64,000 nucleotides of DNA from an uncultured delta proteobacterium (lineage in GTDB: Bacteria > Desulfobacterota > Binatia > Binatales > Binataceae), in the NCBI GenBank assembly GCA_963808235.1, contig CAWEEQ010000004.1, positions 3,712,001 through 3,776,000 of the forward strand, read 5' to 3'. The translations under genes and the position numbers were made by a program. Positions 1-64,000 of this stretch are shown piece after piece. Under the pieces are notes generated by a model. It was not told the DNA's origin, did not search any database, and saw only the letters and a program-made list of their open reading frames with translations. Each line of letters begins with the position of its first letter. Position 1 is the first letter of the stretch.

Positions 1-1610
1 CGATCCAGGAATTCCGCGACATGATGCTTTACGGGCGCGGGCTCTCGCAGGGTGGCTCGGCCGGAGTCAGCTCCACCAGCGGCACCGGCGGACTCGCGCA
101 ATATGCGGAGCTGCCTTACGAAGACGACTATCCGCTCGAAGCGCGCAAGCCGCGCAGCCGCGCCGGCCGCGCGATCGGGCTCGCGATTTTTCTATGCGTG
201 CTCGGCGGCGGTGCTTTCGGCGCGACCTATATTTATTCGAACCCCGAGCTTCAGCTTCGGCTCGGGATCAAGCCGCTAATCGACGGGCTTCCGTGGCGTC
301 ATGAGGAGTTGCTTGCGAAGGCGCGCGAAAATCCGCTCGAGTTTCAGCAGATGACGCTCGCGCTCTCGACTCGTGAAGGCACCGCGCTCGGGCCGCCGCA
401 GGCGGTCTTCAACGACACCGACTTGACCAACGCGCGCTATCTGAAATGGACGGCGAGCTTCAAGAACCTGCTCGCGGGGCTGGACGGCCGCGACGAAAAA
501 GTCGAGGCGCGATTTTACGATCCGAACGGGCTTCAGATTGCGTCCAGCGACGCGAATCTCTTTATCGGTCCAGCGCAGTCGACCGCTGACTTCACCGGCG
601 TCGCGCTGATGCCGACGATGACTGACAAGCCGGCCGGCAGCTACAAGGTGGCGCTCTATTCCGATGACAAGATGCTCGCGCAGGAAGGATTCAAGGTTAA
701 TCAGGATGTAAACGCGCGGGCCTCCGCGGCTGCGGCCGAGGCGGCGACCGTTGCGGCGGCAAAGGCCGAGGAAAAGAGGCGCGAAGACGAGGCGCGCCGC
801 CTTGCAATGATCGATGAGCGGCGCGCGAAGCCGCTCGCCCTTCGGAGCATCGACTTCCTCAATACGACCAAGACCGGCGCCGCGATTTCCGGAGTGACCA
901 ACTCCTTTGACGTGGCCAAAGTGTTGTTCGTCGGCTGGCAGGTCAAGTTCGACAACCGGCTCTATAAGCTCGAGCCCAATCAATATCGGGTCGACGCGGT
1001 GTATATCGGCCCCGACGGGCGAACGCTCGGGAGCGTCAACGACTTCCAGGCGGTCTCCGCCAGCACGCGGGCGGTGACCTTCAGCGGACGCGTCGGCAAC
1101 TCGCGCGGCGGCGCCTTCCTGCCGGGAACCTACACGGTCAATTTTCTTTTGAACGGGCAATCGTTCGCGGAGAAGCAATTTCGCGTGGTCGCCGATGCCG
1201 GCGGACCGTACGCGACCTACCCCGGCTCGAGCGGCGCTATCGGCACCTCGATGGGCCGCAGCGGAGGCGGTGGCGGTAGCGTGGCGTCCTCGGGCGGCGG
1301 AAGCATGCTGGGGCCGACAATCGCAACCGGCACGATCAGCGGTCTTCGTAGCGGGGGCACTCCTGAGATGGAGCTTAGACTCCGTCCGCAGCCCAACGGG
1401 TTCCTGCATGGCGAGCTCGATATCCACCTCTCGGGGTTTGGCTCTACGCCGATCGAAGGATACGTCCGCGGCGACCATCTTCAGTTCCAGGTCCCGTACG
1501 GCACCGAGACTTTTTACTTCGAGGGACAGCGCCGGCTCGATCAAATCAGTGGCACCTTCGAGTCGACACCGTCGGGTGAGCGCGGCACCTGGACCGCGCA
1601 AGCGAACTGA
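1..1610 (+). CDS. Membrane-anchored protein, 5'-truncated by the window edge; probably the C-terminal part of a Ser/Thr protein kinase with extracytoplasmic beta-sandwich domains
   Basis: The frame is open from nt 3 (IQEFRDMMLY, resembling the last helix of a Hanks kinase domain). It is followed by a G/S linker, a TM helix (AIGLAIFLCVLGGGAFGATYIY), two similar beta-rich domains separated by an Ala/Glu coiled coil, and there is an FHA gene downstream. Confidence 0.55.
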   Translation, partial: IQEFRDMMLYGRGLSQGGSAGVSSTSGTGGLAQYAELPYEDDYPLEARKPRSRAGRAIGLAIFLCVLGGGAFGATYIYSNPELQLRLGIKPLIDGLPWRHEELLAKARENPLEFQQMTLALSTREGTALGPPQAVFNDTDLTNARYLKWTASFKNLLAGLDGRDEKVEARFYDPNGLQIASSDANLFIGPAQSTADFTGVALMPTMTDKPAGSYKVALYSDDKMLAQEGFKVNQDVNARASAAAAEAATVAAAKAEEKRREDEARRLAMIDERRAKPLALRSIDFLNTTKTGAAISGVTNSFDVAKVLFVGWQVKFDNRLYKLEPNQYRVDAVYIGPDGRTLGSVNDFQAVSASTRAVTFSGRVGNSRGGAFLPGTYTVNFLLNGQSFAEKQFRVVADAGGPYATYPGSSGAIGTSMGRSGGGGGSVASSGGGSMLGPTIATGTISGLRSGGTPEMELRLRPQPNGFLHGELDIHLSGFGSTPIEGYVRGDHLQFQVPYGTETFYFEGQRRLDQISGTFESTPSGERGTWTAQAN

Positions 1611-1637
1611 GCCGGTGGCATCGCGAGTATAAGTAAT

Positions 1638-2033
1638 TTGGACTTGCTCGAAGAGGCGGGAATTCCGCCACCGCGTTCACCGATCATAACCGACGAGGAT
1701 CGCGCCGCGCTTGCGAGCATCGCGCTCGCGCAGCGGCAGTTCTACTACGTCTTCACATTTTTCGTGGGGCTGGTTGCCGGCGCGGCGATCGCCTACGCAA
1801 TCGGTTATGACGACATGGTTCGTAGCATCTTCCGATGGGCGATTTCGGGCACTGGCCTGGCATTGATCGTGAGCGTGCTCAACTTATCGAGATTGTTTTC
1901 CTTCAAGTGCCCGCGCTGCGATCAGCCGTTTTTTCTGGGCGTCGGAGATCCTGGAAAAATTTTCTCGAAGCAGTGCGGCACCTGCGGCCTGCCGCTCAAC
2001 CTACCGCCTGAACCGTCGTTCGACACCGACTGA
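1638..2033 (+). CDS. Small membrane protein with C-terminal zinc ribbon
   Basis: Two TM helices, then CPRC...CGTC. Confidence 0.65.
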   Translation: MDLLEEAGIPPPRSPIITDEDRAALASIALAQRQFYYVFTFFVGLVAGAAIAYAIGYDDMVRSIFRWAISGTGLALIVSVLNLSRLFSFKCPRCDQPFFLGVGDPGKIFSKQCGTCGLPLNLPPEPSFDTD

Positions 2034-2107
2034 CAAGCCACAGAGGGTCACTTCCGATATGCGCTTGAACACGCTTCATGCACCGGTAATGCTGATTGGG
2101 AAGCATC

Positions 2108-2977
2108 ATGGCTAGCAACGTCTCACAGGAAAAGCTTCTGTTTTATGCCGCAGCCGGCGCACTGGGCGGTTTCGCGGCGTGGGGCCTGGCCGAGCCGATC
2201 CTCGGAATCCGATCGGTCTATGGACGCGACATTTTATTCGGCGCACTGATCGGCGCGCTGATCAGCGCATTTCTCGCGTCGATCGAAACGCTGAGCGTCG
2301 GGCAGTGGCGGCAAGCGGCGCGTCGATTCCTGATGGGAGGAATAATCGGCGCTGTGGGCGGAGCCCTGGGCCTGATTATCGGCGAGTTTGCGTTCGACAT
2401 ACTGGGCGGGCTCACCGGGCGAATCCTCGGCTGGGGCGTGCTCGGAACCGCGGTCGGACTCGGCGTCGGATCGGCGTCGGGATCGGCAGCGCGCAGGCGC
2501 AATGGCGCTATCGGCGGGATGCTTGGCGGGGCGATCGGCGGATTTTTTTACCAGGGTCTCACCACTACATTTCCGCAGGCGTTCGGACGCGCGATCGCAA
2601 TTATCATTCTTGGCGCGCTGATCGGATTCTTTATCGGATTGGTCTCGGAGCTGCTCAAGCGCGGATGGCTGATGGTGGTGCGCAGTCAGAGCCGCAACGC
2701 GCGCGAAGGCCGCGAATATCCGCTGACCAAGGGCGTGACGATTATCGGCCGCGCCGAGGAAAGCGATATTGGATTGTTCGGCGATCAGACCGTGCTCGGC
2801 AGTCACGCGATCATCAGGCGCGAGGGCAAGAATTTCGTGATCAGTCCCACTGGTGGCCAGATTTTTGTCAATCGACAACCGGTGGCGGGCCGCTATGCGC
2901 TCAAGAGCGGTGACCGGCTCGAAGTCGGCGGCACGCTGTTTCTCTTCCGCGAGCGCGCCCAAGTCGCACAGCGATAA
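2108..2977 (+). CDS. Multi-TM protein with C-terminal FHA domain
   Basis: Gly-rich TM helices, then the FHA motifs IIGR..SDI, HAII, FVN and LKSGDRLEVG. Confidence 0.85.
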   Translation: MASNVSQEKLLFYAAAGALGGFAAWGLAEPILGIRSVYGRDILFGALIGALISAFLASIETLSVGQWRQAARRFLMGGIIGAVGGALGLIIGEFAFDILGGLTGRILGWGVLGTAVGLGVGSASGSAARRRNGAIGGMLGGAIGGFFYQGLTTTFPQAFGRAIAIIILGALIGFFIGLVSELLKRGWLMVVRSQSRNAREGREYPLTKGVTIIGRAEESDIGLFGDQTVLGSHAIIRREGKNFVISPTGGQIFVNRQPVAGRYALKSGDRLEVGGTLFLFRERAQVAQR

Positions 2978-2988
2978 AGAGGGGGATC

Positions 2989-3765
2989 GTGCGGCGATCG
3001 ATCACCAGTCAGGCCGTGCTACTGGTGGCCGTTGGCTTGATCCTCGCCTCGATGCCCTCAGGATGCGCGACAATTGGGCTCGGCAGCGCGCCGGCGCTGC
3101 CGGCGACCTCGATGCAGACGCTCGAGTACTACCCGTTCCAGGTCAAAGGCTACCAGAACAGTTATCCGCATCGATCGATCCTGATCCTGATGCCGGCCGA
3201 TACGCGCGATATGGCTGATACCGGCACCAGCGATACCGCGCCGCTCAATGGCAATCCGGAAGTTGGAGTTATGCTCGACAAGGACGGGGCGGTCGCGCAG
3301 CGCCTGTATGCCAATCCGCTTGGGGCGACCTTGCGCAACGCGATCGCGCGCTCCGCCGATGAGGCCGGATTGACCGCATCCACGTCGGATGACATCGCGT
3401 ACAAACCCGGCGTGAAGAACGCGAGCGAGTATGTGCTCGAGGCCAGGATCACGCGATGCTGGGTGAAAAAGAGCCGCGAGGCCGACGGCCGCTACGGTCC
3501 GGTTTTCCGCGCCGTCGCGGATGTTCGAATCGAGGTCTCGATCTACAAGCCGCCATTCAGCGTTCCATTCTGGACGGGAACTACCGCCGACACCTACTAC
3601 GACCCGCCGGTCGGCAGTTTCGGCCTCGGGCCCGACGACGAGGCGGGCATCTACGACGAGCCAGGACAGGTGCTGTCGGTCGCGATAACGCGCAGCGTCG
3701 CGCAAATCTTCGAGCGCCCGGACTTGCGCAACCTGATGCTCGAAGACGATATCAAGACGCGCTGA
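2989..3765 (+). CDS. Putative lipoprotein or exported protein
   Basis: GTG start after GAGGGGG; hydrophobic N-terminus ending in PSGC. Confidence 0.7.
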   Translation: MRRSITSQAVLLVAVGLILASMPSGCATIGLGSAPALPATSMQTLEYYPFQVKGYQNSYPHRSILILMPADTRDMADTGTSDTAPLNGNPEVGVMLDKDGAVAQRLYANPLGATLRNAIARSADEAGLTASTSDDIAYKPGVKNASEYVLEARITRCWVKKSREADGRYGPVFRAVADVRIEVSIYKPPFSVPFWTGTTADTYYDPPVGSFGLGPDDEAGIYDEPGQVLSVAITRSVAQIFERPDLRNLMLEDDIKTR

Positions 3766-3883
3766 GTTGACCGCCTCGGCCCTCGCTCTTTGAAGAGCAA
3801 CGTGGTTGGAATAGCCTTGAGTTTCGCGCCGGAAATTTGAAACGCCGCGCGCCGCCGCTCACTGGAAAAGGAATCAACGCTCG

Positions 3884-4792
3884 ATGGAAATCGGATTCGT
3901 CGGACTCGGCAAAATGGGCATGAATATGGTCGAGCGCCTGCGCCGCGACAATCACAAAATTGTCGCGTTCGATCTCGACCCGGCGAAACTCGAAGAAGTC
4001 TCTACCTTTGGCGCCGACGGCGTCGATTCGCTCAAGGAAATGGTCGCCAGGCTGAAAGCTCCGCGCGGGGTGTGGGTGATGGTCCCGGCCGGCGAGCCGA
4101 CTGAGACCACCATCAACCAGCTAGCCGAATTGCTCCAGCCCGGCGATACCATCATCGACGGCGGCAACACCAACTTCCACGATGACATCCGCAGGGCCTC
4201 GGAACTCGCGAAGAAAAAACTGCATCTTGTCGACGCGGGCACCAGCGGCGGCATCTGGGGCCTCAAGGTTGGCTATTGCTTGATGATCGGTGGCGACCAG
4301 GAAATTTTTCGCCGCTACGAACCAATCTTCAAGACCCTCGCCCCGCCTGATGGCTACGACTACATGGGCGGCGCGGGCGCCGGGCATTACGTGAAGATGA
4401 TTCACAACGGGATCGAGTACGGGCTGATGCAGGCGTATGCGGAAGGCTTCGAGGCCATGCACAAATCCGAGTACGGGCTCGATCTGGAGAAGATCGCGAA
4501 CCTTTGGGGTCAGGGCAGCGTGGTGCGATCATGGCTGCTGGAGCTGACCGCCGACGCGCTCCGGCGGGATCCGGGACTCAAACACATCAAGGGGTTCGTG
4601 GTGGATTCCGGCGAAGGGCGCTGGACGGTGCAGGACGCGATCGACAATGGCGTCTCGATGCCGATCATCACGATGTCGCTGTTCGCGCGGTTCCGATCCC
4701 GCGCCGACAAGGGCGCTGAGGGCACCTTCGCCGAGAAGTTACTTGCCGCGCTGCGCGGCGAATTCGGCGGCCACGCCGTCGTCAAAGAATAA
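3884..4792 (+). CDS. gnd: 6-phosphogluconate dehydrogenase (decarboxylating, short form)
   Basis: GLGKMG, IIDGGN, DAGTSGG, HYVKMIHNGIEYG, DSGEGRWT, LRGEFGGH. Confidence 0.96.
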   Translation: MEIGFVGLGKMGMNMVERLRRDNHKIVAFDLDPAKLEEVSTFGADGVDSLKEMVARLKAPRGVWVMVPAGEPTETTINQLAELLQPGDTIIDGGNTNFHDDIRRASELAKKKLHLVDAGTSGGIWGLKVGYCLMIGGDQEIFRRYEPIFKTLAPPDGYDYMGGAGAGHYVKMIHNGIEYGLMQAYAEGFEAMHKSEYGLDLEKIANLWGQGSVVRSWLLELTADALRRDPGLKHIKGFVVDSGEGRWTVQDAIDNGVSMPIITMSLFARFRSRADKGAEGTFAEKLLAALRGEFGGHAVVKE

Positions 4793-4812
4793 GTTTTTAA
4801 GGGGCTTGCATC

Positions 4813-6354
4813 ATGGCCGCGACCGCAAACAGGACTGCCGATTTCAGCCATCTGACCCATCCGATCAAGGAACGCCAGCGTTACGATCCATGCATTGTCG
4901 TGATTTTCGGCGGCGCCGGCGATTTGAGCCATCGCAAGCTGATCCCGGCGCTCTACAATCTTTCCCTAGACGGCGAATTGCCCGAGAAGTTCGCGATCCT
5001 CGGATTTTCGATGGAGGATCTCGACGACGAAAAGTACCGCGCGTTTGCGCGCAGCGGAATCGAGCAGTTTTCGCGCCGCCCGATCAAGGAAGATCATTGG
5101 GCAAAGTTCGCTCCGCTGCTCCATTTCAACCGCGGCTCATTCACAGAACCTGCCGACTACGACAATCTGCGCAAAAGGCTCGAGGGACTCGACGTCGAGT
5201 GCGGCACCGCGGGGAATCGCGTGTTCTATTTCGCCATCCCGCCCGCTTTTATCGACACCTGCTCGGAGGGGATGACCAAGGCTGCGCTGATCCATCCGCA
5301 CCAGAAGGGGCTTCCGTTTACCCGGGTAGTGGTCGAAAAACCAATCGGCTCCGACCTCGCGAGCGCATCGGAGATCAACGGCCAGCTCGCGCGGCATTTC
5401 GACGAAGGGCAAATTTTCCGAATCGATCACTACCTCGGCAAGGAAACCGTCGAGAACCTGATGGTGCTCCGCTTTGCCAACGCCATCTTCGAACCAATCT
5501 GGACCGCGCGCTTCGTCGACCATGTGCAGATTACGGTCGCCGAGGCCGAGGGCGTCGGCACCCGCGCGTCGTACTACGATCACGCGGGCGCGTTGCGCGA
5601 CATGGTCCAGAGCCATCTCCTGCAAACGCTGTGCATGATCGCGACCGAGCCTCCCAACACGACCGGAGCGGAGTCAGTGCGCGATGCGAAGCTCGACGTG
5701 CTCCGCGCGCTGCGTCCGCTCGGCGACGACGATATCGAAAAGTGGGTAGTCCGCGGCCAGTACGGCGAGGGTCTGATTGGCGGCGTGCCGGCCAAGGCGT
5801 ATCGCGACGAGGAACATATCGCGCCCGATTCTAAGATCGAAACTTTCGTCGCGCTCCGATGCTGGATCGACAATTGGCGATGGGCCGGCGTGCCGTTTTA
5901 CCTGCGCACCGGAAAGCGGCTCCCCAAGCGCGCTAGCGAGATTGCGATCTACTTCAACAACGTGCCGCGAATCCTGTACAACGCAAATCCGAGGGCGCCG
6001 CTCGCGCCCAATATGCTGACGATCAGAATTCAACCCGACGAAGGTCTCGACCTGCACATCATGTCGAAGGTTCCCGGCTCGCAGACCCGTCTCCAGCAAG
6101 TCAAAGTGGATTTTCACTACGTGACCTCGACTCCGGAGGCCTACGAGACGCTGCTCAACGACGTGATAATTGGCGACCAGACGCTTTTCATGCGCCGCGA
6201 CACGGTCGAAGAAGCATGGCGGTTTGTGCAGCCAATTCTCGACGCGTGGGATCAATCGCCGATGGACGCGCCCCTGTACGCGGCGGGATCGTGGGGCCCA
6301 CTGGAGGCAGCGCTGATGATCGCGGCCGATGGACGCACCTGGCGAACGCTATAG
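4813..6354 (+). CDS. zwf: Glucose-6-phosphate 1-dehydrogenase
   Basis: GGAGDLSHRKL, EKPIG, RIDHYLGKE, GVPFYLRTGKRL, YAAGSWGP. Confidence 0.97.
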   Translation: MAATANRTADFSHLTHPIKERQRYDPCIVVIFGGAGDLSHRKLIPALYNLSLDGELPEKFAILGFSMEDLDDEKYRAFARSGIEQFSRRPIKEDHWAKFAPLLHFNRGSFTEPADYDNLRKRLEGLDVECGTAGNRVFYFAIPPAFIDTCSEGMTKAALIHPHQKGLPFTRVVVEKPIGSDLASASEINGQLARHFDEGQIFRIDHYLGKETVENLMVLRFANAIFEPIWTARFVDHVQITVAEAEGVGTRASYYDHAGALRDMVQSHLLQTLCMIATEPPNTTGAESVRDAKLDVLRALRPLGDDDIEKWVVRGQYGEGLIGGVPAKAYRDEEHIAPDSKIETFVALRCWIDNWRWAGVPFYLRTGKRLPKRASEIAIYFNNVPRILYNANPRAPLAPNMLTIRIQPDEGLDLHIMSKVPGSQTRLQQVKVDFHYVTSTPEAYETLLNDVIIGDQTLFMRRDTVEEAWRFVQPILDAWDQSPMDAPLYAAGSWGPLEAALMIAADGRTWRTL

Positions 6355-6417
6355 TAAATGACTATTACCAGCGAACTGGTAGAATGACTATTGCGATGGG
6401 TGGAGGCGAATAGCCAG

Positions 6418-7420
6418 ATGAGCGGGAAACGAATTACTCTTACCCGTCATATCATGACCAAAAAAGCGACCGCGGTTCCGGTCGCCGACCTGGCCCTGAT
6501 CATGGAGCGCATCGAGCTTATCGGCAAGCGCATAGCGCGCGAGCTGACCGCGGCCTCGCTCGGCGGCGAGCTTGGTTATACCGGCGCGACCAACGTGCAG
6601 GGGGAACAGGTCAAAAAGCTCGACCAGTGGGGCAACGACGTTTTTCTCGAGGCATTCGAGCATGGCTACCCGGTATGCAGTCTCATTTCGGAGGAAATGG
6701 ACGAGCCGCATCATTACTCATCGAACTGCCGTGACAATAGCTACTGCATACTCTATGACCCTATCGACGGGTCGTCGAACACCGATGTAAACGGATCGCT
6801 CGGTACCATCTTCGCCGTGAAGAAGCGCGCGAAGAGCCACGGCGCCGGCATCGAAGATCTCCTCGGGCCGGGAAGTGCGCAGGTCGTCGCGGGATACATA
6901 CTTTATGGGCCGAGCACGCAGCTCATTTATACTGCCGGCGACGGTGTCGACATCTTCACGCTCGACCGCAGCCTCGGCGAGTTCATTTTGTGGAAGGAAA
7001 ACGTAAAGATGCCGCCGCATGGCGGCTACTACGCGGTGAACCAGGGCAACGTGGGAAAGTGGCACGACGGCGCGCGCAAATTCCTCGCGCATATCACCAG
7101 CCGCAAGGACAAGCGCACCAGCTACTCGCTGCGCTACTGCGGCGCGTTCGCCGCCGATTTCCATCGATGCCTGCTCGAAGGCGGAATCTACTTGTACCCC
7201 GGTGAAGTCTCGGAGGGCGGCAAGGCCAAGGGCAAGCTTCGCCTCCTCTATGAACTCGCGCCGCTCTCGATGCTGGCGGAGCAGGCGGGCGGGCGCGGCT
7301 CGACCGGCAACGGGCGGATTCTCGATATTAGCTGCAACCGCGATTCACGAGCGGCATCCGATCTACATCGGCAGCGTCGAAGAAGTCGCGCTGGCCGAGC
7401 AATTCAAAGTCGAAGGTTGA
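6418..7420 (+). CDS. fbp: Fructose-1,6-bisphosphatase class 1 (one apparent frameshift near 7330)
   Basis: NVQGEQVKKLD, SEE, DPIDGSSN, GKLRLLYE. The C-terminus IHERHPIYIGS...KVEG* continues in the next frame. The 580-aa track ORF is an artefactual fbp-glk fusion. Confidence 0.92.
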
Positions 7421-7437
7421 CGCGGCGCAGATCGGGA

Positions 7438-8432
7438 ATGGCGAGGTCGGACAATCTGATCCTGGCCGGCGACGTCGGTGGCACCAAAACCAATCTGGGA
7501 CTTTTCCGGCGCTCGGGCGGAGAGGTCGAAGTCGTTCGCGAGCATCTCTACGCGACTGCTGACTTCGCCAGCCTCGAGTCCGCATGTGCGGATTTCCTCG
7601 GCGACGCGGCGAGCGTCGATGCGGCCTGCGTCGGCGTGCCCGGTCCCGTAATCGACGGCCGCGCCCATGCCACCAACGTTGCGTGGCAACTATCCACCGC
7701 CGCGCTGTCGCGCGCACTGAACGGCGTCCCCGTCCGCCTTATCAATGATCTCGCCGCGACGGCTTACGGCGTGATTCATCTGAAATCAGCGGAGCTCGCG
7801 GTGCTGCATCGCGCCGAGAATCCACCCGAGCACGGTAACATCGCGGTGATCGCGGCGGGCACCGGACTCGGCGAGTCGGCGCTGGTGTGGGAGGCGGATC
7901 GATACTACGCGGTCGCATCTGAGGGCGGGCACGCCGATTTTGCGCCGCATGGCGAGGAGCAAATCGAGCTGTTGCGTTTTCTCGAAGCTGAATTCGGCCA
8001 CGTCAGCTACGAGCGCGTTCTCTCCGGCCCCGGCCTGTCGAACATTTACCGATTCCTGCGCGCGCGCAGCCACATCGACGAACCGGCGTGGCTGACCGCG
8101 CAGATTGCGGCCGGCGACCTGCCGCTGCGATAAGCGAGGCGGCGCTTGCCGCGCGCGATTCCGTTTGCGTTCACGCCATGGCTATGTTTTGCGATATTTA
8201 TGGTTCCGAGGCGGCGAACCTCGCGCTCAAGGTGCTCGCGCTTGGCGGAGTTTTCCTGGGCGGAGGAATCGCGCCGAAAATTTTGCCGATGCTGATGCAG
8301 GGCCGATTCATGCGGGGATTTTTGTCCAAGGGCAGGCTGAACGAAATCTTGAGCCGGATCGAAGTGCGCGTCTCGCTCAATCCGGCCGCCGCTCTCCTCG
8401 GCGCGGCCCACTGCGCGGCGGCGATGCTGTGA
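7438..8432 (+). CDS. glk: Glucokinase (one apparent frameshift near 8119)
   Basis: LAGDVGGTKT, GVPGPV, LINDL, AAGTGLG, SEGGH, ERVLSGPGL. The C-terminus GGVFLGGGIAPKI...GAA is in the shifted frame. Confidence 0.92.
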
Positions 8433-8473
8433 TATAGGAATCAATCGACACTACCGACGGGGATAGAGGGAAT

Positions 8474-9388
8474 ATGACCAAACGAGTTCGTGAAATTCTG
8501 AGCTACTACGATTCCGAAAATGCCGGCGTGCGCACCAATCTCGCCCGCATGCTCAACCACGGCAAGCTCGGGGGCACCGGCAAGTTCGTGATCCTGCCCG
8601 TCGATCAGGGCTTCGAGCACGGTCCGGCGCGGAGCTTCGCGGTAAATCCGCCCGCTTACGATCCGCGCTACCATTTCCAACTCGCGATCGACGCCGGATG
8701 CAACGCATACGCCGCTCCACTCGGATTCCTCGAGGCCGGCGCCGCCGAATACGCCGGCGATATTCCGCTCATCCTGAAGCTCAACAACCATGATGTGCTG
8801 AACGATGAAAAAGATCCCGCGCCAGCCGTTACCGGCAGCGTTCACGACGCTCTCCGGCTCGGATGCGCCGCGGTCGGCCTCACAATCTACCCGGGCTCGA
8901 CGCAAGAGAAATCGATGTACCAGGAGGCGCGCGAAATCGGCGCGGAGGCAAAGGCGCACGGCCTTCCGATGATCATCTGGTCGTATCCGCGCGGCTCCGG
9001 CGTCAGCAAGCAGGGCGAGACCGCGCTCGACGTGGTTGCCTACGCGGCGCAGATCGCGGCGCAGCTCGGCGCCAATATCATCAAGGTCAAACCGCCCACC
9101 GCATTCATCGAACTGGCAGAAGCCAAGAAGGCCTATGACGCCAACAAGATCCCGCTCGAGCCGCTCTCCGAGCGCGTCAAGCACGTGATTCAGTCGGCGT
9201 TCGACGGCCGCCGCATCGTGATTTTTTCTGGCGGAGTCAAAGAGACCGACGAATCGCTGTTGAACACCGTCCGCGGAATTCAAGCCGGCGGCGGTTACGG
9301 CTCGATCATCGGGCGCAACTGCTTCCAGCGTCCAAAGCCCGAGGCGATCGCCCTGCTCGGCAAGGTCATAGACATTTACCGCGGTTGA
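8474..9388 (+). CDS. fbaB: Class I (DhnA-type) fructose-bisphosphate aldolase
   Basis: ILPVDQGFEHGP, YPGS, WSYPRG, GANIIKVK, GSIIGRN. Confidence 0.93.
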   Translation: MTKRVREILSYYDSENAGVRTNLARMLNHGKLGGTGKFVILPVDQGFEHGPARSFAVNPPAYDPRYHFQLAIDAGCNAYAAPLGFLEAGAAEYAGDIPLILKLNNHDVLNDEKDPAPAVTGSVHDALRLGCAAVGLTIYPGSTQEKSMYQEAREIGAEAKAHGLPMIIWSYPRGSGVSKQGETALDVVAYAAQIAAQLGANIIKVKPPTAFIELAEAKKAYDANKIPLEPLSERVKHVIQSAFDGRRIVIFSGGVKETDESLLNTVRGIQAGGGYGSIIGRNCFQRPKPEAIALLGKVIDIYRG

Positions 9389-9399
9389 TCGGGATGTAA

Positions 9400-10209
9400 A
9401 TGAAGTACAGCGAGTACCAGCATCTCCTGTTCGAGCGGAAGGACGATGGGATCCTCTTCATCACTATCAACCGTCCCGAAGTTCTCAACGCGACCAATGC
9501 CCGCCTGCACTGGGAGTTGAGCCGCGTCTGGCTCGACATCGCCGAGGACGACGAAACCAACGTCGTGGTGGTGACCGGCGCCGGGCGCGCGTTCTCGGCC
9601 GGCGGCGATCTCGAGATGATAGCTCTGATGGCCGCAAGCCCCGACAATATCGGCAAGGCGATGAAGGAAGCCGGCGATATCGTCTACAACATGATCAACC
9701 TCGAAAAGCCGATAATTTCCGCGATCAATGGGGTCGCCGTCGGCGCCGGTCTGGCGGTCGCTTTCATGGCGGACATCAGTATCGCGTCGGAGTCGATGCG
9801 CATCACGGACGGACACCTCCGGCTCGGGGTCGCGGCGGGAGACCATGCGGTGATTATCTGGCCGCTGCTGTGCGGGATGGCCAAGGCCAAGTACTACCTT
9901 ATGACCGCGGATTTCATAGACGGCAAAGAGGCTGAGCGAATCGGACTGGTAAGCCTCTGCGTGCCGGCCGACAAGCTAATCGACAAGGCGATGGAAGTGG
10001 CGCGGAAACTCGCGCGCGGGCCGCAGCAGGCGGTGCGTTTCACCAAGCGATCGCTCAACAACTGGCTGCGCGTCGCAGGCCCGGCGTTCGACGCGTCGCT
10101 GGCGCTGGAAATGATCAATTTCTTCAGCGCAGACCTGGCCGAGGGTGTCGCCGCGCTGCAAGAAAAACGCCAGCCAAGCTTCCCGGGCTTCCGCAAAGCA
10201 AAGAGCTGA
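9400..10209 (+). CDS. Enoyl-CoA hydratase/isomerase family protein
   Basis: [34 protein letters not shown]. Confidence 0.92.
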
Positions 10210-10295
10210 GCAGCTGGTCATCGCTGTTTTGATTAGCTGCTGGTTTTGAATATACTACCCGTCGCTTGGAAACGGACTAACCTCGAGGGGAAAAA

Positions 10296-10646
10296 ATGTT
10301 GATCAAGAAAATTGCGGTTGCGGCAGCTTCGGCGATGCTGGTGGGGACAATGGTATTCGCTGCAGGTGCGCGTCCAGCGTTCGCGTCGACCAAGGTCGAT
10401 TGCGACGCTGTCATGAACGAAGTGAACAGCGGCAAGCATGCCAAGGATGTCGCAAAGGATCTGTCGATCTCTACTTCGAGCGTCTACAGGTGCAAGCGGC
10501 AGGCAAAGGCTGCGGCCAAGGCGGGTACCAAGTCGTCGATGCAGGCAAAATCCGGAAAAGATGTATTGGTGCCCTCGGCGGCCGGCTCGGCTTCTCTGCC
10601 GCCGTCTCCGGCGGCCGCTGCTTCTCCGGCTGCCAAGACCAAGTAA
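10296..10646 (+). CDS. Small exported protein with Cys-flanked HTH-like segment
   Basis: RBS GAGGGG; signal peptide ending AFA; C...AKDVAKDLSISTSSVYRC; Ala/Pro/Lys tail. Confidence 0.75.
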   Translation: MLIKKIAVAAASAMLVGTMVFAAGARPAFASTKVDCDAVMNEVNSGKHAKDVAKDLSISTSSVYRCKRQAKAAAKAGTKSSMQAKSGKDVLVPSAAGSASLPPSPAAAASPAAKTK

Positions 10647-10715
10647 GGATTTCCAATCCCAACGGCACATCGCGAGCCACCACGGCTCGCGATGTGTCTG
10701 TTGACGGCGTACTCG

Positions 10716-11021
10716 ATGCCCAAGTGCGAACTATGCGAGTTGCGTGACTACACGCAGCGCTATGCCAATTTTGTTCATCCGTTCCGGTTCACGATCCTCG
10801 ATTGCGATTCCTGCGACACGCCGATGGCGGTGCTCGGAGATCATCGCGTCAATCCCACCGACGAAGAGCGCGCGTTCATGGTCGAGGCCCTCTCGATGGT
10901 TGCACGGGCGAAATTCGGCAGGGACAAGTCCGGTGCGGACAAGTTCGTGATCGACGGCGTGATGCGCCAGATTCCCGATCACTGCCATATCCACGCCCGC
11001 AAGGTCTGGAAGTACGAATAA
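10716..11021 (+). CDS. Small HIT-like zinc-binding protein
   Basis: CELC, CDSC and a C-terminal HCHIH triad. Confidence 0.7.
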   Translation: MPKCELCELRDYTQRYANFVHPFRFTILDCDSCDTPMAVLGDHRVNPTDEERAFMVEALSMVARAKFGRDKSGADKFVIDGVMRQIPDHCHIHARKVWKYE

Positions 11022-11213
11022 CCGCCAGATTGTTTAACGAGCCCGGCCAGCGCGATATTACCGCTCTGTGAGCGCCGCGTTACCTGCTTGGTAAGCGGCC
11101 CATCTTATGCTATATGCCGCGCCGTACGCAGCCGTCTGGGGAGGCGGCGCCGCTGGCAGGAGCGAAGTGCGCGGGGGCGCTCTTGCCGGTTCCCTTCAGG
11201 AGGTATGGGGGAC

Positions 11214-11414
11214 ATGGCTAACGGCACGGTTAAGTGGTTCAGCCCTAAAAAGGGCTACGGCTTCATCACGATGGAGGACGGGCAGGAAGTGTTCGTCCAT
11301 TACAGCGCCATCGATGGGGCAGGATTCCGCTCGCTCGAACAGGGCGAGCGTGTCGAGTTCGAAGTCGCGCAGGGCCCAAAGGGACTGCAGGCATCGAACG
11401 TAAACAAGGGATAA
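11214..11414 (+). CDS. Cold-shock protein (CspA family)
   Basis: [18 protein letters not shown]...VFVHYSAI...[10 protein letters not shown]. Confidence 0.96.
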
Positions 11415-11558
11415 GCGCAATAAGCGCTACCCACTCGGGAAACGCAGGGGGCGCTGAGCAACTGCGACGGTCCGGCATCTGAAAATGCGGGCCGTCGCGG
11501 TAGCGCGCGCTTGCGCCGCGAGATTTGACATTGCACGCACGCGCGCTATGACATCGGC

Positions 11559-12512
11559 ATGAGCGACGCACTTCCGCTGCGCAACAGTCTCCGCTTCGGC
11601 ACGATGATCGGACTCTCGGACCGCGAGCACGCGATCCGTGTCGTCGAGTCGATTTCACGATGGGGCTACGAAGTGGTGTGGACCGGCGATCACGTCGCGT
11701 TCACCGGCCCGATAAGCGACCCGCTGATCCAGCTGACTTATCTCTCGGCGCTCGATCCCAAACTCATTTTCGGCACCAGCGTTTATCTGCTGCCGCTCCG
11801 TCATCCGACTACCGTCGCCAAGATGGTCGCGACGGTCGATCGAATGCTCGGCGCGGGACACTTTATCTTCGGCGTTGGCGTCGGCGGCGAGTTCCCGCGC
11901 GAGTACGAGGCTTGCGGCGTGCCGATCAAGGAACGCGGCGGACGCGCGACCGAGGCGATTCAGTTGATCAAGCGGCTATGGACCGAGCCGCGCGTCGAGC
12001 ATCGCGGCAAATATTTCAGCTTCGGCGAAATCAGCATGCAGCCGCGTCCCGCGACGCCGGGCGGCCCGCCCATCTGGGTCGGCGGTCGTGCGGAGGGCCC
12101 GCTGAAACGCGCCGCCCGATTCGGCGACGGCTGGATGCCCTACGTCGTAACCGCCAAGCGCTACGCCGACGGAATGGATTTCATCGGCAAGGAGGTCGAG
12201 CGCATCGGCCGCAAGCTCGCGACCTTCGGCACCTCGATCCATTTGTTTTGCACTCTGGGCGCGACCGTCGAAGCGGCCCACGAGGTCGCGACCGAGCATC
12301 TGAGCAAGCGCTATGCGATGGACTTTCGCGAGCCCGCGCGGCGCTACTCGGCACTCGGCCGTCCAGCCGACGTTGCGGCCAAGATCAGCGAGTACATCAA
12401 GGCGGGTGCCCGCGACATCGGCGTCGACGCAGTCTGCCATCCCTCAGACCGCGACGCCCAACTAGAGCAATTCGCGCGCGAGGTAATCCCGCTACTGCGA
12501 CCCTCCCAATAG
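11559..12512 (+). CDS. LLM-class flavin/F420-dependent oxidoreductase
   Basis: VWTGDHV, LPLRHP, GVGVGGE, PPIWVGG, RAARFGDGW. Confidence 0.9.
   Translation: MSDALPLRNSLRFGTMIGLSDREHAIRVVESISRWGYEVVWTGDHVAFTGPISDPLIQLTYLSALDPKLIFGTSVYLLPLRHPTTVAKMVATVDRMLGAGHFIFGVGVGGEFPREYEACGVPIKERGGRATEAIQLIKRLWTEPRVEHRGKYFSFGEISMQPRPATPGGPPIWVGGRAEGPLKRAARFGDGWMPYVVTAKRYADGMDFIGKEVERIGRKLATFGTSIHLFCTLGATVEAAHEVATEHLSKRYAMDFREPARRYSALGRPADVAAKISEYIKAGARDIGVDAVCHPSDRDAQLEQFAREVIPLLRPSQ
12416..12500 (+). repeat. Direct repeat copy 1 (3' end of the LLM gene)
   Basis: Matches 13608-13692 at 78/85 nt. Confidence 0.95.
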
Positions 12513-12673
12513 CCTCGGTTGCATAGCGCTCTAGTACAACAGCTGGCTGTCCCTACCGAAAACACTAGGCAACGACTTTTCTTCCACAGGGAGTCGTTTT
12601 GAGCCGTTTAGAGCCACTGGTTGCCGCAGAACCTCACTTTTGATACTCCAGTGCCGCGGGGGTTGCTTCACTG

Positions 12674-13519
12674 ATGAAAACAAGACGGTCCTTGGGTCTA
12701 TCGATCCTTGTTGCCACGTCGCTCGCGATCCTTCCATCGCCGCATGGCGCATCGGCGCAGGACGTGAACGCGATAGTTGGCCGGCGCGCCTACGTGCCGC
12801 ACATTTTCGTGCGCGGCGGTAGCTCCAAGAGGACGAATAAGAACCTCATCGATCACGGTGGCCCGGTGCTACCGACCTCGCACGTCTATGCCCTCTTCTG
12901 GGGCCCGGTGCCACCTGACATTTCCGGCGCACTGGACTCGTTCTTTGAAGGCTTTGGCGGCAGCAGCTACGCAAACATCTTGACCCAGTACATGCGCGGA
13001 GTTCCGCCCGCTCCGCCAGCGTCGACCTACATGGTCCTTGCTTCGGATTCTTCCGCGCCGCCGGCGCATGCGCCTGCCGTCAGCACGATCGTCAACGAGA
13101 TCTGCTCGTCGCTGGGTGGCGAGCCGCCGGATCCTACAGGCGTGTACTTTGTAATCACTTCAAACTTTCCCAAGGCGGCGAACTTTTGCGCTTGGCATGC
13201 AAAGGGAACCTGCAACGGCGATCCGATTGCGGTGGGCTATCTGCCAAACATCACCGGGGTCAGCGGATGCGGCGTCACCCCTCTAGGTTCCAACCCGTTC
13301 AGCAGCGGCGGTCAGGCGATGGCGAACGATGCGGCGCACGAGTTGTCGGAATCGATCACCGATCAATTGCTGAATGCCTGGTACGATTCGGGCGGACAGG
13401 AGGTCGGCGACAAATGCGAGACGCAATACGGCAGCCCAGTGACGATCAACGGAATCGAATGGCGGCTTCAGGAGGAGTGGTCGAACATGAACTCCGGCTG
13501 CGTTCAGTCGATTCCGTAG
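12674..13519 (+). CDS. Secreted Cys-containing protein, Phi-1/EXORDIUM-like
   Basis: Signal peptide; HGGPVL, FCAWH, AHELSESITD, GQEVGDKC, LQEEWSN...C. Confidence 0.7.
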   Translation: MKTRRSLGLSILVATSLAILPSPHGASAQDVNAIVGRRAYVPHIFVRGGSSKRTNKNLIDHGGPVLPTSHVYALFWGPVPPDISGALDSFFEGFGGSSYANILTQYMRGVPPAPPASTYMVLASDSSAPPAHAPAVSTIVNEICSSLGGEPPDPTGVYFVITSNFPKAANFCAWHAKGTCNGDPIAVGYLPNITGVSGCGVTPLGSNPFSSGGQAMANDAAHELSESITDQLLNAWYDSGGQEVGDKCETQYGSPVTINGIEWRLQEEWSNMNSGCVQSIP

Positions 13520-13552
13520 GCGCTGAACTTACTATAATGCGGTGGTGCCGGA

Positions 13553-13582
13553 GGTTGAGTCATTGGCAGCTCTGACTCAACC
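13553..13582. terminator. Hairpin with 10-bp perfect stem downstream of the islet gene
   Basis: GGTTGAGTCA-N10-TGACTCAACC; no clear U tract. Confidence 0.4.
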
Positions 13583-13607
13583 AAATTCATCTCGAGTCGG
13601 ACTGCGT

Positions 13608-13698
13608 CATCGGCGTCGACGCAGTCTGCCATCCCTCAGATCGCGACGCGCAACTCGAACAATTCGCGCGCGAGGTAATCCCGCTCCTTCGTCTTTGA
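13608..13698 (+). repeat. Direct repeat copy 2: displaced 3' end of the LLM gene with its own stop codon
   Basis: Encodes IGVDAVCHPSDRDAQLEQFAREVIPLLRL*; the first 28 aa are identical to the C-terminus of the LLM protein. Confidence 0.95.
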
Positions 13699-13716
13699 GT
13701 CCGACCTTGGCTTCAA

Positions 13717-14536
13717 TCACTCCTTGATGAACGCGAGCAGGTCGGCGTTGATCGTGTCGGCTTGCGTAGTAGGAATGCCGTGCGGAAAGCCCTTGTAGGT
13801 CTTAAGCCGCCCGTTTTTCAGCAGCTTCGCTGACAACGGCCCTGCATCAGCGTAAGGAACGATCTGATCGTCATCCCCATGCATTACAAGCACCGGCACC
13901 GTGATCTTTTTGAGATCGCCGGTGAAATCGGTCTGTGAGAACGCGACGATACCATCATAGTGAGCCTTCGCCCCGCCCATCATGCCCTGACGCCACCAGT
14001 TCTGGATAATTGCCTCGGAGGCTTTCACGCCCGGTCGGTTGAAGCCATAGAAAGGCCCGGCAGGCAGGTCGCGATAGAATTGCGAGCGATTAGCCGCGAG
14101 CTGTGCTTGCAATCCGTCGAACACTTCCTTGGGCAGGCCGCCCGGATTGGCCGCCGTCTTCACCATCAACGGCGGCACCGCACTTATCAGCGCTGCCTTC
14201 GCAACCCGGCTCTCGCCATGCCGTCCCAGGTAGTGCGCAACCTCGCCGCCGCCCGTCGAGTGACCTACATGCACGGCATTCTTCAAATCGAGATGCGCGG
14301 TAAGCGCCGCAAGATCGTCAGCATAATGATCCATGTCGTGACCGTCGCCTGTTTGCGTGGACCGGCCGTGCCCGCGGCGGTCATGGGCGATCACGCGATA
14401 GCCGTGATTCAAGAAGAAGAGCATTTGCGTGTCCCAGTCATCCGCCGACAGCGGCCATCCATGGCTGAACACGATGGGCTGTTCCCCAATCCTTGTAGAA
14501 GATCTCAACGCCGTCTTTGGTCGTGATAATAGGCAT
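13717..14536 (-). CDS. Alpha/beta hydrolase, non-heme chloroperoxidase family (apparent frameshift near 14481)
   Basis: The true N-terminus [18 protein letters not shown] follows the RBS AAGGAG, then [30 protein letters not shown] and GFPHG. Confidence 0.9.
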
Positions 14537-14702
14537 GGCATCGTCTCCTTACTTTAGTTTGTTGGATTATTGCCGCGTGGCGCGGCTGACGCCAATGTCG
14601 CTCCAGCGGACGCTCGCATGGCGTGAAGATACGCAAAAGAACGCAGGCAAGACTTCCGCACCAGAGAGATATAGCGCGACAGGACAGCTTGTTCATGTCC
14701 AT

Positions 14703-14736
14703 TATTAAACCGTAGTATATATTAAACCGTAGTATA
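14703..14736. repeat. 17-bp perfect tandem duplication
   Basis: TATTAAACCGTAGTATA twice, upstream of the protease gene. Confidence 0.9.
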
Positions 14737-14769
14737 ACTTGATCAAAAGAAAAAAGGGCGGTCAGGGCA

Positions 14770-15500
14770 GTGAAAGAGTGGCACCAAGTTGTCAGTTCAA
14801 TCTCCCCATCTGTAGTAAAGATTGAAACCCCTGATGGGCATGGGACCGGTTTCTTATGCGCATATAACGCAGACAAAACTTTAGTTGGGATCGCAACCGC
14901 TCATCACGTCGTTGGGCATGCCGACAAATGGCAGCAACCAATTCGTATTCACAATCTAACTAAAGACACAACAATTTTTCTTCAGGAAGCTGACCGCGTA
15001 ATTATTCCAGACTCCTTAAAAGATTCGGCGGTTATCATTATCTTCTCGGAAGCCCGAATAAAGGCGCTTGATCTTCCAGAGGAACCGATAGGTTTCATCG
15101 CCCCGGGGAAGCATTCCATCACAGGTGTTGAAGTAGGTTGGCTAGGTTATCCTAGTATTGACCGGATATTCTGTCCTTTTTTCGCGCTTCAGCGCGTGGC
15201 AAGCGGCCAGTACGCGTATCCCATCATGGCGTCGCTAGCAATGGCCAGCGGCAAGACCGGCTTAGGCGGTATCAAACGACGGCGCACCGCCTCGAATCAT
15301 TGGTTCGTCACTGCGGATAGCCCATCGGAATCAGAGCGACGGTTCCGGGGCTTTCGATTGCTCAAGAGTTACTCACTTCCAGAAAGTCATAACCATGCTT
15401 AAAACTAGGGATGAAGCTGAGCGCAAGAAAAAGGAACAAGAAGCCGCTGCTGCTGTAGCGCCGTTAGCCACGCCCAGACCCCGCCCCTCCACCAGCCAAA
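14770..15500 (+). pseudogene. Trypsin-like serine peptidase, scrambled between about 15170 and 15370 (pseudogene or consensus artefact)
   Basis: SPSVVKI, GTGF, ATAHHV, KDSAVI, LGYP. The catalytic-Ser region survives only as fragments (GVA.NG.SG, PRIIGS) spread over several frames. The end is approximate. Confidence 0.75.
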
Positions 15501-15546
15501 TCGGGCTGATTACCAAAGCCGCCCACTACCTGATATTCCGCGCTCC

Positions 15547-15662
15547 GCAATCTTCACCCTCAACTACTGCATGCCGCACGAGAACGATCTGCCAATCTAC
15601 ATATGCCGCAGCCCAAAGCAGCCGTTATGCGACCTATGGCGCGTGCCAAGTCCTTCGGCTGA
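15547..15662 (+). pseudogene. Orphan 3'-end fragment resembling the C-terminus of GT39/ArnT-like membrane glycosyltransferases
   Basis: Reads AIFTLNYCMPHENDLPIYICRSPKQPLCDLW, then with a 1-nt shift RAKSFG*. The family was recognised from memory. Confidence 0.5.
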
Positions 15663-15869
15663 CCCTGTCTGGTTCCCCGCCCGCCCGTCCTTCTCTGCTA
15701 TCTCGATCGAGTTGGGTATCGCCCTGCGTAAGTAGAAAGGCTTTCGCTCAACTGCGAACCCGAACTCCTAGACAGTCTTTACTTCGGCGCCTACTGCAAG
15801 TAGATCGAAAGGGACGACCCGTTAACAAAATGCTTAGGCTCGGAGGTTGTTTTTACGCTCTGAAAGCAG

Positions 15870-17129
15870 ATGGCCGGAGGAATCAATACTCATGAGGAGG
15901 AGGAATTGGCCGCATATTTCGCTAGCCATTTGCGGCACGGAACCTGGTGGGAGAACCTTCTAGGTCATCTGGACACCAGTCAGGATCTTGATCTCAATCT
16001 CGGAAAGTTCAAGATACCACTGCCGTTGAGGCTAGTTCGCCCTTTCTCCACGACTGTATTAATGCGTAGCGTGGCGAGGCGATGAATCGCGACGAGACCC
16101 CATCCAAGATATACGAGATCTGAGCAGGCTGCGCACTACGTTCGGCTTTTCAGATCTGACGCTGGCGGACTTTGCGCAGAAGATCCGCGAGCAATATACA
16201 GAAATTCAGCATGAGCACGCGCCGATGCCCGATGGGTGCAGAGGCAGGTCGCCCAAGCCAATCTGGCGAGTTCTCCGCCGGCAGAAAAGTCGTCGGAGCT
16301 GATCCAAGCAGCGATCGCTCTGAGGAACGGGAATCATCAGGCAGTTGGATTTCTCTCATTTGATCCGGTTGCCGCAATCAACCTGGCAGATGAAATCTCA
16401 CGCTCAGCTCTCCGGGCGGCGGGCCTAGCGGTATGTACCGTCTTTGGCGGCGAATGTCATTTCAGCGCGAACCTCATGATTCCGGTCGCTAGCGATTCAC
16501 CTTTACCTGAACCAGCACAGCATTCTGAAGCAGCAACGGTGCGCGCGCGTGCGGATCAACTATGGAGAGGCATCCATTCGGACCGCCGCTTGGTCGTTGT
16601 CAGTGAGACAGAGCGGGCCGGGCATCTCGGCTTCTGGGTTCCCACAGCCCACGGTCGCAACTCTAATATTCTGCCTGGCGCACCTCGCACATTTCTGCAG
16701 ATGTCTGGGAACGCCGTATTCAAGGGTGACCTACCCAAGATTGAAGGCTTTCCGGAGGAGGTCGGAAAAAGATGGGCAGGGTACATGGAAGAGCACTTTA
16801 CAGAGCGCCTTTTTGTGTCGCTCCCACTCTTGGTCCCAGCGTCTACGATTTCCGGGACCGGCTCGGCGGTCGCGGCGGTCGTCAATATCAATGCGTCGCC
16901 GCAAAACGAGGAACTCTGGTACCGTGCGTACCATGAAGAATGGTTGAAAATCGCACAAAACAGGGTAGCGGAGCTTGCGGAGATTGCGTTTTACGCCATG
17001 CTGGTTAAGTTTGAGGCCGAGATGGCGTTGGGTAGTTCCTCGATTCGTATTGACACGGGATGTAGGCTCTGGGATAGACTCCCCGTTGCCGAAGTAGAAC
17101 GACGCTTACCAGGACCCCGCGATGAATAG
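15870..17129 (+). CDS. Hypothetical protein with possible GAF-like C-terminal domain; N-terminal part broken by frameshifts (16060-16235)
   Basis: Track ORFs 15870-16085 and 16236-17129 are bridged by a protein-like frame (DPIQDIRDLSRLR...FAQKIREQY). FVSLPL...AVVNINA resembles GAF strands. Confidence 0.5.
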
Positions 17130-17307
17130 AACAAAGTCCGCTGTTGGCTCTCCGGCTTCCCGCAAGCTGGTCATGGCTGTCTTGAAGCACGAGGCGCATC
17201 AAGTCCTCAATGCTGCCAACGAGTCTATCGATCGCGCAGAAGAGGCAGCCGGTGCGCATCTCATTATTAAAACTGAATCTCGTACGCCGGAGCGATCCAG
17301 CGAATAG
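17122..17307 (+). CDS. Small hypothetical protein
   Basis: Overlaps the upstream stop and has an AGGA RBS; 61 aa. Confidence 0.5.
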   Translation: MNRTKSAVGSPASRKLVMAVLKHEAHQVLNAANESIDRAEEAAGAHLIIKTESRTPERSSE

Positions 17308-17485
17308 CTCCGCTGAAACGCTTCGGCCGCCTCGATTTTGAATCAGAGGCGTGAGAGGACTAGGTTAAACATGGCGCTCCGCGCAATGCAGGAGGCGAGC
17401 GATCTGGCCAGCACTGACCTGCTCACTCCGGAACCTTCCGCTCTCCCTTATCCATCGGGCCGGACTCATTGCCTTGCCGCGTGGT

Positions 17486-18172
17486 TTAGATCTTTCTTCC
17501 TTGGCGACACTCAAGTGATCGAGTTTTCAGGGGCCAGACGCGATCCCATCTTCCGTCATGCAGGCGCGGGAAGACCGGCTTGCGATACGGGCGCTTGAAA
17601 GGTGCGTCGGGATAGCCCATCGGAATCAGAGCGATCAGCTGATATTCCGCGGGCACCCCAAGGAGCGCTTTGGTCTCCGGCTCGCGGCTGGTCAGCATCG
17701 TGGTCATCGCGGTGCCGACTCCGAGCGCGCGCGCCGCGAGCATCATTAGTTCGATAGCGGGAAAGATCGAGCCGTAAGTCGCGCCGAAGTTGAACAGATC
17801 GTTGGCGCTGCCGCGCTCGACGCGCATCTTGGGGCGATTGAGAAATACCAGGACGTGAACCGGAACGACGGCGAGCTGCGCCGCGAACTCGTCGCCAGTG
17901 CGGAGAGCCTTGACCGCTCGCGGCGACAGCGTGGTGCGGCCGCGAATGATCGCGGAGTCTTTGTACGGCCCCCAGACCGCTTCGTAGAGGTGCTGGATCT
18001 CGCGGCGCATCTGAAGATCGCGCACCACGACGAACTCCCACGGCTGCGCATTGGAACCCGACGGCGCCATGTTGGCAGTCTCGAGGATTTTCACGAGCTC
18101 GTGCTCCGCGATCGGGCGATCGAGAAATCGTCGCATCGTAGGCGTTGAAGTGGCGACTTCGAAGAAATCCAT
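17486..18172 (-). CDS. Nitroreductase family protein
   Basis: MRRF, APSGSNAQPWEFVVV, LAARALGVG, IPMGYP. Confidence 0.92.
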   Translation of the reverse strand: MDFFEVATSTPTMRRFLDRPIAEHELVKILETANMAPSGSNAQPWEFVVVRDLQMRREIQHLYEAVWGPYKDSAIIRGRTTLSPRAVKALRTGDEFAAQLAVVPVHVLVFLNRPKMRVERGSANDLFNFGATYGSIFPAIELMMLAARALGVGTAMTTMLTSREPETKALLGVPAEYQLIALIPMGYPDAPFKRPYRKPVFPRLHDGRWDRVWPLKTRSLECRQGRKI

Positions 18173-18194
18173 CAGCGGCCTCCGCGATGACTAG

Positions 18195-19268
18195 CTAGAT
18201 CAATTCGATTGGGAAGTCCGAGCGAGGCGTGACCCGGCCGACGATTGCGGCGTCGCGATGCCCCGATTTTTGCAGCTCCGCGAGCAGCGCCAGGGCTTGC
18301 GCATCGGGGAGCGCAATCAGCAAGCCGCCCGAGGTCTGCGGATCGAAAGCCAGCTCCGCGATCTGTTCCGAAACTTCGTCCGAGATTCGCAAGCTTGGCG
18401 CGTAGTACTCCCGATTGCGCACGCCGCCGCCTGGAATCATTCCTGCGCCGGACAGTTCGAGCGCGTCCGGCAGAAGAGGCAGGTCGGACTCCTCGAACAC
18501 GATTGTCACGCCGCTGCCCTCGGCCATCTTGAGCGCATGACCAACCAGACCGAATCCAGTGACGTCCGTCGCCGCGTGAACGTCGAACTTGAGCATCGCG
18601 AGCGCGGCGTCGGCATTGAGCTGAACCATCGAGCGCACCGCGGCCTGGTACGCTTCATCGGCGAGCTTGTCGCGCTTGAACGCGGTCATCAGGATTCCGG
18701 TGCCGAGCGCCTTGCTCAGCACCAGCGCGTCGCCGACTCGCGCGCCGACGTTGCGCACGATTCGGCGCGGATCGATCACGCCGGTAATCGCCATCCCGAA
18801 CTTCACTTCCTCGTCGGCAACGGTGTGGCCGCCGACAATTACGACGCCGGCTTCGCGCGCCTTCTCTGCGGCGCCGCGCAGAATCTCGGACAGCATCTCG
18901 CCGGGTAATCCGGTCTGTGGCCAGCACACGATGTTCAGCGCGGTGCGCGGCACTCCGCCCATCGCATAGACGTCAGAGAGCGCGTTGGCGGCCGAGATTT
19001 GTCCGTACGTGAACGGATCGTCGACGATTGGGGTGAAAAAGTCGACGGTATTCACGATCGCGAGATCGTCGGAAAGACGGAACACTCCGGCGTCGTCGCC
19101 GGTGGAAATTCCGACCAGCAAATCAGGATGGCTCGGCAAGTCGAGCCGCGCGAGGACTGCGGAAAGGTCCGCCGGACCGAGCTTACCGGCTCAACCCGCA
19201 GCCTTGCACCGCGCCGTCAGGCGAATCAGATCGCCCCGCGAGGGATTGTTGTCCTTCGTTTTGGACAT
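18195..19268 (-). CDS. selD: Selenophosphate synthetase SelD, selenocysteine-containing (UGA at 19193-19191, codon 26)
   Basis: In-frame MSKTKDNNPSRGDLIRLTARCKAAG-U-AGKLGPADL continues into DDAGV, TVDFFTPIVDDP, GGHT, TDVTGFGL and DPQTSGGLL. Confidence 0.96.
19166..19178 (-). promoter_or_regulatory. Bacterial SECIS-like hairpin of selD
   Basis: GGUCC-GGC-GGACC starting 12 nt after the UGA, with G in the apical loop. Confidence 0.7.
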
Positions 19269-19342
19269 CGCGGCTATTGTCGCGCATCGCAGGGGTGAAG
19301 TCAGCGGGTATGGGATTCGGATTCAGACCGCTACGCGCGGGG

Positions 19343-19365
19343 CGGCAGGGGTGACCCCTGCACCC
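19343..19365. repeat. REP-like palindromic repeat
   Basis: CGGCAGGGGTGACCCCTGCACCC, identical to 53045-53067. Confidence 0.85.
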
Positions 19366-19539
19366 GGTGTCCATTCAATCGCAAAGCAGCCCACAGAGCG
19401 CGAACGCCATTTTGCTCTCGGCCGCCTGGAAGATTTAACCTTCGAAAAAGTGGGCTGACTCTGTAGCTGCGAGATCACTTCATCGAACAGGAGTGTTCAA
19501 CACGCTCTGAACGACGGAGGACCTTACCGCGGACCGCGG

Positions 19540-21471
19540 TTATGGATTCGGAGTGCGCAAGCGGCGGGCGTCGCCGACGCGGGTGGTGACGCCGGTGTGG
19601 TCGAAGTGATCGAGGAGGGCGATTGCGAACTTGCGCGAGGCGCCGAGGAGATCGCGGAAGATTGCGGCGGTGATTTCGGGGTGGGCTTTCAGATATTCGA
19701 CGAGGGTCTGGCGGGCGGCGTCAGAGGCGGCGCGGCTGAAGTATAGATCGGTCGCGATTTTCACCACCCGGCCCTCGCGTTCCATCGCGGCGAGTACGGT
19801 GCGCAGGCGTGGCAAATCGGCGGCGGAAAGTTTCAACGCATCGGCGAGTTGCTTGAGGTCGGGCGGCTGGAACTTTGCGCTGGTCAGTGCCGCCTCGATG
19901 CTTGCGCCCATGACGCTCGCGTCGCCACCGAGCTGGACGCGATGGCTTTTGAGCCGCACGATGCTCTCTTCGCGGACAATTCCCGCCTCGCGGCCGATAC
20001 GATCGATGATCGGGCGGAACGCGCGCGCGCCGATCTCGTAGGGCATCCGCGTGCGCATCGCTTCCATCTCGAGCCCTGCCGACAGCGGCTCCTTCTTGTG
20101 ATGAGTCTCGAGTGCGGAGAGCGCGAAGCGTTTCAACTCCTCCCATTTGGTCCGGGTGGTGAAAGCGTCTTCATCTCCGACTGATAGTTTGACGAAGCGC
20201 GGATCCTTGAGGGCGGTTTCGGCTTCCTGGATGGGAATGTTCATCAGGGTCGCGATTCGAACCGGGCCGAGCGCGAAACTTTCATTCAAATTAAGCAACG
20301 CTTCGATCGCGTCGGAGCCCGACGATTCCTTGAGTGCGCGGAGATTTGCGCGATACGCGTCGAACGGTTTGCGGGCGCGGCGTCCGAGCGGATTCAGCAC
20401 GATGCCGCCGCCGAGAGTGCGCGAATTGGTTTCGTCGCGGATGACGAAGCGGTCGCCAGCGAGCGCGACGACCGGCGTGTCCGCGACCAACTGTGCGAAG
20501 CCGGCGTCCTTGGGTGCGATCACGGCAGTTTCGTCGAGCACGATAGCGCGCGCGATCGTCTCGGCGGTCGCGATGAACAGACGCACGCGGCTGTTGTTCT
20601 TGAGTGCGCGCTTGGCGGCGGGACGAATTTCCAGCCACGCGTCGAAGCGCGAAGTCGCAGCGTCGAGCCGCTCATCGGCGAGTACGTCGCCGCGCGCGAG
20701 ATCGATTTTTTCTGCGCCGGTCAGATTCAACGCAACGCGCTGACATAGGCCCGCGCTTTCAACCGATTCTGAATGCACCTGGATCGATCGCACGCGCACT
20801 TCGTGGCCATAGGGCAGTACGCGGAGCCTAGCACCGACCTTGACCTCGGCGCCCATCGCGGTGCCGGTGACGACGGTGCCGTGTCCTTTGATTACAAACG
20901 CGCGATCGAGCGGAAGACGAAAGACTCCGGTCGCGCGACGGGCCTGAAAGCCGTCGAGCTGACGGACTATCTCGGCGCGCAGCTCGTCGATGCCAGCGCC
21001 GGTTATCGACGAGACGGGAATGATCGGCGAACCGTCCAGCGTAGTGCCGTCAGCGAGCAGCTCGATTTCGTCGCGGACTTCGCTGATGCGCGCAGAATCG
21101 GCAAGATCGGACTTGGTGATGACGAAGATGCCGCGGCGAGTGCCGAGTAGATGGAGGATGTCGAGATGCTCTTCGGATTGCGGCATCACGCCGTCGTCGG
21201 CGGCAATCGCGAAGAGCACCAGGTCGATGCCGTGCGCGCCGGCGAGCATGTTGCGGATGAAGCGCTCGTGCCCCGGAACGTCGACGATACCGGCGCGGGT
21301 GGCGTCGGGCAGGGTGAAGTAGGCGAAGCCGAGGTCGATCGAAATTCCGCGCTCCTTTTCCTCTTTGAGGCGGTCGGTGTCCTGGCCGGTGAGCGCTTTG
21401 ATGAGCGCGGTCTTGCCGTGATCGATATGACCAGCGGTGCCGATGATGGCGTGGGTGACCGTAGGAGCCAT
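19540..21471 (-). CDS. selB: Selenocysteine-specific translation elongation factor SelB
   Basis: [34 protein letters not shown], and the C-terminal winged helix [20 protein letters not shown]. Confidence 0.97.
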
Positions 21472-21499
21472 CAATTAAAACTAAATGCGGACGCTATGG

Positions 21500-21874
21500 C
21501 TACGCCATCTGCTTGGTGTACATCGCCATGTCGAAGTAGTCGCGCCATGCGGTTATCTTACCGTCGCTTACTTCGAACACGCCTGCTACCGGAAGCGAGA
21601 TGGTTTTGCCGCCGCCCAGGTCGAAGACGTCAACGCGCTCGTTGAAGACTACATTGCCGGCGCTTGCCGTTTTCAACACTTTGAAATGAAGCGACTTGGC
21701 CATCGGCAGGAAAGTGTTGATGACGGCTTTGATTGCGGCTTTGCCGCGCGCGGGGTCCATCGGGATGTTGTGGTAGACGGCGTCGTCGCTGAAGAAGCCG
21801 AGGATTTCATCGAGGTTCTTGCGCGGCCACGCGTTACAAAATTCGGTCACCACTTTTTCAGCATCGGTAGCCAT
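21500..21874 (-). CDS. Limonene-1,2-epoxide hydrolase (NTF2/SnoaL-like) family protein
   Basis: DDAVYHNIP, VFNERVD, GKITAWRDYFD. Confidence 0.9.
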   Translation of the reverse strand: MATDAEKVVTEFCNAWPRKNLDEILGFFSDDAVYHNIPMDPARGKAAIKAVINTFLPMAKSLHFKVLKTASAGNVVFNERVDVFDLGGGKTISLPVAGVFEVSDGKITAWRDYFDMAMYTKQMA

Positions 21875-21903
21875 CGGAAATTCTCCTTGCGCGCCTGGCG
21901 CGC

Positions 21904-22392
21904 CTATTCGTTGTCGAGATAGAAGCGGTCTTCGTCCTTGTTATAACCGAAAAGCTCCGCAAAGCGCCCCCAGTTCACCATCGTGGAAAACTGGCGCTCG
22001 GGCTTTTCACTGGGCAGGAGCATCGCAAGATGCTCGAGCACAACTTCCTTTGTAAGCGACTTGTCTTCCTGGCCGTGAAGAAGCCGGATGAAGTAACTGA
22101 AGAGGCTGTGCTTCTTCAACTGCTCGCGCACGATCAGCTTGCGCTCGTTGATCTTGGCGTCGAGGAGCTGCTTTCCGAGCGGCTCGAGCACGACGTCGCC
22201 GGCCGGCGTTGAGACGAAGCCAAGAATTTCGCCGGACTTCATCACTTTGAGCAAATCGCCGAATCTGAAATTGAGATCGCGCGCGATCTTGTAGCCGTCT
22301 TCGTGTCCGCCGCGGTCCTCGAGCAATTCGAGCAGGCCAAAGACCAGCGTCAAGCCGCAATCGGGGAGCGGATATATGACCGGGGCCGGCAT
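21904..22392 (-). CDS. Stand-alone C-terminal 'AAA-associated' domain of nitrate/sulfonate-type ABC ATPases
   Basis: Starts MPAPVIYPLP at a TGATG overlap; GLLELL...WGRFAELFGY. Confidence 0.8.
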   Translation of the reverse strand: MPAPVIYPLPDCGLTLVFGLLELLEDRGGHEDGYKIARDLNFRFGDLLKVMKSGEILGFVSTPAGDVVLEPLGKQLLDAKINERKLIVREQLKKHSLFSYFIRLLHGQEDKSLTKEVVLEHLAMLLPSEKPERQFSTMVNWGRFAELFGYNKDEDRFYLDNE

Positions 22393-23150
22393 CAGGCGCG
22401 CTCCTCGATCATCGAGAAGACCTTGTCGGTCAAGGCGTTGAAACTTTCGGCGCGGCGATCGCGCGGGCGCGGCAGCTCGACCTTGAGATCGGAGACGATG
22501 CGTCCGGGTCCCGACGCGAGCACGATTATTCGATCGGCAAGTTCGATTGCCTCTTCGATGATGTGCGTGACGAGCACGATGTTTTTGACCGGCATGTCGG
22601 GCGACTGCCAGATCTCGAGCATTTCCTCGCGCAATGTAATCGCGGTCAGGGCGTCGAGCGCGGAGAACGGCTCGTCCATCAGGAGCACCTTGGGCTCGAC
22701 GGCGAGCGCGCGCGCGAATCCGACCCGCTGCTTCATCCCGCCCGAGAGTTCGCGCGGGTACGCCTCTTCGAAACCGTCGAGGCCGACCTTGTCGATGTAA
22801 ACGCTCGCGCGTTTCTCGCGCTCGGCAGGCGGCAGGCCCTGCGCTTCGAGTCCTAGTTCGACGTTGGCCTTGACCGACAGCCATGGCAATAGCGCGAACG
22901 ACTGGAACACGAGCGCGCATTCGAGATTGATCCCATCAACCTGACGGCCGCGATAGAGCACCTGTCCCGAAGTCAGCGGCACGATTCCGTTGATGATGCG
23001 CAGCAAGGTGGACTTGCCACATCCCGAGGGGCCGACGATCGCCACGAACTCCCCTTCCTCAATGTTAAAGGTGATGTCCTCGAGCACCTGCAAAGTGCCC
23101 TTGGCGTGTGCGAAGCTTTTGGAGACGTGTTTGAGCTCGAGCAGGGCCAT
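22392..23150 (-). CDS. ABC transporter ATP-binding protein (NitT/TauT family)
   Basis: GPSGCGKST, YPRELSGGMKQR, LLMDEPFSALD. Confidence 0.95.
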   Translation of the reverse strand: MALLELKHVSKSFAHAKGTLQVLEDITFNIEEGEFVAIVGPSGCGKSTLLRIINGIVPLTSGQVLYRGRQVDGINLECALVFQSFALLPWLSVKANVELGLEAQGLPPAEREKRASVYIDKVGLDGFEEAYPRELSGGMKQRVGFARALAVEPKVLLMDEPFSALDALTAITLREEMLEIWQSPDMPVKNIVLVTHIIEEAIELADRIIVLASGPGRIVSDLKVELPRPRDRRAESFNALTDKVFSMIEERA

Positions 23151-23190
23151 GGTTCAGATGAGTCCGCATCGCACATAGTCAGTTGCCATC

Positions 23191-24918
23191 TCAGTAGTCG
23201 AGTCTGTAGCGCTCGGTTGCGATGTTGTACAAGCGCCGCCACATCAGCCGGTTCAATAGTAGCACCACCAATATCATCGACAGCAGGCTCAGCAGTATCA
23301 TCACGCCGTTGCCGCTCTGGTAGGTGGCTTTGTCGAGCAGCGAGCCGATCCCGAGTACCTGGTAAGTATGTTGCTGGTAGACGAAGTACTCGGAAAGGAT
23401 TAGCGCGTTCCATCCGCCGCCCCATGCAGTGATGCTGCCGGTGATCAGCGAAGGCGCTACCGCGGGCAGGATCAGTTTGCGCCAGGTGGCGTAGCGCGAG
23501 AGCCCGAACGCGCGCGCGGCTTCCTTGAGATCCTCGGGTACCTGGTTGATTCCCGCGAGCAGATTGAAGAGCAGGTACCATTGCATCCCGGTCAGGATGA
23601 GAAGTATCGAGGCGAGATTCATGCCGCCGGTAGCTCGAATGACGAAGAGCACGATCACCGGGAACAGCGCCGTCGCGGGCATCGAGCCAACGATCTCCGC
23701 GATCGGCGAAAGGATTCGGTTGAAGCGCGGGCTCTCGCTGGCGGCCAGCGCGACCGGGACTGTCCATGCGAGCGAAATTGCGTAGGCGATGGTCATGCGA
23801 AGCGTGGAGGCGAGAATCGCCGTGGGAATCAGCCGCGCATCGGACGGCCACGGCTGCGAGAGCGTCCTGATGAGCGCGACCAATCCTCGACCGACTGCCC
23901 AAGCGAAGAAAATCGCGATCGAGCCGACCAGGAAGATCTGGAAGATCGCGCTGGCGCGCTTGCTCTGTCCGGGCGTGAGCAACTCGCGGCGCGGCACGGA
24001 GCGCATCGCGCGGCCGATCATGCGGATCGGTGGCACCAATATTGAGCGCAGCGCCCGCGTGATCGCGGGGCCAACGCCGGCTAGCGCATCGAACATCCCG
24101 AGCGATTGCACCGCGCCGGATGAGGCCGCGAACTCGTAACGAAACTTCTCAGCCCACGTCGAAAGCGGCTGCCACACGATCATGTCCATCGCGACGATGA
24201 TCGCCAGGAGCGTCAGCAGGCCGGCGACCAGATCAAACGTGCGGCCCTTCTCGGCGGCCTCCCAGAGAAAGCTGCCGAGGCCGGGGAGTCGATAGCTTGC
24301 GGGACCGACCGTGATGATTTCGCACGCGATGAGGAAGTACCAGCCGGCGACCCATGACAGAATCGAGTTGTAAACGAGCTTCGGCACGCTCGCGGGCAGC
24401 AGCAAGCGCTTGAACTTGAGCCATCCGCGCGCGCCGAACGCCTCGAGCGACTCAGCCGAATCGCCGGGAATCGTTTTCACCGCTTCGTAAACGCCGAGCG
24501 CCATGTTCCACGCCTGGCTGGTAAAGATGAGGAACACGGCGGCCATCTCGACGCCGAGCCGGCTGCCGTGCGCGAGTGCGACGAAAAAATAAACCGCGGC
24601 GGGAAAAAAGCCGACCACCGGCACCGACTGCGCGATGTCGATCGCGGGAATCATGATGCGTTCATACGCTCCGCCGCGCGCCGCGCCCATCCCATAGATC
24701 ACCGAAAACAGCAGCGCGATTATGTACGCGGCGAGCATCCGGTAGAACGAGCAGAACGCGTAGTATGGAAGATGCTCGATCGAAACGGGCACGCGGCGTT
24801 CGATGAGGTGCTGGGCATGGCCACGATACGCGAAGAACAGTGCGATGATCGCGGCAAGCGCGAGAAATGAAAGCGACCCGTTGACCAGGCGGCGAGTGTT
24901 GATCTCGATCTTGAACAT
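23191..24918 (-). CDS. ABC transporter permease with duplicated membrane domain (NitT/TauT family)
   Basis: Two permease halves (DIAQSVPVVGF; EDLKEAARAFG, AWGGGWNALILSEY). Start taken at MFKIEIN. Confidence 0.9.
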   Translation of the reverse strand: MFKIEINTRRLVNGSLSFLALAAIIALFFAYRGHAQHLIERRVPVSIEHLPYYAFCSFYRMLAAYIIALLFSVIYGMGAARGGAYERIMIPAIDIAQSVPVVGFFPAAVYFFVALAHGSRLGVEMAAVFLIFTSQAWNMALGVYEAVKTIPGDSAESLEAFGARGWLKFKRLLLPASVPKLVYNSILSWVAGWYFLIACEIITVGPASYRLPGLGSFLWEAAEKGRTFDLVAGLLTLLAIIVAMDMIVWQPLSTWAEKFRYEFAASSGAVQSLGMFDALAGVGPAITRALRSILVPPIRMIGRAMRSVPRRELLTPGQSKRASAIFQIFLVGSIAIFFAWAVGRGLVALIRTLSQPWPSDARLIPTAILASTLRMTIAYAISLAWTVPVALAASESPRFNRILSPIAEIVGSMPATALFPVIVLFVIRATGGMNLASILLILTGMQWYLLFNLLAGINQVPEDLKEAARAFGLSRYATWRKLILPAVAPSLITGSITAWGGGWNALILSEYFVYQQHTYQVLGIGSLLDKATYQSGNGVMILLSLLSMILVVLLLNRLMWRRLYNIATERYRLDY

Positions 24919-25049
24919 TTCCGAGGCCCGAAACTCCCAGCATAACCGCGTCCGGGTTTGGCTCAAGTCCGAATTGCGTTTCTGCGCGATGAATTTTTTG
25001 GGCGTTCGCGTTGACAACGCACGAGTAGGTGACTAGCAGGCGGTAGAAA

Positions 25050-26705
25050 ATGTCGACTGGCGAAATAAATCCAGAAGATCGGTGGCGGCTCGACGAGGAG
25101 CCGGACGAGCCGCGCGAGCCGGATGAGCCGCGCGTCGAGCCGTCGCGTGCGCCGACCGTTTCCAATTTGAGCCGCGATCGGCTGTCGCGTGCGGTCTACG
25201 TCGTTACCGCGGAGCATCTCGGCTGGTTCCTGATCGCGGTGTACGTGCTCATAACGCGCCTGATGGCTCTGGGAGCGCGTCCACTCGATCCGGGCGAGGC
25301 AGGCCGCGCGCTTGCCGCGTTCGCGATGTCAAAAAATGGGATCGACGCGCTCGGGAACGGAACCTGGACGACGATGCTGCAGGCGCGCGTATTTGCGGAG
25401 CTCGGCGCCGGCGATGCGACCTCGCGAATCGTCGTCGCGCTATGCGGGCTTATCTTGATCGCGAGCGGATTCGCGATGCGTCCCTACCTTGGACGGGCCG
25501 GTGCGCTGGCATTGGCCGCTATCCTCGGACTCTCGCCGAGCGTCACATATTTTTCCCGAACCGGATCGACTGTGATCGCGTCGGTGGCATTCATGATGAT
25601 TGCGATCGCGATTGCGGAGAGCATGCGAAGGCGTCCGGGCGCGATCGGCGCAGCCGGACTTGGAGCGGCAATTGGAGTCTGGCTCTCGGCAGATCCAATC
25701 GGCTACGCAATGGCTGCGGCAGTGACCGGCGCTCTGATCTTTGTCGGTGCATACGATGCGATGAGGGTCGATCATCCGCGGCTTCGGATCCGTGTCTGGT
25801 GGGAACGGCGGAGTGCGATCGTGATTATAACTGCAATCGTCGCGATCGCGGTTTGGGCACTGTTGACGACCGAGCTATTCACCCGTCCGCTCCTGAAGAC
25901 GGTGCGATTCGATCTGAACGCCGCGTTTGTCGCACCGGCGATTGGATTGCAGCGCGGATTGCATACCTTGATCCCCATCTGCTGTTTTTACGAATTCATG
26001 ATTCTGATTCTCGCGATCGTGGGCGCGTCGACGATCGTTTCGAGGCAAGTCCAGAGCAGGTTTGCGGTTTGGACCCTGGTCTGGGCGATTGTCAGCTCGG
26101 CGCTGTTTCTGACTGTCGCCGGCAACCGTCCCGACGCGGTGATCGCGATCGTGATTCCATTTGCGATGCTCGCGGCGTTCGGCGTCGAACAGATCCATCA
26201 ATTGGCGCGATGGGATCAGGTTCGTTATGCGCTCGCGGGCGCCGTGGCGCTGACCCTCTACATACAATTCCTCACCAATTTCGCGTATTCGGCGCCCAAC
26301 ACCAGCGAGGCGCCATGGAATCGGCACACACTTTTGTTCTGGTCGGAGCCGGCGACTGCGATTCAGACTCGCACGCAATGCGAGCGCGTGGACACTTCGG
26401 CGATCGCCGGCGCGCGCGCGATGATTCCCGCCGATGCGCCCGCGATCCAATGGTACCTGCGCGATCGTGCGCGCTCGGACTCCGCCGGACCGGTAAATAT
26501 CGTGGCGACTCTCGGCCCGGCCAAAAGCGGCGCGCTCGCAGGTAATCCGTCTGCGGCGCAGTTTGGATTCGAGGAGTGGTGGAATCCCGATTTTCGCCGC
26601 CTCACAATTGCCGGCGCATTTCGCTATTGGCTCACGATGCGCGCGTGGAGCGAGGTTGAGATTCGGGATTTAGAGCTCACTACCTCGGACAAACTCGGGC
26701 CATGA
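25050..26705 (+). CDS. Polytopic membrane protein, GT-C glycosyltransferase-like (TIGR03663-like)
   Basis: RLMALGARPLDPGEA, GDATSRIVVAL, LSPSVTYFSR; more than 10 TM helices. Confidence 0.6.
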   Translation: MSTGEINPEDRWRLDEEPDEPREPDEPRVEPSRAPTVSNLSRDRLSRAVYVVTAEHLGWFLIAVYVLITRLMALGARPLDPGEAGRALAAFAMSKNGIDALGNGTWTTMLQARVFAELGAGDATSRIVVALCGLILIASGFAMRPYLGRAGALALAAILGLSPSVTYFSRTGSTVIASVAFMMIAIAIAESMRRRPGAIGAAGLGAAIGVWLSADPIGYAMAAAVTGALIFVGAYDAMRVDHPRLRIRVWWERRSAIVIITAIVAIAVWALLTTELFTRPLLKTVRFDLNAAFVAPAIGLQRGLHTLIPICCFYEFMILILAIVGASTIVSRQVQSRFAVWTLVWAIVSSALFLTVAGNRPDAVIAIVIPFAMLAAFGVEQIHQLARWDQVRYALAGAVALTLYIQFLTNFAYSAPNTSEAPWNRHTLLFWSEPATAIQTRTQCERVDTSAIAGARAMIPADAPAIQWYLRDRARSDSAGPVNIVATLGPAKSGALAGNPSAAQFGFEEWWNPDFRRLTIAGAFRYWLTMRAWSEVEIRDLELTTSDKLGP

Positions 26706-26862
26706 AAATCGGCTTCGCGAATTCTTCGCCCGAGAGTTTCGCGCTTCGGTGGGAATCGTGGAATTGCGTGAGTACTCTTGCTTTAGGATAAACTGCTAAC
26801 GCCGCGAAGCGCAATTTTCCGCGTCCGCGCGTACTTTCATCCGCCAACTTCAAGGAGCGCCG

Positions 26863-27552
26863 ATGGACTCTGTCGTCAAATTCCTCCAGCCCTATCAACT
26901 GCATCCGATGGTCGATCACTTCAGCGTCGCGTTGCTGTTCACCGCGGTTCTGCTCGATCTGATCGCGAGTATGGCGCCGAATCGAATCTGGCTTCGTTAC
27001 ACCGCCTTGACGCTCATCATTCTTGGCGCAATTGCGGCAGGCGGTTCGTTTTTCACCGGCGACATGGAGGCGGACCGCATCTGGAACGCGCTCGGACAGC
27101 CGGCCAAGGACGTGCTGAAGACCCACGCGAAGCTGGGAGAGTACCTTGCGATCACGTTTGGGATCCTCGCCGTGTGGAGAATCCTGATCCAGGCGGCCGG
27201 CTTCATGGCAGGATCGCGCGCGATCTACTTGATCGTCGCAATCTTCGCGATCATTGTGCTCGGATACTCGGCCCATCTCGGCGGCGAGCTCGTCTATGAC
27301 TACGGCGCAGGAACCGCGCTGATGGCCGCGGCTCCGGTCCCGTCGGAGGGTGCGAGCCCGGCCGGAGCGCCGACCTCGGTTGCGCCGATTCCGATGGTCT
27401 CAGTGCCGAGTCCAGAGCCGACGCCAACGTCGCCACCGTCACCTGCTTCAGCGGCACCCGCGTCGCCAGCACCGCCGGCCTCGGCGGCTTCGTCGGCTGG
27501 CGCTGCGGCCCCGACTCCTACGGCTCAACCGACCGGCTCGGTGAACATGTAG
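26863..27552 (+). CDS. DUF2231-family membrane protein with Pro/Ala-rich tail
   Basis: LHPMVDHF, KTHAKLG, AHLGGELVYDYGAG. Confidence 0.85.
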   Translation: MDSVVKFLQPYQLHPMVDHFSVALLFTAVLLDLIASMAPNRIWLRYTALTLIILGAIAAGGSFFTGDMEADRIWNALGQPAKDVLKTHAKLGEYLAITFGILAVWRILIQAAGFMAGSRAIYLIVAIFAIIVLGYSAHLGGELVYDYGAGTALMAAAPVPSEGASPAGAPTSVAPIPMVSVPSPEPTPTSPPSPASAAPASPAPPASAASSAGAAAPTPTAQPTGSVNM

Positions 27553-27571
27553 GATGCATCCCTGCGGTCCC

Positions 27572-27620
27572 GTTAGAAGTTAAACGTTAAACGTTAAGAG
27601 TTAGAAGTCAGAAGTGTGAA
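27572..27620. repeat. Degenerate heptamer tandem repeat (7 x GTTARAV-like)
   Basis: gttagaa gttaaac gttaaac gttaaga gttagaa gtcagaa gtgtgaa. Confidence 0.8.
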
Positions 27621-27641
27621 CGAGAAAAAAGGAGATCTGTA

Positions 27642-28808
27642 ATGACCCAGCGTCTCGGATTTGGCGTGTTCCTCGCGCCGCATCATCCTATCGGGGAGCA
27701 TCCCACGCTCCAGTTGCAGCGCGATCTGGAACTCGCCGAATGGCTCGATGAACTTCACTACGACGAGTTCTGGGTCGGGGAGCATCATTCGGCCGGATGG
27801 GAGACGATCGCGTCGCCCGAAATGTTCCTGGTCGCCGCCGCCGAGCGCACCAAGCGAATCAAGCTCGGTACCGGAGTCGTATCGATTCCGTATCATCATC
27901 CATTCAACGTCGCGCAGCGGATGGTCATGCTCGATCATTTAAGTCACGGGCGCGCGATGCTCGGAGTCGGGCCGGGCGCGCTGCCGTCGGATGCGGTCAT
28001 GCTCGGAATCGATCCGATGACGCAGCGCGAGAGGATGGACGAAGGCCTCGGCGTGATTCTGCGCCTGCTCAACGAGGAAGAACCGTTCAGCTACAAGGGC
28101 TCATGGTTCGAAGTCAACAACGCGGCGCTGCAAATCCGGCCGCTGCAGGAGAAGATTCCGATCGCGGTCGCCTCTACGATATCGCCATCGGGAATGAAGA
28201 CGGCGGGCAAGTATGGTGCGGGCGTATTGTCGGTTGCGTCGTACTCGGAAGAAGGACTGATGGCGCTGCCGACGCAGTGGAATTTCGGCGAAACGTCGGC
28301 GAAGGAGTTCGGACAGACGATCGATCGCGCCAACTGGCGAATCGTGATGCCGTTTCATCTCGCGGAATCGAAAGAACAGGCGATGCGCGAAGTCGCGGCG
28401 GGCCTCCAGAAGTGGCAGAACGAATATATCGTCGGGATCCTCGGGACTCCGCAACGACCAATCTTTCCGGACGGTTACGAAGCTGCGAAGCGGATGAGCG
28501 AGTACGGCGGTGCGATTTTCGGCACACCTGAGGACGCGCTCGAGCGAATCGCACGGCTGCAAAAACTCTCGGGCGGATTCGGCACCGTTCTTTGTTTCGC
28601 GCACGATTGGGCGACGCGCCCGCAAATGATGCGCAGCTATGAGCTGCTCGCGCGCTACGTGATGCCGCGATGCCAGGGACTGATCAAGCCGATCGAGGCG
28701 TCGGCGGCGCGGGTCACCGCCAACAAGGAAGAGCTGATGCAAAAGGCGAGCGGCGCGATCCTGAAAGCGATCCACGACTACAACGCGGTGCATCCGCGCA
28801 AGAAGTAG
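27642..28808 (+). CDS. LLM-class flavin monooxygenase (limonene 1,2-monooxygenase-like)
   Basis: FGVFLAPHH, WVGEHHSAGWE, GVGPGALPSDA. Confidence 0.9.
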   Translation: MTQRLGFGVFLAPHHPIGEHPTLQLQRDLELAEWLDELHYDEFWVGEHHSAGWETIASPEMFLVAAAERTKRIKLGTGVVSIPYHHPFNVAQRMVMLDHLSHGRAMLGVGPGALPSDAVMLGIDPMTQRERMDEGLGVILRLLNEEEPFSYKGSWFEVNNAALQIRPLQEKIPIAVASTISPSGMKTAGKYGAGVLSVASYSEEGLMALPTQWNFGETSAKEFGQTIDRANWRIVMPFHLAESKEQAMREVAAGLQKWQNEYIVGILGTPQRPIFPDGYEAAKRMSEYGGAIFGTPEDALERIARLQKLSGGFGTVLCFAHDWATRPQMMRSYELLARYVMPRCQGLIKPIEASAARVTANKEELMQKASGAILKAIHDYNAVHPRKK

Positions 28809-28820
28809 AGGTCTATCACG

Positions 28821-29666
28821 ATGGCGCGACAGATGATCGGCACGGTGAGCGCGCTCGCACGCTACGCGGTCAAGTCGATGCTCGGCGAGAAGCTCGATGA
28901 GGTGTTGGTCACCGAGCGAGGCGTGGTTGGCGATCGCGCCTACGCGCTCCGGGAAGTGGCGACGGGGCGAATCGCGAGTGCGAAGAAGTTCGCGAAACTG
29001 CTCGAATTTCGCTCCAGTTACGATTCTTCGCCGGCGCCCGGGCGCATACCGCCGGTAACGATCGAACTGCCGGACGGGCAGAAGATTCACGCCGAGGACA
29101 AGGATGCGTCGGAGATTATTTCGGCAGCGCTCGGCCGCAAAGTGAAACTGGAGAGTTCTTCGGGTGCGCACGCCGAGCACGCGGGAATCGATGCCGCAAC
29201 TATTTTTGCCGACGTGCCGATTGAGAAGGTCATCCCCGGCCTCACCGCCGAGACTATGCCCGACCACTTTGCGCTCGAGAAGGAGAGTTTTTTCGACACC
29301 GCCGTGATGCACGTGATCGCGAGCGGCACACTGCGCCATATGGCGAAGCTGGCGGAGCCGGGATCGATCTTCGACCCGCGCCGCTTCCGTCCGACGATTT
29401 TTGTGGACAGCGGCGAGCGCGACGACGCGTTTATAGAAGATGATTGGATCGGTGGCACGCTCGAAGTCGGCGGCGCGCTCAAGATCGTCTCGCTCCAGCC
29501 CGCGCTGCGCTGCGTGATGACGACCCATCCGCAGCAGGGCTTGCCGCGCGACTACACGATTTTGCGAACCGCCGCCTACAACCATCGCGCGAACGTCGGC
29601 GTGTTCGCGTCGATCGGCGCGGCGGGCCAGGTCAAAATCGGCGATCCGGTTTACCTCGACAAATGA
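28821..29666 (+). CDS. MOSC domain-containing protein
   Basis: RYAVKSMLGE, GDRAYAL, RRFRPTI, RCVMTT, GQVKIGD. Confidence 0.92.
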   Translation: MARQMIGTVSALARYAVKSMLGEKLDEVLVTERGVVGDRAYALREVATGRIASAKKFAKLLEFRSSYDSSPAPGRIPPVTIELPDGQKIHAEDKDASEIISAALGRKVKLESSSGAHAEHAGIDAATIFADVPIEKVIPGLTAETMPDHFALEKESFFDTAVMHVIASGTLRHMAKLAEPGSIFDPRRFRPTIFVDSGERDDAFIEDDWIGGTLEVGGALKIVSLQPALRCVMTTHPQQGLPRDYTILRTAAYNHRANVGVFASIGAAGQVKIGDPVYLDK

Positions 29667-29677
29667 TCGGCGCACGT

Positions 29678-29707
29678 TGACAACCGTTGTCAGGTTGTTG
29701 AAACAAC
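29678..29707. promoter_or_regulatory. Two adjacent palindromes upstream of addB (candidate operator)
   Basis: TGACAAC-C-GTTGTCA, then GTTGTT-GA-AACAAC. Confidence 0.5.
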
Positions 29708-29799
29708 ACCCGGCGGCCTATTGCGAGTTCCGATCGTTGTCGAGAGCATGGATCTGGAACGTTAGATTCGTGGCGTGACCATGAGTCGCACACACCCCG

Positions 29800-32700
29800 A
29801 TGCCTCACTCTCGCGAAATTTTAGTTTCATCACGAGCCGCCGAACGAATCGCGGCTGCGCGCGCATGGCTTGAGGCGCTCCCCGCGGACGCGGGCGAGGT
29901 GCTCGTGATCGCGTCGGTCAAGGAGGCGGCCGACGACCTGGTGCGCGGTTTCGCGGAGTCGCGCGGCGCGCTGCTGGGGATGCATCGCATGACGCCGAAC
30001 CGGCTGGTCGGGCTGCTCGCGGCGGAGCATATCGCGGACCGGGGACTTGCTCCCGCCGACGGTCTTGCGGCCGAGGCGGTGGCTGCGCGCGCGGTCTTCC
30101 GCCTGGCGCCGTCGAATGCGCTGGCGCATTTCAGACCCGTGCTCGATCGTCCTGGTTTCGCGCGTGCGCTCGCGCAGACGATTGCCGAACTGCGCTGGAA
30201 CAATATTGCGGCGCACGAGCTGCGCGCGTTCGGAGGTGCGGGCGCTGCGATTGCCGCGACCCTCGAGCGATTCGAGGAGGAGCTGGCCGAGGCAAAGCTG
30301 ATCGATCGGGCCGGGATGGTGAAGGTCGCGACCGACGCGGTGCGCGCGAATCCTGCGCCGCGTTTCGCAGGCCTGCCGATGCTTCTGCTCGATTTGTCGG
30401 TCGATGGAGTCCTCGATCGAGATTTTATCGCGGCGCTGGCCGCGCGATCTCCGTCGATTCTCGCGACCATTCCCGACCGGCGATCCCGCGGTGCAGTCGC
30501 TGCTGGAAGAAGCGCTCGCGGTCAAGGCGAATCCATATTCGGCGCCGGCAAATGAAAACAATCTGCCGTCGCTTCATCGTCTGCAGGCGCATCTGTTCGC
30601 GGATACGGCGCCGCCGGAGCGCGACGTTGATGAAACCGTGAGCGTGATTTCGGCGCCGGGCGAGATGCACGAATGCGTCGAGATCGCGCGCCGAATCGCC
30701 GCGGAGGCTCGGCGCGGCGTGCCGTTCGATCGAATCGCGGTGCTGCTGCACGAGCCGATTCGCTACGCACCTTACTTGCAGGAGGCGCTCGCTCGCGCCG
30801 GAATTCCCGCTTACTTCGCGCGCGGCACGCGCCGTCCGGAGCCCGGCGGGCGCGCGCTGCTCGCGCTGTTAGGATGTGCCGCCGAGAATCTCTCCGCGCG
30901 CCGTTTCGGCGAATATCTTTCGCTCGCCCAAGTGCCCGACGCGGACCGCTCTGCCGCCTCGGCTGACGGCAGCGGATCGATAAGCCCGGAGACTGAACTT
31001 GCCGCCGACGCGCTCGCCGCGGATCTCGAAGTCGAGAGCGAGTCCGCGGTTGTCGACAGTCCGATCTCCGACCCGGTTCCCGTGGTCGAAGGCACCGTGC
31101 GCGCGCCGTGGCGATGGGAGCGGCTGCTGGTCGATGCGGCGGTGATCGGCAACAGCAGTGAGCGCTGGGAGGCGCGGCTCAAGGGCTTGCGCAACGAACT
31201 CGAGGCGCGGCGCGCACAGCTCGCCGACGACGAGGCGCGGGTGCGCGGTGTCGAACGGCGAATTTTGGACCTCACTCATCTAAGCGACGTGGCGATGCCG
31301 ATTCTGTCGGTCCTCGGCGCGACGCCGCGCAACGCGACCTGGATGGAGTGGCTGCAATATCTTCGCGGTCTCGTCGAGCTTGCGATTCGCGATCGCGAGC
31401 CGGTGCTGGCGGCGCTCGCGGAGTTGGAACCGATGGCGCCGGTCGGGACCGATTGGTCTCGACGAAGTGCGGATGGTGCTGAGCGATCGGCTGGGAAGGC
31501 TCGAAGCTCCCCGCGCCCGGCGGCGCTATGGCGAGGTCTTCGTCGCGGCGCCCGCTCGCGCGCGCGGGCTTGCCTTCGACGTCGTGATCGCGCCGGGCCT
31601 CGCCGAACGGATGTTCCCGCGCAAGGTGACCGAGGATCCGATTCTGCCCGACTCAGCGCGCGCGCGGCTGAGTCCATATCTGGCGCGCAACGATCGGCGG
31701 GTCGGTGCGGAGCGGCTTGCGCTTAGACTCGTGGCTGGAGCGGCGCGCGAGCGGGCGATGTTTTCTTATCCTCGCGTCGATCTCGACCAGGGGCGTCCGC
31801 GAGTACCGTCTTTTTACGCGCTTGAAATTTTGCGCGCTGCCGAGGGGCGCTTGCCCGGCTTTGCGGAGCTCGCAGATCGCGCGGCCTCGGAGCAGGCGAC
31901 GCGGCTCGGATGGCCGGTGCCCGCGGATCCGGCCGACGCGATCGACGACGCGGAATTCGATCTGGCGGTTCTGGATAAACTGCTCGACAAGGACCCGGAA
32001 ACGACCATCGGCGCGGCCAATTATCTGCTCAACGAAAATGAGCATCTCGGACGCGCGCTCAGGGCTCGGGCGCGGCGATGGCTCCGGCGCTGGACGGTGT
32101 CGGACGGGCTGGTCGATCCCGAGCCGGCGGCGATTGCGGCGCTCGGACGTCATCAGATGTCGGCGCGTTCCTATTCGCCGACCGCGTTGCAGAACTTCGC
32201 CGCCTGCCCGTATCGATTTTTCCTGCAAGCGATTCATCGGCTGGAGCCGCGCGAGGAACCCGAAGCGATCGAGGCGCTCGATCCGCTGACGCGGGGCGGA
32301 CTGTTTGCGGAAGTTCAATACGAAATCCTGTCGGCGCTGCGCGAGATCGAAGCGTTGCCGGTCACGCCGGAAACTCTCGACGACGCATTCGATTTGCTCG
32401 ACGAGCAGTTGGAGAAAGTCGCGGCGAGTTCACATGACAAGCTGGCGCCCGCGATCGAGCGGGTCTGGCGCGATGGAATCGACTCGATCCGTGCCGACTT
32501 GCGTGAATGGCTCCGGCGCGCGGCAAGCGATCCGGAGCACTGGCGGCCCGAATGGTTCGAGCTTGGGTTCGGACTGAGCGATCGGGAGCAGGCGGATCCG
32601 CGCAGTTCGACGGCGCCGGTTGAAATCGAAGGCGGTCTTCGCTTGCGCGGGTCGATCGATCTGCTCGAGCGCGATCCGGCGGGACGAATTCGAGTGACCG

Positions 32701-33083
32701 ATCACAAGACCGGAAAAGTCCGCGCCGCGAAGAATTTCGTGATCGGCGGAGGCAAGACTCTGCAGCCGGTTTTTTATGCGCTCGCCGCGGAAAAGGTTTT
32801 GCACGAGCCGATATACGCGGGACGCCTTTATTACTGCACAGCGACCGGCGGCTACGAGGAGCGCGTGGTCGAGATCGACGAACGCGCGCGAATCGCGGCG
32901 CGCGATTTCGCCACGATCGTCAGAGAGGCTCTGGAGGCGGGTTTCCTGCCCGCCGCGCCGGATGCTCGAGAATGCGATTGGTGCGACTACAAGCGCGTCT
33001 GCGGACCATACGAGGAGCGGCGCGTGGCGATGAAACCCAAAGCGCGGCTTGCGTCGCTCAAGAAGCTTCGCGAGATGTCGTGA
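29800..33083 (+). CDS. addB: AddB-like subunit with C-terminal PD-(D/E)xK nuclease and Fe-S motif (two apparent +1 frameshifts near 30473 and 31447)
   Basis: Three overlapping track ORFs join after removing one base from CCC and one from GGG. Motifs: SPTALQNFAACPYRFF, RGSIDLLE, TDHKTG, LQPVFY, CDWCDYKRVC. Confidence 0.85.
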
Positions 33084-36000
33084 CCCCGATGAATACGACC
33101 AGCATCGCCGATCAGCAGGTGCGCGCGCGGATTCGCGACGACCTCGAAACCACCCTGGTGATCGAGGCGGCGGCAGGAACCGGCAAGACGACGGCGCTGG
33201 TGAATCGAATCGTGTCGGTGGTCGGCTCAGGGCGGGGCGAACTCGCGCGGATCGTCGCGGTGACGTTCACCGAGAAAGCGGCGGGCGAGTTGAAGCTCCG
33301 ACTGCGCGGCGAGATCGAGCAGGCGCGTCATGCGCCCGGACTTACTCGCGAGGTCAGCGCGCGCCTTGACGAAGCGCTCCGGCAACTCGAAGAAGCGCGA
33401 ATCGGCACGATTCATTCTTTTTGCGCAGACCTGCTGCGCGAGCGGCCGGTGGAGGCGCAGGTCGATCCGCGGTTCGAAGTCGCGCCCGAGGAAATCTCCG
33501 GGGAGATGTTCGACGCGGCGTTCGATCGATGGTTCGAAAAGGTGCTCGCCAATCCCGGCGAAGGGATGCGCCGATTGCTCAGGAGGCGCGACTTGTCGGC
33601 GCGCAGCGGTCCGCGAGCGATCGCGCGGCGCGCGGCGAACGAACTTCTGAACTGGCGCGACTTCGATACGCCGTGGCAACCCTCGCCGCTCGCGCGGGAC
33701 GGCGAGATCGACGCGATCGTCGCCGAAGTTGAGGCGCTGGGCGAACTCGCACGCACCGCGGAGCCTGACGACTGGCTGGGCAAGGGCCTCGACGCGATCG
33801 CGCGTCCGGTGCGTGAAGCGACCCGCCTGGAAGCGGTGCGGGGCCGCGACTACGACGCGCTCGAAGCGGTGCTGGTATCGCTCGCGACCGGCAGGCGCTG
33901 GGAGTGGAAGGGATACGGAGGCGGATTTGGCGATGTCGAGCGCGGCGAAGTTTTCCGCCGGCGCGCCGAGTTGCACGAGCGGCTCAAGAAGTTCCGTGAC
34001 GACGCGGGGGCAAATCTGGCGCCGATTCTGCGCGAAGAATTGTGGCCGATGGTCGCGATCTACGAAGACATGAAGCGGCGCGCGGGCCGGCTCGATTTCC
34101 TCGACTTGCTGCTGGTCGCGCGCAATCTCGTCCGCGACAATCCGGCGGTGCGCGCTGAATTGCAGGATCGATTCACGCACATCTTTGTCGATGAATTCCA
34201 GGATACCGATCCGCTGCAGGCGGAAATTCTGCTCCTGCTCTCGTCCGCAGATCCCGTCGAGTCGAATTGGCGGCAAGTACAACCGCGTCCGGGCAAGCTG
34301 TTTATCGTCGGCGATCCCAAGCAATCGATTTACCGTTTCCGCCGCGCCGACGTTTCGCTCTACCAGGACGTGAAACAAATGCTGCTCAGCCGCGGCGCCG
34401 CGCTCGAGAATCTCACCGTGAGTTTTCGCGCGACGCCTCAGATTCAAGATGCGGTGAATGCGGCATTTGCGCCGTTGATGAGCGAGGAATCGCGCACGCA
34501 GCCGGTCTATGCGCCGTTGACGCCGTTTCGTGCCGGTGTGGAGACACAACCCTCGATCGTCGTGCTCCCGGTGCCGGAGCCGTACGGCGATTTCGGGCGC
34601 GTGGTTGATTGGAAGATCGACGAGTCGATTCCCGAGGCGATTGCCGCGTATGCGCGATGGCTCGTGGTCGAGAGCGGATGGACGGTGACCGAGCGCGAGG
34701 CGCCCGAGGTGCGGGTGCCGATTCGTCCCCGGCACATATGTATTTTGTTCCGCCGCATGAATTCGTTCGGACGCGACGTGACGCGGCCTTATTTGCGCGC
34801 GCTCGAAGCGCGCCATCTGCCGCATGTGCTGGTCAAGGGTGGTTCATTCAACGAGCGCGAGGAAGTGATCGCGATCCGAAATCTGCTTGGTGCGATCGAA
34901 CGTCCCGAAGACGAGTTGCTGGTGTTTGCGGCGCTGCGCGGGCCGATCTTCGCGCTGTCGGATGCCGCGCTGCTCGAATTCCATGAGACGCAGGGCAGCC
35001 TGCATCCATTTCGCAAGCTGAAACCCGAGCCATCGCAAAGCGTTCTCGAAGTGAGCCGCGCGCTCGAGGTGATCAAGGGATTGCATCGCGGCCGAAATCG
35101 CCGCCCGATCGCGGAGACGCTCGCGATGCTGCTCGCGAAGACGCGCGCGCACGCGGGAATCGCTATTTGGCCGACCGGCGAGCAGGCGCTCGCGAATATC
35201 ATGCGAATCATGGATCAGGCGCGGCGCTACGAGGCGAGAAGCGGTGCGACGTCGTTTCGCGCGTTCGTCGATGAACTCGAAGCGCGCGCCGAGCGCGACG
35301 AAGCCAGCGAGACGCCGATTGTGGAGGAAGGCACGGAGGGCGTGCGCATCATGACGGTGCATCGCGCGAAGGGCCTTGAGTTCCCGGTCGTCATCTTCGC
35401 GGACCCGACTTGCAACGAGACGCGCGCGGAGGCGTCGCGATATATCGAGCCGGCCGGCAAAATCGCGGCGATGGAACTTGCGGGATGCGCGCCGCGCGAG
35501 CTCCAGGAGCATCGCGAAGAAGAGCATCGCCGCGACAAGGAGGAAGCGATCCGCCTGCTCTACGTGGCGGCGACTCGCGCGCGCGATCTGATCGTGGTGC
35601 CGGCGGTTGGCGATGAGCTGCCGGGAATTGGCGACGGCGAAGATGACGGATGGCTCGCCAAGCTGAGTCCGGTCGTTTTTCCGGCGACGGCAAATCGGCG
35701 GGCTCCGCTGACGCGGACTCCCGCGGGATGCCCGGATTTCGGCGACGACAGCGTGCTCACGCGGCCCAATCGCGCGCCGGACAAGATGAAGTCGGTAGCG
35801 CCGGGACTTCATCGCGCGACGGCGGGCGCTCACCAGGTCGTTTGGTGGGATCCTTCGCGGCTCATCTTGCATGTCGAAGAGGCGATGGGGCTCAGGCAGA
35901 ACAAGCTGCTGCAGGCCGACGAGAACAAGCTAATCTCGATCCGCGGAATGAAGACGCACGAGGTCTGGACCGCGAAAAGAGTGGAGATGTTGGCGGCGGG

Positions 36001-36562
36001 AATCGCGCCATCGATTACCGTCGCGACTGCGACCGAGCTTGCGATTGCGCAGCCGGCGATTGGGCTTGAATTTGCAGGCGAGATAGCGGTTGAAGAAACC
36101 CGGCGCGATCGCGGAAGGCCGCATGGCAAGCGCTTCGGCACGCTGGTGCATCTGACGATGCTCCGGGCGGGATTCGACGCCGGCGCGAGCGAGGTCGGCA
36201 TGATCGCGGCGAGCGCCGGCAGGATGATCGGCGCGTCGCCGGATGAAGTCGCCGCGGCGACGGCGGCGGTAGTCGCAGCGCTCGATTCGGCGCTTATCCG
36301 GCGCGCCAAGAGCGCGGACCTCGTGATGCGCGAGTGTCCGCTGATGGTGCGGCTCGAAGACGGCGTCATGCTCGAAGGTATCGCGGACCTGGCGTTTGCC
36401 GAGGGATCTAGGCGCGCCGCCAAGTGGACGGTGGTCGATTTCAAAACCGACCTCGAGATCGCGCCGCGGCTCGACGAGTATCGCGCCCAGATCGGTCTAT
36501 ATATGCACGCGATCACGCAAAGCACGCGCCGCCCGTCTACGGGCGCGATCTTGTGGATTTGA
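33080..36562 (+). CDS. addA: AddA-like UvrD helicase with C-terminal nuclease
   Basis: EAAAGTGKT, VTFTEKAA, VDEFQDT, VGDPKQSIYRFR, TVHRAKGLEF, YVAATRA, VVDFKT. GTGA overlap with addB. Confidence 0.92.
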   Translation: MTPMNTTSIADQQVRARIRDDLETTLVIEAAAGTGKTTALVNRIVSVVGSGRGELARIVAVTFTEKAAGELKLRLRGEIEQARHAPGLTREVSARLDEALRQLEEARIGTIHSFCADLLRERPVEAQVDPRFEVAPEEISGEMFDAAFDRWFEKVLANPGEGMRRLLRRRDLSARSGPRAIARRAANELLNWRDFDTPWQPSPLARDGEIDAIVAEVEALGELARTAEPDDWLGKGLDAIARPVREATRLEAVRGRDYDALEAVLVSLATGRRWEWKGYGGGFGDVERGEVFRRRAELHERLKKFRDDAGANLAPILREELWPMVAIYEDMKRRAGRLDFLDLLLVARNLVRDNPAVRAELQDRFTHIFVDEFQDTDPLQAEILLLLSSADPVESNWRQVQPRPGKLFIVGDPKQSIYRFRRADVSLYQDVKQMLLSRGAALENLTVSFRATPQIQDAVNAAFAPLMSEESRTQPVYAPLTPFRAGVETQPSIVVLPVPEPYGDFGRVVDWKIDESIPEAIAAYARWLVVESGWTVTEREAPEVRVPIRPRHICILFRRMNSFGRDVTRPYLRALEARHLPHVLVKGGSFNEREEVIAIRNLLGAIERPEDELLVFAALRGPIFALSDAALLEFHETQGSLHPFRKLKPEPSQSVLEVSRALEVIKGLHRGRNRRPIAETLAMLLAKTRAHAGIAIWPTGEQALANIMRIMDQARRYEARSGATSFRAFVDELEARAERDEASETPIVEEGTEGVRIMTVHRAKGLEFPVVIFADPTCNETRAEASRYIEPAGKIAAMELAGCAPRELQEHREEEHRRDKEEAIRLLYVAATRARDLIVVPAVGDELPGIGDGEDDGWLAKLSPVVFPATANRRAPLTRTPAGCPDFGDDSVLTRPNRAPDKMKSVAPGLHRATAGAHQVVWWDPSRLILHVEEAMGLRQNKLLQADENKLISIRGMKTHEVWTAKRVEMLAAGIAPSITVATATELAIAQPAIGLEFAGEIAVEETRRDRGRPHGKRFGTLVHLTMLRAGFDAGASEVGMIAASAGRMIGASPDEVAAATAAVVAALDSALIRRAKSADLVMRECPLMVRLEDGVMLEGIADLAFAEGSRRAAKWTVVDFKTDLEIAPRLDEYRAQIGLYMHAITQSTRRPSTGAILWI

Positions 36563-36580
36563 GTTTCTTGCCGACTGGTT

Positions 36581-36615
36581 CCCCTTCCCTCGAGGGAAGG
36601 GGTCAGGGGTTAGGT
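36581..36615. repeat. Perfect 22-bp palindrome plus TCAGGGGTTAGG tail (REP-like element or terminator)
   Basis: CCCCTTCCCTCGAGGGAAGGGG, just after the addA stop. Confidence 0.75.
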
Positions 36616-36691
36616 AGGCCCGGTCCCACTCGCGCCGCCAAATATCTTCCGCTATTGCTTTGTGGTCAAATCTCGATTGAGGCGACTATCG

Positions 36692-37790
36692 ATGGCAATA
36701 GACATTATATACGGAGAACGAGTGACCGAGGGCGTCGAGGCGGACGCGAACACCGGTGGGCTGTGGCTGAACGGCGCCGACCTCGAGCGCGTCTCGGGCT
36801 GGACGCATAAGGCCGCAGGGATTCTGCAAGGGCGAGGTCTGCGTGCCGGTGCCGGCCGCGCGCCAAAGTGAGTTCGTTCACGGCGACGATTACAACCTGG
36901 CGGCGCTCGCGGAGATGCTCGGGCAGCCGATGGTCGCCGACGCGGAAAATCACGCGTACTGCTTTGGCGAGGCTGCGGACGAGCGCAAGCGAATCCTGAC
37001 CTCGCTCGACGCGCCGGATTTCAGCTTGCCCGATCTCGACGGCCGGACGCATTCGCTGTCGAAGTATCGCGGCAAAAAAGTTCTTCTCGTTTCATGGGCC
37101 TCGTGGTGAGGATGCCGCTTCGACCTGCCAGTCTGGCAGGCTCTTTACGAAGAACTCGGACCGAGTGGATTTGTGCCAATCGCGATCGCATTTGACAGCG
37201 GCGGCAATGCTGCCACCGAGCCGTGGATCAAGGCGGCCAAGCCCACTTATCCGTGCCTTATCGATCGACGCCACGTGGTCGCCGAGCTTTACGATATGGT
37301 CAATGTGCCGACCGCGGTCTGGATCGACGAGCGCGGCAAGATTGTCCGGCCGAGCGAGCCCGCGGGCGTGACCGACGCGTTCCGCAAGATGAATCGGACC
37401 AACTTTTCGATTCCTACCGACGCGATGAACGAGCTGCAGGCCAAGCGCAAAGCGTACCTCGATGCGCTTCGCGACTGGGTAGCGAAAGGCGCCAAGAGCA
37501 GGTTCGCGCTCGACGGGGCCGAGGTGCTCCGCCGGATGCATACTCCCGACGCCAAACAGGTGCGCGCCGCCGCAAACTTCCGGCTCGGCGAATATCTGTT
37601 CGAGCACGGCCACGCGGCTGCGGCGCAAAAGTATTTCGAAGAAGCGAAGCGGCTTCGTCCGGAGAGCTGGAATTACAAGCGCCAGGCATGGGCGCTCGAA
37701 GATCCGATGAAACCGGGCGGGCCCGAGTTCTGGGCCGCGGTCGATTCGCTCGGCGAAGGGAAATACTACCCCGGTGCCGAAGACATATAG
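36692..37790 (+). CDS. Selenocysteine-containing ResA/TlpA-like redoxin (WASW-U-GC motif; UGA at 37107-37109; apparent +1 frameshift near 36811)
   Basis: APDFSLPDLDGRTHSLSKYRGKKVLLVSWASW-UGA-GCRFDLPVWQ reads through in frame into ORF 37173-37790 (NVPTAVWIDERGKIVRP, then a TPR-like helix pair). Confidence 0.9.
37124..37140 (+). promoter_or_regulatory. Bacterial SECIS-like hairpin of the redoxin
   Basis: CCUGCCA-GUC-UGGCAGG, a 7-bp perfect stem 14 nt after the UGA with GU in the loop. Confidence 0.8.
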
Positions 37791-38679
37791 CAATCGCGAG
37801 ATCCTGGTCGTGGGATATGGATCGTTGCTGAGCGGATACGGCCTGCTCGCGCAGCGGCGCGGCGGGGCGAGCCGGCTAATCGCGCGCGACGTCGAGCGGG
37901 TCTCGATTCGTAACGCGCGGCGCGGACTCGCCAAGCCGTCGAGTCACGGCAGTTACCTCGCGATGGATATCGAACCGGTCGATCGACGAGCGTCGATTAC
38001 CGCATCGACTGGACTGGGCGGCGTCGGAATCGGCGGCCTGCTTCTGACTTTCGATCGCGAGTGCGCGCCGCTGATTGCGCGGCGCGAGGAATACGAGGCC
38101 GGCGCGTTCGAGCGGCTGATTGGGCTGGCCGATCGCGCGGGCGTCCCGCTCGGCGAATACCTGATGGAGCTCGCAAGCGGAACGAATTTCGATCTGCTCG
38201 CGTATCGAATCGCACTCCGCACGATGCTCGGCTACACGTCGCCCGGCTACATTTTCCATCCGATCCAAATCGACGACGGGCGTATCGCGATAATCGCGAT
38301 AGGGTCAGGATTTGAAGGGAGCGGAGATCCGCGGATTGTGTCGCGGCGCCAGCAATTCGGGATGGATCGACTGCTCACGCTCGACGAGGCGCTGCGGCTC
38401 GAAATTCCCGATTTCGACCGCGCCGGACAAATCGGCTACTACGCCGAATGTCTGCTCGGCGGACTGCACGGAGTGGCGGTCGGCGATCTCGCGAATCGGT
38501 TCGACCCGGACGCTCCGTGGCTGCGCGAGCTCGACGATCACTTCGCACGAGTGGCGAGTGGCGAGCGGGCAAGATTTATCGAGGCCACCTCTCTGGATGA
38601 CGCGCGTTACGAGGCAAGGTTTTCCAGCCGTCATGAAAACCTTGCCGCGCTTCTGAAAACCGCGAGCGTGGAACCATGA
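37774..38679 (+). CDS. Gamma-glutamylcyclotransferase-like protein
   Basis: N-terminal ILVVGYGSLLS and later ARREEY; overlaps both neighbours. Confidence 0.6.
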   Translation: MPKTYSNREILVVGYGSLLSGYGLLAQRRGGASRLIARDVERVSIRNARRGLAKPSSHGSYLAMDIEPVDRRASITASTGLGGVGIGGLLLTFDRECAPLIARREEYEAGAFERLIGLADRAGVPLGEYLMELASGTNFDLLAYRIALRTMLGYTSPGYIFHPIQIDDGRIAIIAIGSGFEGSGDPRIVSRRQQFGMDRLLTLDEALRLEIPDFDRAGQIGYYAECLLGGLHGVAVGDLANRFDPDAPWLRELDDHFARVASGERARFIEATSLDDARYEARFSSRHENLAALLKTASVEP

Positions 38680-39185
38680 CGACGCCTGTCGACTCGAAAT
38701 TTTCGATTCACGTGGCGAAGGAAAATCTGAAATTCTCCGCCGCGCATTTCATCGCCTATCCGGGATTCCGCGAGCCGCTGCATGGCCACAACTACCAGGT
38801 CGGTGTTTACGTCGAAGGCAAGCTCGCAAGCACCGGCTACGTGATCGATTTCGGGCTGATCAAAAAACTTACCAAAGAGATCGTCGATCGACTCGACGAG
38901 CGAACGATCATCCCGGCCAACAGCGATTGCCTGAAAATTGAAGGACCCAAGGACGGGAAGGTGCGAATCTTTTACGAGCGCGACGAGTTCGTGCTCCCCG
39001 CGGCCGACGTATGCCTGGTTCCGATCGTGCACAGCTCGGCGGAGGAACTCGCACGCTACATATGGAACGAGCTGGCGGCGGCGCTGATCGCACGCGGTGC
39101 ACTCAGGGAAGTGACGACGATGGAAATTTCAGTGGCCGAGGGTCCCGGCCAGTCGGCGCACTATCGCAGTCAGACCTCCTCCTAA
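38676..39185 (+). CDS. 6-pyruvoyl-tetrahydropterin synthase (COG0720) family, PTPS-III-type motif
   Basis: FSAAHF, REPLHGHNY (E-x2-HGH with no Cys), VIDFG, SSAEELA. Confidence 0.88.
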   Translation: MTTPVDSKFSIHVAKENLKFSAAHFIAYPGFREPLHGHNYQVGVYVEGKLASTGYVIDFGLIKKLTKEIVDRLDERTIIPANSDCLKIEGPKDGKVRIFYERDEFVLPAADVCLVPIVHSSAEELARYIWNELAAALIARGALREVTTMEISVAEGPGQSAHYRSQTSS

Positions 39186-39229
39186 GCTGAAGTTCATTCC
39201 GCGCGGGCGCAATTGCGATGGCGATCTCG
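39140..39229 (+). repeat. 90-bp direct repeat copy 1 (last 46 nt of the PTPS gene plus 44 nt downstream)
   Basis: Identical to 44650-44739. Confidence 0.98.
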
Positions 39230-39304
39230 TCGCCGCCCGAGAATCGCGGAGAAATTGACGCGGCGCCGCAGAAAATCCGGAAGATCGATCGACTCTCCGG
39301 AAAC

Positions 39305-39682
39305 TCAATCTCCTATTTTAATCGCTTCCGCGGTGCATGCGACTCTGGACCAACAGTCTCTAAGCAGCGCTCCCCCAGTGCCGCTCCCGCACGTGACGTT
39401 GGTGATCCCATTGGCGCTCATCGCGCCGGCTTTAGTCCGCAGTTGATCGGTCACGCCTTGCTCGGTTGGTTGATCGTCCCACAGAGCGAATTTGCATGCG
39501 CTGGCATCGATCGGCCCGAGCGTAGTGTATTTGAGACTGGCGAGATCGCCGGGTTGATACACTTTCACCTGTGCGGTCTGCTCAGGTACCACAGGAATGC
39601 CTTCCCGCAAATTGCAGCCCGCGACGACCACTACCAATAGTCCAGTACTCAATCCAGACAACATATTTTTGTAGCTAATCAT
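39305..39682 (-). CDS. RcsF-like lipoprotein
   Basis: Lipobox VAGC; VKVY...LGPIDASAC...LRTKAGAMSANGITNVTC...DCWSRVACTAEAI reproduces the four-Cys RcsF pattern. Confidence 0.7.
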   Translation of the reverse strand: MISYKNMLSGLSTGLLVVVVAGCNLREGIPVVPEQTAQVKVYQPGDLASLKYTTLGPIDASACKFALWDDQPTEQGVTDQLRTKAGAMSANGITNVTCGSGTGGALLRDCWSRVACTAEAIKIGD

Positions 39683-40147
39683 CGCTAACCTCGAATTTCC
39701 GTTTTTGAAACCGGATTCATTCGCATCAAGACCACGCGTTTGAAAACACAAAGTTGGAGCCCGGATTTGATTCCAAATACTTTGCAGGGCACCGCACCCG
39801 GCGCGTTCTGCCTCGCCTTGGTAAAAGAACACCGAAACTGGTGGCTTTCCTCTCTGAATTGTTTATTCCCCGCCGTGGGAATATGGCTCGGAGTGTGACA
39901 CTCGCGCAAGCGAAACAGTCCGTAAGGGCTACCGTTGAAAGGAGAAACTGAATCTAGACGCCTCTTCGCTTGCCGGCGGGCTGGCCGGATGCGTGTACGC
40001 GCCGCATAAACTTGACGCTCATTTTCGAGCCTTGCGACGCGAAAAAGCTAAATATATAAGGCGTTGCACGTATAGACCGTCAAGAGGTGTCCTAGTACAC
40101 TGCCACTGGCGTTGCATTACGCTCGGCTCTGAAGTCTTTACAGGGAC

Positions 40148-43100
40148 ATGCGCTGTCTATCGTGCGGATACGAAAATCCGCCGGACCGCGAGGGGTTCTG
40201 CGGAAAATGTGGCGCATCCTTGGCCGCCACACCGTTCTCCACGTCGACTATCCGCCCGCAAGCAGCCCGGCCGCCATCACTTTCTTTCGGCTCAGGCCGC
40301 TATCGCGCGATTCGTCTGCTTGGCGAAGGCAGCAACAAGAGAGTCTACCTGGCCCGCGACACCAGTCTCGATCGCGACGTGGCCATCGCGGTCCTCAGGA
40401 CCGAAGGACTCGACGAGGCGGGATGCGCACGTGTCCGCCGCGAGGCGCGGGCCATGGCCAGGCTCGGTGACCATCCAAATGTCGTCACGGTCTACGATGT
40501 CGGCGAAGAAAATGGCCAGCCATTCATCGTCAGCCAGTACATGGCTGGAGGCACGGTCGAAGATTTACTGGCCCGGTCGGCGAATCACCGCTTGCCGGTT
40601 GATCAGGTGCTGAAAATCGCGCTCGAAGCCTGCGAGGCTTTGGGACACTCGCATTCGTGCGGCATCGTTCATCGCGATTTCAAACCGGGAAACATCTTTC
40701 TGACCCAGGACGGCAAGTGCAAACTGGGTGACTTCGGCCTCGCCCTAACGATTGGCCAATCGCGCCTGACGGCAGTCAACATAATCGTCGGCACGGTTAG
40801 TTACATGCCACCCGAAGGAATTCTTGGCAAGCCGCTCGACGCGCGCGGCGATCTCTACTCACTTGGGGCCACCCTATACGACATGATAACCGGCCAGCCG
40901 CCCTTCGTGGGCGATGACCTGCGGACGATTCTGGCCCAACATGTCAACAGGGAGCCAGTGCCCCCGTCAACGCTCGCTCCCGGAACGCCCCGCGCGCTAG
41001 ACGAAATCGTCCTGACACTTCTGAAAAAGGACCCCGCAGAACGGCCCCCGAACGCGACCGCAGTGCGAAACAGGCTGCGGATGCTGGCGGCCTCGCCGAA
41101 GACTTCGATGGAGTTGCTGGCGTCCAGCGTGATGCTGGAACGCCCAAATCTGGGCCTCCACCTAGCCCTGGGCGGAACGTACAGCATCCTGTTTTCGGAC
41201 ATAGAGAATTCGACCGCGATGAACGAGGCGCTCGGCGACCAGAAATTTCACGAAGTGCTTCAAATGCACAATTCGATCATCCGCGGGCAGGTCGAAAGTC
41301 ACGGCGGCTTTGAAGTCAAGTCAATGGGCGACGGATTCATGATCACATTCTCGAGCACGCGGCAAGCGCTGGAATGCGCGATCGGCATCCAGCGACAGCT
41401 CGCGGCCTACAGTGATCAGCATCCGAGACAGCCTATCCGCGTCCGAATCGGACTGCACGTTGGCGAGGCGATCAAGGAGGGCCGCGACTTCTTCGGCAGA
41501 AGCGTGAATATGGCCGCGCGGATCGGGGCCAAGGCTCAAGGCGGTACGATCCTGGTGTCTTCGACGTTCAAGGAAGTGACCGAGGGCAGCGGCGGCTTCC
41601 GCTTCGATCACGGCCGCGCGTTTGAACTGCAGGGCTTTTCGGGAATCCATCGCCTTTACCAAGTGGCCTGGCGGGATGAAGAACGCACCTGTCCCAATTG
41701 CTCGAAGCGAATTTCTGCATCATCTCACTCCTGTCCGAATTGTTCGATCTTGTTGCCCGCGATGCCATTTTCGACGCCTCCGGCACCGGACGAGGAGGTG
41801 CCGGCGGGCATCTGTAAGAAATGCGGCCGTGGGATTCCCGTCGATGCGCGCTTTTGTCCGTACTGCAGTGCTGACTTGACGCCACGTCCCGCGATAGTGC
41901 TCGAAGCCGACCAAGCCGCGGATCTTCAGCCAGATCCTGTCGCGCCGGCGTTGGTGCTCGGCGAGGGACAAGCCGCTGGTTTTCAGCATGGTCCTATCGC
42001 GTCTGGCCGAGCGGGGCGTGCATCAACACTTTTGGCGATTGGAGCGATCAGCATTTTCATTACCGCAATCGGCTTCACCGCAACCTACTACTACAAGGAC
42101 ACTTATCTGCCACGGCAGCGGGCGGCGGCCGAAGCTCGTGCCAAGACCGAGAAGGAGGCACAGGCGCAAGCCGCCGCGCAGGAAGCTGAAAGGGCAAAGA
42201 CGGCAGCAGCGACCGAGCAGACGCGACGCAAGGCTGCGGCGCAGCAACAGGCGGCCGCAGAGGAGCACTATGCGAAGTTGAACGTTCAGCTCGAGAAGGC
42301 TGTCGCCGCGGTCCGGCACGCGAAGGCGGGAAGCGAGGCGGAGAAACAGTTTCGCGAGAATGCGATCTCAATTGCGCTCCAGATGAATCCGCCGCCGGCG
42401 ATTCCAGAAGCGGCGCGCCAGCTGCTCAGCGAGGGTGATGGCACGATGAGTCGCGCAACGACCACCTTCGACTATAACGCGGCAGCCGAAAAATATCGCC
42501 GCGCGCTCTGGCTCGCACCATGGCTCGCCTCAGGCTATCAACGATTGGCTCAGGCCGAAGAGAAAGCCGGCAATCTGGAAGCGGCGGTCGGAGCGCTGAA
42601 CTACTGTAGCGCGGGGGTGCGCGACGCTTCGGCCCGCGCAGAGGTACTCAAGAAGGTTGTGGCGATCCAAGCCCAGATCGGAACATTGAAGAAAGAAGCT
42701 GAACTCAAACAAGAGGCGGAGGCGCAGGCCAGGCTCGAAGCATCGAAGAAGGAAGCCGAGCTCAAGCGACAGGCCGACGCACAGGCCAAGCTCGAAGCAT
42801 CGAACAAAGAAGCGGACCTCAAGAGACAGGCTGAAGCGCAGGCCAGGCTCGAAGCTTTGAAGAAGAATTCTGGGGAAGAACAATCCGACGAAAAGGGGAA
42901 TGACAAATCAGCCGAGAGCTCCAACCAAGCTTCTACGGAGCCGAAGTCTGGCGGTCCCCAAGTGCAAGCCGAGCCGAAACCAAAGCCGGAACCCTCTGAC
43001 CAAACCGCTCCTTGCGCCGCCGCTCTTGCGAGCAGGGACTACGCGGCGGCGCTGTCGTCATGTTCGACGGCCGCAGCCCAAGGTGATTCGCACGCGGAGA

Positions 43101-43489
43101 GCAACCTTGGCGTCATGTACCAAAACGGGCTCGGGGTGCCCAAGGACAACGCTGAGGCGCTCAACTGGTACCTCAAGGCGGCGGCCCAGGGGAACGCGGC
43201 TGCTCAGAATTCCTTGGGCGACGTGTACCTATACGGAGTCGGAGCACGGCAGAATTATATAGAAGCGCTGGACTGGTATCAGAAAGCCGCCAGGCAGGGC
43301 GTGGCGAATGCAATGTTCTCTCTGGGCTACATGTACGAGCAGGGTTTGGGTGTCGGGGTGGACAACACGCGGGCCGTTGAATGGTATCAAAAGGCCGCGA
43401 AGCTGGGCTCCGCTGAGGCGAAGAAACGGCTTGGTTCCGGAACCATTCCAAGCAACCCCGCAGTCTACACCAGCGATCCTTCGCCATGA
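40148..43489 (+). CDS. Multidomain protein: zinc ribbon, Ser/Thr kinase, class III adenylate cyclase, two double zinc ribbons, TM helix, TPR/coiled coil, Sel1 repeats
   Basis: HRDFKPGN, DFG, GTVSYMPPE; LFSDIENST, KSMGDG, DFFGRSVNMAAR; CxxC pairs; TM helix near nt 42030-42090; three NLGVMYQNG-type Sel1 repeats. Confidence 0.92.
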   Translation: MRCLSCGYENPPDREGFCGKCGASLAATPFSTSTIRPQAARPPSLSFGSGRYRAIRLLGEGSNKRVYLARDTSLDRDVAIAVLRTEGLDEAGCARVRREARAMARLGDHPNVVTVYDVGEENGQPFIVSQYMAGGTVEDLLARSANHRLPVDQVLKIALEACEALGHSHSCGIVHRDFKPGNIFLTQDGKCKLGDFGLALTIGQSRLTAVNIIVGTVSYMPPEGILGKPLDARGDLYSLGATLYDMITGQPPFVGDDLRTILAQHVNREPVPPSTLAPGTPRALDEIVLTLLKKDPAERPPNATAVRNRLRMLAASPKTSMELLASSVMLERPNLGLHLALGGTYSILFSDIENSTAMNEALGDQKFHEVLQMHNSIIRGQVESHGGFEVKSMGDGFMITFSSTRQALECAIGIQRQLAAYSDQHPRQPIRVRIGLHVGEAIKEGRDFFGRSVNMAARIGAKAQGGTILVSSTFKEVTEGSGGFRFDHGRAFELQGFSGIHRLYQVAWRDEERTCPNCSKRISASSHSCPNCSILLPAMPFSTPPAPDEEVPAGICKKCGRGIPVDARFCPYCSADLTPRPAIVLEADQAADLQPDPVAPALVLGEGQAAGFQHGPIASGRAGRASTLLAIGAISIFITAIGFTATYYYKDTYLPRQRAAAEARAKTEKEAQAQAAAQEAERAKTAAATEQTRRKAAAQQQAAAEEHYAKLNVQLEKAVAAVRHAKAGSEAEKQFRENAISIALQMNPPPAIPEAARQLLSEGDGTMSRATTTFDYNAAAEKYRRALWLAPWLASGYQRLAQAEEKAGNLEAAVGALNYCSAGVRDASARAEVLKKVVAIQAQIGTLKKEAELKQEAEAQARLEASKKEAELKRQADAQAKLEASNKEADLKRQAEAQARLEALKKNSGEEQSDEKGNDKSAESSNQASTEPKSGGPQVQAEPKPKPEPSDQTAPCAAALASRDYAAALSSCSTAAAQGDSHAESNLGVMYQNGLGVPKDNAEALNWYLKAAAQGNAAAQNSLGDVYLYGVGARQNYIEALDWYQKAARQGVANAMFSLGYMYEQGLGVGVDNTRAVEWYQKAAKLGSAEAKKRLGSGTIPSNPAVYTSDPSP
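42689..42859 (+). repeat. Intragenic 57-bp (19-aa) tandem repeat, 3 copies
   Basis: KKEAELKQEAEAQARLEAS / KKEAELKRQADAQAKLEAS / NKEADLKRQAEAQARLEAL. Confidence 0.9.
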
Positions 43490-43652
43490 CGTGAAGAAAT
43501 CTCTCGCGATTTTGTTCAGCCGAGCTTCAGAAGATCAAACGGTTTACTTGCAGCTAGCCCGCCGTCTGCCACTGTTGACACGTCTAAAGCGCGGTGACAG
43601 GATGTTTGCCGTTTCCGCCGTTTCGTCAGCAATTCAAGTCCGGGGGGAGTTT

Positions 43653-44102
43653 ATGAAGCGGTATCTCGTATTCCTTGTGGCTGTGCTTGGGTTGCAGAGC
43701 CATGGATGTGCTTCGATATTTTGGGGTACTCACCAGGATCTCTCCATTGACAGCACGCCAAGTGGGACGCTCGCCAGTCTCTCCGATGGACAGAGCTGTA
43801 CAACGCCATGCAAAGTTCGAATTTCGCGAGGAACCACATATGCGATCAAATTTTCGAAGGACAACTGTGTTGGCCAGACTGAAATGGTCTCCAGCACTGT
43901 ATCAGGGGGTGCAATGGCAGTTTCCTTGATAGGAATCCCGGCGGGTACAATCATTGATTACATGGACGGCGCTGTTTACAGCGCTGACCCAAATCCAGTG
44001 AGTTCCTCGCTTGAATGCAAGCTCCCGTCAGTAGCTAATGCTCCTGCACCTGAAGCTCCGGCGATACTTCCTACAAAAGCTTCGGCCTCTACCTCGCCCT
44101 AG
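43653..44102 (+). CDS. PEGA-like lipoprotein, paralog 1
   Basis: MKRYLVFLVAVLGLQSHGCAS...SIDSTPSG...CTTPC; RBS GGGGAG. Confidence 0.8.
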   Translation: MKRYLVFLVAVLGLQSHGCASIFWGTHQDLSIDSTPSGTLASLSDGQSCTTPCKVRISRGTTYAIKFSKDNCVGQTEMVSSTVSGGAMAVSLIGIPAGTIIDYMDGAVYSADPNPVSSSLECKLPSVANAPAPEAPAILPTKASASTSP

Positions 44103-44152
44103 ACTTCGCGATTGATCCCAAGACCGAAGAGAATTCGGCCCAAGGAGTATCC

Positions 44153-44608
44153 ATGAAGAGACTTCTTGTATGCCTTGTCGCCGTGCTGGGACTGCTGAAT
44201 CATGGATGCGCTTCAGCTATTAGAGGAACTAGCGAAGACCTTTCCATCGAGAGCACACCGAATGCCGCGGTTGCAACTCTTTCTGACGGACAAACTTGTA
44301 CCACACCCTGCACGTTGCGAATTTCAAGAGGAAAAGCTTACGACGTCAAATTTTCAAAAAGCGGCTGCATCGACCAGACTGAAGTCGTTCAACCACATGC
44401 CTCGGGCAGTGGAGTAGCGGAAGCCCTTTTCCCGTTGTTGACCTATTCTCTGGTAGTCGATTCGATGAACGGAGCCATTTACGACGCCAAACCAAATCCC
44501 GTGACTTCGAACCTTCAATGTATGCCCTCATCTGAGCCCACCTTTTTGGCCCCGGTGACTTCATCGGCGTCCGCTCCCAAAGCCGCTGCGTCTGATTTGC
44601 CAAAGTGA
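44153..44608 (+). CDS. PEGA-like lipoprotein, paralog 2
   Basis: MKRLLVCLVAVLGLLNHGCAS...SIESTPNA...CTTPC; collinear with paralog 1. Confidence 0.8.
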   Translation: MKRLLVCLVAVLGLLNHGCASAIRGTSEDLSIESTPNAAVATLSDGQTCTTPCTLRISRGKAYDVKFSKSGCIDQTEVVQPHASGSGVAEALFPLLTYSLVVDSMNGAIYDAKPNPVTSNLQCMPSSEPTFLAPVTSSASAPKAAASDLPK

Positions 44609-44649
44609 TCTTCTTCATCCCCGCGGTCAACGAGTCGACCCAACTCTTC

Positions 44650-44739
44650 GGGTCCCGGCCAGTCGGCGCACTATCGCAGTCAGACCTCCTCCTAAGCTGA
44701 AGTTCATTCCGCGCGGGCGCAATTGCGATGGCGATCTCG
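44650..44739 (+). repeat. 90-bp direct repeat copy 2
   Basis: Identical to 39140-39229. Confidence 0.98.
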
Positions 44740-44923
44740 CGATTGCCGATTCGAGTGCCCCGCGTGACTAAAAGTCGATTTGCGTTCACCTTTCCTGCTC
44801 ACCAACGGTCCATAGTCTGTCAACCGCAAGCGTATCGTGCGACGATCTTCCTGCAGCGCGGCGGCGGCCTTTAATCGCCGGTTGCGGGGGAAGATCGAGG
44901 GGGTGTCTGTCCAGCCGAAATTC

Positions 44924-45940
44924 ATGGAGCCCGAAGCTCCTTTTGCGGTCGAGCGGGTCCTCGTTGGAGAGCATCCCGCGATCGTCAAGCTGCGCGCTCT
45001 GATCGAGCGCGTCGCCCCAACCGAGGCGACCGTGCTGATCATCGGTGAGAGCGGGACCGGCAAAGAAGTGGTCGCGCAGGCGATTCACGCACTCTCGCCG
45101 CGGAACCTGATGCCGTTTGTGCCGGTGAACTGCGCCGCGATTCCTCACGACCTGCTTGAATCCGAAATGTTTGGACATGAGCGGGGCGCATTCACCGGCG
45201 CCGCTGGATCGCGCCATGGGCTTCTGACTACCGCCGATAAAGGCACGATCTTTCTCGACGAAATCGGCGAGATGCCCAATGGCTTGCAGGCCAAGCTGCT
45301 GCGCGTGCTGGAAGACGGCGCGGTGCGGCCAGTCGGCTCCGATCGCGCGAGCCGGGTAAACGTGCGGGTGATTGCCGCGAGCAATGTCGATCTCGCCAAA
45401 GCGGTTGACAAGGGTGCGTTTCGCGCCGACCTTTTCTACCGGCTGCAAGTCGTGCCGATCGTGATTCCTCCGATGCGCGAGCGGCGATCGGATACTCCGC
45501 TGCTCACCGAATTTTTCCTCGATCGGGTTCGCGATCGCACTCCCGGCCGGAGCATCGCAATCAGCCGCGAGGCGATGGTGGCGCTGTGGTCTTACGATTG
45601 GCCGGGCAACGTGCGCGAGCTCGAGCATATGGTCGAGCGGCTGGCGATCCTGTGCGAAGATTCGATCATCGACATTCCGCTACTGCCCGAGAGCCTCGCG
45701 CTTGGCGCGCGTCCGGCGGCGGCCCCGATTCCAGTCCGGCTTGGCGAGACTGGGGTGAACCTCAACGACTTGGTACGGGAATTGGAGGGTAGACTGATAA
45801 ACGATGCACTAAAGCAGAGCGGAGGAAACAAACAGGCTGCGGCGCGACTGCTCGGACTGAAGCGGACGACATTTTCCGCGAAGCTGCGGCGCTGCGGCGT
45901 GATAGCTACGGCATCTTCGGACGAGAACGAGGAAGACTAG
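44924..45940 (+). CDS. Sigma-54-dependent transcriptional activator (AAA+ and Fis HTH, no N-terminal sensor domain)
   Basis: [49 protein letters not shown]. Start is uncertain (44903 or 44924). Confidence 0.93.
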
Positions 45941-45956
45941 CCGGGCAAGGATTGGT

Positions 45957-46406
45957 ATGGACGAAGCAATCAGAGCGCCCCAGATAATGATCGTTGACGA
46001 CGATCAGGACACAGTTGCAATCCTGGCGCGGCATCTGCAACGCGAAGGCTTTGTCCCAATAGAAGCCCACTCCGGCGCCCAGTGTCTCAAACTGGTACTG
46101 GAGAACGAAGTCGACGTGATCCTGCTCGATCTCATGATGCCGGAGATGGACGGGTTCCAGGTGGTCAAAGAACTCAGGAAAAATCCCGTCACCGCGGAGA
46201 TCCCGATAATCATGATCACCGCGCGCGACGACCTGGACGCGCGGGCTGAGGGGATGCGCCTCGGGGTCAGCGACTTCCTTGCCAAGCCGGTGTTCCGCCG
46301 TCAGCTCGCGAGCCGGGTCCGCGCGCAGCTGGAGGTGGTGGAGACGGCGCGCAACGCGACGGCCGCGATGGATCGACTCGACGCGGCCACCAAGCGGTCG
46401 CACTAA
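45957..46406 (+). CDS. Stand-alone response regulator (receiver domain)
   Basis: IVDDD, LLDLMMPEMDG, IMITAR, DFLAKP. Confidence 0.93.
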   Translation: MDEAIRAPQIMIVDDDQDTVAILARHLQREGFVPIEAHSGAQCLKLVLENEVDVILLDLMMPEMDGFQVVKELRKNPVTAEIPIIMITARDDLDARAEGMRLGVSDFLAKPVFRRQLASRVRAQLEVVETARNATAAMDRLDAATKRSH

Positions 46407-46571
46407 ACGCTGACGCGAATCGATTTCAACGTCGACCGATGCAGTCCGTGCGCTGCACGTTATTGCATTGCGATCTCCCGAGCCCTTCGATTACAAGTTA
46501 AGCGTTCGTATTGTCGGCGGTTCGTTTTGAATCGATCGTCCTGAATCGACCGCTCAAGGAGAAAATTCGCG

Positions 46572-46940
46572 ATGAACGGCGACTCCCGCACCCAGCAATC
46601 CCACGTAATCGCCGCGCTCTCATACCTGCTCGGCTTTATCACCGGCCTGATTTTCCTTTACATCGAGCCGTACAGCCAGGACGACTACGTCCGCTTCCAC
46701 GCGCGCCAGTCGATCGGGTTTTCGGTCGCATGGTTTGCGATAAGTGTGATCCTCGGCGTGTTTATCGCGGTGCTGCCACAATTTCTGAGCGTGATCCTGG
46801 GCTTTCTGCTCGACATCATCGACATTGCGCTCGCGTGCTACTGGATCTTCCTGATGTACAAGGCGTACAGCGGCGAGCGCTATCGCATTCCCGAGCTTGC
46901 GGACATCGTCGATAGCATCGCGGGCACTCCCGCCGCTTAA
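46572..46940 (+). CDS. DUF4870-like small membrane protein
   Basis: AALSYLLGFITG, VRFHARQS, KAYSGERYRIP. Confidence 0.85.
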   Translation: MNGDSRTQQSHVIAALSYLLGFITGLIFLYIEPYSQDDYVRFHARQSIGFSVAWFAISVILGVFIAVLPQFLSVILGFLLDIIDIALACYWIFLMYKAYSGERYRIPELADIVDSIAGTPAA

Positions 46941-46975
46941 GCTCGCTCCAGTCGCGCGGCGCAAGCTCTGAAGTT

Positions 46976-49312
46976 CTATTTCTCGGTGGACGCGATGGCT
47001 GCAGATGCCTCCGCGGCTACGGCCTCGGCGGCCGGCGTGTTGTCGGCCGGCTGAGCGTTGGCCGGCTGATCCTCAGCAGGATGGTCTTCAGCGGGATGAT
47101 CTTCGGCCGCCGCGTCGTTTAGATGGCCGTCGGCGATTGTGACGGGCGCGCGCGTCTGCGCTTGTATATTTGCGATTCCCTGGGTCGCGAGTTTCAGGCT
47201 CGGCTCGAGGTTGATAGCGTCGAGCACGCGGCGGGAAACTTCATCGGTGATCTGCGGCGCGGTGCGGGACTCGGCCGGGTAGCGGATAATTATCTCGAGG
47301 CCGGACTGGCTAAGATGCATGCGGCTCTGCGGCTTGGGCGTTTCGAGGATGATGTTGAGATCGTGTTCGAGATGCCGAAATTCGGCGAGCACGCGGTCGC
47401 GATAACGCGCGAAGACTTCATCGACGGCGTCGAGCAGGCGTTTTTCCGCGAGCCGGTAATCGCAATCCGGCGCAAGCGTGAGCCGGATCTCGTTCCACAC
47501 GAAGCTGGTCCCGGGCGCCTGCTTGAAAAAGTTTCCCGACGGCTGGAACACGACCGCATTTGAGAACACCACTACGCGGCCGGTGGGCTGGCGATGGGTC
47601 CCGCTGCCGCTGAGTTCCATCATCGAGAGCTTCACCAATCCAATATCGATCACGTCGCCGGTGACGCCGCCGATTTGCACCCGATCGCCGGCCTTGATTC
47701 CGAATCGTCCGATCAGAAAGAAGTAGCCCGCGATCGACAGGATCACGTTCTGCAGCGCGACCGCGATTCCGGCGGCGGCGAATCCAACCACGGTCGCGGC
47801 CGAGCCGAGCTCGTCGGAGAAGTTGAGCAGCACCACGGCGAGAATGAGCAGGCCGATCACCAGCCGGCGCGCCGCCAGCACCTGCCCGCGGCGGCGGATA
47901 TCCTGCACGTAGCGATGCGTGAGCCATCGCCACACCTGCCCGCCGAGAAAGATCACGCCCAAGGCGGCGGCAAGTCCGAACAGCCGGAAAATCAGGCGCC
48001 TGAACTCCGTGGTCCAGCGATCGTTGATCGTCGCGCGCCAGCGCTCGAGGTTGTTGGTATAGATCCCCAGCAGCACCATCTGCTTGGACAGCGGCAGAGC
48101 GCTCGCGCTCGCGATTTTGTGCTCGGCGAGTAAATTCTCGAAGGCTTGCTTGCGATCCTGGAGCGTCGCCACATTGCCGGCCCCCCCGGTCTGGGCGAGT
48201 TGGTAGCCGCCGGCGTCAAGCGCGCCGATTCGTTTGAGAATCGGATCGCGAACCTGTTTGATTCGCGCGGCCAGCGCCCTGGTCTGATCGGCGCTCCGCT
48301 CAAGCGAATCCATCCTGCCCTGGAGCGCGATTAGATCCGTGGTGAGGCTCAGAATGCCTGACGGTTCGACGGCTGGGTGCGCCGGTACAACGGGCTTGGC
48401 GTTACGCTCTGCGTCGGAGATCGAATGATCGAGTTGATCGATTTCTCCGGCCAGAGATTGTTCGGGCGCCGCGCTGCCGGCTTGGAATTGCACGAATGCG
48501 TTCAGCGCGTCGATCCGCGCGTTGACCAGATCGAGCTCGTTTTGTGCGCTCGCGATCTCGGCGGAGAGCGCCGCACGCTGCTTAGCGGGCGACTTCTTCA
48601 GCTGCGCTCGCAGATCCCTCAGATGCGCCTGCAACGCGGTCGCGCTCGCTTGCATCTGAACGAACTTTTGCTTGATGTCGCTGGGGGTGTCGGATGCCGT
48701 CGGCGCCGCGACGACCTCCGCGGGTGCGGCGCTGCCCGTCTTTTGCGTGGGCTTGACCGTGGTCTGCCCGGTGGTTGCGGCGATAAAGGTCGCCTGCGCG
48801 CGCGCGTACTCGAAAGCAAGACTCAGGATCTGGTTCGCGACCTGGCGGTCATCGGCGAAGAAAAGCGTTTCTTCAGGCTCGACGACCAGTTGGCCCTCGG
48901 TGCCGAGATGGCGGTACCAGCCGATCACATCACTCAGATACGCGATGACGGTTTGCGGATTCGTCGGCGAGAACGTGGCTTGTTTCTGCGCCGCGGAACT
49001 CGGGCCTGCGGACGGCGGCGCGGCAGCAGACGTGGGATTGGTGGCTTGAGAACTCGCGAGCGGGGAAGGAGCGGCTGCGATCGCGCCGGTACTTGCGCTC
49101 GAACTTAAGCTCGAACTTGCGCCGATTCTCGATGCCGGCATTGCAGTGGACAGTGCCGAAGGCGCGAGACTCGCAGCCAGCGAGCGCCGCGTCGATCCGA
49201 AAATGGCGGCGGTCGCACCGAGCGAGGCGACCGCCACGATGACGAGCGGTATCGTGCTGTTACGACGGCGGATTCCGATAGATGAAAGTGGGGTCTTGCG
49301 ACGCGAACGCAT
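46976..49312 (-). CDS. MscS-family mechanosensitive channel with large N-terminal coiled-coil region
   Basis: GFAAAGIAVALQNVILSIAG, IKAGDRVQIGGVTGDVIDIG. Confidence 0.9.
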   Translation of the reverse strand: MRSRRKTPLSSIGIRRRNSTIPLVIVAVASLGATAAIFGSTRRSLAASLAPSALSTAMPASRIGASSSLSSSASTGAIAAAPSPLASSQATNPTSAAAPPSAGPSSAAQKQATFSPTNPQTVIAYLSDVIGWYRHLGTEGQLVVEPEETLFFADDRQVANQILSLAFEYARAQATFIAATTGQTTVKPTQKTGSAAPAEVVAAPTASDTPSDIKQKFVQMQASATALQAHLRDLRAQLKKSPAKQRAALSAEIASAQNELDLVNARIDALNAFVQFQAGSAAPEQSLAGEIDQLDHSISDAERNAKPVVPAHPAVEPSGILSLTTDLIALQGRMDSLERSADQTRALAARIKQVRDPILKRIGALDAGGYQLAQTGGAGNVATLQDRKQAFENLLAEHKIASASALPLSKQMVLLGIYTNNLERWRATINDRWTTEFRRLIFRLFGLAAALGVIFLGGQVWRWLTHRYVQDIRRRGQVLAARRLVIGLLILAVVLLNFSDELGSAATVVGFAAAGIAVALQNVILSIAGYFFLIGRFGIKAGDRVQIGGVTGDVIDIGLVKLSMMELSGSGTHRQPTGRVVVFSNAVVFQPSGNFFKQAPGTSFVWNEIRLTLAPDCDYRLAEKRLLDAVDEVFARYRDRVLAEFRHLEHDLNIILETPKPQSRMHLSQSGLEIIIRYPAESRTAPQITDEVSRRVLDAINLEPSLKLATQGIANIQAQTRAPVTIADGHLNDAAAEDHPAEDHPAEDQPANAQPADNTPAAEAVAAEASAAIASTEK

Positions 49313-49609
49313 CAGGAAACCTTACCATGCGGTCCGAGAGCAGTTCGATCAGGGGTAAGAATTGCGCAGAGCAGATGTTGCGAGAAGAGTAATTTATACC
49401 ACCTGTTGTGGCTTTGGGAAGACCAGGCTCTATGCGTAGCTTCGTTCCGTCAAAAATGTTTTCGTTCATCCCCAAGGTGAGAGGCGCGCATTAAGCTCGA
49501 CGACAGGCGCCGCTCACGACCGCGCGCGACTGCATCGCGCGCGACGACTCTCACCGGTAAGGCGAACAGGCGCATAAGAATCGTCGCGTCGGCTCTTAGC
49601 GAAGTGTGC

Positions 49610-50686
49610 TCAGTAGCCCTGCGCTGCGACGCTGGGCTCGGGCGCGAGATCGGCGTAACGCGATGGAGGCGTCCATGGGATGTTGAGCGCGTCGAATTCG
49701 CGCATCAGGGCGTCGACGTCTTTGACGTTAGCGGTCTTCCGGATCAGATCGCGGACCATCAGAGGCCGGTCGGTGAGGCGCTGACGAATCATCGTGCGAA
49801 TTCCGCGCTCGGCCAAATCGTTCACCACCTTGCGCCCGGAAATCGGCTTGCCGTCCAGCGTGAGCAGCGTGCGCGCCTGGATTTCGGACAGCGCGGTGCG
49901 CAGGTACTCGACGTGCGGCGATTCGTCGGAGCGGATATAGCGGACCAGGTTGGCGGCGTCCTCGGGCGCGTCGGAGACTTCGGGATCGGAAAGGATCTCC
50001 TCGGCCCATGCGAACGTCGAGGCGGCGAAGACCTCTATCGCGAGCACGTTGGCCATGAAGCGAATCAGTCGCTCGACCGGCTCGCCGAGCTCGGGGAAAA
50101 GAGCGGCCGGCTGGCCGCCGCGGCGCGCGATGATAGCGGTGTAAATTTCCGGAGAGATAGCGGGATTGGACAGCGCCGCGTCGCGGGCAGCGTCCCACAT
50201 CTGGCGATGACCGCCCTCCTCGGACCATCCCGCCTCGTCGCGCGCATGCGCTTCGAAAAGTCCGGAGCTCAGATGAGCGAGCGCGGTGCCGGCGGTGTCC
50301 TCGCGGATGAAAGTGTTGAGTGGCGGCACGGGCAGCTCGCGGATCATCGCGCCGAAGCCCTCGACGATCGCGATTTCGGAGAGCCATCGCACCATCGGCT
50401 CGCGCACGCCGGAGCGAAGCAGGAATTTTACCTGCGCGACATTAGGCACCTGCGGCGAGACGGTGTCGGCGGGAATCTCGAACAACGCGGTGCCCGAGGT
50501 CGCGACGTGCTGCTCCTGCCACGCCTTGATAGCGGGCACGCGAAACGCGGTCCGCGGCGAGCGATAGTTGCCGTCGGCATCGAAGCCGCCATGGCACTTG
50601 ACGCCCTTGACGACCAGAGCCTCGCGAGTCGAAACGTTGGCAAGAATTTCCTCAGTGGAGAAAGTCAGTTGCGATTCATGCGGCAT
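49610..50686 (-). CDS. Ferritin-like di-iron carboxylate protein
   Basis: IVEGFG, AHARDEAG...GH, IEVFA, RSDESPHVEYL. Confidence 0.7.
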   Translation of the reverse strand: MPHESQLTFSTEEILANVSTREALVVKGVKCHGGFDADGNYRSPRTAFRVPAIKAWQEQHVATSGTALFEIPADTVSPQVPNVAQVKFLLRSGVREPMVRWLSEIAIVEGFGAMIRELPVPPLNTFIREDTAGTALAHLSSGLFEAHARDEAGWSEEGGHRQMWDAARDAALSNPAISPEIYTAIIARRGGQPAALFPELGEPVERLIRFMANVLAIEVFAASTFAWAEEILSDPEVSDAPEDAANLVRYIRSDESPHVEYLRTALSEIQARTLLTLDGKPISGRKVVNDLAERGIRTMIRQRLTDRPLMVRDLIRKTANVKDVDALMREFDALNIPWTPPSRYADLAPEPSVAAQGY

Positions 50687-50754
50687 CGTTCACCTGGATT
50701 CGCTTCGGTTTGATAGCTCCGCGCAAAAGCTCGGGCGGAGAGCGCGTTTACCTG

Positions 50755-50788
50755 CCCTAACATACGTTAGGGACTCAGAATGAGTCAA
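50755..50788 (-). promoter_or_regulatory. Candidate sigma-70 promoter overlapped by two palindromes
   Basis: Minus strand TTGACT-N18-TATGTT; CCCTAAC-N4-GTTAGGG and GACTCA-N3-TGAGTC. Confidence 0.5.
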
Positions 50789-50817
50789 CGCCGTGCGAGA
50801 CGAGGGAGCCCGCGACA

Positions 50818-51033
50818 TTACGCGGGGAAGAAATCTACGGGCTCGCCGTGGTACTGGAGGATTGCGACCAGGCCGGCGATGCCCATCAGCAGGATCACGA
50901 TGCTTGCGATTCGTGCGCGGCGCGGCGTGTACTGCGCTTCCATCGAGGACATGTAAAGCTCCGGCCAGATGATTCCGCAGAGGCCGCCTGCGACGACGAT
51001 TCCCGAGATCAACAATTCTACCGTGCGGGTCAC
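50818..51033 (-). CDS. Small two-TM membrane protein
   Basis: Two hydrophobic helices; 71 aa. Confidence 0.6.
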   Translation of the reverse strand: MTRTVELLISGIVVAGGLCGIIWPELYMSSMEAQYTPRRARIASIVILLMGIAGLVAILQYHGEPVDFFPA

Positions 51034-51119
51034 GTTTGTATTTTAGCCGAAGGCTTGCGACAAATCCTCTGAGGTTGCGTTAATGGTTCCGATGCCAGGG
51101 AGTCGTTGGCATTACTGCA

Positions 51120-53001
51120 ATGGAGCAAGGGACCAGTATCGAAAATAAGTTGGGCTCCAAAGCGCTCGACGAGAAAAGATTCCGCTCCGTCATCAGGCGG
51201 GCGGTCCTGGTGCCATTCATCCTGGTCGCCGTGTTTGCGACTGGAATGCTGTGGGAACTCAACTCCCGCGTCCAGGATGCGGCATGGGTCGACCACACCG
51301 ACCGGGCTATCGGGATCGGGCAGGAAGTCGCATTTGATTTCGCGGACTCGTCGGCCAATATTCGCGGCTACCTGCTGGTAGGCGACGAGTCGATGCTCGC
51401 GGGATTTCAGAATTCATATGCGGAGGCGCAAAAGGACCTCGGAACGCTGAGTGCTTTGGTGCGCGACAATTCGTCCCAGGTCGAGCGGCTTCAGCGCGTC
51501 GTTCGTATCGGCGATGAATGGAAGAGATATGCGGATCAGGAACTCACGTTCAAAAAAACCGAAGGCGACTATCGAACCGTCATACGCTCCGGCGAGACCA
51601 TCAAGCGCATGGCGGAGATTCAGGACGGGCTTTCCAAATTTGCGGCGGCAGAAAACGAGTTGCGCGTGGAGCGCAGCGCGGCCTCGGGACGGGCCGAATT
51701 TTACGCGATAATTTTCCTGAGCGCGGCCTCGCTGGCGATCGGCAGCCTGCTGGCGCTCCTTGCGCGGAGCGACGTCGAGACGGTGGCCGCTATGTTTGGA
51801 ACGGCACTGCAAAATGAGGCGACCGCACGCGCCCAAGCCGAGGCGGCCAGCCACGCCAAGGACGAGTTTCTCGGCACGGTATCGCACGAATTGCGCAACC
51901 CGCTCAATTCCGTGCTGATGTGGGCGCGCGCGCTGCAGGGTGGAGAAGCTAATCCGGACCGGATGAAGCGCGGGTTGGAGGCTATCGAGCGCGGGGCAAG
52001 GTCACAGGCGGAGATGATCGAGGATTTGATCGACACGGCGCGAATCGAGTCCGGAAAGTTGCGGCTCGATGTTCGTCCGCTCGAACGTCGCGCCGCTGAT
52101 CGAGGCGGCAATCGAGACCGTGCTGCCGGCCGCGGAGAGCAAACAGATAAGAATCCAGGCGGTGCTGGATCCTAACACCGGCCGGGTCGCCGGCGACGCG
52201 CAAAGATTGCAGCAGGTGTTCTGGAACCTGCTCTCCAACGCGGTGAAGTTCACACCTAAAGACGGCCGAATCCAGGTGCAGCTCGAGCGGATCAATTCGC
52301 ACCTTGAAGTCTCGGTCAGCGATACCGGACGGGGAATAGAGGCGAGCGAGTTGGGAAGAGTCTTTGACCGCTTTTGGCAGGCCGATACCGCCTCGCAACG
52401 CGACTATCGCGGACTCGGGCTCGGACTGTCGATCACGCGCAACATCCTCGAACTGCACGGCGGGAGCATCAGCGTCAGCAGCGACGGAGTCGGCAAGGGC
52501 GCGGTATTCAGGGTGCGCTTGCCAATCATGATCGCGGCAGAACTGTCGACCTCGCTCCGGCGGCATCCCACGGTAAGCGACAGCGCCAATTTGGTGCCGT
52601 CGACCAGGCTCGACGGCGTATCGGTATTGGCGGTCGACGACGAACGCGATGCGGCATTGGCAGTTCAGGCGCTGCTCGCCGGAATCGGCGCAAATGTGCG
52701 AGTCGCGAATTCGGCCGACGAGGCGCTGACGATATTAAAGGAATGGACACCCGACGTGATCGTTTCCGATATCGGAATGCCGGGTACCGACGGAATCCAG
52801 CTGATGGAGCAGATCCGAAAGAGCAATTCGGAGCGCGGCCGCGAAATTCCAGCATTGGCGCTGACCGCGTACGGCAGAGTGGACGACAAGATCAAAATAA
52901 TCGAGGCGGGATACCAGGCGCATGTGATCAAGCCGGTCGATGCGAGCGAGCTAGCCGCAGTGATCGCAAGCCTCGCCAGCCGGCGAAATCAGAAGGAGTG
53001 A
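51120..53001 (+). CDS. Hybrid sensor histidine kinase (CHASE3, HisKA, HATPase, REC; apparent +1 frameshift near 52084)
   Basis: WVDHT...RGYLL, SHELRNPL, NLLSNAVKFT, GLGLGL, SDIGMPG. Removing one A from CTCGAACGTC gives LDV and joins the two ORFs. Confidence 0.9.
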
Positions 53002-53012
53002 ACTTGATTGTG

Positions 53013-53035
53013 GTGAAACCCGCGGTGGGTTTCAC
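53013..53035 (+). terminator. Hairpin after the sensor kinase
   Basis: GTGAAACCC-N5-GGGTTTCAC. Confidence 0.5.
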
Positions 53036-53044
53036 AACTTCCTT

Positions 53045-53067
53045 CGGCAGGGGTGACCCCTGCACCC
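53045..53067. repeat. REP-like palindromic repeat
   Basis: Identical to 19343-19365. Confidence 0.85.
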
Positions 53068-53154
53068 AATGTTCAGAAAGTTGCTGACTGTATCGCCGGT
53101 CTCGGTCCTTTGCATCCCCGATGCTGCCTTTGTAGCGTAAACTCTTAACGGCCC

Positions 53155-54744
53155 ATGGCTGCGACTCCGAAACCTCCTGTCCCGCAATCGCACGAGGTCC
53201 ACGATTTTACCTCGACGCGTAAGTGGATCATCGCGTTCTCGGTGATGCTCGGTACCGTGCTCGAGGTCCTCGACAGCTCGATCGTAAACGTCTCGCTGCC
53301 GCATATGCAGGGTAGTTTCTCCGCCAGCGTCGACGAGATCGCGTGGGTGGTGACGTCGTACCTGGTCGCCGCGGGAATCATGATCCCGATGACCGGATGG
53401 ATCGCGGAGCGGTTCGGGCGCAAGCGATACTTCGTGGCGTCGATCACGATGTTTATCGTTTCGTCGGCGCTGTGCGGAGTCGCGCAATCGCTCAACCAGA
53501 TCGTCTTCTTCCGCCTGATGCAGGGCGCCGCGGGCGCCGCGATGATGCCGCTGTCGCAGGCGATCCTGATGGAGACTTTTCCGCCCCGCGAGCAGGCGAT
53601 GGCGATGGCGGTGTGGGGAATCGGGATGATGGTCGCGCCGATCATGGGCCCGACGATCGGCGGCTATATCACCGACGCATGGAGCTGGCGCTGGAACTTC
53701 TACATCAACGTGCCGATCGGCACGCTCGCGGCGTTCATGGTGTATCGATTCGTCGACGATCCGAGCTACATGCGCAACCTGCGCCGCGCCCGCGTCGACT
53801 ACCTCGGAATCCTGTGCCTGTTCGTCTCGCTCGGACTCGGTGAGATCGTGCTCGATCGCGGCGAGCGCGCCGACTGGTTCCATAGCCCGTGGGTGGTTTA
53901 CTGCACGGCCACCGCGCTTATCTCGCTGGCGGTACTGATCTATCACGAGCTGCACACCGAAGATCCGGTCGTCGATTTGAGCATCCTCGAGAACATGAAC
54001 TTCACCCTGCCGGTCACGCTGGTGATTTTTCTGACCTTCACGCTCTATGGCACCGCGATCTTGAATCCGGTTTTTCTGCAGGAGACGCTCGGCTACACGG
54101 CGTCGAAGGCGGGACTCGTGATGGCGCCGCGCGGGTTCGGCACCATGTTCGCGATGATCGTGCTCGGTACAATCGCGCGCCGCGGAGGCGATATCCGGCC
54201 GCTGGTCGGAATCGGTTTTATCCTGGTTGGACTCGCTATGTGGCAAATGTCGGGATTGAACCTTGCCTCCGACGTGCGGCGAATCGTGTGGCCGACGGTG
54301 ATTCAAGGGCTCGGCACGGGCCTTATCTTCCCAGGGCTTTCGGCGGCGGCGCTGAGCTCGATGGAGAAGTTCAAGATGGGCCGCGCGGCGAGCCTCTATT
54401 CAGTAACGCGAAACCTGGGCGCCGCGATCGGCACCTCGTATCTGACCACGCTGCTGATACATCGGCAGCAGGTGAATCAGAGCTACCTGGTCGAGCACGT
54501 CACGGTCTTCACGCTGCCGCGGCTGAATATGCCCGGTGCGCGCGGGATGAGCCTCGCGCAGCAATACACGATGGGCGACAAGCACGGGATGATGATGCTT
54601 TACGGGATGGTGCAGCGGCAGGCGATGATGCTGTCGTTCAACGACATCTACCGAATCCTGTGCGTGATGATGCTGCTGCTCGTGCCGACCTTCCTCTTCC
54701 TGAAGCGCGACACGCGCAACCTCCCCGCCGAAGCCGCGCACTGA
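53155..54744 (+). CDS. DHA2 family (EmrB-like) MFS efflux permease
   Basis: EVLDSSIVNVSLP, WVVTSYL, RFGRKR, GPTIGG, FYINVPIG. Confidence 0.93.
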   Translation: MAATPKPPVPQSHEVHDFTSTRKWIIAFSVMLGTVLEVLDSSIVNVSLPHMQGSFSASVDEIAWVVTSYLVAAGIMIPMTGWIAERFGRKRYFVASITMFIVSSALCGVAQSLNQIVFFRLMQGAAGAAMMPLSQAILMETFPPREQAMAMAVWGIGMMVAPIMGPTIGGYITDAWSWRWNFYINVPIGTLAAFMVYRFVDDPSYMRNLRRARVDYLGILCLFVSLGLGEIVLDRGERADWFHSPWVVYCTATALISLAVLIYHELHTEDPVVDLSILENMNFTLPVTLVIFLTFTLYGTAILNPVFLQETLGYTASKAGLVMAPRGFGTMFAMIVLGTIARRGGDIRPLVGIGFILVGLAMWQMSGLNLASDVRRIVWPTVIQGLGTGLIFPGLSAAALSSMEKFKMGRAASLYSVTRNLGAAIGTSYLTTLLIHRQQVNQSYLVEHVTVFTLPRLNMPGARGMSLAQQYTMGDKHGMMMLYGMVQRQAMMLSFNDIYRILCVMMLLLVPTFLFLKRDTRNLPAEAAH

Positions 54745-54758
54745 GACTCGAGGGACTT

Positions 54759-55793
54759 TCAGGCGGCGGCTGATCGCGATTTGGACGGGCGCGATGCGTG
54801 TCCGAAACGCGCGTCGAGGGTAGCCTGCGCTTGGTTCATCACGTCGTGCACGATTTGGCCTGCCGGCTTGACTGAATTGATCAGACCCGCACTCTGCCCG
54901 CATGCCATGCCGCCCTCTTCGATCTTGCCCTCATAGCGCGCTTTTTCGGCGAGCGGAAATCCATATTCGACGGACTGAATCGGGAACGGCTTTATCTCGG
55001 CTTCGCGGCCGACCCACGACTCGGTGAACTTGTTGCGGATGAGGCGGCATGGCTTGCCGCTGTGGCATCGCGTGATCGTGGTGCCTTCTTCGTCGATCTC
55101 GACCACTTTGTTCTTGTAGTTCGGATGCGCGAACGCCTCGACTGATGCGATGAGCCTGCTGCCCATCCAGACTCCCTCTGCGCCGAGCGCGAGTGCCGCC
55201 AGCAGTCCGCGTCCATCGGCGAGGCCGCCCGCTGCCAGCACCGGAACCCGGACCGCGTCGACGATTTGCGGGACCAGCGACATCGTGCCGATTCGTCCGG
55301 TATGCCCGCCCGCCTCATGCCCCTGTGCGATGATCACGTCCACGCCCGACGCTTCGAGGCGCCGCGCCTGCTTCACGTTGCCGCATAGCGACATCACGAC
55401 CACACCGGATTTGTGCGCCTGGCCGATTATTCCGGCGGGATTGCCAAGACCCGAAACGATCACCGGGATGTTCTCTTCGAAGGTGATGTCGATAAGCCTC
55501 CGGACGTTCGAGGCGTAGCTGATCACGGTAGCGCTGTTCGGATCGGCCTTCACTTCGGCAAAAAGAATGTCGACGCCGAACGGGCGCTCGGTCATCGAGC
55601 GGCAGCGCCGGATTTGTTCTTTTAATTCACGCGCGCCCATCGAGCCCGACCCGATACATCCGAGTCCGCCCGCGTTGGAGACTGCGGCGGCGAGTTCCGC
55701 GTGCGCAACAAACCCCATTCCGGCTTGAAAGACTGGATATTTGATTCCGAGCCGCGCGCAGATTGGAGTGTCGAATATCGGATCGAAGTTCAT
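54759..55793 (-). CDS. Nitronate monooxygenase / FabK-like FMN oxidoreductase
   Basis: PVFQAGMG, AAVSNAGGLG, QGHEAGGHTG, AAGGLADGRG. Confidence 0.92.
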   Translation of the reverse strand: MNFDPIFDTPICARLGIKYPVFQAGMGFVAHAELAAAVSNAGGLGCIGSGSMGARELKEQIRRCRSMTERPFGVDILFAEVKADPNSATVISYASNVRRLIDITFEENIPVIVSGLGNPAGIIGQAHKSGVVVMSLCGNVKQARRLEASGVDVIIAQGHEAGGHTGRIGTMSLVPQIVDAVRVPVLAAGGLADGRGLLAALALGAEGVWMGSRLIASVEAFAHPNYKNKVVEIDEEGTTITRCHSGKPCRLIRNKFTESWVGREAEIKPFPIQSVEYGFPLAEKARYEGKIEEGGMACGQSAGLINSVKPAGQIVHDVMNQAQATLDARFGHASRPSKSRSAAA

Positions 55794-56469
55794 TAGACCA
55801 CCTCATTTTGCCGCCCCGACCGGTCGGCATCTTGGGTGAAAAAGCGCACGGGGGCGCGCGGTTGTCAAGTTTGGCGCGAATCTTAATCGGTCGCACACAT
55901 GTTGCCCGACCTCGGTGCGCGCGCTAATTAAGATGCCGTCACCTTGGTACGACAGTATTTGGTCAAGGTAGCAATTGTAGGTCTTTAAACGTCGCGCGAA
56001 TCGCAAAGGCCAAGCTTGGGGTTTGACCTCGGTAACGACGCGCGCTTTTCCATCGAGCCGCTGCTTGGATTGAGTTGTGGTGTGGGGCAGGCGGGCGGGC
56101 GTCACGGATCCTGAGCTGAGCCAGGGCTGGTGGGCTGATCAAAAGAGCCGGTGCGCATGGCGCGAGTTTGTGTTGGCGCTTTTCGATCGAGTAGCCCCGA
56201 AGTCGACGTCGGCGGGCGTCGGCGCTGGCGTTATTATTCAAAGCGCCAGGCGATGCCGGCTGGCAGACGCGCTCACGGTTCTGCCGGTATCGATCTCCCT
56301 TCCGTCTCCTTTCCGCGAATTTCTCACAGTTACAATTTAAAATTCCAAAACTTTGTGGAATGTTCCCCCGTGATCTCGGGCGCTAATGTTTCGCGTCGAT
56401 TCGTGCGTTCTCACGCGCTTCGACACGTGCCATTTCGACCCACACTCGAAGCCTTGGGAGGTTGAGCCT

Positions 56470-57168
56470 GTGCGAAATGGTCCCCTGGTTCATAGACGCG
56501 CTTATGCCTCGCGATTTGCGGGGGGCGCGCCGTCGCCTCTCGAGCGTTTGCAGGCACTGACCGCATTCGGAGCGCCGCGGACATTTTCGCACCGCGCGAG
56601 CAGCGTCCCCGTCGAAGTTGCGGAACCCGAGACGCACCGCCTGCAGCTCGGCAGCCGCCTGCCGATCAACCTGCGTCACTTCCTCGCCGCGGAGCTGGGC
56701 GCCTCGATGCGAATCGAGGACGACTCGATTGTCGCCCTGGTCCCGCGTTCGAGTGAGACCCTTATGCGCGAGCTGGCCCGCGCGATTCGCCGATTTTCGG
56801 CCGAGCGCGCGCGCGAGGTGTGGTGCGAGTGCGCGATGAGCCTGGAGCGTCTCCAGCGCGAGTTCTTTGCGGAGCCGAGCGATGTACGCGGCCCGGTGGT
56901 GTTATGCCTTCGATGCGCCTGCGTGGGCGCCGGTCCGCTCGATCAGCATTGCGGCGCTCGATGCATCGCGGTTCACCTCGGCGCCGAAGTGCGCGCGCAA
57001 CAGCTTGAGGGAAAGTGCGTTGACGGGGCGCTGACGCCCGACGCGCTGCACTGCGCGGTCGAAAATTTCAGGACGCGCCGCGCCGGCGACAGCCTGCCGC
57101 ATTACGATCTCGACTGCTACGTGGCGGGCGGACAGGTTATCTTCACCTGGCGTCCGTTGCAGGCTTAG
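56470..57168 (+). CDS. Cys-rich hypothetical protein
   Basis: GTG start 8 nt after GGAGG; CEC, CLRCAC, HCGARC. Confidence 0.65.
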   Translation: MRNGPLVHRRAYASRFAGGAPSPLERLQALTAFGAPRTFSHRASSVPVEVAEPETHRLQLGSRLPINLRHFLAAELGASMRIEDDSIVALVPRSSETLMRELARAIRRFSAERAREVWCECAMSLERLQREFFAEPSDVRGPVVLCLRCACVGAGPLDQHCGARCIAVHLGAEVRAQQLEGKCVDGALTPDALHCAVENFRTRRAGDSLPHYDLDCYVAGGQVIFTWRPLQA

Positions 57169-57183
57169 GAAGCGGATTCGCTG

Positions 57184-57218
57184 AAAAGAAAACGGGTGCT
57201 TGATTTCTCGAGCACCCG
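57184..57218 (-). terminator. Rho-independent terminator of rpsU
   Basis: CGGGUGCUCGA-GAAA-UCAAGCACCCG followed by UUUUCUUUU. Confidence 0.85.
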
Positions 57219-57241
57219 ATGATGATCAAAATTTTCGATTG

Positions 57242-57439
57242 TTACATCGCGGAGGCGCGACGGCGGCGCTGTTCCTTGCGGCGGCGGCGCTGGGCCTCGG
57301 ACCGCTTGCGTTTGCGCCGCACGCTGGGCTTCTCGTAAAAGGCCCGCTTCTTCATCTCTTTGAAGACGCCCTCCTTGGCCAGCTTGCGTTTGAGCACTCG
57401 CATCGCCTGATCAAGAGAGCCTTCGACCCGTATTTCCAT
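57242..57439 (-). CDS. rpsU: 30S ribosomal protein S21
   Basis: MEIRVEGSLDQAMRVLKRKLAKEGVFKEMKKRAFYEKPS; RBS GGAGG. Confidence 0.96.
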   Translation of the reverse strand: MEIRVEGSLDQAMRVLKRKLAKEGVFKEMKKRAFYEKPSVRRKRKRSEAQRRRRKEQRRRRASAM

Positions 57440-57564
57440 AGTCCTCCGTCGCCGGTCCAAAGTCCGTACGATGATTAGCCTACCGAGTCTAGGTCCGCCG
57501 ATAGTGAGAGTCAACCGGCGACCGCGTTTGAGGAAGCGCCGCAGTTCCATATAGATCGTCTGCA

Positions 57565-57954
57565 ATGAGGCTCAGCCACGTAATCGCGCTCGCGGTGGTG
57601 GGCTGGTGCTTGTTTTGTGGCACGCCAACAAGAACGCAAAGTAGCGCGATCCCCGATTCCGGTATTCGGGGCGTCGCAGGTTGTCCGCCGAGTTGGGGTA
57701 ATGCGCCGGCAGGGGATCCGACCTTCAAATGTGGTGGGATCGTCGAGTCTGAGACCGGTAAGGATATCGGGGAAATTACTTGCCATGTGCTGACCGCGGG
57801 CTTTTCCGTACCGCTACCTCCCGGAAAATATGTCGTTCACCTGCAAGCCGGAAATGAGACTCGAACCGGAAGCGTGGTCGTGGAAGAACACAAATGGACG
57901 GACATTGAGCCTTGGTCCAAGGTCTGTCGACCTCTTCCGGGACAGCCTATTTAG
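57565..57954 (+). CDS. Exported hypothetical protein (carboxypeptidase-regulatory-like fold possible)
   Basis: Signal-like HVIALAVVGW; FSVPLPPGKYVV. Confidence 0.6.
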   Translation: MRLSHVIALAVVGWCLFCGTPTRTQSSAIPDSGIRGVAGCPPSWGNAPAGDPTFKCGGIVESETGKDIGEITCHVLTAGFSVPLPPGKYVVHLQAGNETRTGSVVVEEHKWTDIEPWSKVCRPLPGQPI

Positions 57955-58124
57955 CCGGGCAAATTAAGCCTCTTCAAGTTTCAATAACGCCAGCGATCGA
58001 AGAAGTGGCCGGCGGACACTGGCTCGTTTTGGAGGTCATCTGCCGATCTCGCAACTCTTCCTCATGCGCATAACGCGCTTTTGGAATCGAGATCGTCGCG
58101 GGAGGTGACCCTACACTGTAATAA

Positions 58125-58703
58125 CTATGTCCGGTTGGCGTAGGTTGGCGACTTCTTGATTGCTTCGAAGACGAAGTAAGAATCGATTTCATGCACGCGC
58201 GCGCCGCCGAAGATGCTGCGGAGTTTGTTCTCGTACCAGGTCCGGCGTTTTGTCACGAGGTACATCGCGCCGCCAAGCTCAAGGCGGTTGAATCCTTTCT
58301 CGATGAAGTGCTTCGGTACCGAGAAGTCCACGTGATACGGCGGGTTGCAGATGATTTTGGTGAAGTTGGTCTCACGTAGATCGCGGAATCCGTCGCTCAG
58401 GACGACGTTCGCGCCGTCGATACCGTTGAGCGCGAGGTTTTTCGCGGCGTACTCTATTGCAGTTCGATCGTTGTCGAGCATCCATACAAGGTCGCCTCCG
58501 ATCACCTTCGCCGCGTAGATTCCGACCAGGCCGTAACCGCATCCGAGGTCGAGGATCTTGTCGCTTGGTTCAAACTTGATGCGGGACAGCATCGCGAGCG
58601 TGCCCTGATCCGGCTTCTTCGGCGAGAACAGGCTCGGTTCCGTTTCGAAGCGTAGCTCGATGCCGGCGACATTGGCGTGGATCATGGATTTGCTATTCTG
58701 CAC
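58125..58703 (-). CDS. RsmC-like class I SAM methyltransferase
   Basis: LFS...DQGT, LDLGCGYG, CNPPYH. Confidence 0.9.
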   Translation of the reverse strand: MQNSKSMIHANVAGIELRFETEPSLFSPKKPDQGTLAMLSRIKFEPSDKILDLGCGYGLVGIYAAKVIGGDLVWMLDNDRTAIEYAAKNLALNGIDGANVVLSDGFRDLRETNFTKIICNPPYHVDFSVPKHFIEKGFNRLELGGAMYLVTKRRTWYENKLRSIFGGARVHEIDSYFVFEAIKKSPTYANRT

Positions 58704-58752
58704 GATCGGCTAATCGTATAAATCGATCTCTGTGGCGGAAAGGAGCATCGAG

Positions 58753-59532
58753 ATGGATTTGGGACTGCAAAATAAAGTCGCGCTAGTCACCGGCGCCAGC
58801 CGCGGTCTCGGCCGCGCGATGGCGCATGCGCTCGCCGACGAAGGAATGTCCGTGAGCATATGCGCTCGCACCGAGCAGACCTTGACCGAGGCGGTCGCGG
58901 CGATCGCGAAGTCCGGATCGATGGCGCGGCCTGCGATGGGAATCGTCGCCGATATCACCAAGCTTGCGGACGCGCAGAAATGGATCGATGAATCGGTCAA
59001 GCGATTCGGAGGAATCGACGTGTTGGTCAACAACGCGGGTGGCGCACAGCCGGGCGCGCTCGCCGAGCTGCCCGAATCGGCATGGCAAGAGCAATTCGAT
59101 CTGAACTTGTTTGCGCCAGTCAGGCTCGCGCGTCTATCCGCGCCGCACATGGAACGACGCGGCGGCGGTTCGATCATCAATATCGGATCGATCTACGGAC
59201 GCGAGTCGGGCGGGCCGCTGACCTACAACGCTTCCAAGGCTGCGCTGCATTCATTCACCAAGATGCTCGCGCGGGAGTTCGCGCCCAAAAATATCCGCGT
59301 CAACACAATCGCGCCCGGCTCGATTCTGACGGCGGGCGGCAACTGGGAGCGCCGCTTCCGCGAAGATCCGGCCTTCGAGAAAGACTTCATCCTCCACGAG
59401 ATGCCGGCCGGCCGGCTCGGCCGCCCCGAGGAAGTCGCGTATGCGGTTGTGATGCTCGCGTCGCCGCGCGCGAGCTGGATCACCGGCGCTAATATCCCGG
59501 TGGACGGCGCGCAGAGTCGTTCGATTCTTTGA
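58753..59532 (+). CDS. Short-chain dehydrogenase/reductase
   Basis: TGASRGLG, VNNAG, YNASK, IPVDG. Confidence 0.94.
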   Translation: MDLGLQNKVALVTGASRGLGRAMAHALADEGMSVSICARTEQTLTEAVAAIAKSGSMARPAMGIVADITKLADAQKWIDESVKRFGGIDVLVNNAGGAQPGALAELPESAWQEQFDLNLFAPVRLARLSAPHMERRGGGSIINIGSIYGRESGGPLTYNASKAALHSFTKMLAREFAPKNIRVNTIAPGSILTAGGNWERRFREDPAFEKDFILHEMPAGRLGRPEEVAYAVVMLASPRASWITGANIPVDGAQSRSIL

Positions 59533-60641
59533 TTGCGATGACGCGTGACGGCCGTTTTCGCTTGATTGCATCCGCGGCGATAATTCTCGCGCTTGCGGGA
59601 TGCAGCTCGCCGCTGCCGAGCACCGACCTTCCGCCGGCGCGATTCGTTCAGCCGGCGCCGGAGTTTCCCGGCCTTCGCGACTACCGCGGGATAGTGGATT
59701 TGGCCATCAAGCCTTCGGGACTCGATCAATCGGCGGTCGCGGATCTCGCCAAGACGGCGCAAATCGATTTCGTCGTGCTAGGCGATTCCGTCAAACCCGG
59801 AGACACGGATTTCGGAATCGGCGGATTCACGGATGACATCCTTTTCATCCCGGGCGGCGCATTCCGGGTCAACGGGGGCGAGATTGTGGCGGTCAATCTG
59901 CACGCAGCGGTCGCGCCGAATCTGAATCCGGTCGATCTGATGGCCGCGATACACGATCAGGGCGGACTCGGCATCGCGCGCGACCCCGCGAAATTTTCGT
60001 CGTCGGCGGACTACGCGCTGGCCGACGCGATCGAGGTGTACAATCAACGCTCGGCGTGGATCGCCGAGAGCGCGACGACGCTTTACTTGCGCGCGATTTT
60101 TTTCGGCACCGATCATTTTCTGTCCGCGCTCGAGGTGCGCCCCGACGCGAACCTCGCGCTCTACGACAAGATGACGTCGGGCGCGCGGGTCACGATGCTT
60201 GCCGGATTCGGGCAGGCCGACGATTTGGCCGTGTTCGGGACGAAGGTTGGAACTCTGCAGCAACTGTTTCTTTTCTACACGACGCATCTGATTGCGCGCG
60301 AGCGCGATACCGCGCCGCTGCTCGAGGCGCTCCGGCTCGGCCACTCGTACGTAAGTTTTGATTATCTCGGTTACGTCGGCGCGTTCGCGTTCTTCGCGCA
60401 AAGCGGCGAGGCCAAGACAATGATGGGCGACGAAGTGCAAAGTGCGCCCGGACTCAAGCTCACCGCCGAGCTGCCGGCACAGGCGGATCGAATCGTGATG
60501 TATCAAAATGGCGCCGAAGTCGCCTCAGCCGAAAATGCTATCAAGCTCGAGTTCGCGCCGAAGTCGCCCGGCGCGTATCGAATCGAGGCTTATCGCAACG
60601 GTCGGATGTGGATTCTCTCCAACCCTGTGTACGTGCGATAA
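59529..60641 (+). CDS. Lipoprotein with degenerate PHP-like fold
   Basis: Lipobox LAGC; AIEVYN, EALRLGHSYV and WILSNPVYV resemble CehA/McbA-type PHP proteins. Confidence 0.65.
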   Translation: MIAMTRDGRFRLIASAAIILALAGCSSPLPSTDLPPARFVQPAPEFPGLRDYRGIVDLAIKPSGLDQSAVADLAKTAQIDFVVLGDSVKPGDTDFGIGGFTDDILFIPGGAFRVNGGEIVAVNLHAAVAPNLNPVDLMAAIHDQGGLGIARDPAKFSSSADYALADAIEVYNQRSAWIAESATTLYLRAIFFGTDHFLSALEVRPDANLALYDKMTSGARVTMLAGFGQADDLAVFGTKVGTLQQLFLFYTTHLIARERDTAPLLEALRLGHSYVSFDYLGYVGAFAFFAQSGEAKTMMGDEVQSAPGLKLTAELPAQADRIVMYQNGAEVASAENAIKLEFAPKSPGAYRIEAYRNGRMWILSNPVYVR

Positions 60642-60661
60642 GCCGGTTGGAGGGCTAACTT

Positions 60662-61984
60662 ATGCGAATCATGAGACGCATCGGTTGCGCGGCTTTGCTC
60701 TTCCTCCAGATTTTTGCTTTCTCGATCCCCGCGAGCGCCGCGGTCACCGCCGGCGATCTGATCACGAACGAAAATGCGGCGACGGTTGCCAACCTGGTCA
60801 GCCCCGGCAATTTCGTGCTGGTCGAACAAGGCATGCGAATGACGATCGTGCCGACCGGGCAGCTCGATTGGCCGCCTCCGTACAAAGCGGCGACTGAAAA
60901 GTATTCGCCGCAAGTCGCGCTCAACGCGAAAGGCGAGCTGCAGAAATATGTTGCGGGCTTGCCGTTTCCTTTTGTCGATCTGAATGATCCCCAGGCCGCC
61001 AATAAGATCGTCTGGAATTTCAGCTATGGTCCCCAGGCCGCCGATTTTATCCATGCCCGCAACGTCGAGACCTCGAGCTATCGAGACGTGGGCCCATACG
61101 GTTCATTTCTTTCCGAAATTCTGCCCGCGGAACTTTTTCATTCGACGGCGGCTCATCTGGTCGTTTACAACATGGTCGGGCGAACCGAACTACCGCCGAT
61201 CCCGACCGATCCCAACGTCGCGAAAACCGGCGTTCGCTCGCGATTTTATCTCGGTCCGATCATGGAAGGCGGTGGAGCGTTCCTGCGGTACCGCTTTGTC
61301 GATCCCAATCGCGAGGATGCTGCCTGGTATTATTCTCTCGGCCGAGTCTCGGCGAGCATGCTATCCACCTCGACCGGAGCGACGATTCTGGATCCGGATT
61401 CCTACGGCGGATTTGGCGCCAAGGTAGAAGATTTCAACTACCGGCTCTTGGGACTGCGACCGATGCTTGCGTCGGTGCATGCGGAGCACTCGCCGGAGAC
61501 GCCGTGCCCATTCGACAACGATCGCACCATCTGTCCGGAAAACTGGGAGATGCGACAGTTGTACGTGATCGAGGCGACTGCGAAGGCGCCTTCCGTACCG
61601 CAGAAGATCGCCCGCGGCGGTATGAGCATTCCAAAGCGCATCCTCTATATCGACTCCGAAGGTTGGTTCATCACCGCGTCCGACCAATACGACAAGGACG
61701 GCGCGCTCTGGAAGACGCTGGCGATTTTCACCGCGTATCGCGACCGCGGGATGCCGACTGCGCGCGAGGCCGTTTACCCCTTCAAACGGATGATCGAGAC
61801 CGCGATCGTCGATGAAGACATCCAGACCGGGTTTTCGACCGTCTCGTACATGCCGGGAAAAGAATCCGAAGAGCGTGAGGGCTGGTATATCGATCCTGGC
61901 GTAGCGCCGTCATCGACGGCCGCAACCTCGGCAATCGTGAATCGTCCAGCTGCCATCACGCGTCCGGCAGCCACCGCGCGATAA
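60662..61984 (+). CDS. DUF1329 domain exported protein
   Basis: ATEKYSPQV, GLPFP, KIVWNF, KRILYID, YDKDGALWK. Confidence 0.85.
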   Translation: MRIMRRIGCAALLFLQIFAFSIPASAAVTAGDLITNENAATVANLVSPGNFVLVEQGMRMTIVPTGQLDWPPPYKAATEKYSPQVALNAKGELQKYVAGLPFPFVDLNDPQAANKIVWNFSYGPQAADFIHARNVETSSYRDVGPYGSFLSEILPAELFHSTAAHLVVYNMVGRTELPPIPTDPNVAKTGVRSRFYLGPIMEGGGAFLRYRFVDPNREDAAWYYSLGRVSASMLSTSTGATILDPDSYGGFGAKVEDFNYRLLGLRPMLASVHAEHSPETPCPFDNDRTICPENWEMRQLYVIEATAKAPSVPQKIARGGMSIPKRILYIDSEGWFITASDQYDKDGALWKTLAIFTAYRDRGMPTAREAVYPFKRMIETAIVDEDIQTGFSTVSYMPGKESEEREGWYIDPGVAPSSTAATSAIVNRPAAITRPAATAR

Positions 61985-61993
61985 ACGCTCGCG

Positions 61994-64000
61994 CTAAGGA
62001 CTCGCGGGACCAATCGCGATTCCCTCCGCAGTATCAAGTCCGGTAAAAGGACCGCCGATTTTGCCTAGCGGGGCCGCATCGCCGTTGCTCCCGGCCGCAA
62101 AGATCAAGATAGGACCGGTAGTGACAAACGTCCCAACCTCAAAGAATCCACCGCTGGAGGCGCCGTCCGCGGCGCCGATGCTCTGTCCTACGCACACAAA
62201 AGGGGATCTGGAACCGTTTAATACATAAATGTTCCCGTTTGAGTCGAGCGAGATTCCAAAAGGAAACTGAAGTCCGGTATTCGAACCGGTGATTGTGGCG
62301 ATCGGCGTGGCGTCGCCGTTGCTGCCGGGCGCGAAGACCGTGACGCTTCCGTGGCCGCTTGGAAAACAGCAGCCACGCGTGCATTTCGTGAGGCCTTCGT
62401 TCGTCACATAGATGCTTCCACTACGATCCACAGCTACCGCCGAAGGGTTGGCAATCCTGGTTTCGGGACCCCCAATAATGGCGCTGGGATTGACGTCACC
62501 GGCGCTGCCCGATGGATAGACCGCAACGTCGCCGGAGCCGCCATGGGGACAAGGCTTCAGCGTACATTGACCAGCTATATAGAGTTTGCCGCTTGGTCCC
62601 ACTGACATGCCGGTCGCAAAGCCGCTTTGGCCGAGGCCAACATTGAGCGTGGACATCGGCGTCGCATCGCCGACGCTGCCTGCTGCATACGCGGTGACAA
62701 CGCTTTCGATATTCAGCACATAGATGTTGCCACTGGAATCGGTTGCGATTTTCATCGGGATATCAAGTCCCGTGTCGGCGCCCTCGATCGTCGCCTGAGG
62801 CGCGCCGGTCGCATAGCTGCCGGCAGGATAGATATCGATCCTGCCCTCTCCGCCGGCGCTAGCGAGCGGGTTCGACACGTACAGGTTTCCCATGGAATCC
62901 GCGGCGACGTCGGTAGCGAAAGGAAGTCCGGTGAAATTGCTGGTGATCGTCATCGTCGGTGTCGCATCGCCACTACTGCCGGTCTCGTAGACGGTAACGC
63001 TGCCGCTCACGCCGGGACCGCCGTTGCTGTTCAATACGTAAAGGTTCCCGCCGGGATCCAGGGCGAGGCTGTTGGGTTCTGACAGCCCCGTATCGGCGCC
63101 GGCGATGACGGTGCTCGGGAACACGTCGCCGTTGCTACCGGACGCGAAAACATTGACGCGGAAATCAGTGCCGCTGCAGAGGCTCGCGCAAATCAGAACG
63201 GTCGCGTACAGGTTGCCATTGGAGTCAATCCCGAAGGCTTCGAAATTCTGTAGTCCTGTATTGTCGCCGGCGATAGTCGTGCTCGGCGACGCATTACCCT
63301 TGCTGCCGGCAGGATAGACGGTGATGCTCCCACCGCTAGCAGTCTTGTTGTTAGCTGTCTGGAGGTTGGCCACGTAGATGTTACCGCTCGAATCCAGCGC
63401 GATGCCGAACGGAAAAGAAAGTCCCGTCCCCGCGCCGCTGATCGTCGCGACGGGCGCGATGTTCCCGTTCCCGCCGGCCTCATATACCGTAATCCTGCCC
63501 TTGTCGAGACTCTCGCCGTGCACGGCCGGGCCGCCCAGTTCGTTCGCGACGTAGATTTTGTTCTGGGCGTCAATCGCGATACCGGTCGCCTCATTAAGCA
63601 GAGTTTTCGATCCGGCGATTGTGGCGACGGGAGCCTCGTTGAGAATTCCGGTGCTCATCCCGAGCGGCGGATAGACTCTGATGCTCCTTTCCATGCTGTT
63701 CAGCACGTAGATCTTTCCGCTCGCATCCAGTGCGATCCCGGCTGGATTGGAGAGCCGGGTCTTGTCGCCGCCGATCACAACTAGAGGTGGCACGTTGCCG
63801 TTGGCATTCGCCGCATAGATCGTGACGGTGTTGGTCGCACGATTTGTAACGTAGATCCTGCCGCTCGCATCCCTGGCGATTCCGCTCGGAGCCGCCATAT
63901 CGGTCGTCAGCGCGATTGGCGCAACGTCGCCGCGACTCGCGATGGAATATGCGGTCACGTTGTTGGGGCTGGCGACGAAGATGGTCGGCTTCGTTCCGGC
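61994..64000 (-). CDS. NHL-repeat beta-propeller protein (start lies beyond the window)
   Basis: About a dozen repeats of SITVYxAGSxGxxxPxxTIxGxxTGLxxPxGIALDSxGNIYV; the frame is open to nt 64000. Confidence 0.9.
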   Translation of the reverse strand, partial: AGTKPTIFVASPNNVTAYSIASRGDVAPIALTTDMAAPSGIARDASGRIYVTNRATNTVTIYAANANGNVPPLVVIGGDKTRLSNPAGIALDASGKIYVLNSMERSIRVYPPLGMSTGILNEAPVATIAGSKTLLNEATGIAIDAQNKIYVANELGGPAVHGESLDKGRITVYEAGGNGNIAPVATISGAGTGLSFPFGIALDSSGNIYVANLQTANNKTASGGSITVYPAGSKGNASPSTTIAGDNTGLQNFEAFGIDSNGNLYATVLICASLCSGTDFRVNVFASGSNGDVFPSTVIAGADTGLSEPNSLALDPGGNLYVLNSNGGPGVSGSVTVYETGSSGDATPTMTITSNFTGLPFATDVAADSMGNLYVSNPLASAGGEGRIDIYPAGSYATGAPQATIEGADTGLDIPMKIATDSSGNIYVLNIESVVTAYAAGSVGDATPMSTLNVGLGQSGFATGMSVGPSGKLYIAGQCTLKPCPHGGSGDVAVYPSGSAGDVNPSAIIGGPETRIANPSAVAVDRSGSIYVTNEGLTKCTRGCCFPSGHGSVTVFAPGSNGDATPIATITGSNTGLQFPFGISLDSNGNIYVLNGSRSPFVCVGQSIGAADGASSGGFFEVGTFVTTGPILIFAAGSNGDAAPLGKIGGPFTGLDTAEGIAIGPASP

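Follow-up and report, generated by a model that had tools for sequence, protein, structure and literature searches.

Gene islets without recombinase genes between long direct repeats at gene ends in an uncultured Binataceae genome

Most bacterial gene gain takes place at hotspots without mobile-element genes, and the route by which the DNA entered is rarely visible. Bacterial insertion sequences give target duplications of about 2-14 nt. The islets described here resemble transposable elements in that a direct target duplication flanks the insert; however, the duplication measured 48-121 nt over 12 events, and the islets were found to have neither a transposase nor terminal inverted repeats. 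They also differ from tRNA-targeting islands, as no tRNA is present within the window (the whole stretch of 64,000 nt that was analysed), in line with the first-pass annotation of this DNA, and an island at tRNA-Leu(CAA) elsewhere in the genome carries a 56-nt duplication but no integrase, likewise in another genome, G006. Campbell-type insertion-duplication is familiar chiefly as a laboratory method and from plasmids or phages. Its end product is the same as that seen here (target segment, insert, target segment), but it needs natural circles carrying 50-120 nt of the target, a source which is hypothetical here.

Homology-facilitated illegitimate recombination (HFIR) usually results in deletions of recipient DNA and not in duplications of 50-120 nt. 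It has been described for naturally transformable bacteria as a recombinase-free integration in which one border is anchored by homology and the other is joined illegitimately (de Vries & Wackernagel 2002, Prudhomme et al. 2002, as related in PMC2884548). CIMEs, as outlined in PMC5704250, consist of integrase-less DNA between attL and attR, with the target gene's 3′ end contained in these sites. The islets also lie between repeats including a target 3′ end, and no recombinase family was found in the cargo proteins or frames of the window loci or of the other islets of the genome. CIMEs, however, stem from ICEs or IMEs, whose integrase family is known and which share an att site, and no such parents or shared sites were found here. 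The H47 genomic island of Escherichia coli, according to the summary in PMC3191183, is small, has extensive imperfect direct repeats and no recombinase of its own, and experiments showed that it excises and integrates independently of homologous recombination. The likeness to a small repeat-flanked island without its own recombinase is evident, but the islets of the present genome occupy many unrelated sites and are known from sequence alone.

Two repeat-flanked islets in the window

Locus 1 was located at the luciferase-like monooxygenase (LLM) gene (11559..12512, plus strand; Pfam PF00296, E 1e-46). As the first-pass annotation had stated, the 3′ end of this gene forms the first, gene-attached repeat copy (12412..12499, plus), which is 88 nt long and 92% identical to a second, orphan copy (13604..13691, plus); the pair is real, and the start given earlier (12416/13608) is a stricter boundary of it. 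Self-BLAST (E 7e-26) revealed exactly two copies in the 4.59-Mb genome (G000, four contigs). The cargo between them (12500..13603, plus) consists of one gene followed by a hairpin; the gene (12674-13519) encodes 281 aa with no Pfam family and an N-terminus that appears signal-peptide-like by eye, and homologues with 68-74% nucleotide identity were found at other loci of G052, G008, G049, G006 and G055. When the 3′ ends were aligned with the loci of 12 relatives, the native LLM tail, ..RL before the stop, was found on the orphan copy, which keeps the ancestral reading ..LLRL with its stop at 13686-13688, and the working gene was found to end in a new ..RPSQ before the stop. Regeneration of the C-terminus, which had been proposed as part of the route, is thus a by-product. 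The two copies differ by six synonymous codons and one boundary codon, and the gene-attached copy has the derived state at 4 of 6 polarised positions, all 4 synonymous. In-situ duplication followed by neutral decay was ruled out as the sole history of locus 1, since 4 of 5 changes lie on the selected gene copy.

An alpha/beta hydrolase gene (13717..14541, minus strand; PF00561) was also acquired, at the variable spot that holds locus 1; it shows 89% identity to G041:C36, at an unrelated locus, as against 77% for the LLM gene. It is followed by a low-GC (47-58%) filler (14550..17485) with no parent gene in the genome and by the nitroreductase gene (17486..18172, minus; PF00881), which directly adjoins the LLM gene in at least 11 genus genomes. 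An additional orphan 3′ end had been reported at 15547, within the filler, and this was not borne out: tBLASTx of 14400-17500 against the whole genome gave only self-matches, and a Pfam scan of all frames around 15547 gave as sole match a weak trypsin-like one (E 0.04, 14743-15399).

Locus 2 was located at the 6-pyruvoyl-tetrahydropterin synthase (PTPS) gene (38676..39185, plus; PF01242), which is intact and has its native stop. Repeat copy 1 (39140..39229, plus) includes the 3′ end of this gene, as first described, and comprises the final 43 nt of coding sequence, the stop codon and the next 44 nt. The orphan copy 2 (44650..44739, plus) is identical to it, and this 90-nt, 100% pair was likewise found to be real, with a self-BLAST E of 1e-36 and exactly two copies in the genome. 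The cargo of 5420 nt (39230..44649) contains an RcsF-like lipoprotein (39305-39832, minus; weak match), a Ser/Thr kinase with cyclase, Zn-ribbon and Sel1 domains (40148-43489) and two PEGA-domain ORFs, both weak matches (43308-44102 and 44153-44608). As a unit it was not found in 46 genus genomes, and the best homologues of the kinase among 400 class genomes show 52-59% protein identity. The native downstream neighbour of PTPS, a sigma-54 activator gene (44837..45940, plus; PF00158), lies beyond copy 2. No metagenome contig matched an exact 41-nt piece of the repeat, and among the short Logan contigs (depth 2-5) of four soil runs from one study no contig spanned a junction and no empty-site or circular joint was found. 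One Logan contig of 193 nt stops at 39229, with 11 letters unplaced.

The two repeats are unrelated in sequence to each other, as had been noted from the beginning, and the same holds for the reported absence of recombination functions: no integrase or transposase was found among the 18 called proteins of the window or, for the cargo regions, in the 52 longest of the 73 stop-to-stop frames with 45 aa or more, and no terminal inverted repeats were found at the cargo ends. It had also been suggested that all cargo is exported or envelope protein. This is plausible for the two window loci, with the signal-peptide-like N-terminus and the weak RcsF and PEGA matches, but other islets of the genome carry hemerythrin/NnrS, a TylF-type methyltransferase, a deaminase and HEAT-repeat proteins.

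Empty sites and recurrence in the genome and genus

The empty sites expected in relatives were found and were precise, a single copy aligning to both repeat copies. PTPS and the sigma-54 activator are adjacent, leaving the site empty, in 21 of 24 genus genomes, the others being one with other DNA (G014) and two uninformative ones, and 67 of 69 informative metagenome contigs are empty as well. At the empty site of G019:C32, the flank alignments overlap by 92 nt. The same was observed for islets elsewhere in the genome. By our reading of the listing, the site of the ACAD islet is empty in 31 of 46 genus genomes, including the unpublished G023; the cargo of the AhpC islet is absent in five of five genomes, with alignments overlapping by 105-125 nt in three of them; the islet upstream of polA gave an overlap of 47-54 nt in four of five genomes; and the cargo of the ArsA-like islet is absent in five of five.

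A genome-wide screen for unique short two-copy repeats of 45-250 nt with an identity of at least 85% revealed 38 pairs, of which 15 are spaced 250-15,000 nt. All 15 are direct and none is inverted, so the recurrence of the layout claimed at the outset is not due to chance; far-apart unique pairs comprised nine direct and nine inverted. Eight close pairs bracket cargo at a gene end, namely five protein 3′ ends, two 5′ ends (upstream of polA and at an FtsX-type permease gene) and one tRNA-Leu 3′ half, and two of the 15 are adjacent paralogues. Specific targeting of gene 3′ ends was therefore not upheld, the same layout being present at the two 5′ ends and a tRNA. Repeat identity ranges from 85% to 100%, with the fourteen close direct pairs other than locus 2 at 85-98%. 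Inspection by eye of the repeats and their boundaries in 12 events gave no common motif. There may be clusters of repeat length near 50 and 80-120 nt, a spread which the 45-nt floor and the instability of long repeats could also yield. The length spectrum of exact direct and inverted repeats was swamped by tandem paralogues and repeat proteins and was left unused. Event "b" (C4:1109732/1111124) was rejected as a simple insertion, as it sits at a rearrangement breakpoint.

Islets of 0.8-1.9 kb contain one or two intact genes each, with pseudogene remnants absent. The methyltransferase of one islet shows 81% nucleotide identity to a gene of G019, which has a conserved context elsewhere, versus 72% amino acid identity to the copy that G000 itself has in that context; judged from such identities, part of the cargo consists of gene copies that came from outside the genome, this methyltransferase being an example. 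Intragenomic copy-paste was ruled out, since 6 of 12 cargo blocks have no match elsewhere in the genome and the other 6 have only distant relatives there, the closest being the AhpC cargo (72% amino acid identity). At the AhpC islet junction the cargo gene lacks about its last 15 nt, and when a relative was used in place of the donor the joint showed a few bases of microhomology at most. The orphan copy of this islet has 13 changes, including all 8 non-synonymous ones, and the gene copy has 4 synonymous changes; orphan copies thus decay as expected. In-situ duplication with neutral decay is compatible with the AhpC and ACAD islets.

Independent events were observed in two relatives, in G012 at the LLM 3′ end and in G014 in the spacer after PTPS. 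The G014 insert carries a restriction-modification system and an IS1595 transposase but no integrase, and by our reading of the alignments its own 90-nt repeat is a different, neighbouring segment of the spacer, which argues against one fixed attachment site. In G012 the order was found to be the resident nitroreductase, a patatin gene, an LLM 3′ fragment, a nitroreductase 3′ fragment, new cargo and the LLM gene. The insert begins with the nitroreductase fragment, which is 94-96% identical to the resident gene and therefore comes from the orthologous locus of a close relative. The LLM repeat boundaries of G000 and G012 lie within about 1-5 nt of each other, and those at tRNA-Leu(CAA) are nearly equal in G000 and G006 (3′ 53-56 nt), with different cargo in both cases. 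Relatives occupied at the LLM site carry patatin, PMT_2 or DUF2130 genes. The same islet was not found at the same site in another genome, and neither window cargo was found adjoining LLM or PTPS in another genome. The cargo of the ACAD, AhpC and polA islets adjoins other genes in every relative that carries it.

Origin of the islets

The reading we favour, which in our judgement has about an even chance of being correct, is that the repeats are target duplications left by host repair and recombination as they inserted foreign DNA, with no element-encoded recombinase. This is a known kind of scar, and what is new is how often it occurs in one genome. The insertion relative to relatives, the target duplication, the lack of recombinase genes, the recurrence in genome and genus and the decay of orphans are directly supported; the acting enzymes and the sequence of steps are inferred. 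The cell's own repair and recombination machinery would insert foreign DNA in pieces of 0.8-5.5 kb, often from related Binatus lineages. The primary events would most likely be illegitimate joins, for which Ku/LigD end joining with fill-in of staggered ends and a replicative template switch returning 50-120 nt behind its departure point are candidates; Ku is present in the genome together with two LigD primase-polymerase domains, one of them beside Ku, and ComEC is also present. A point against this reading is that, to our knowledge and as far as a literature search brought up, no bacterial end-joining or template-switch process has been described which duplicates 50-120 nt of target around an insert of kilobase size. 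The possible length clusters also count against it, as they might point to a ruler instead of joints placed at random.

Selection would keep only those insertions which leave both neighbouring genes unbroken, so that the duplicated segment would nearly always hold a gene end. With about 88% of the genome coding (crude gene calls), a duplication of 50-120 nt at a tolerated point overlaps a gene end almost always, and selection and geometry thus explain the position. The general gene-capture route proposed initially is supported as regards the recurrent layout, the precise empty sites and the absence of a recombinase in or near the cargo, but not as regards 3′-end targeting and C-terminus regeneration. 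Some events would have been homology-assisted, by a crossover in a conserved flanking gene plus one illegitimate joint or, alternatively, by a single crossover with a circularised fragment. The G012 nitroreductase fragment and the 4 derived synonymous changes on the gene-attached copy of locus 1 would suit such a sub-route. HFIR can explain the G012 event, whose insert starts with a fragment from the orthologous locus, and possibly locus 1, where the 6 synonymous codon differences (4 of 6 derived on the gene copy) would mark a homologous border, a pattern which later allelic exchange gives as well. HFIR, however, needs the donor cargo beside the anchor gene; no relative shows this arrangement for the ACAD, AhpC or polA islet, and no genome was found that has either window cargo beside LLM or PTPS.

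The near-equal boundaries at LLM and tRNA-Leu(CAA) count against the host-repair reading, as site-specific recombination predicts them, and so does the full identity of the locus 2 copies. If the repeats were attL and attR of small integrative elements, a site-specific recombinase would act in trans or have been lost, as in CIMEs or in islands of the H47 kind; this we regard as rather unlikely. It would account for boundaries shared by different cargo and for the foreign-looking gene-attached copy of locus 1, whose substitute tail resembles an element-borne surrogate 3′ end, and an integrase does adjoin an array of 140-240 nt repeats on C2. At least eight unrelated repeats would, however, require as many specificities, and the genome holds five tyrosine recombinase matches (PF00589) and no serine recombinase match (PF00239); two of the five may be putative Xer-type enzymes from their size and score, and of the three non-Xer matches one is a fragment. 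Moreover, no integrase-bearing element was found at PTPS in the 24 genus genomes or 69 informative metagenome loci, or at LLM in the five occupied relatives examined, the smaller islets are filled by intact genes without remnants, and the G014 repeat occupies a different segment of the spacer. A hitherto unrecognised, chromosomally encoded activity of Binatus genomes, acting in trans with a stagger of about 50-120 nt between its cuts and inserting unrelated DNA at many unrelated sites, would fit the 15 of 15 direct pairs, the possible length clusters and the boundaries recurring at LLM and tRNA-Leu across species, and is in our view improbable.

Self-perpetuating cassettes riding on RecA, in which recombination between the repeats frees a one-copy circle that enters the same gene end of another strain by a single crossover, appear unlikely to us; they correspond to the small circles suggested in the first-pass annotation. 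The structure is exactly that of Campbell-type insertion-duplication, the G012 layout is as expected from a circularised fragment of the orthologous locus plus one crossover, and the repeat copies at locus 1 and in the ACAD islet differ mostly at synonymous positions, as would alleles of a donor and a recipient. On the other hand, the ACAD, AhpC and polA cargo lies next to other genes in relatives, so a first, non-homologous event would still be needed; repeats of 85-88% identity are poor RecA substrates, no islet was found twice at the same site in other genomes, and no circle junction or excised allele was seen in the Logan contigs. The identical copies of locus 2, with no contig across either junction in those soil runs, would also suit an assembly artefact, in which another molecule with the same 90 nt as the chromosome was threaded into the contig. 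We consider this highly improbable: the assembly has four contigs for 4.59 Mb, and the fourteen other close direct pairs are only 85-98% identical, so an assembler cannot have made those pairs. There remains a history without insertion, either local tandem duplication followed by deletion or cargo loss in relatives. Tandem duplication also makes close direct repeats, as the two pairs of adjacent paralogues illustrate, but nearly all relatives lack cargo at the site, the missing part being bounded exactly by the repeats, no second cargo copy is adjacent, and many independent precise losses would be needed; we give this history next to no credence.

Implications for gene gain

One uncultured soil genome thus keeps at least eight dated scars in which an insertion goes together with a long target duplication and a recombinase is absent; for five of them relatives have clean empty sites. 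The signature is countable, as unique close direct repeats without an inverted counterpart, and could serve as a measure of recombinase-independent gene capture from genome to genome. For repair biology, it raises the question of the source of the 50-120 nt duplications. If only ordinary illegitimate or homology-assisted recombination is at work, the value of the finding would be an estimate of frequency and not a new mechanism; a trans-acting staggered-cut activity, if true, would be a gene-capture system without an element-borne recombinase.

Duplicated 3′ ends of the PTPS and LLM genes

The first-pass annotation had described two islets of cargo, each closed by a second copy of the preceding gene's 3′ end, and both duplications were recovered with exactly two copies in the G000 genome (4.59 Mb, 4 contigs, 60% GC, 93% complete). 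The window covers C4:3712001-3776000 of this assembly. At locus 2, the 3′ end of the 6-pyruvoyl-tetrahydropterin synthase (PTPS) gene (38676-39185) forms the first copy of a 90-nt pair with 100% identity (39140-39229 and 44650-44739; self-BLAST E 1e-36). At locus 1, the 3′ end of the luciferase-like monooxygenase (LLM) gene (11559-12512) forms the first copy of an 88-nt pair with 92% identity (12412-12499 and 13604-13691; E 7e-26). The absence of an integrase, terminal inverted repeats and a tRNA target was likewise borne out within the window: no recombinase family matched any of the 18 called proteins or the 52 longest of the 73 stop-to-stop frames that reach 45 aa in the cargo regions, no terminal inverted repeats were found at the cargo ends, and no tRNA was found within the window.

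Four ORFs lie between the PTPS copies, encoding an RcsF-like lipoprotein (weak match), a 1113-aa Ser/Thr kinase with cyclase, Zn-ribbon and Sel1 domains, and two PEGA-domain proteins (weak matches). The kinase gene also contains three tandem 57-nt (19-codon) repeats with 77-80% identity (42668-42865), which encode a charged, coiled-coil-like stretch. Empty sites in relatives, for which the first-pass annotation had proposed a check, were found. A sigma-54 activator gene directly follows PTPS in 21 of 24 same-genus genomes, including the unpublished G023; another, G014, carries a different 5-kb block at this position, and two were uninformative. On 80 metagenome contigs with PTPS orthologues, the activator lies 30-161 nt downstream in 67, while 11 end too early and 2 have other DNA with no repeat. 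Parts of the window itself occur in sequencing runs from soil metagenomes. When both flanks were aligned to the closest relative, G019 (86% nucleotide identity), the alignments overlapped by 92 nt (G019:C32:14476-14567), so that the one copy in G019 is the counterpart of both G000 copies. As judged from these alignments, the locus 2 cargo is an insertion. None of 46 genus genomes yielded this cargo as a unit, and the best homologues of the kinase among 400 genomes of the class were 52-59% identical.

The LLM-nitroreductase variable spot

The LLM islet carries a single 281-aa gene without a Pfam family. The gap between LLM and the convergent nitroreductase gene is at most 281 nt in at least 11 of 40 genus genomes and is filled by 1.6-6 kb of other DNA in six; four of these six spacers were scanned and contained a patatin-like gene, a PMT_2 glycosyltransferase gene, or patatin and DUF2130 genes. 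The interval is a variable spot. The patatin-like gene (about 1000 aa) occurs in this spacer in at least three genus species (G053:C4, G012:C2 and G042:C11). In G000 the interval spans 5 kb and holds the islet, the orphan repeat copy, an alpha/beta hydrolase gene (13717-14541) and low-GC filler. The hydrolase gene is 89% identical to a sequence at an unrelated locus of another genome (G041:C36:126261-127110), versus about 77% for the surrounding core genes and their G041 counterparts, suggesting recent exchange within the genus. The stretch 14550-16200 has a GC content of 47-55% and no intact gene; one frame in it (14743-15399) is degraded and trypsin-like (Pfam E 0.04), and the stretch is probably foreign DNA in decay. 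The orphan 3′ end placed at 15547 by the first-pass annotation was not confirmed: it had no parent in the genome and no family match.

It had also been proposed that insertion regenerates the C-terminus of the host gene. The LLM locus contradicts this: all 12 aligned relatives end in L-(S/R/T)-L-stop, a tail matched by the orphan copy (LLRL-stop) and not by the working gene (LLRPSQ-stop), so that the native C-terminus has been displaced. The two copies differ at six synonymous codons and the boundary codon, and the gene-attached copy carries the derived state at four of the six polarised positions.

Recurrence in the genome and in relatives

A screen for short repeats (45-250 nt, at least 85% identity) returned 1618 pairs in G000, 38 of them unique two-copy pairs. 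All 15 unique pairs spaced 250-15,000 nt apart were direct, as were all five spaced under 250 nt, with no inverted pair in either class; those farther apart or on other contigs were direct in nine cases and inverted in nine. Among the 15, five joined a protein-gene 3′ end to a downstream orphan (LLM, PTPS, ArsA-like ATPase, acyl-CoA dehydrogenase [ACAD] and AhpC), one the 3′ 56 nt of tRNA-Leu(CAA) (C4:112379/118178), and two a gene 5′ end or upstream region (polA and an FtsX-type permease); five were intergenic only, one of these lying at a rearrangement breakpoint and not at a simple insertion, and two were adjacent paralogues. The suggested genome-wide layout behind genes thus recurs, and it is not confined to protein 3′ ends. 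Gene positions outside the window are approximate, being taken from a crude codon-usage caller. Two dispersed elements of about 70-80 nt and 100-180 nt (G000:C4, about 1649707-1649785 and 670520-670702) recur in many copies (80-97% identity) in each of the five relatives searched and look REP- or MITE-like.

Overlapping empty-site alignments were obtained for the ACAD islet in 31 of 46 genus genomes (including G023) and for the polA-upstream islet in four of five (47-54 nt). The AhpC cargo was absent in five of five genomes, with alignments overlapping by 105-125 nt in three; the ArsA-like cargo was also absent in five of five, with approximate boundaries, and the FtsX-type permease islet had an empty site, again with approximate boundaries, in G019, the sole informative genome.

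Relatives carry events of their own. In G012, the LLM 3′ end has been duplicated separately (109 nt, 98% identity); the start of this duplication differs from the G000 boundary by about 1-5 nt at most, and 2.8 kb of different cargo lies between its copies. At the start of this cargo is a 3′ piece of a nitroreductase gene sharing 94-96% identity with the resident copy, and the insert clearly derives from the orthologous locus in a close relative. In G014, the spacer immediately before the activator contains 90-nt direct repeats (83% identity) on either side of an IS1595 transposase gene and a DUF3800 gene; mapped by eye, the repeated segment adjoins that of G000 but is distinct from it. A SmaI-type restriction-modification pair precedes this block in the same spacer (G014:C65:3500-10500). 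Islands of 5-6 kb bounded by a copy of the tRNA-Leu(CAA) 3′ 53-56 nt are present in G000 (C4:112379-118261, outside the window) and G006 (C1:2115179-2120342), with a MetA-type porin and a PAS histidine kinase in the former and a 1130-aa FecR/Ig-like repeat protein in the latter; no repeat was found at this tRNA in G017.

Origin of the cargo and route of insertion

Cargo genes of the ACAD, AhpC and polA islets (hemerythrin and NnrS, a TylF-type methyltransferase, and a deaminase) were found at other loci in relatives with 81-86% nucleotide identity. Just upstream of the hemerythrin-NnrS pair, which is islet cargo in G000, G008 has a 54-nt direct repeat resembling a tRNA 3′ part (G008:C6:352700-353052). 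G000 keeps its own methyltransferase in a conserved context, and since this is just 72% identical in amino acids to the islet copy, the latter was acquired from outside G000. No islet cargo had a close second copy in the G000 genome.

Identity between repeat copies ranges from 85% to 100%. At AhpC, 13 changes fall on the orphan, including all eight non-synonymous ones, and four synonymous changes on the gene copy; the corresponding numbers for ACAD are four and one. Such an excess is expected if the duplication arises at insertion and the orphan then decays neutrally. The locus 1 changes fall the opposite way, suggesting a donor allele or later allelic exchange. At the AhpC junction the cargo gene is truncated by about 15 nt, and no more than a few bases are shared with the target.

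These observations are consistent with host repair that inserts foreign DNA and duplicates the target with no need for a recombinase, and homology-assisted recombination would lie behind some of the events; the position at gene ends would reflect selection in a compact genome. G000 encodes one Ku, two LigD primase-polymerase domains (one beside Ku) and one ComEC. A less likely rival is a site-specific recombinase acting in trans, with precedents in the cis-mobilizable element (CIME) concept (PMC5704250) and the Escherichia coli genomic island H47 (PMC3191183). The almost identical LLM boundary in G000 and G012 speaks for it, as does the tRNA-Leu repeat, whose 53-56 nt are common to G000 and G006 around differing cargo, with no integrase found in either island. 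However, the islet repeats are many and mutually unrelated, integrases are very few in G000, and no integrase-bearing relatives were found at these sites. None of the 33 proteins in or around the G000 islets matched a recombinase. The genome has five tyrosine recombinase (PF00589) matches, of which one is a fragment and two are taken to be putative Xer-type by size and score, and no serine recombinase (PF00239) match. One integrase gene adjoins three direct repeats of 140-240 nt (G000:C2:186135-195821; 73-95% identity; 5.4 and 2.4 kb apart); their sequence is unrelated to the islet repeats, and the array has the appearance of ordinary tandem accretion at a tRNA-free attachment site.

Illegitimate and homology-assisted recombination have been argued to be a source of much small-scale diversity, and flanking repeats in that survey were mostly under 30 bp (PMC2884548). 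Long duplications at the frequency seen in G000 therefore stand out.
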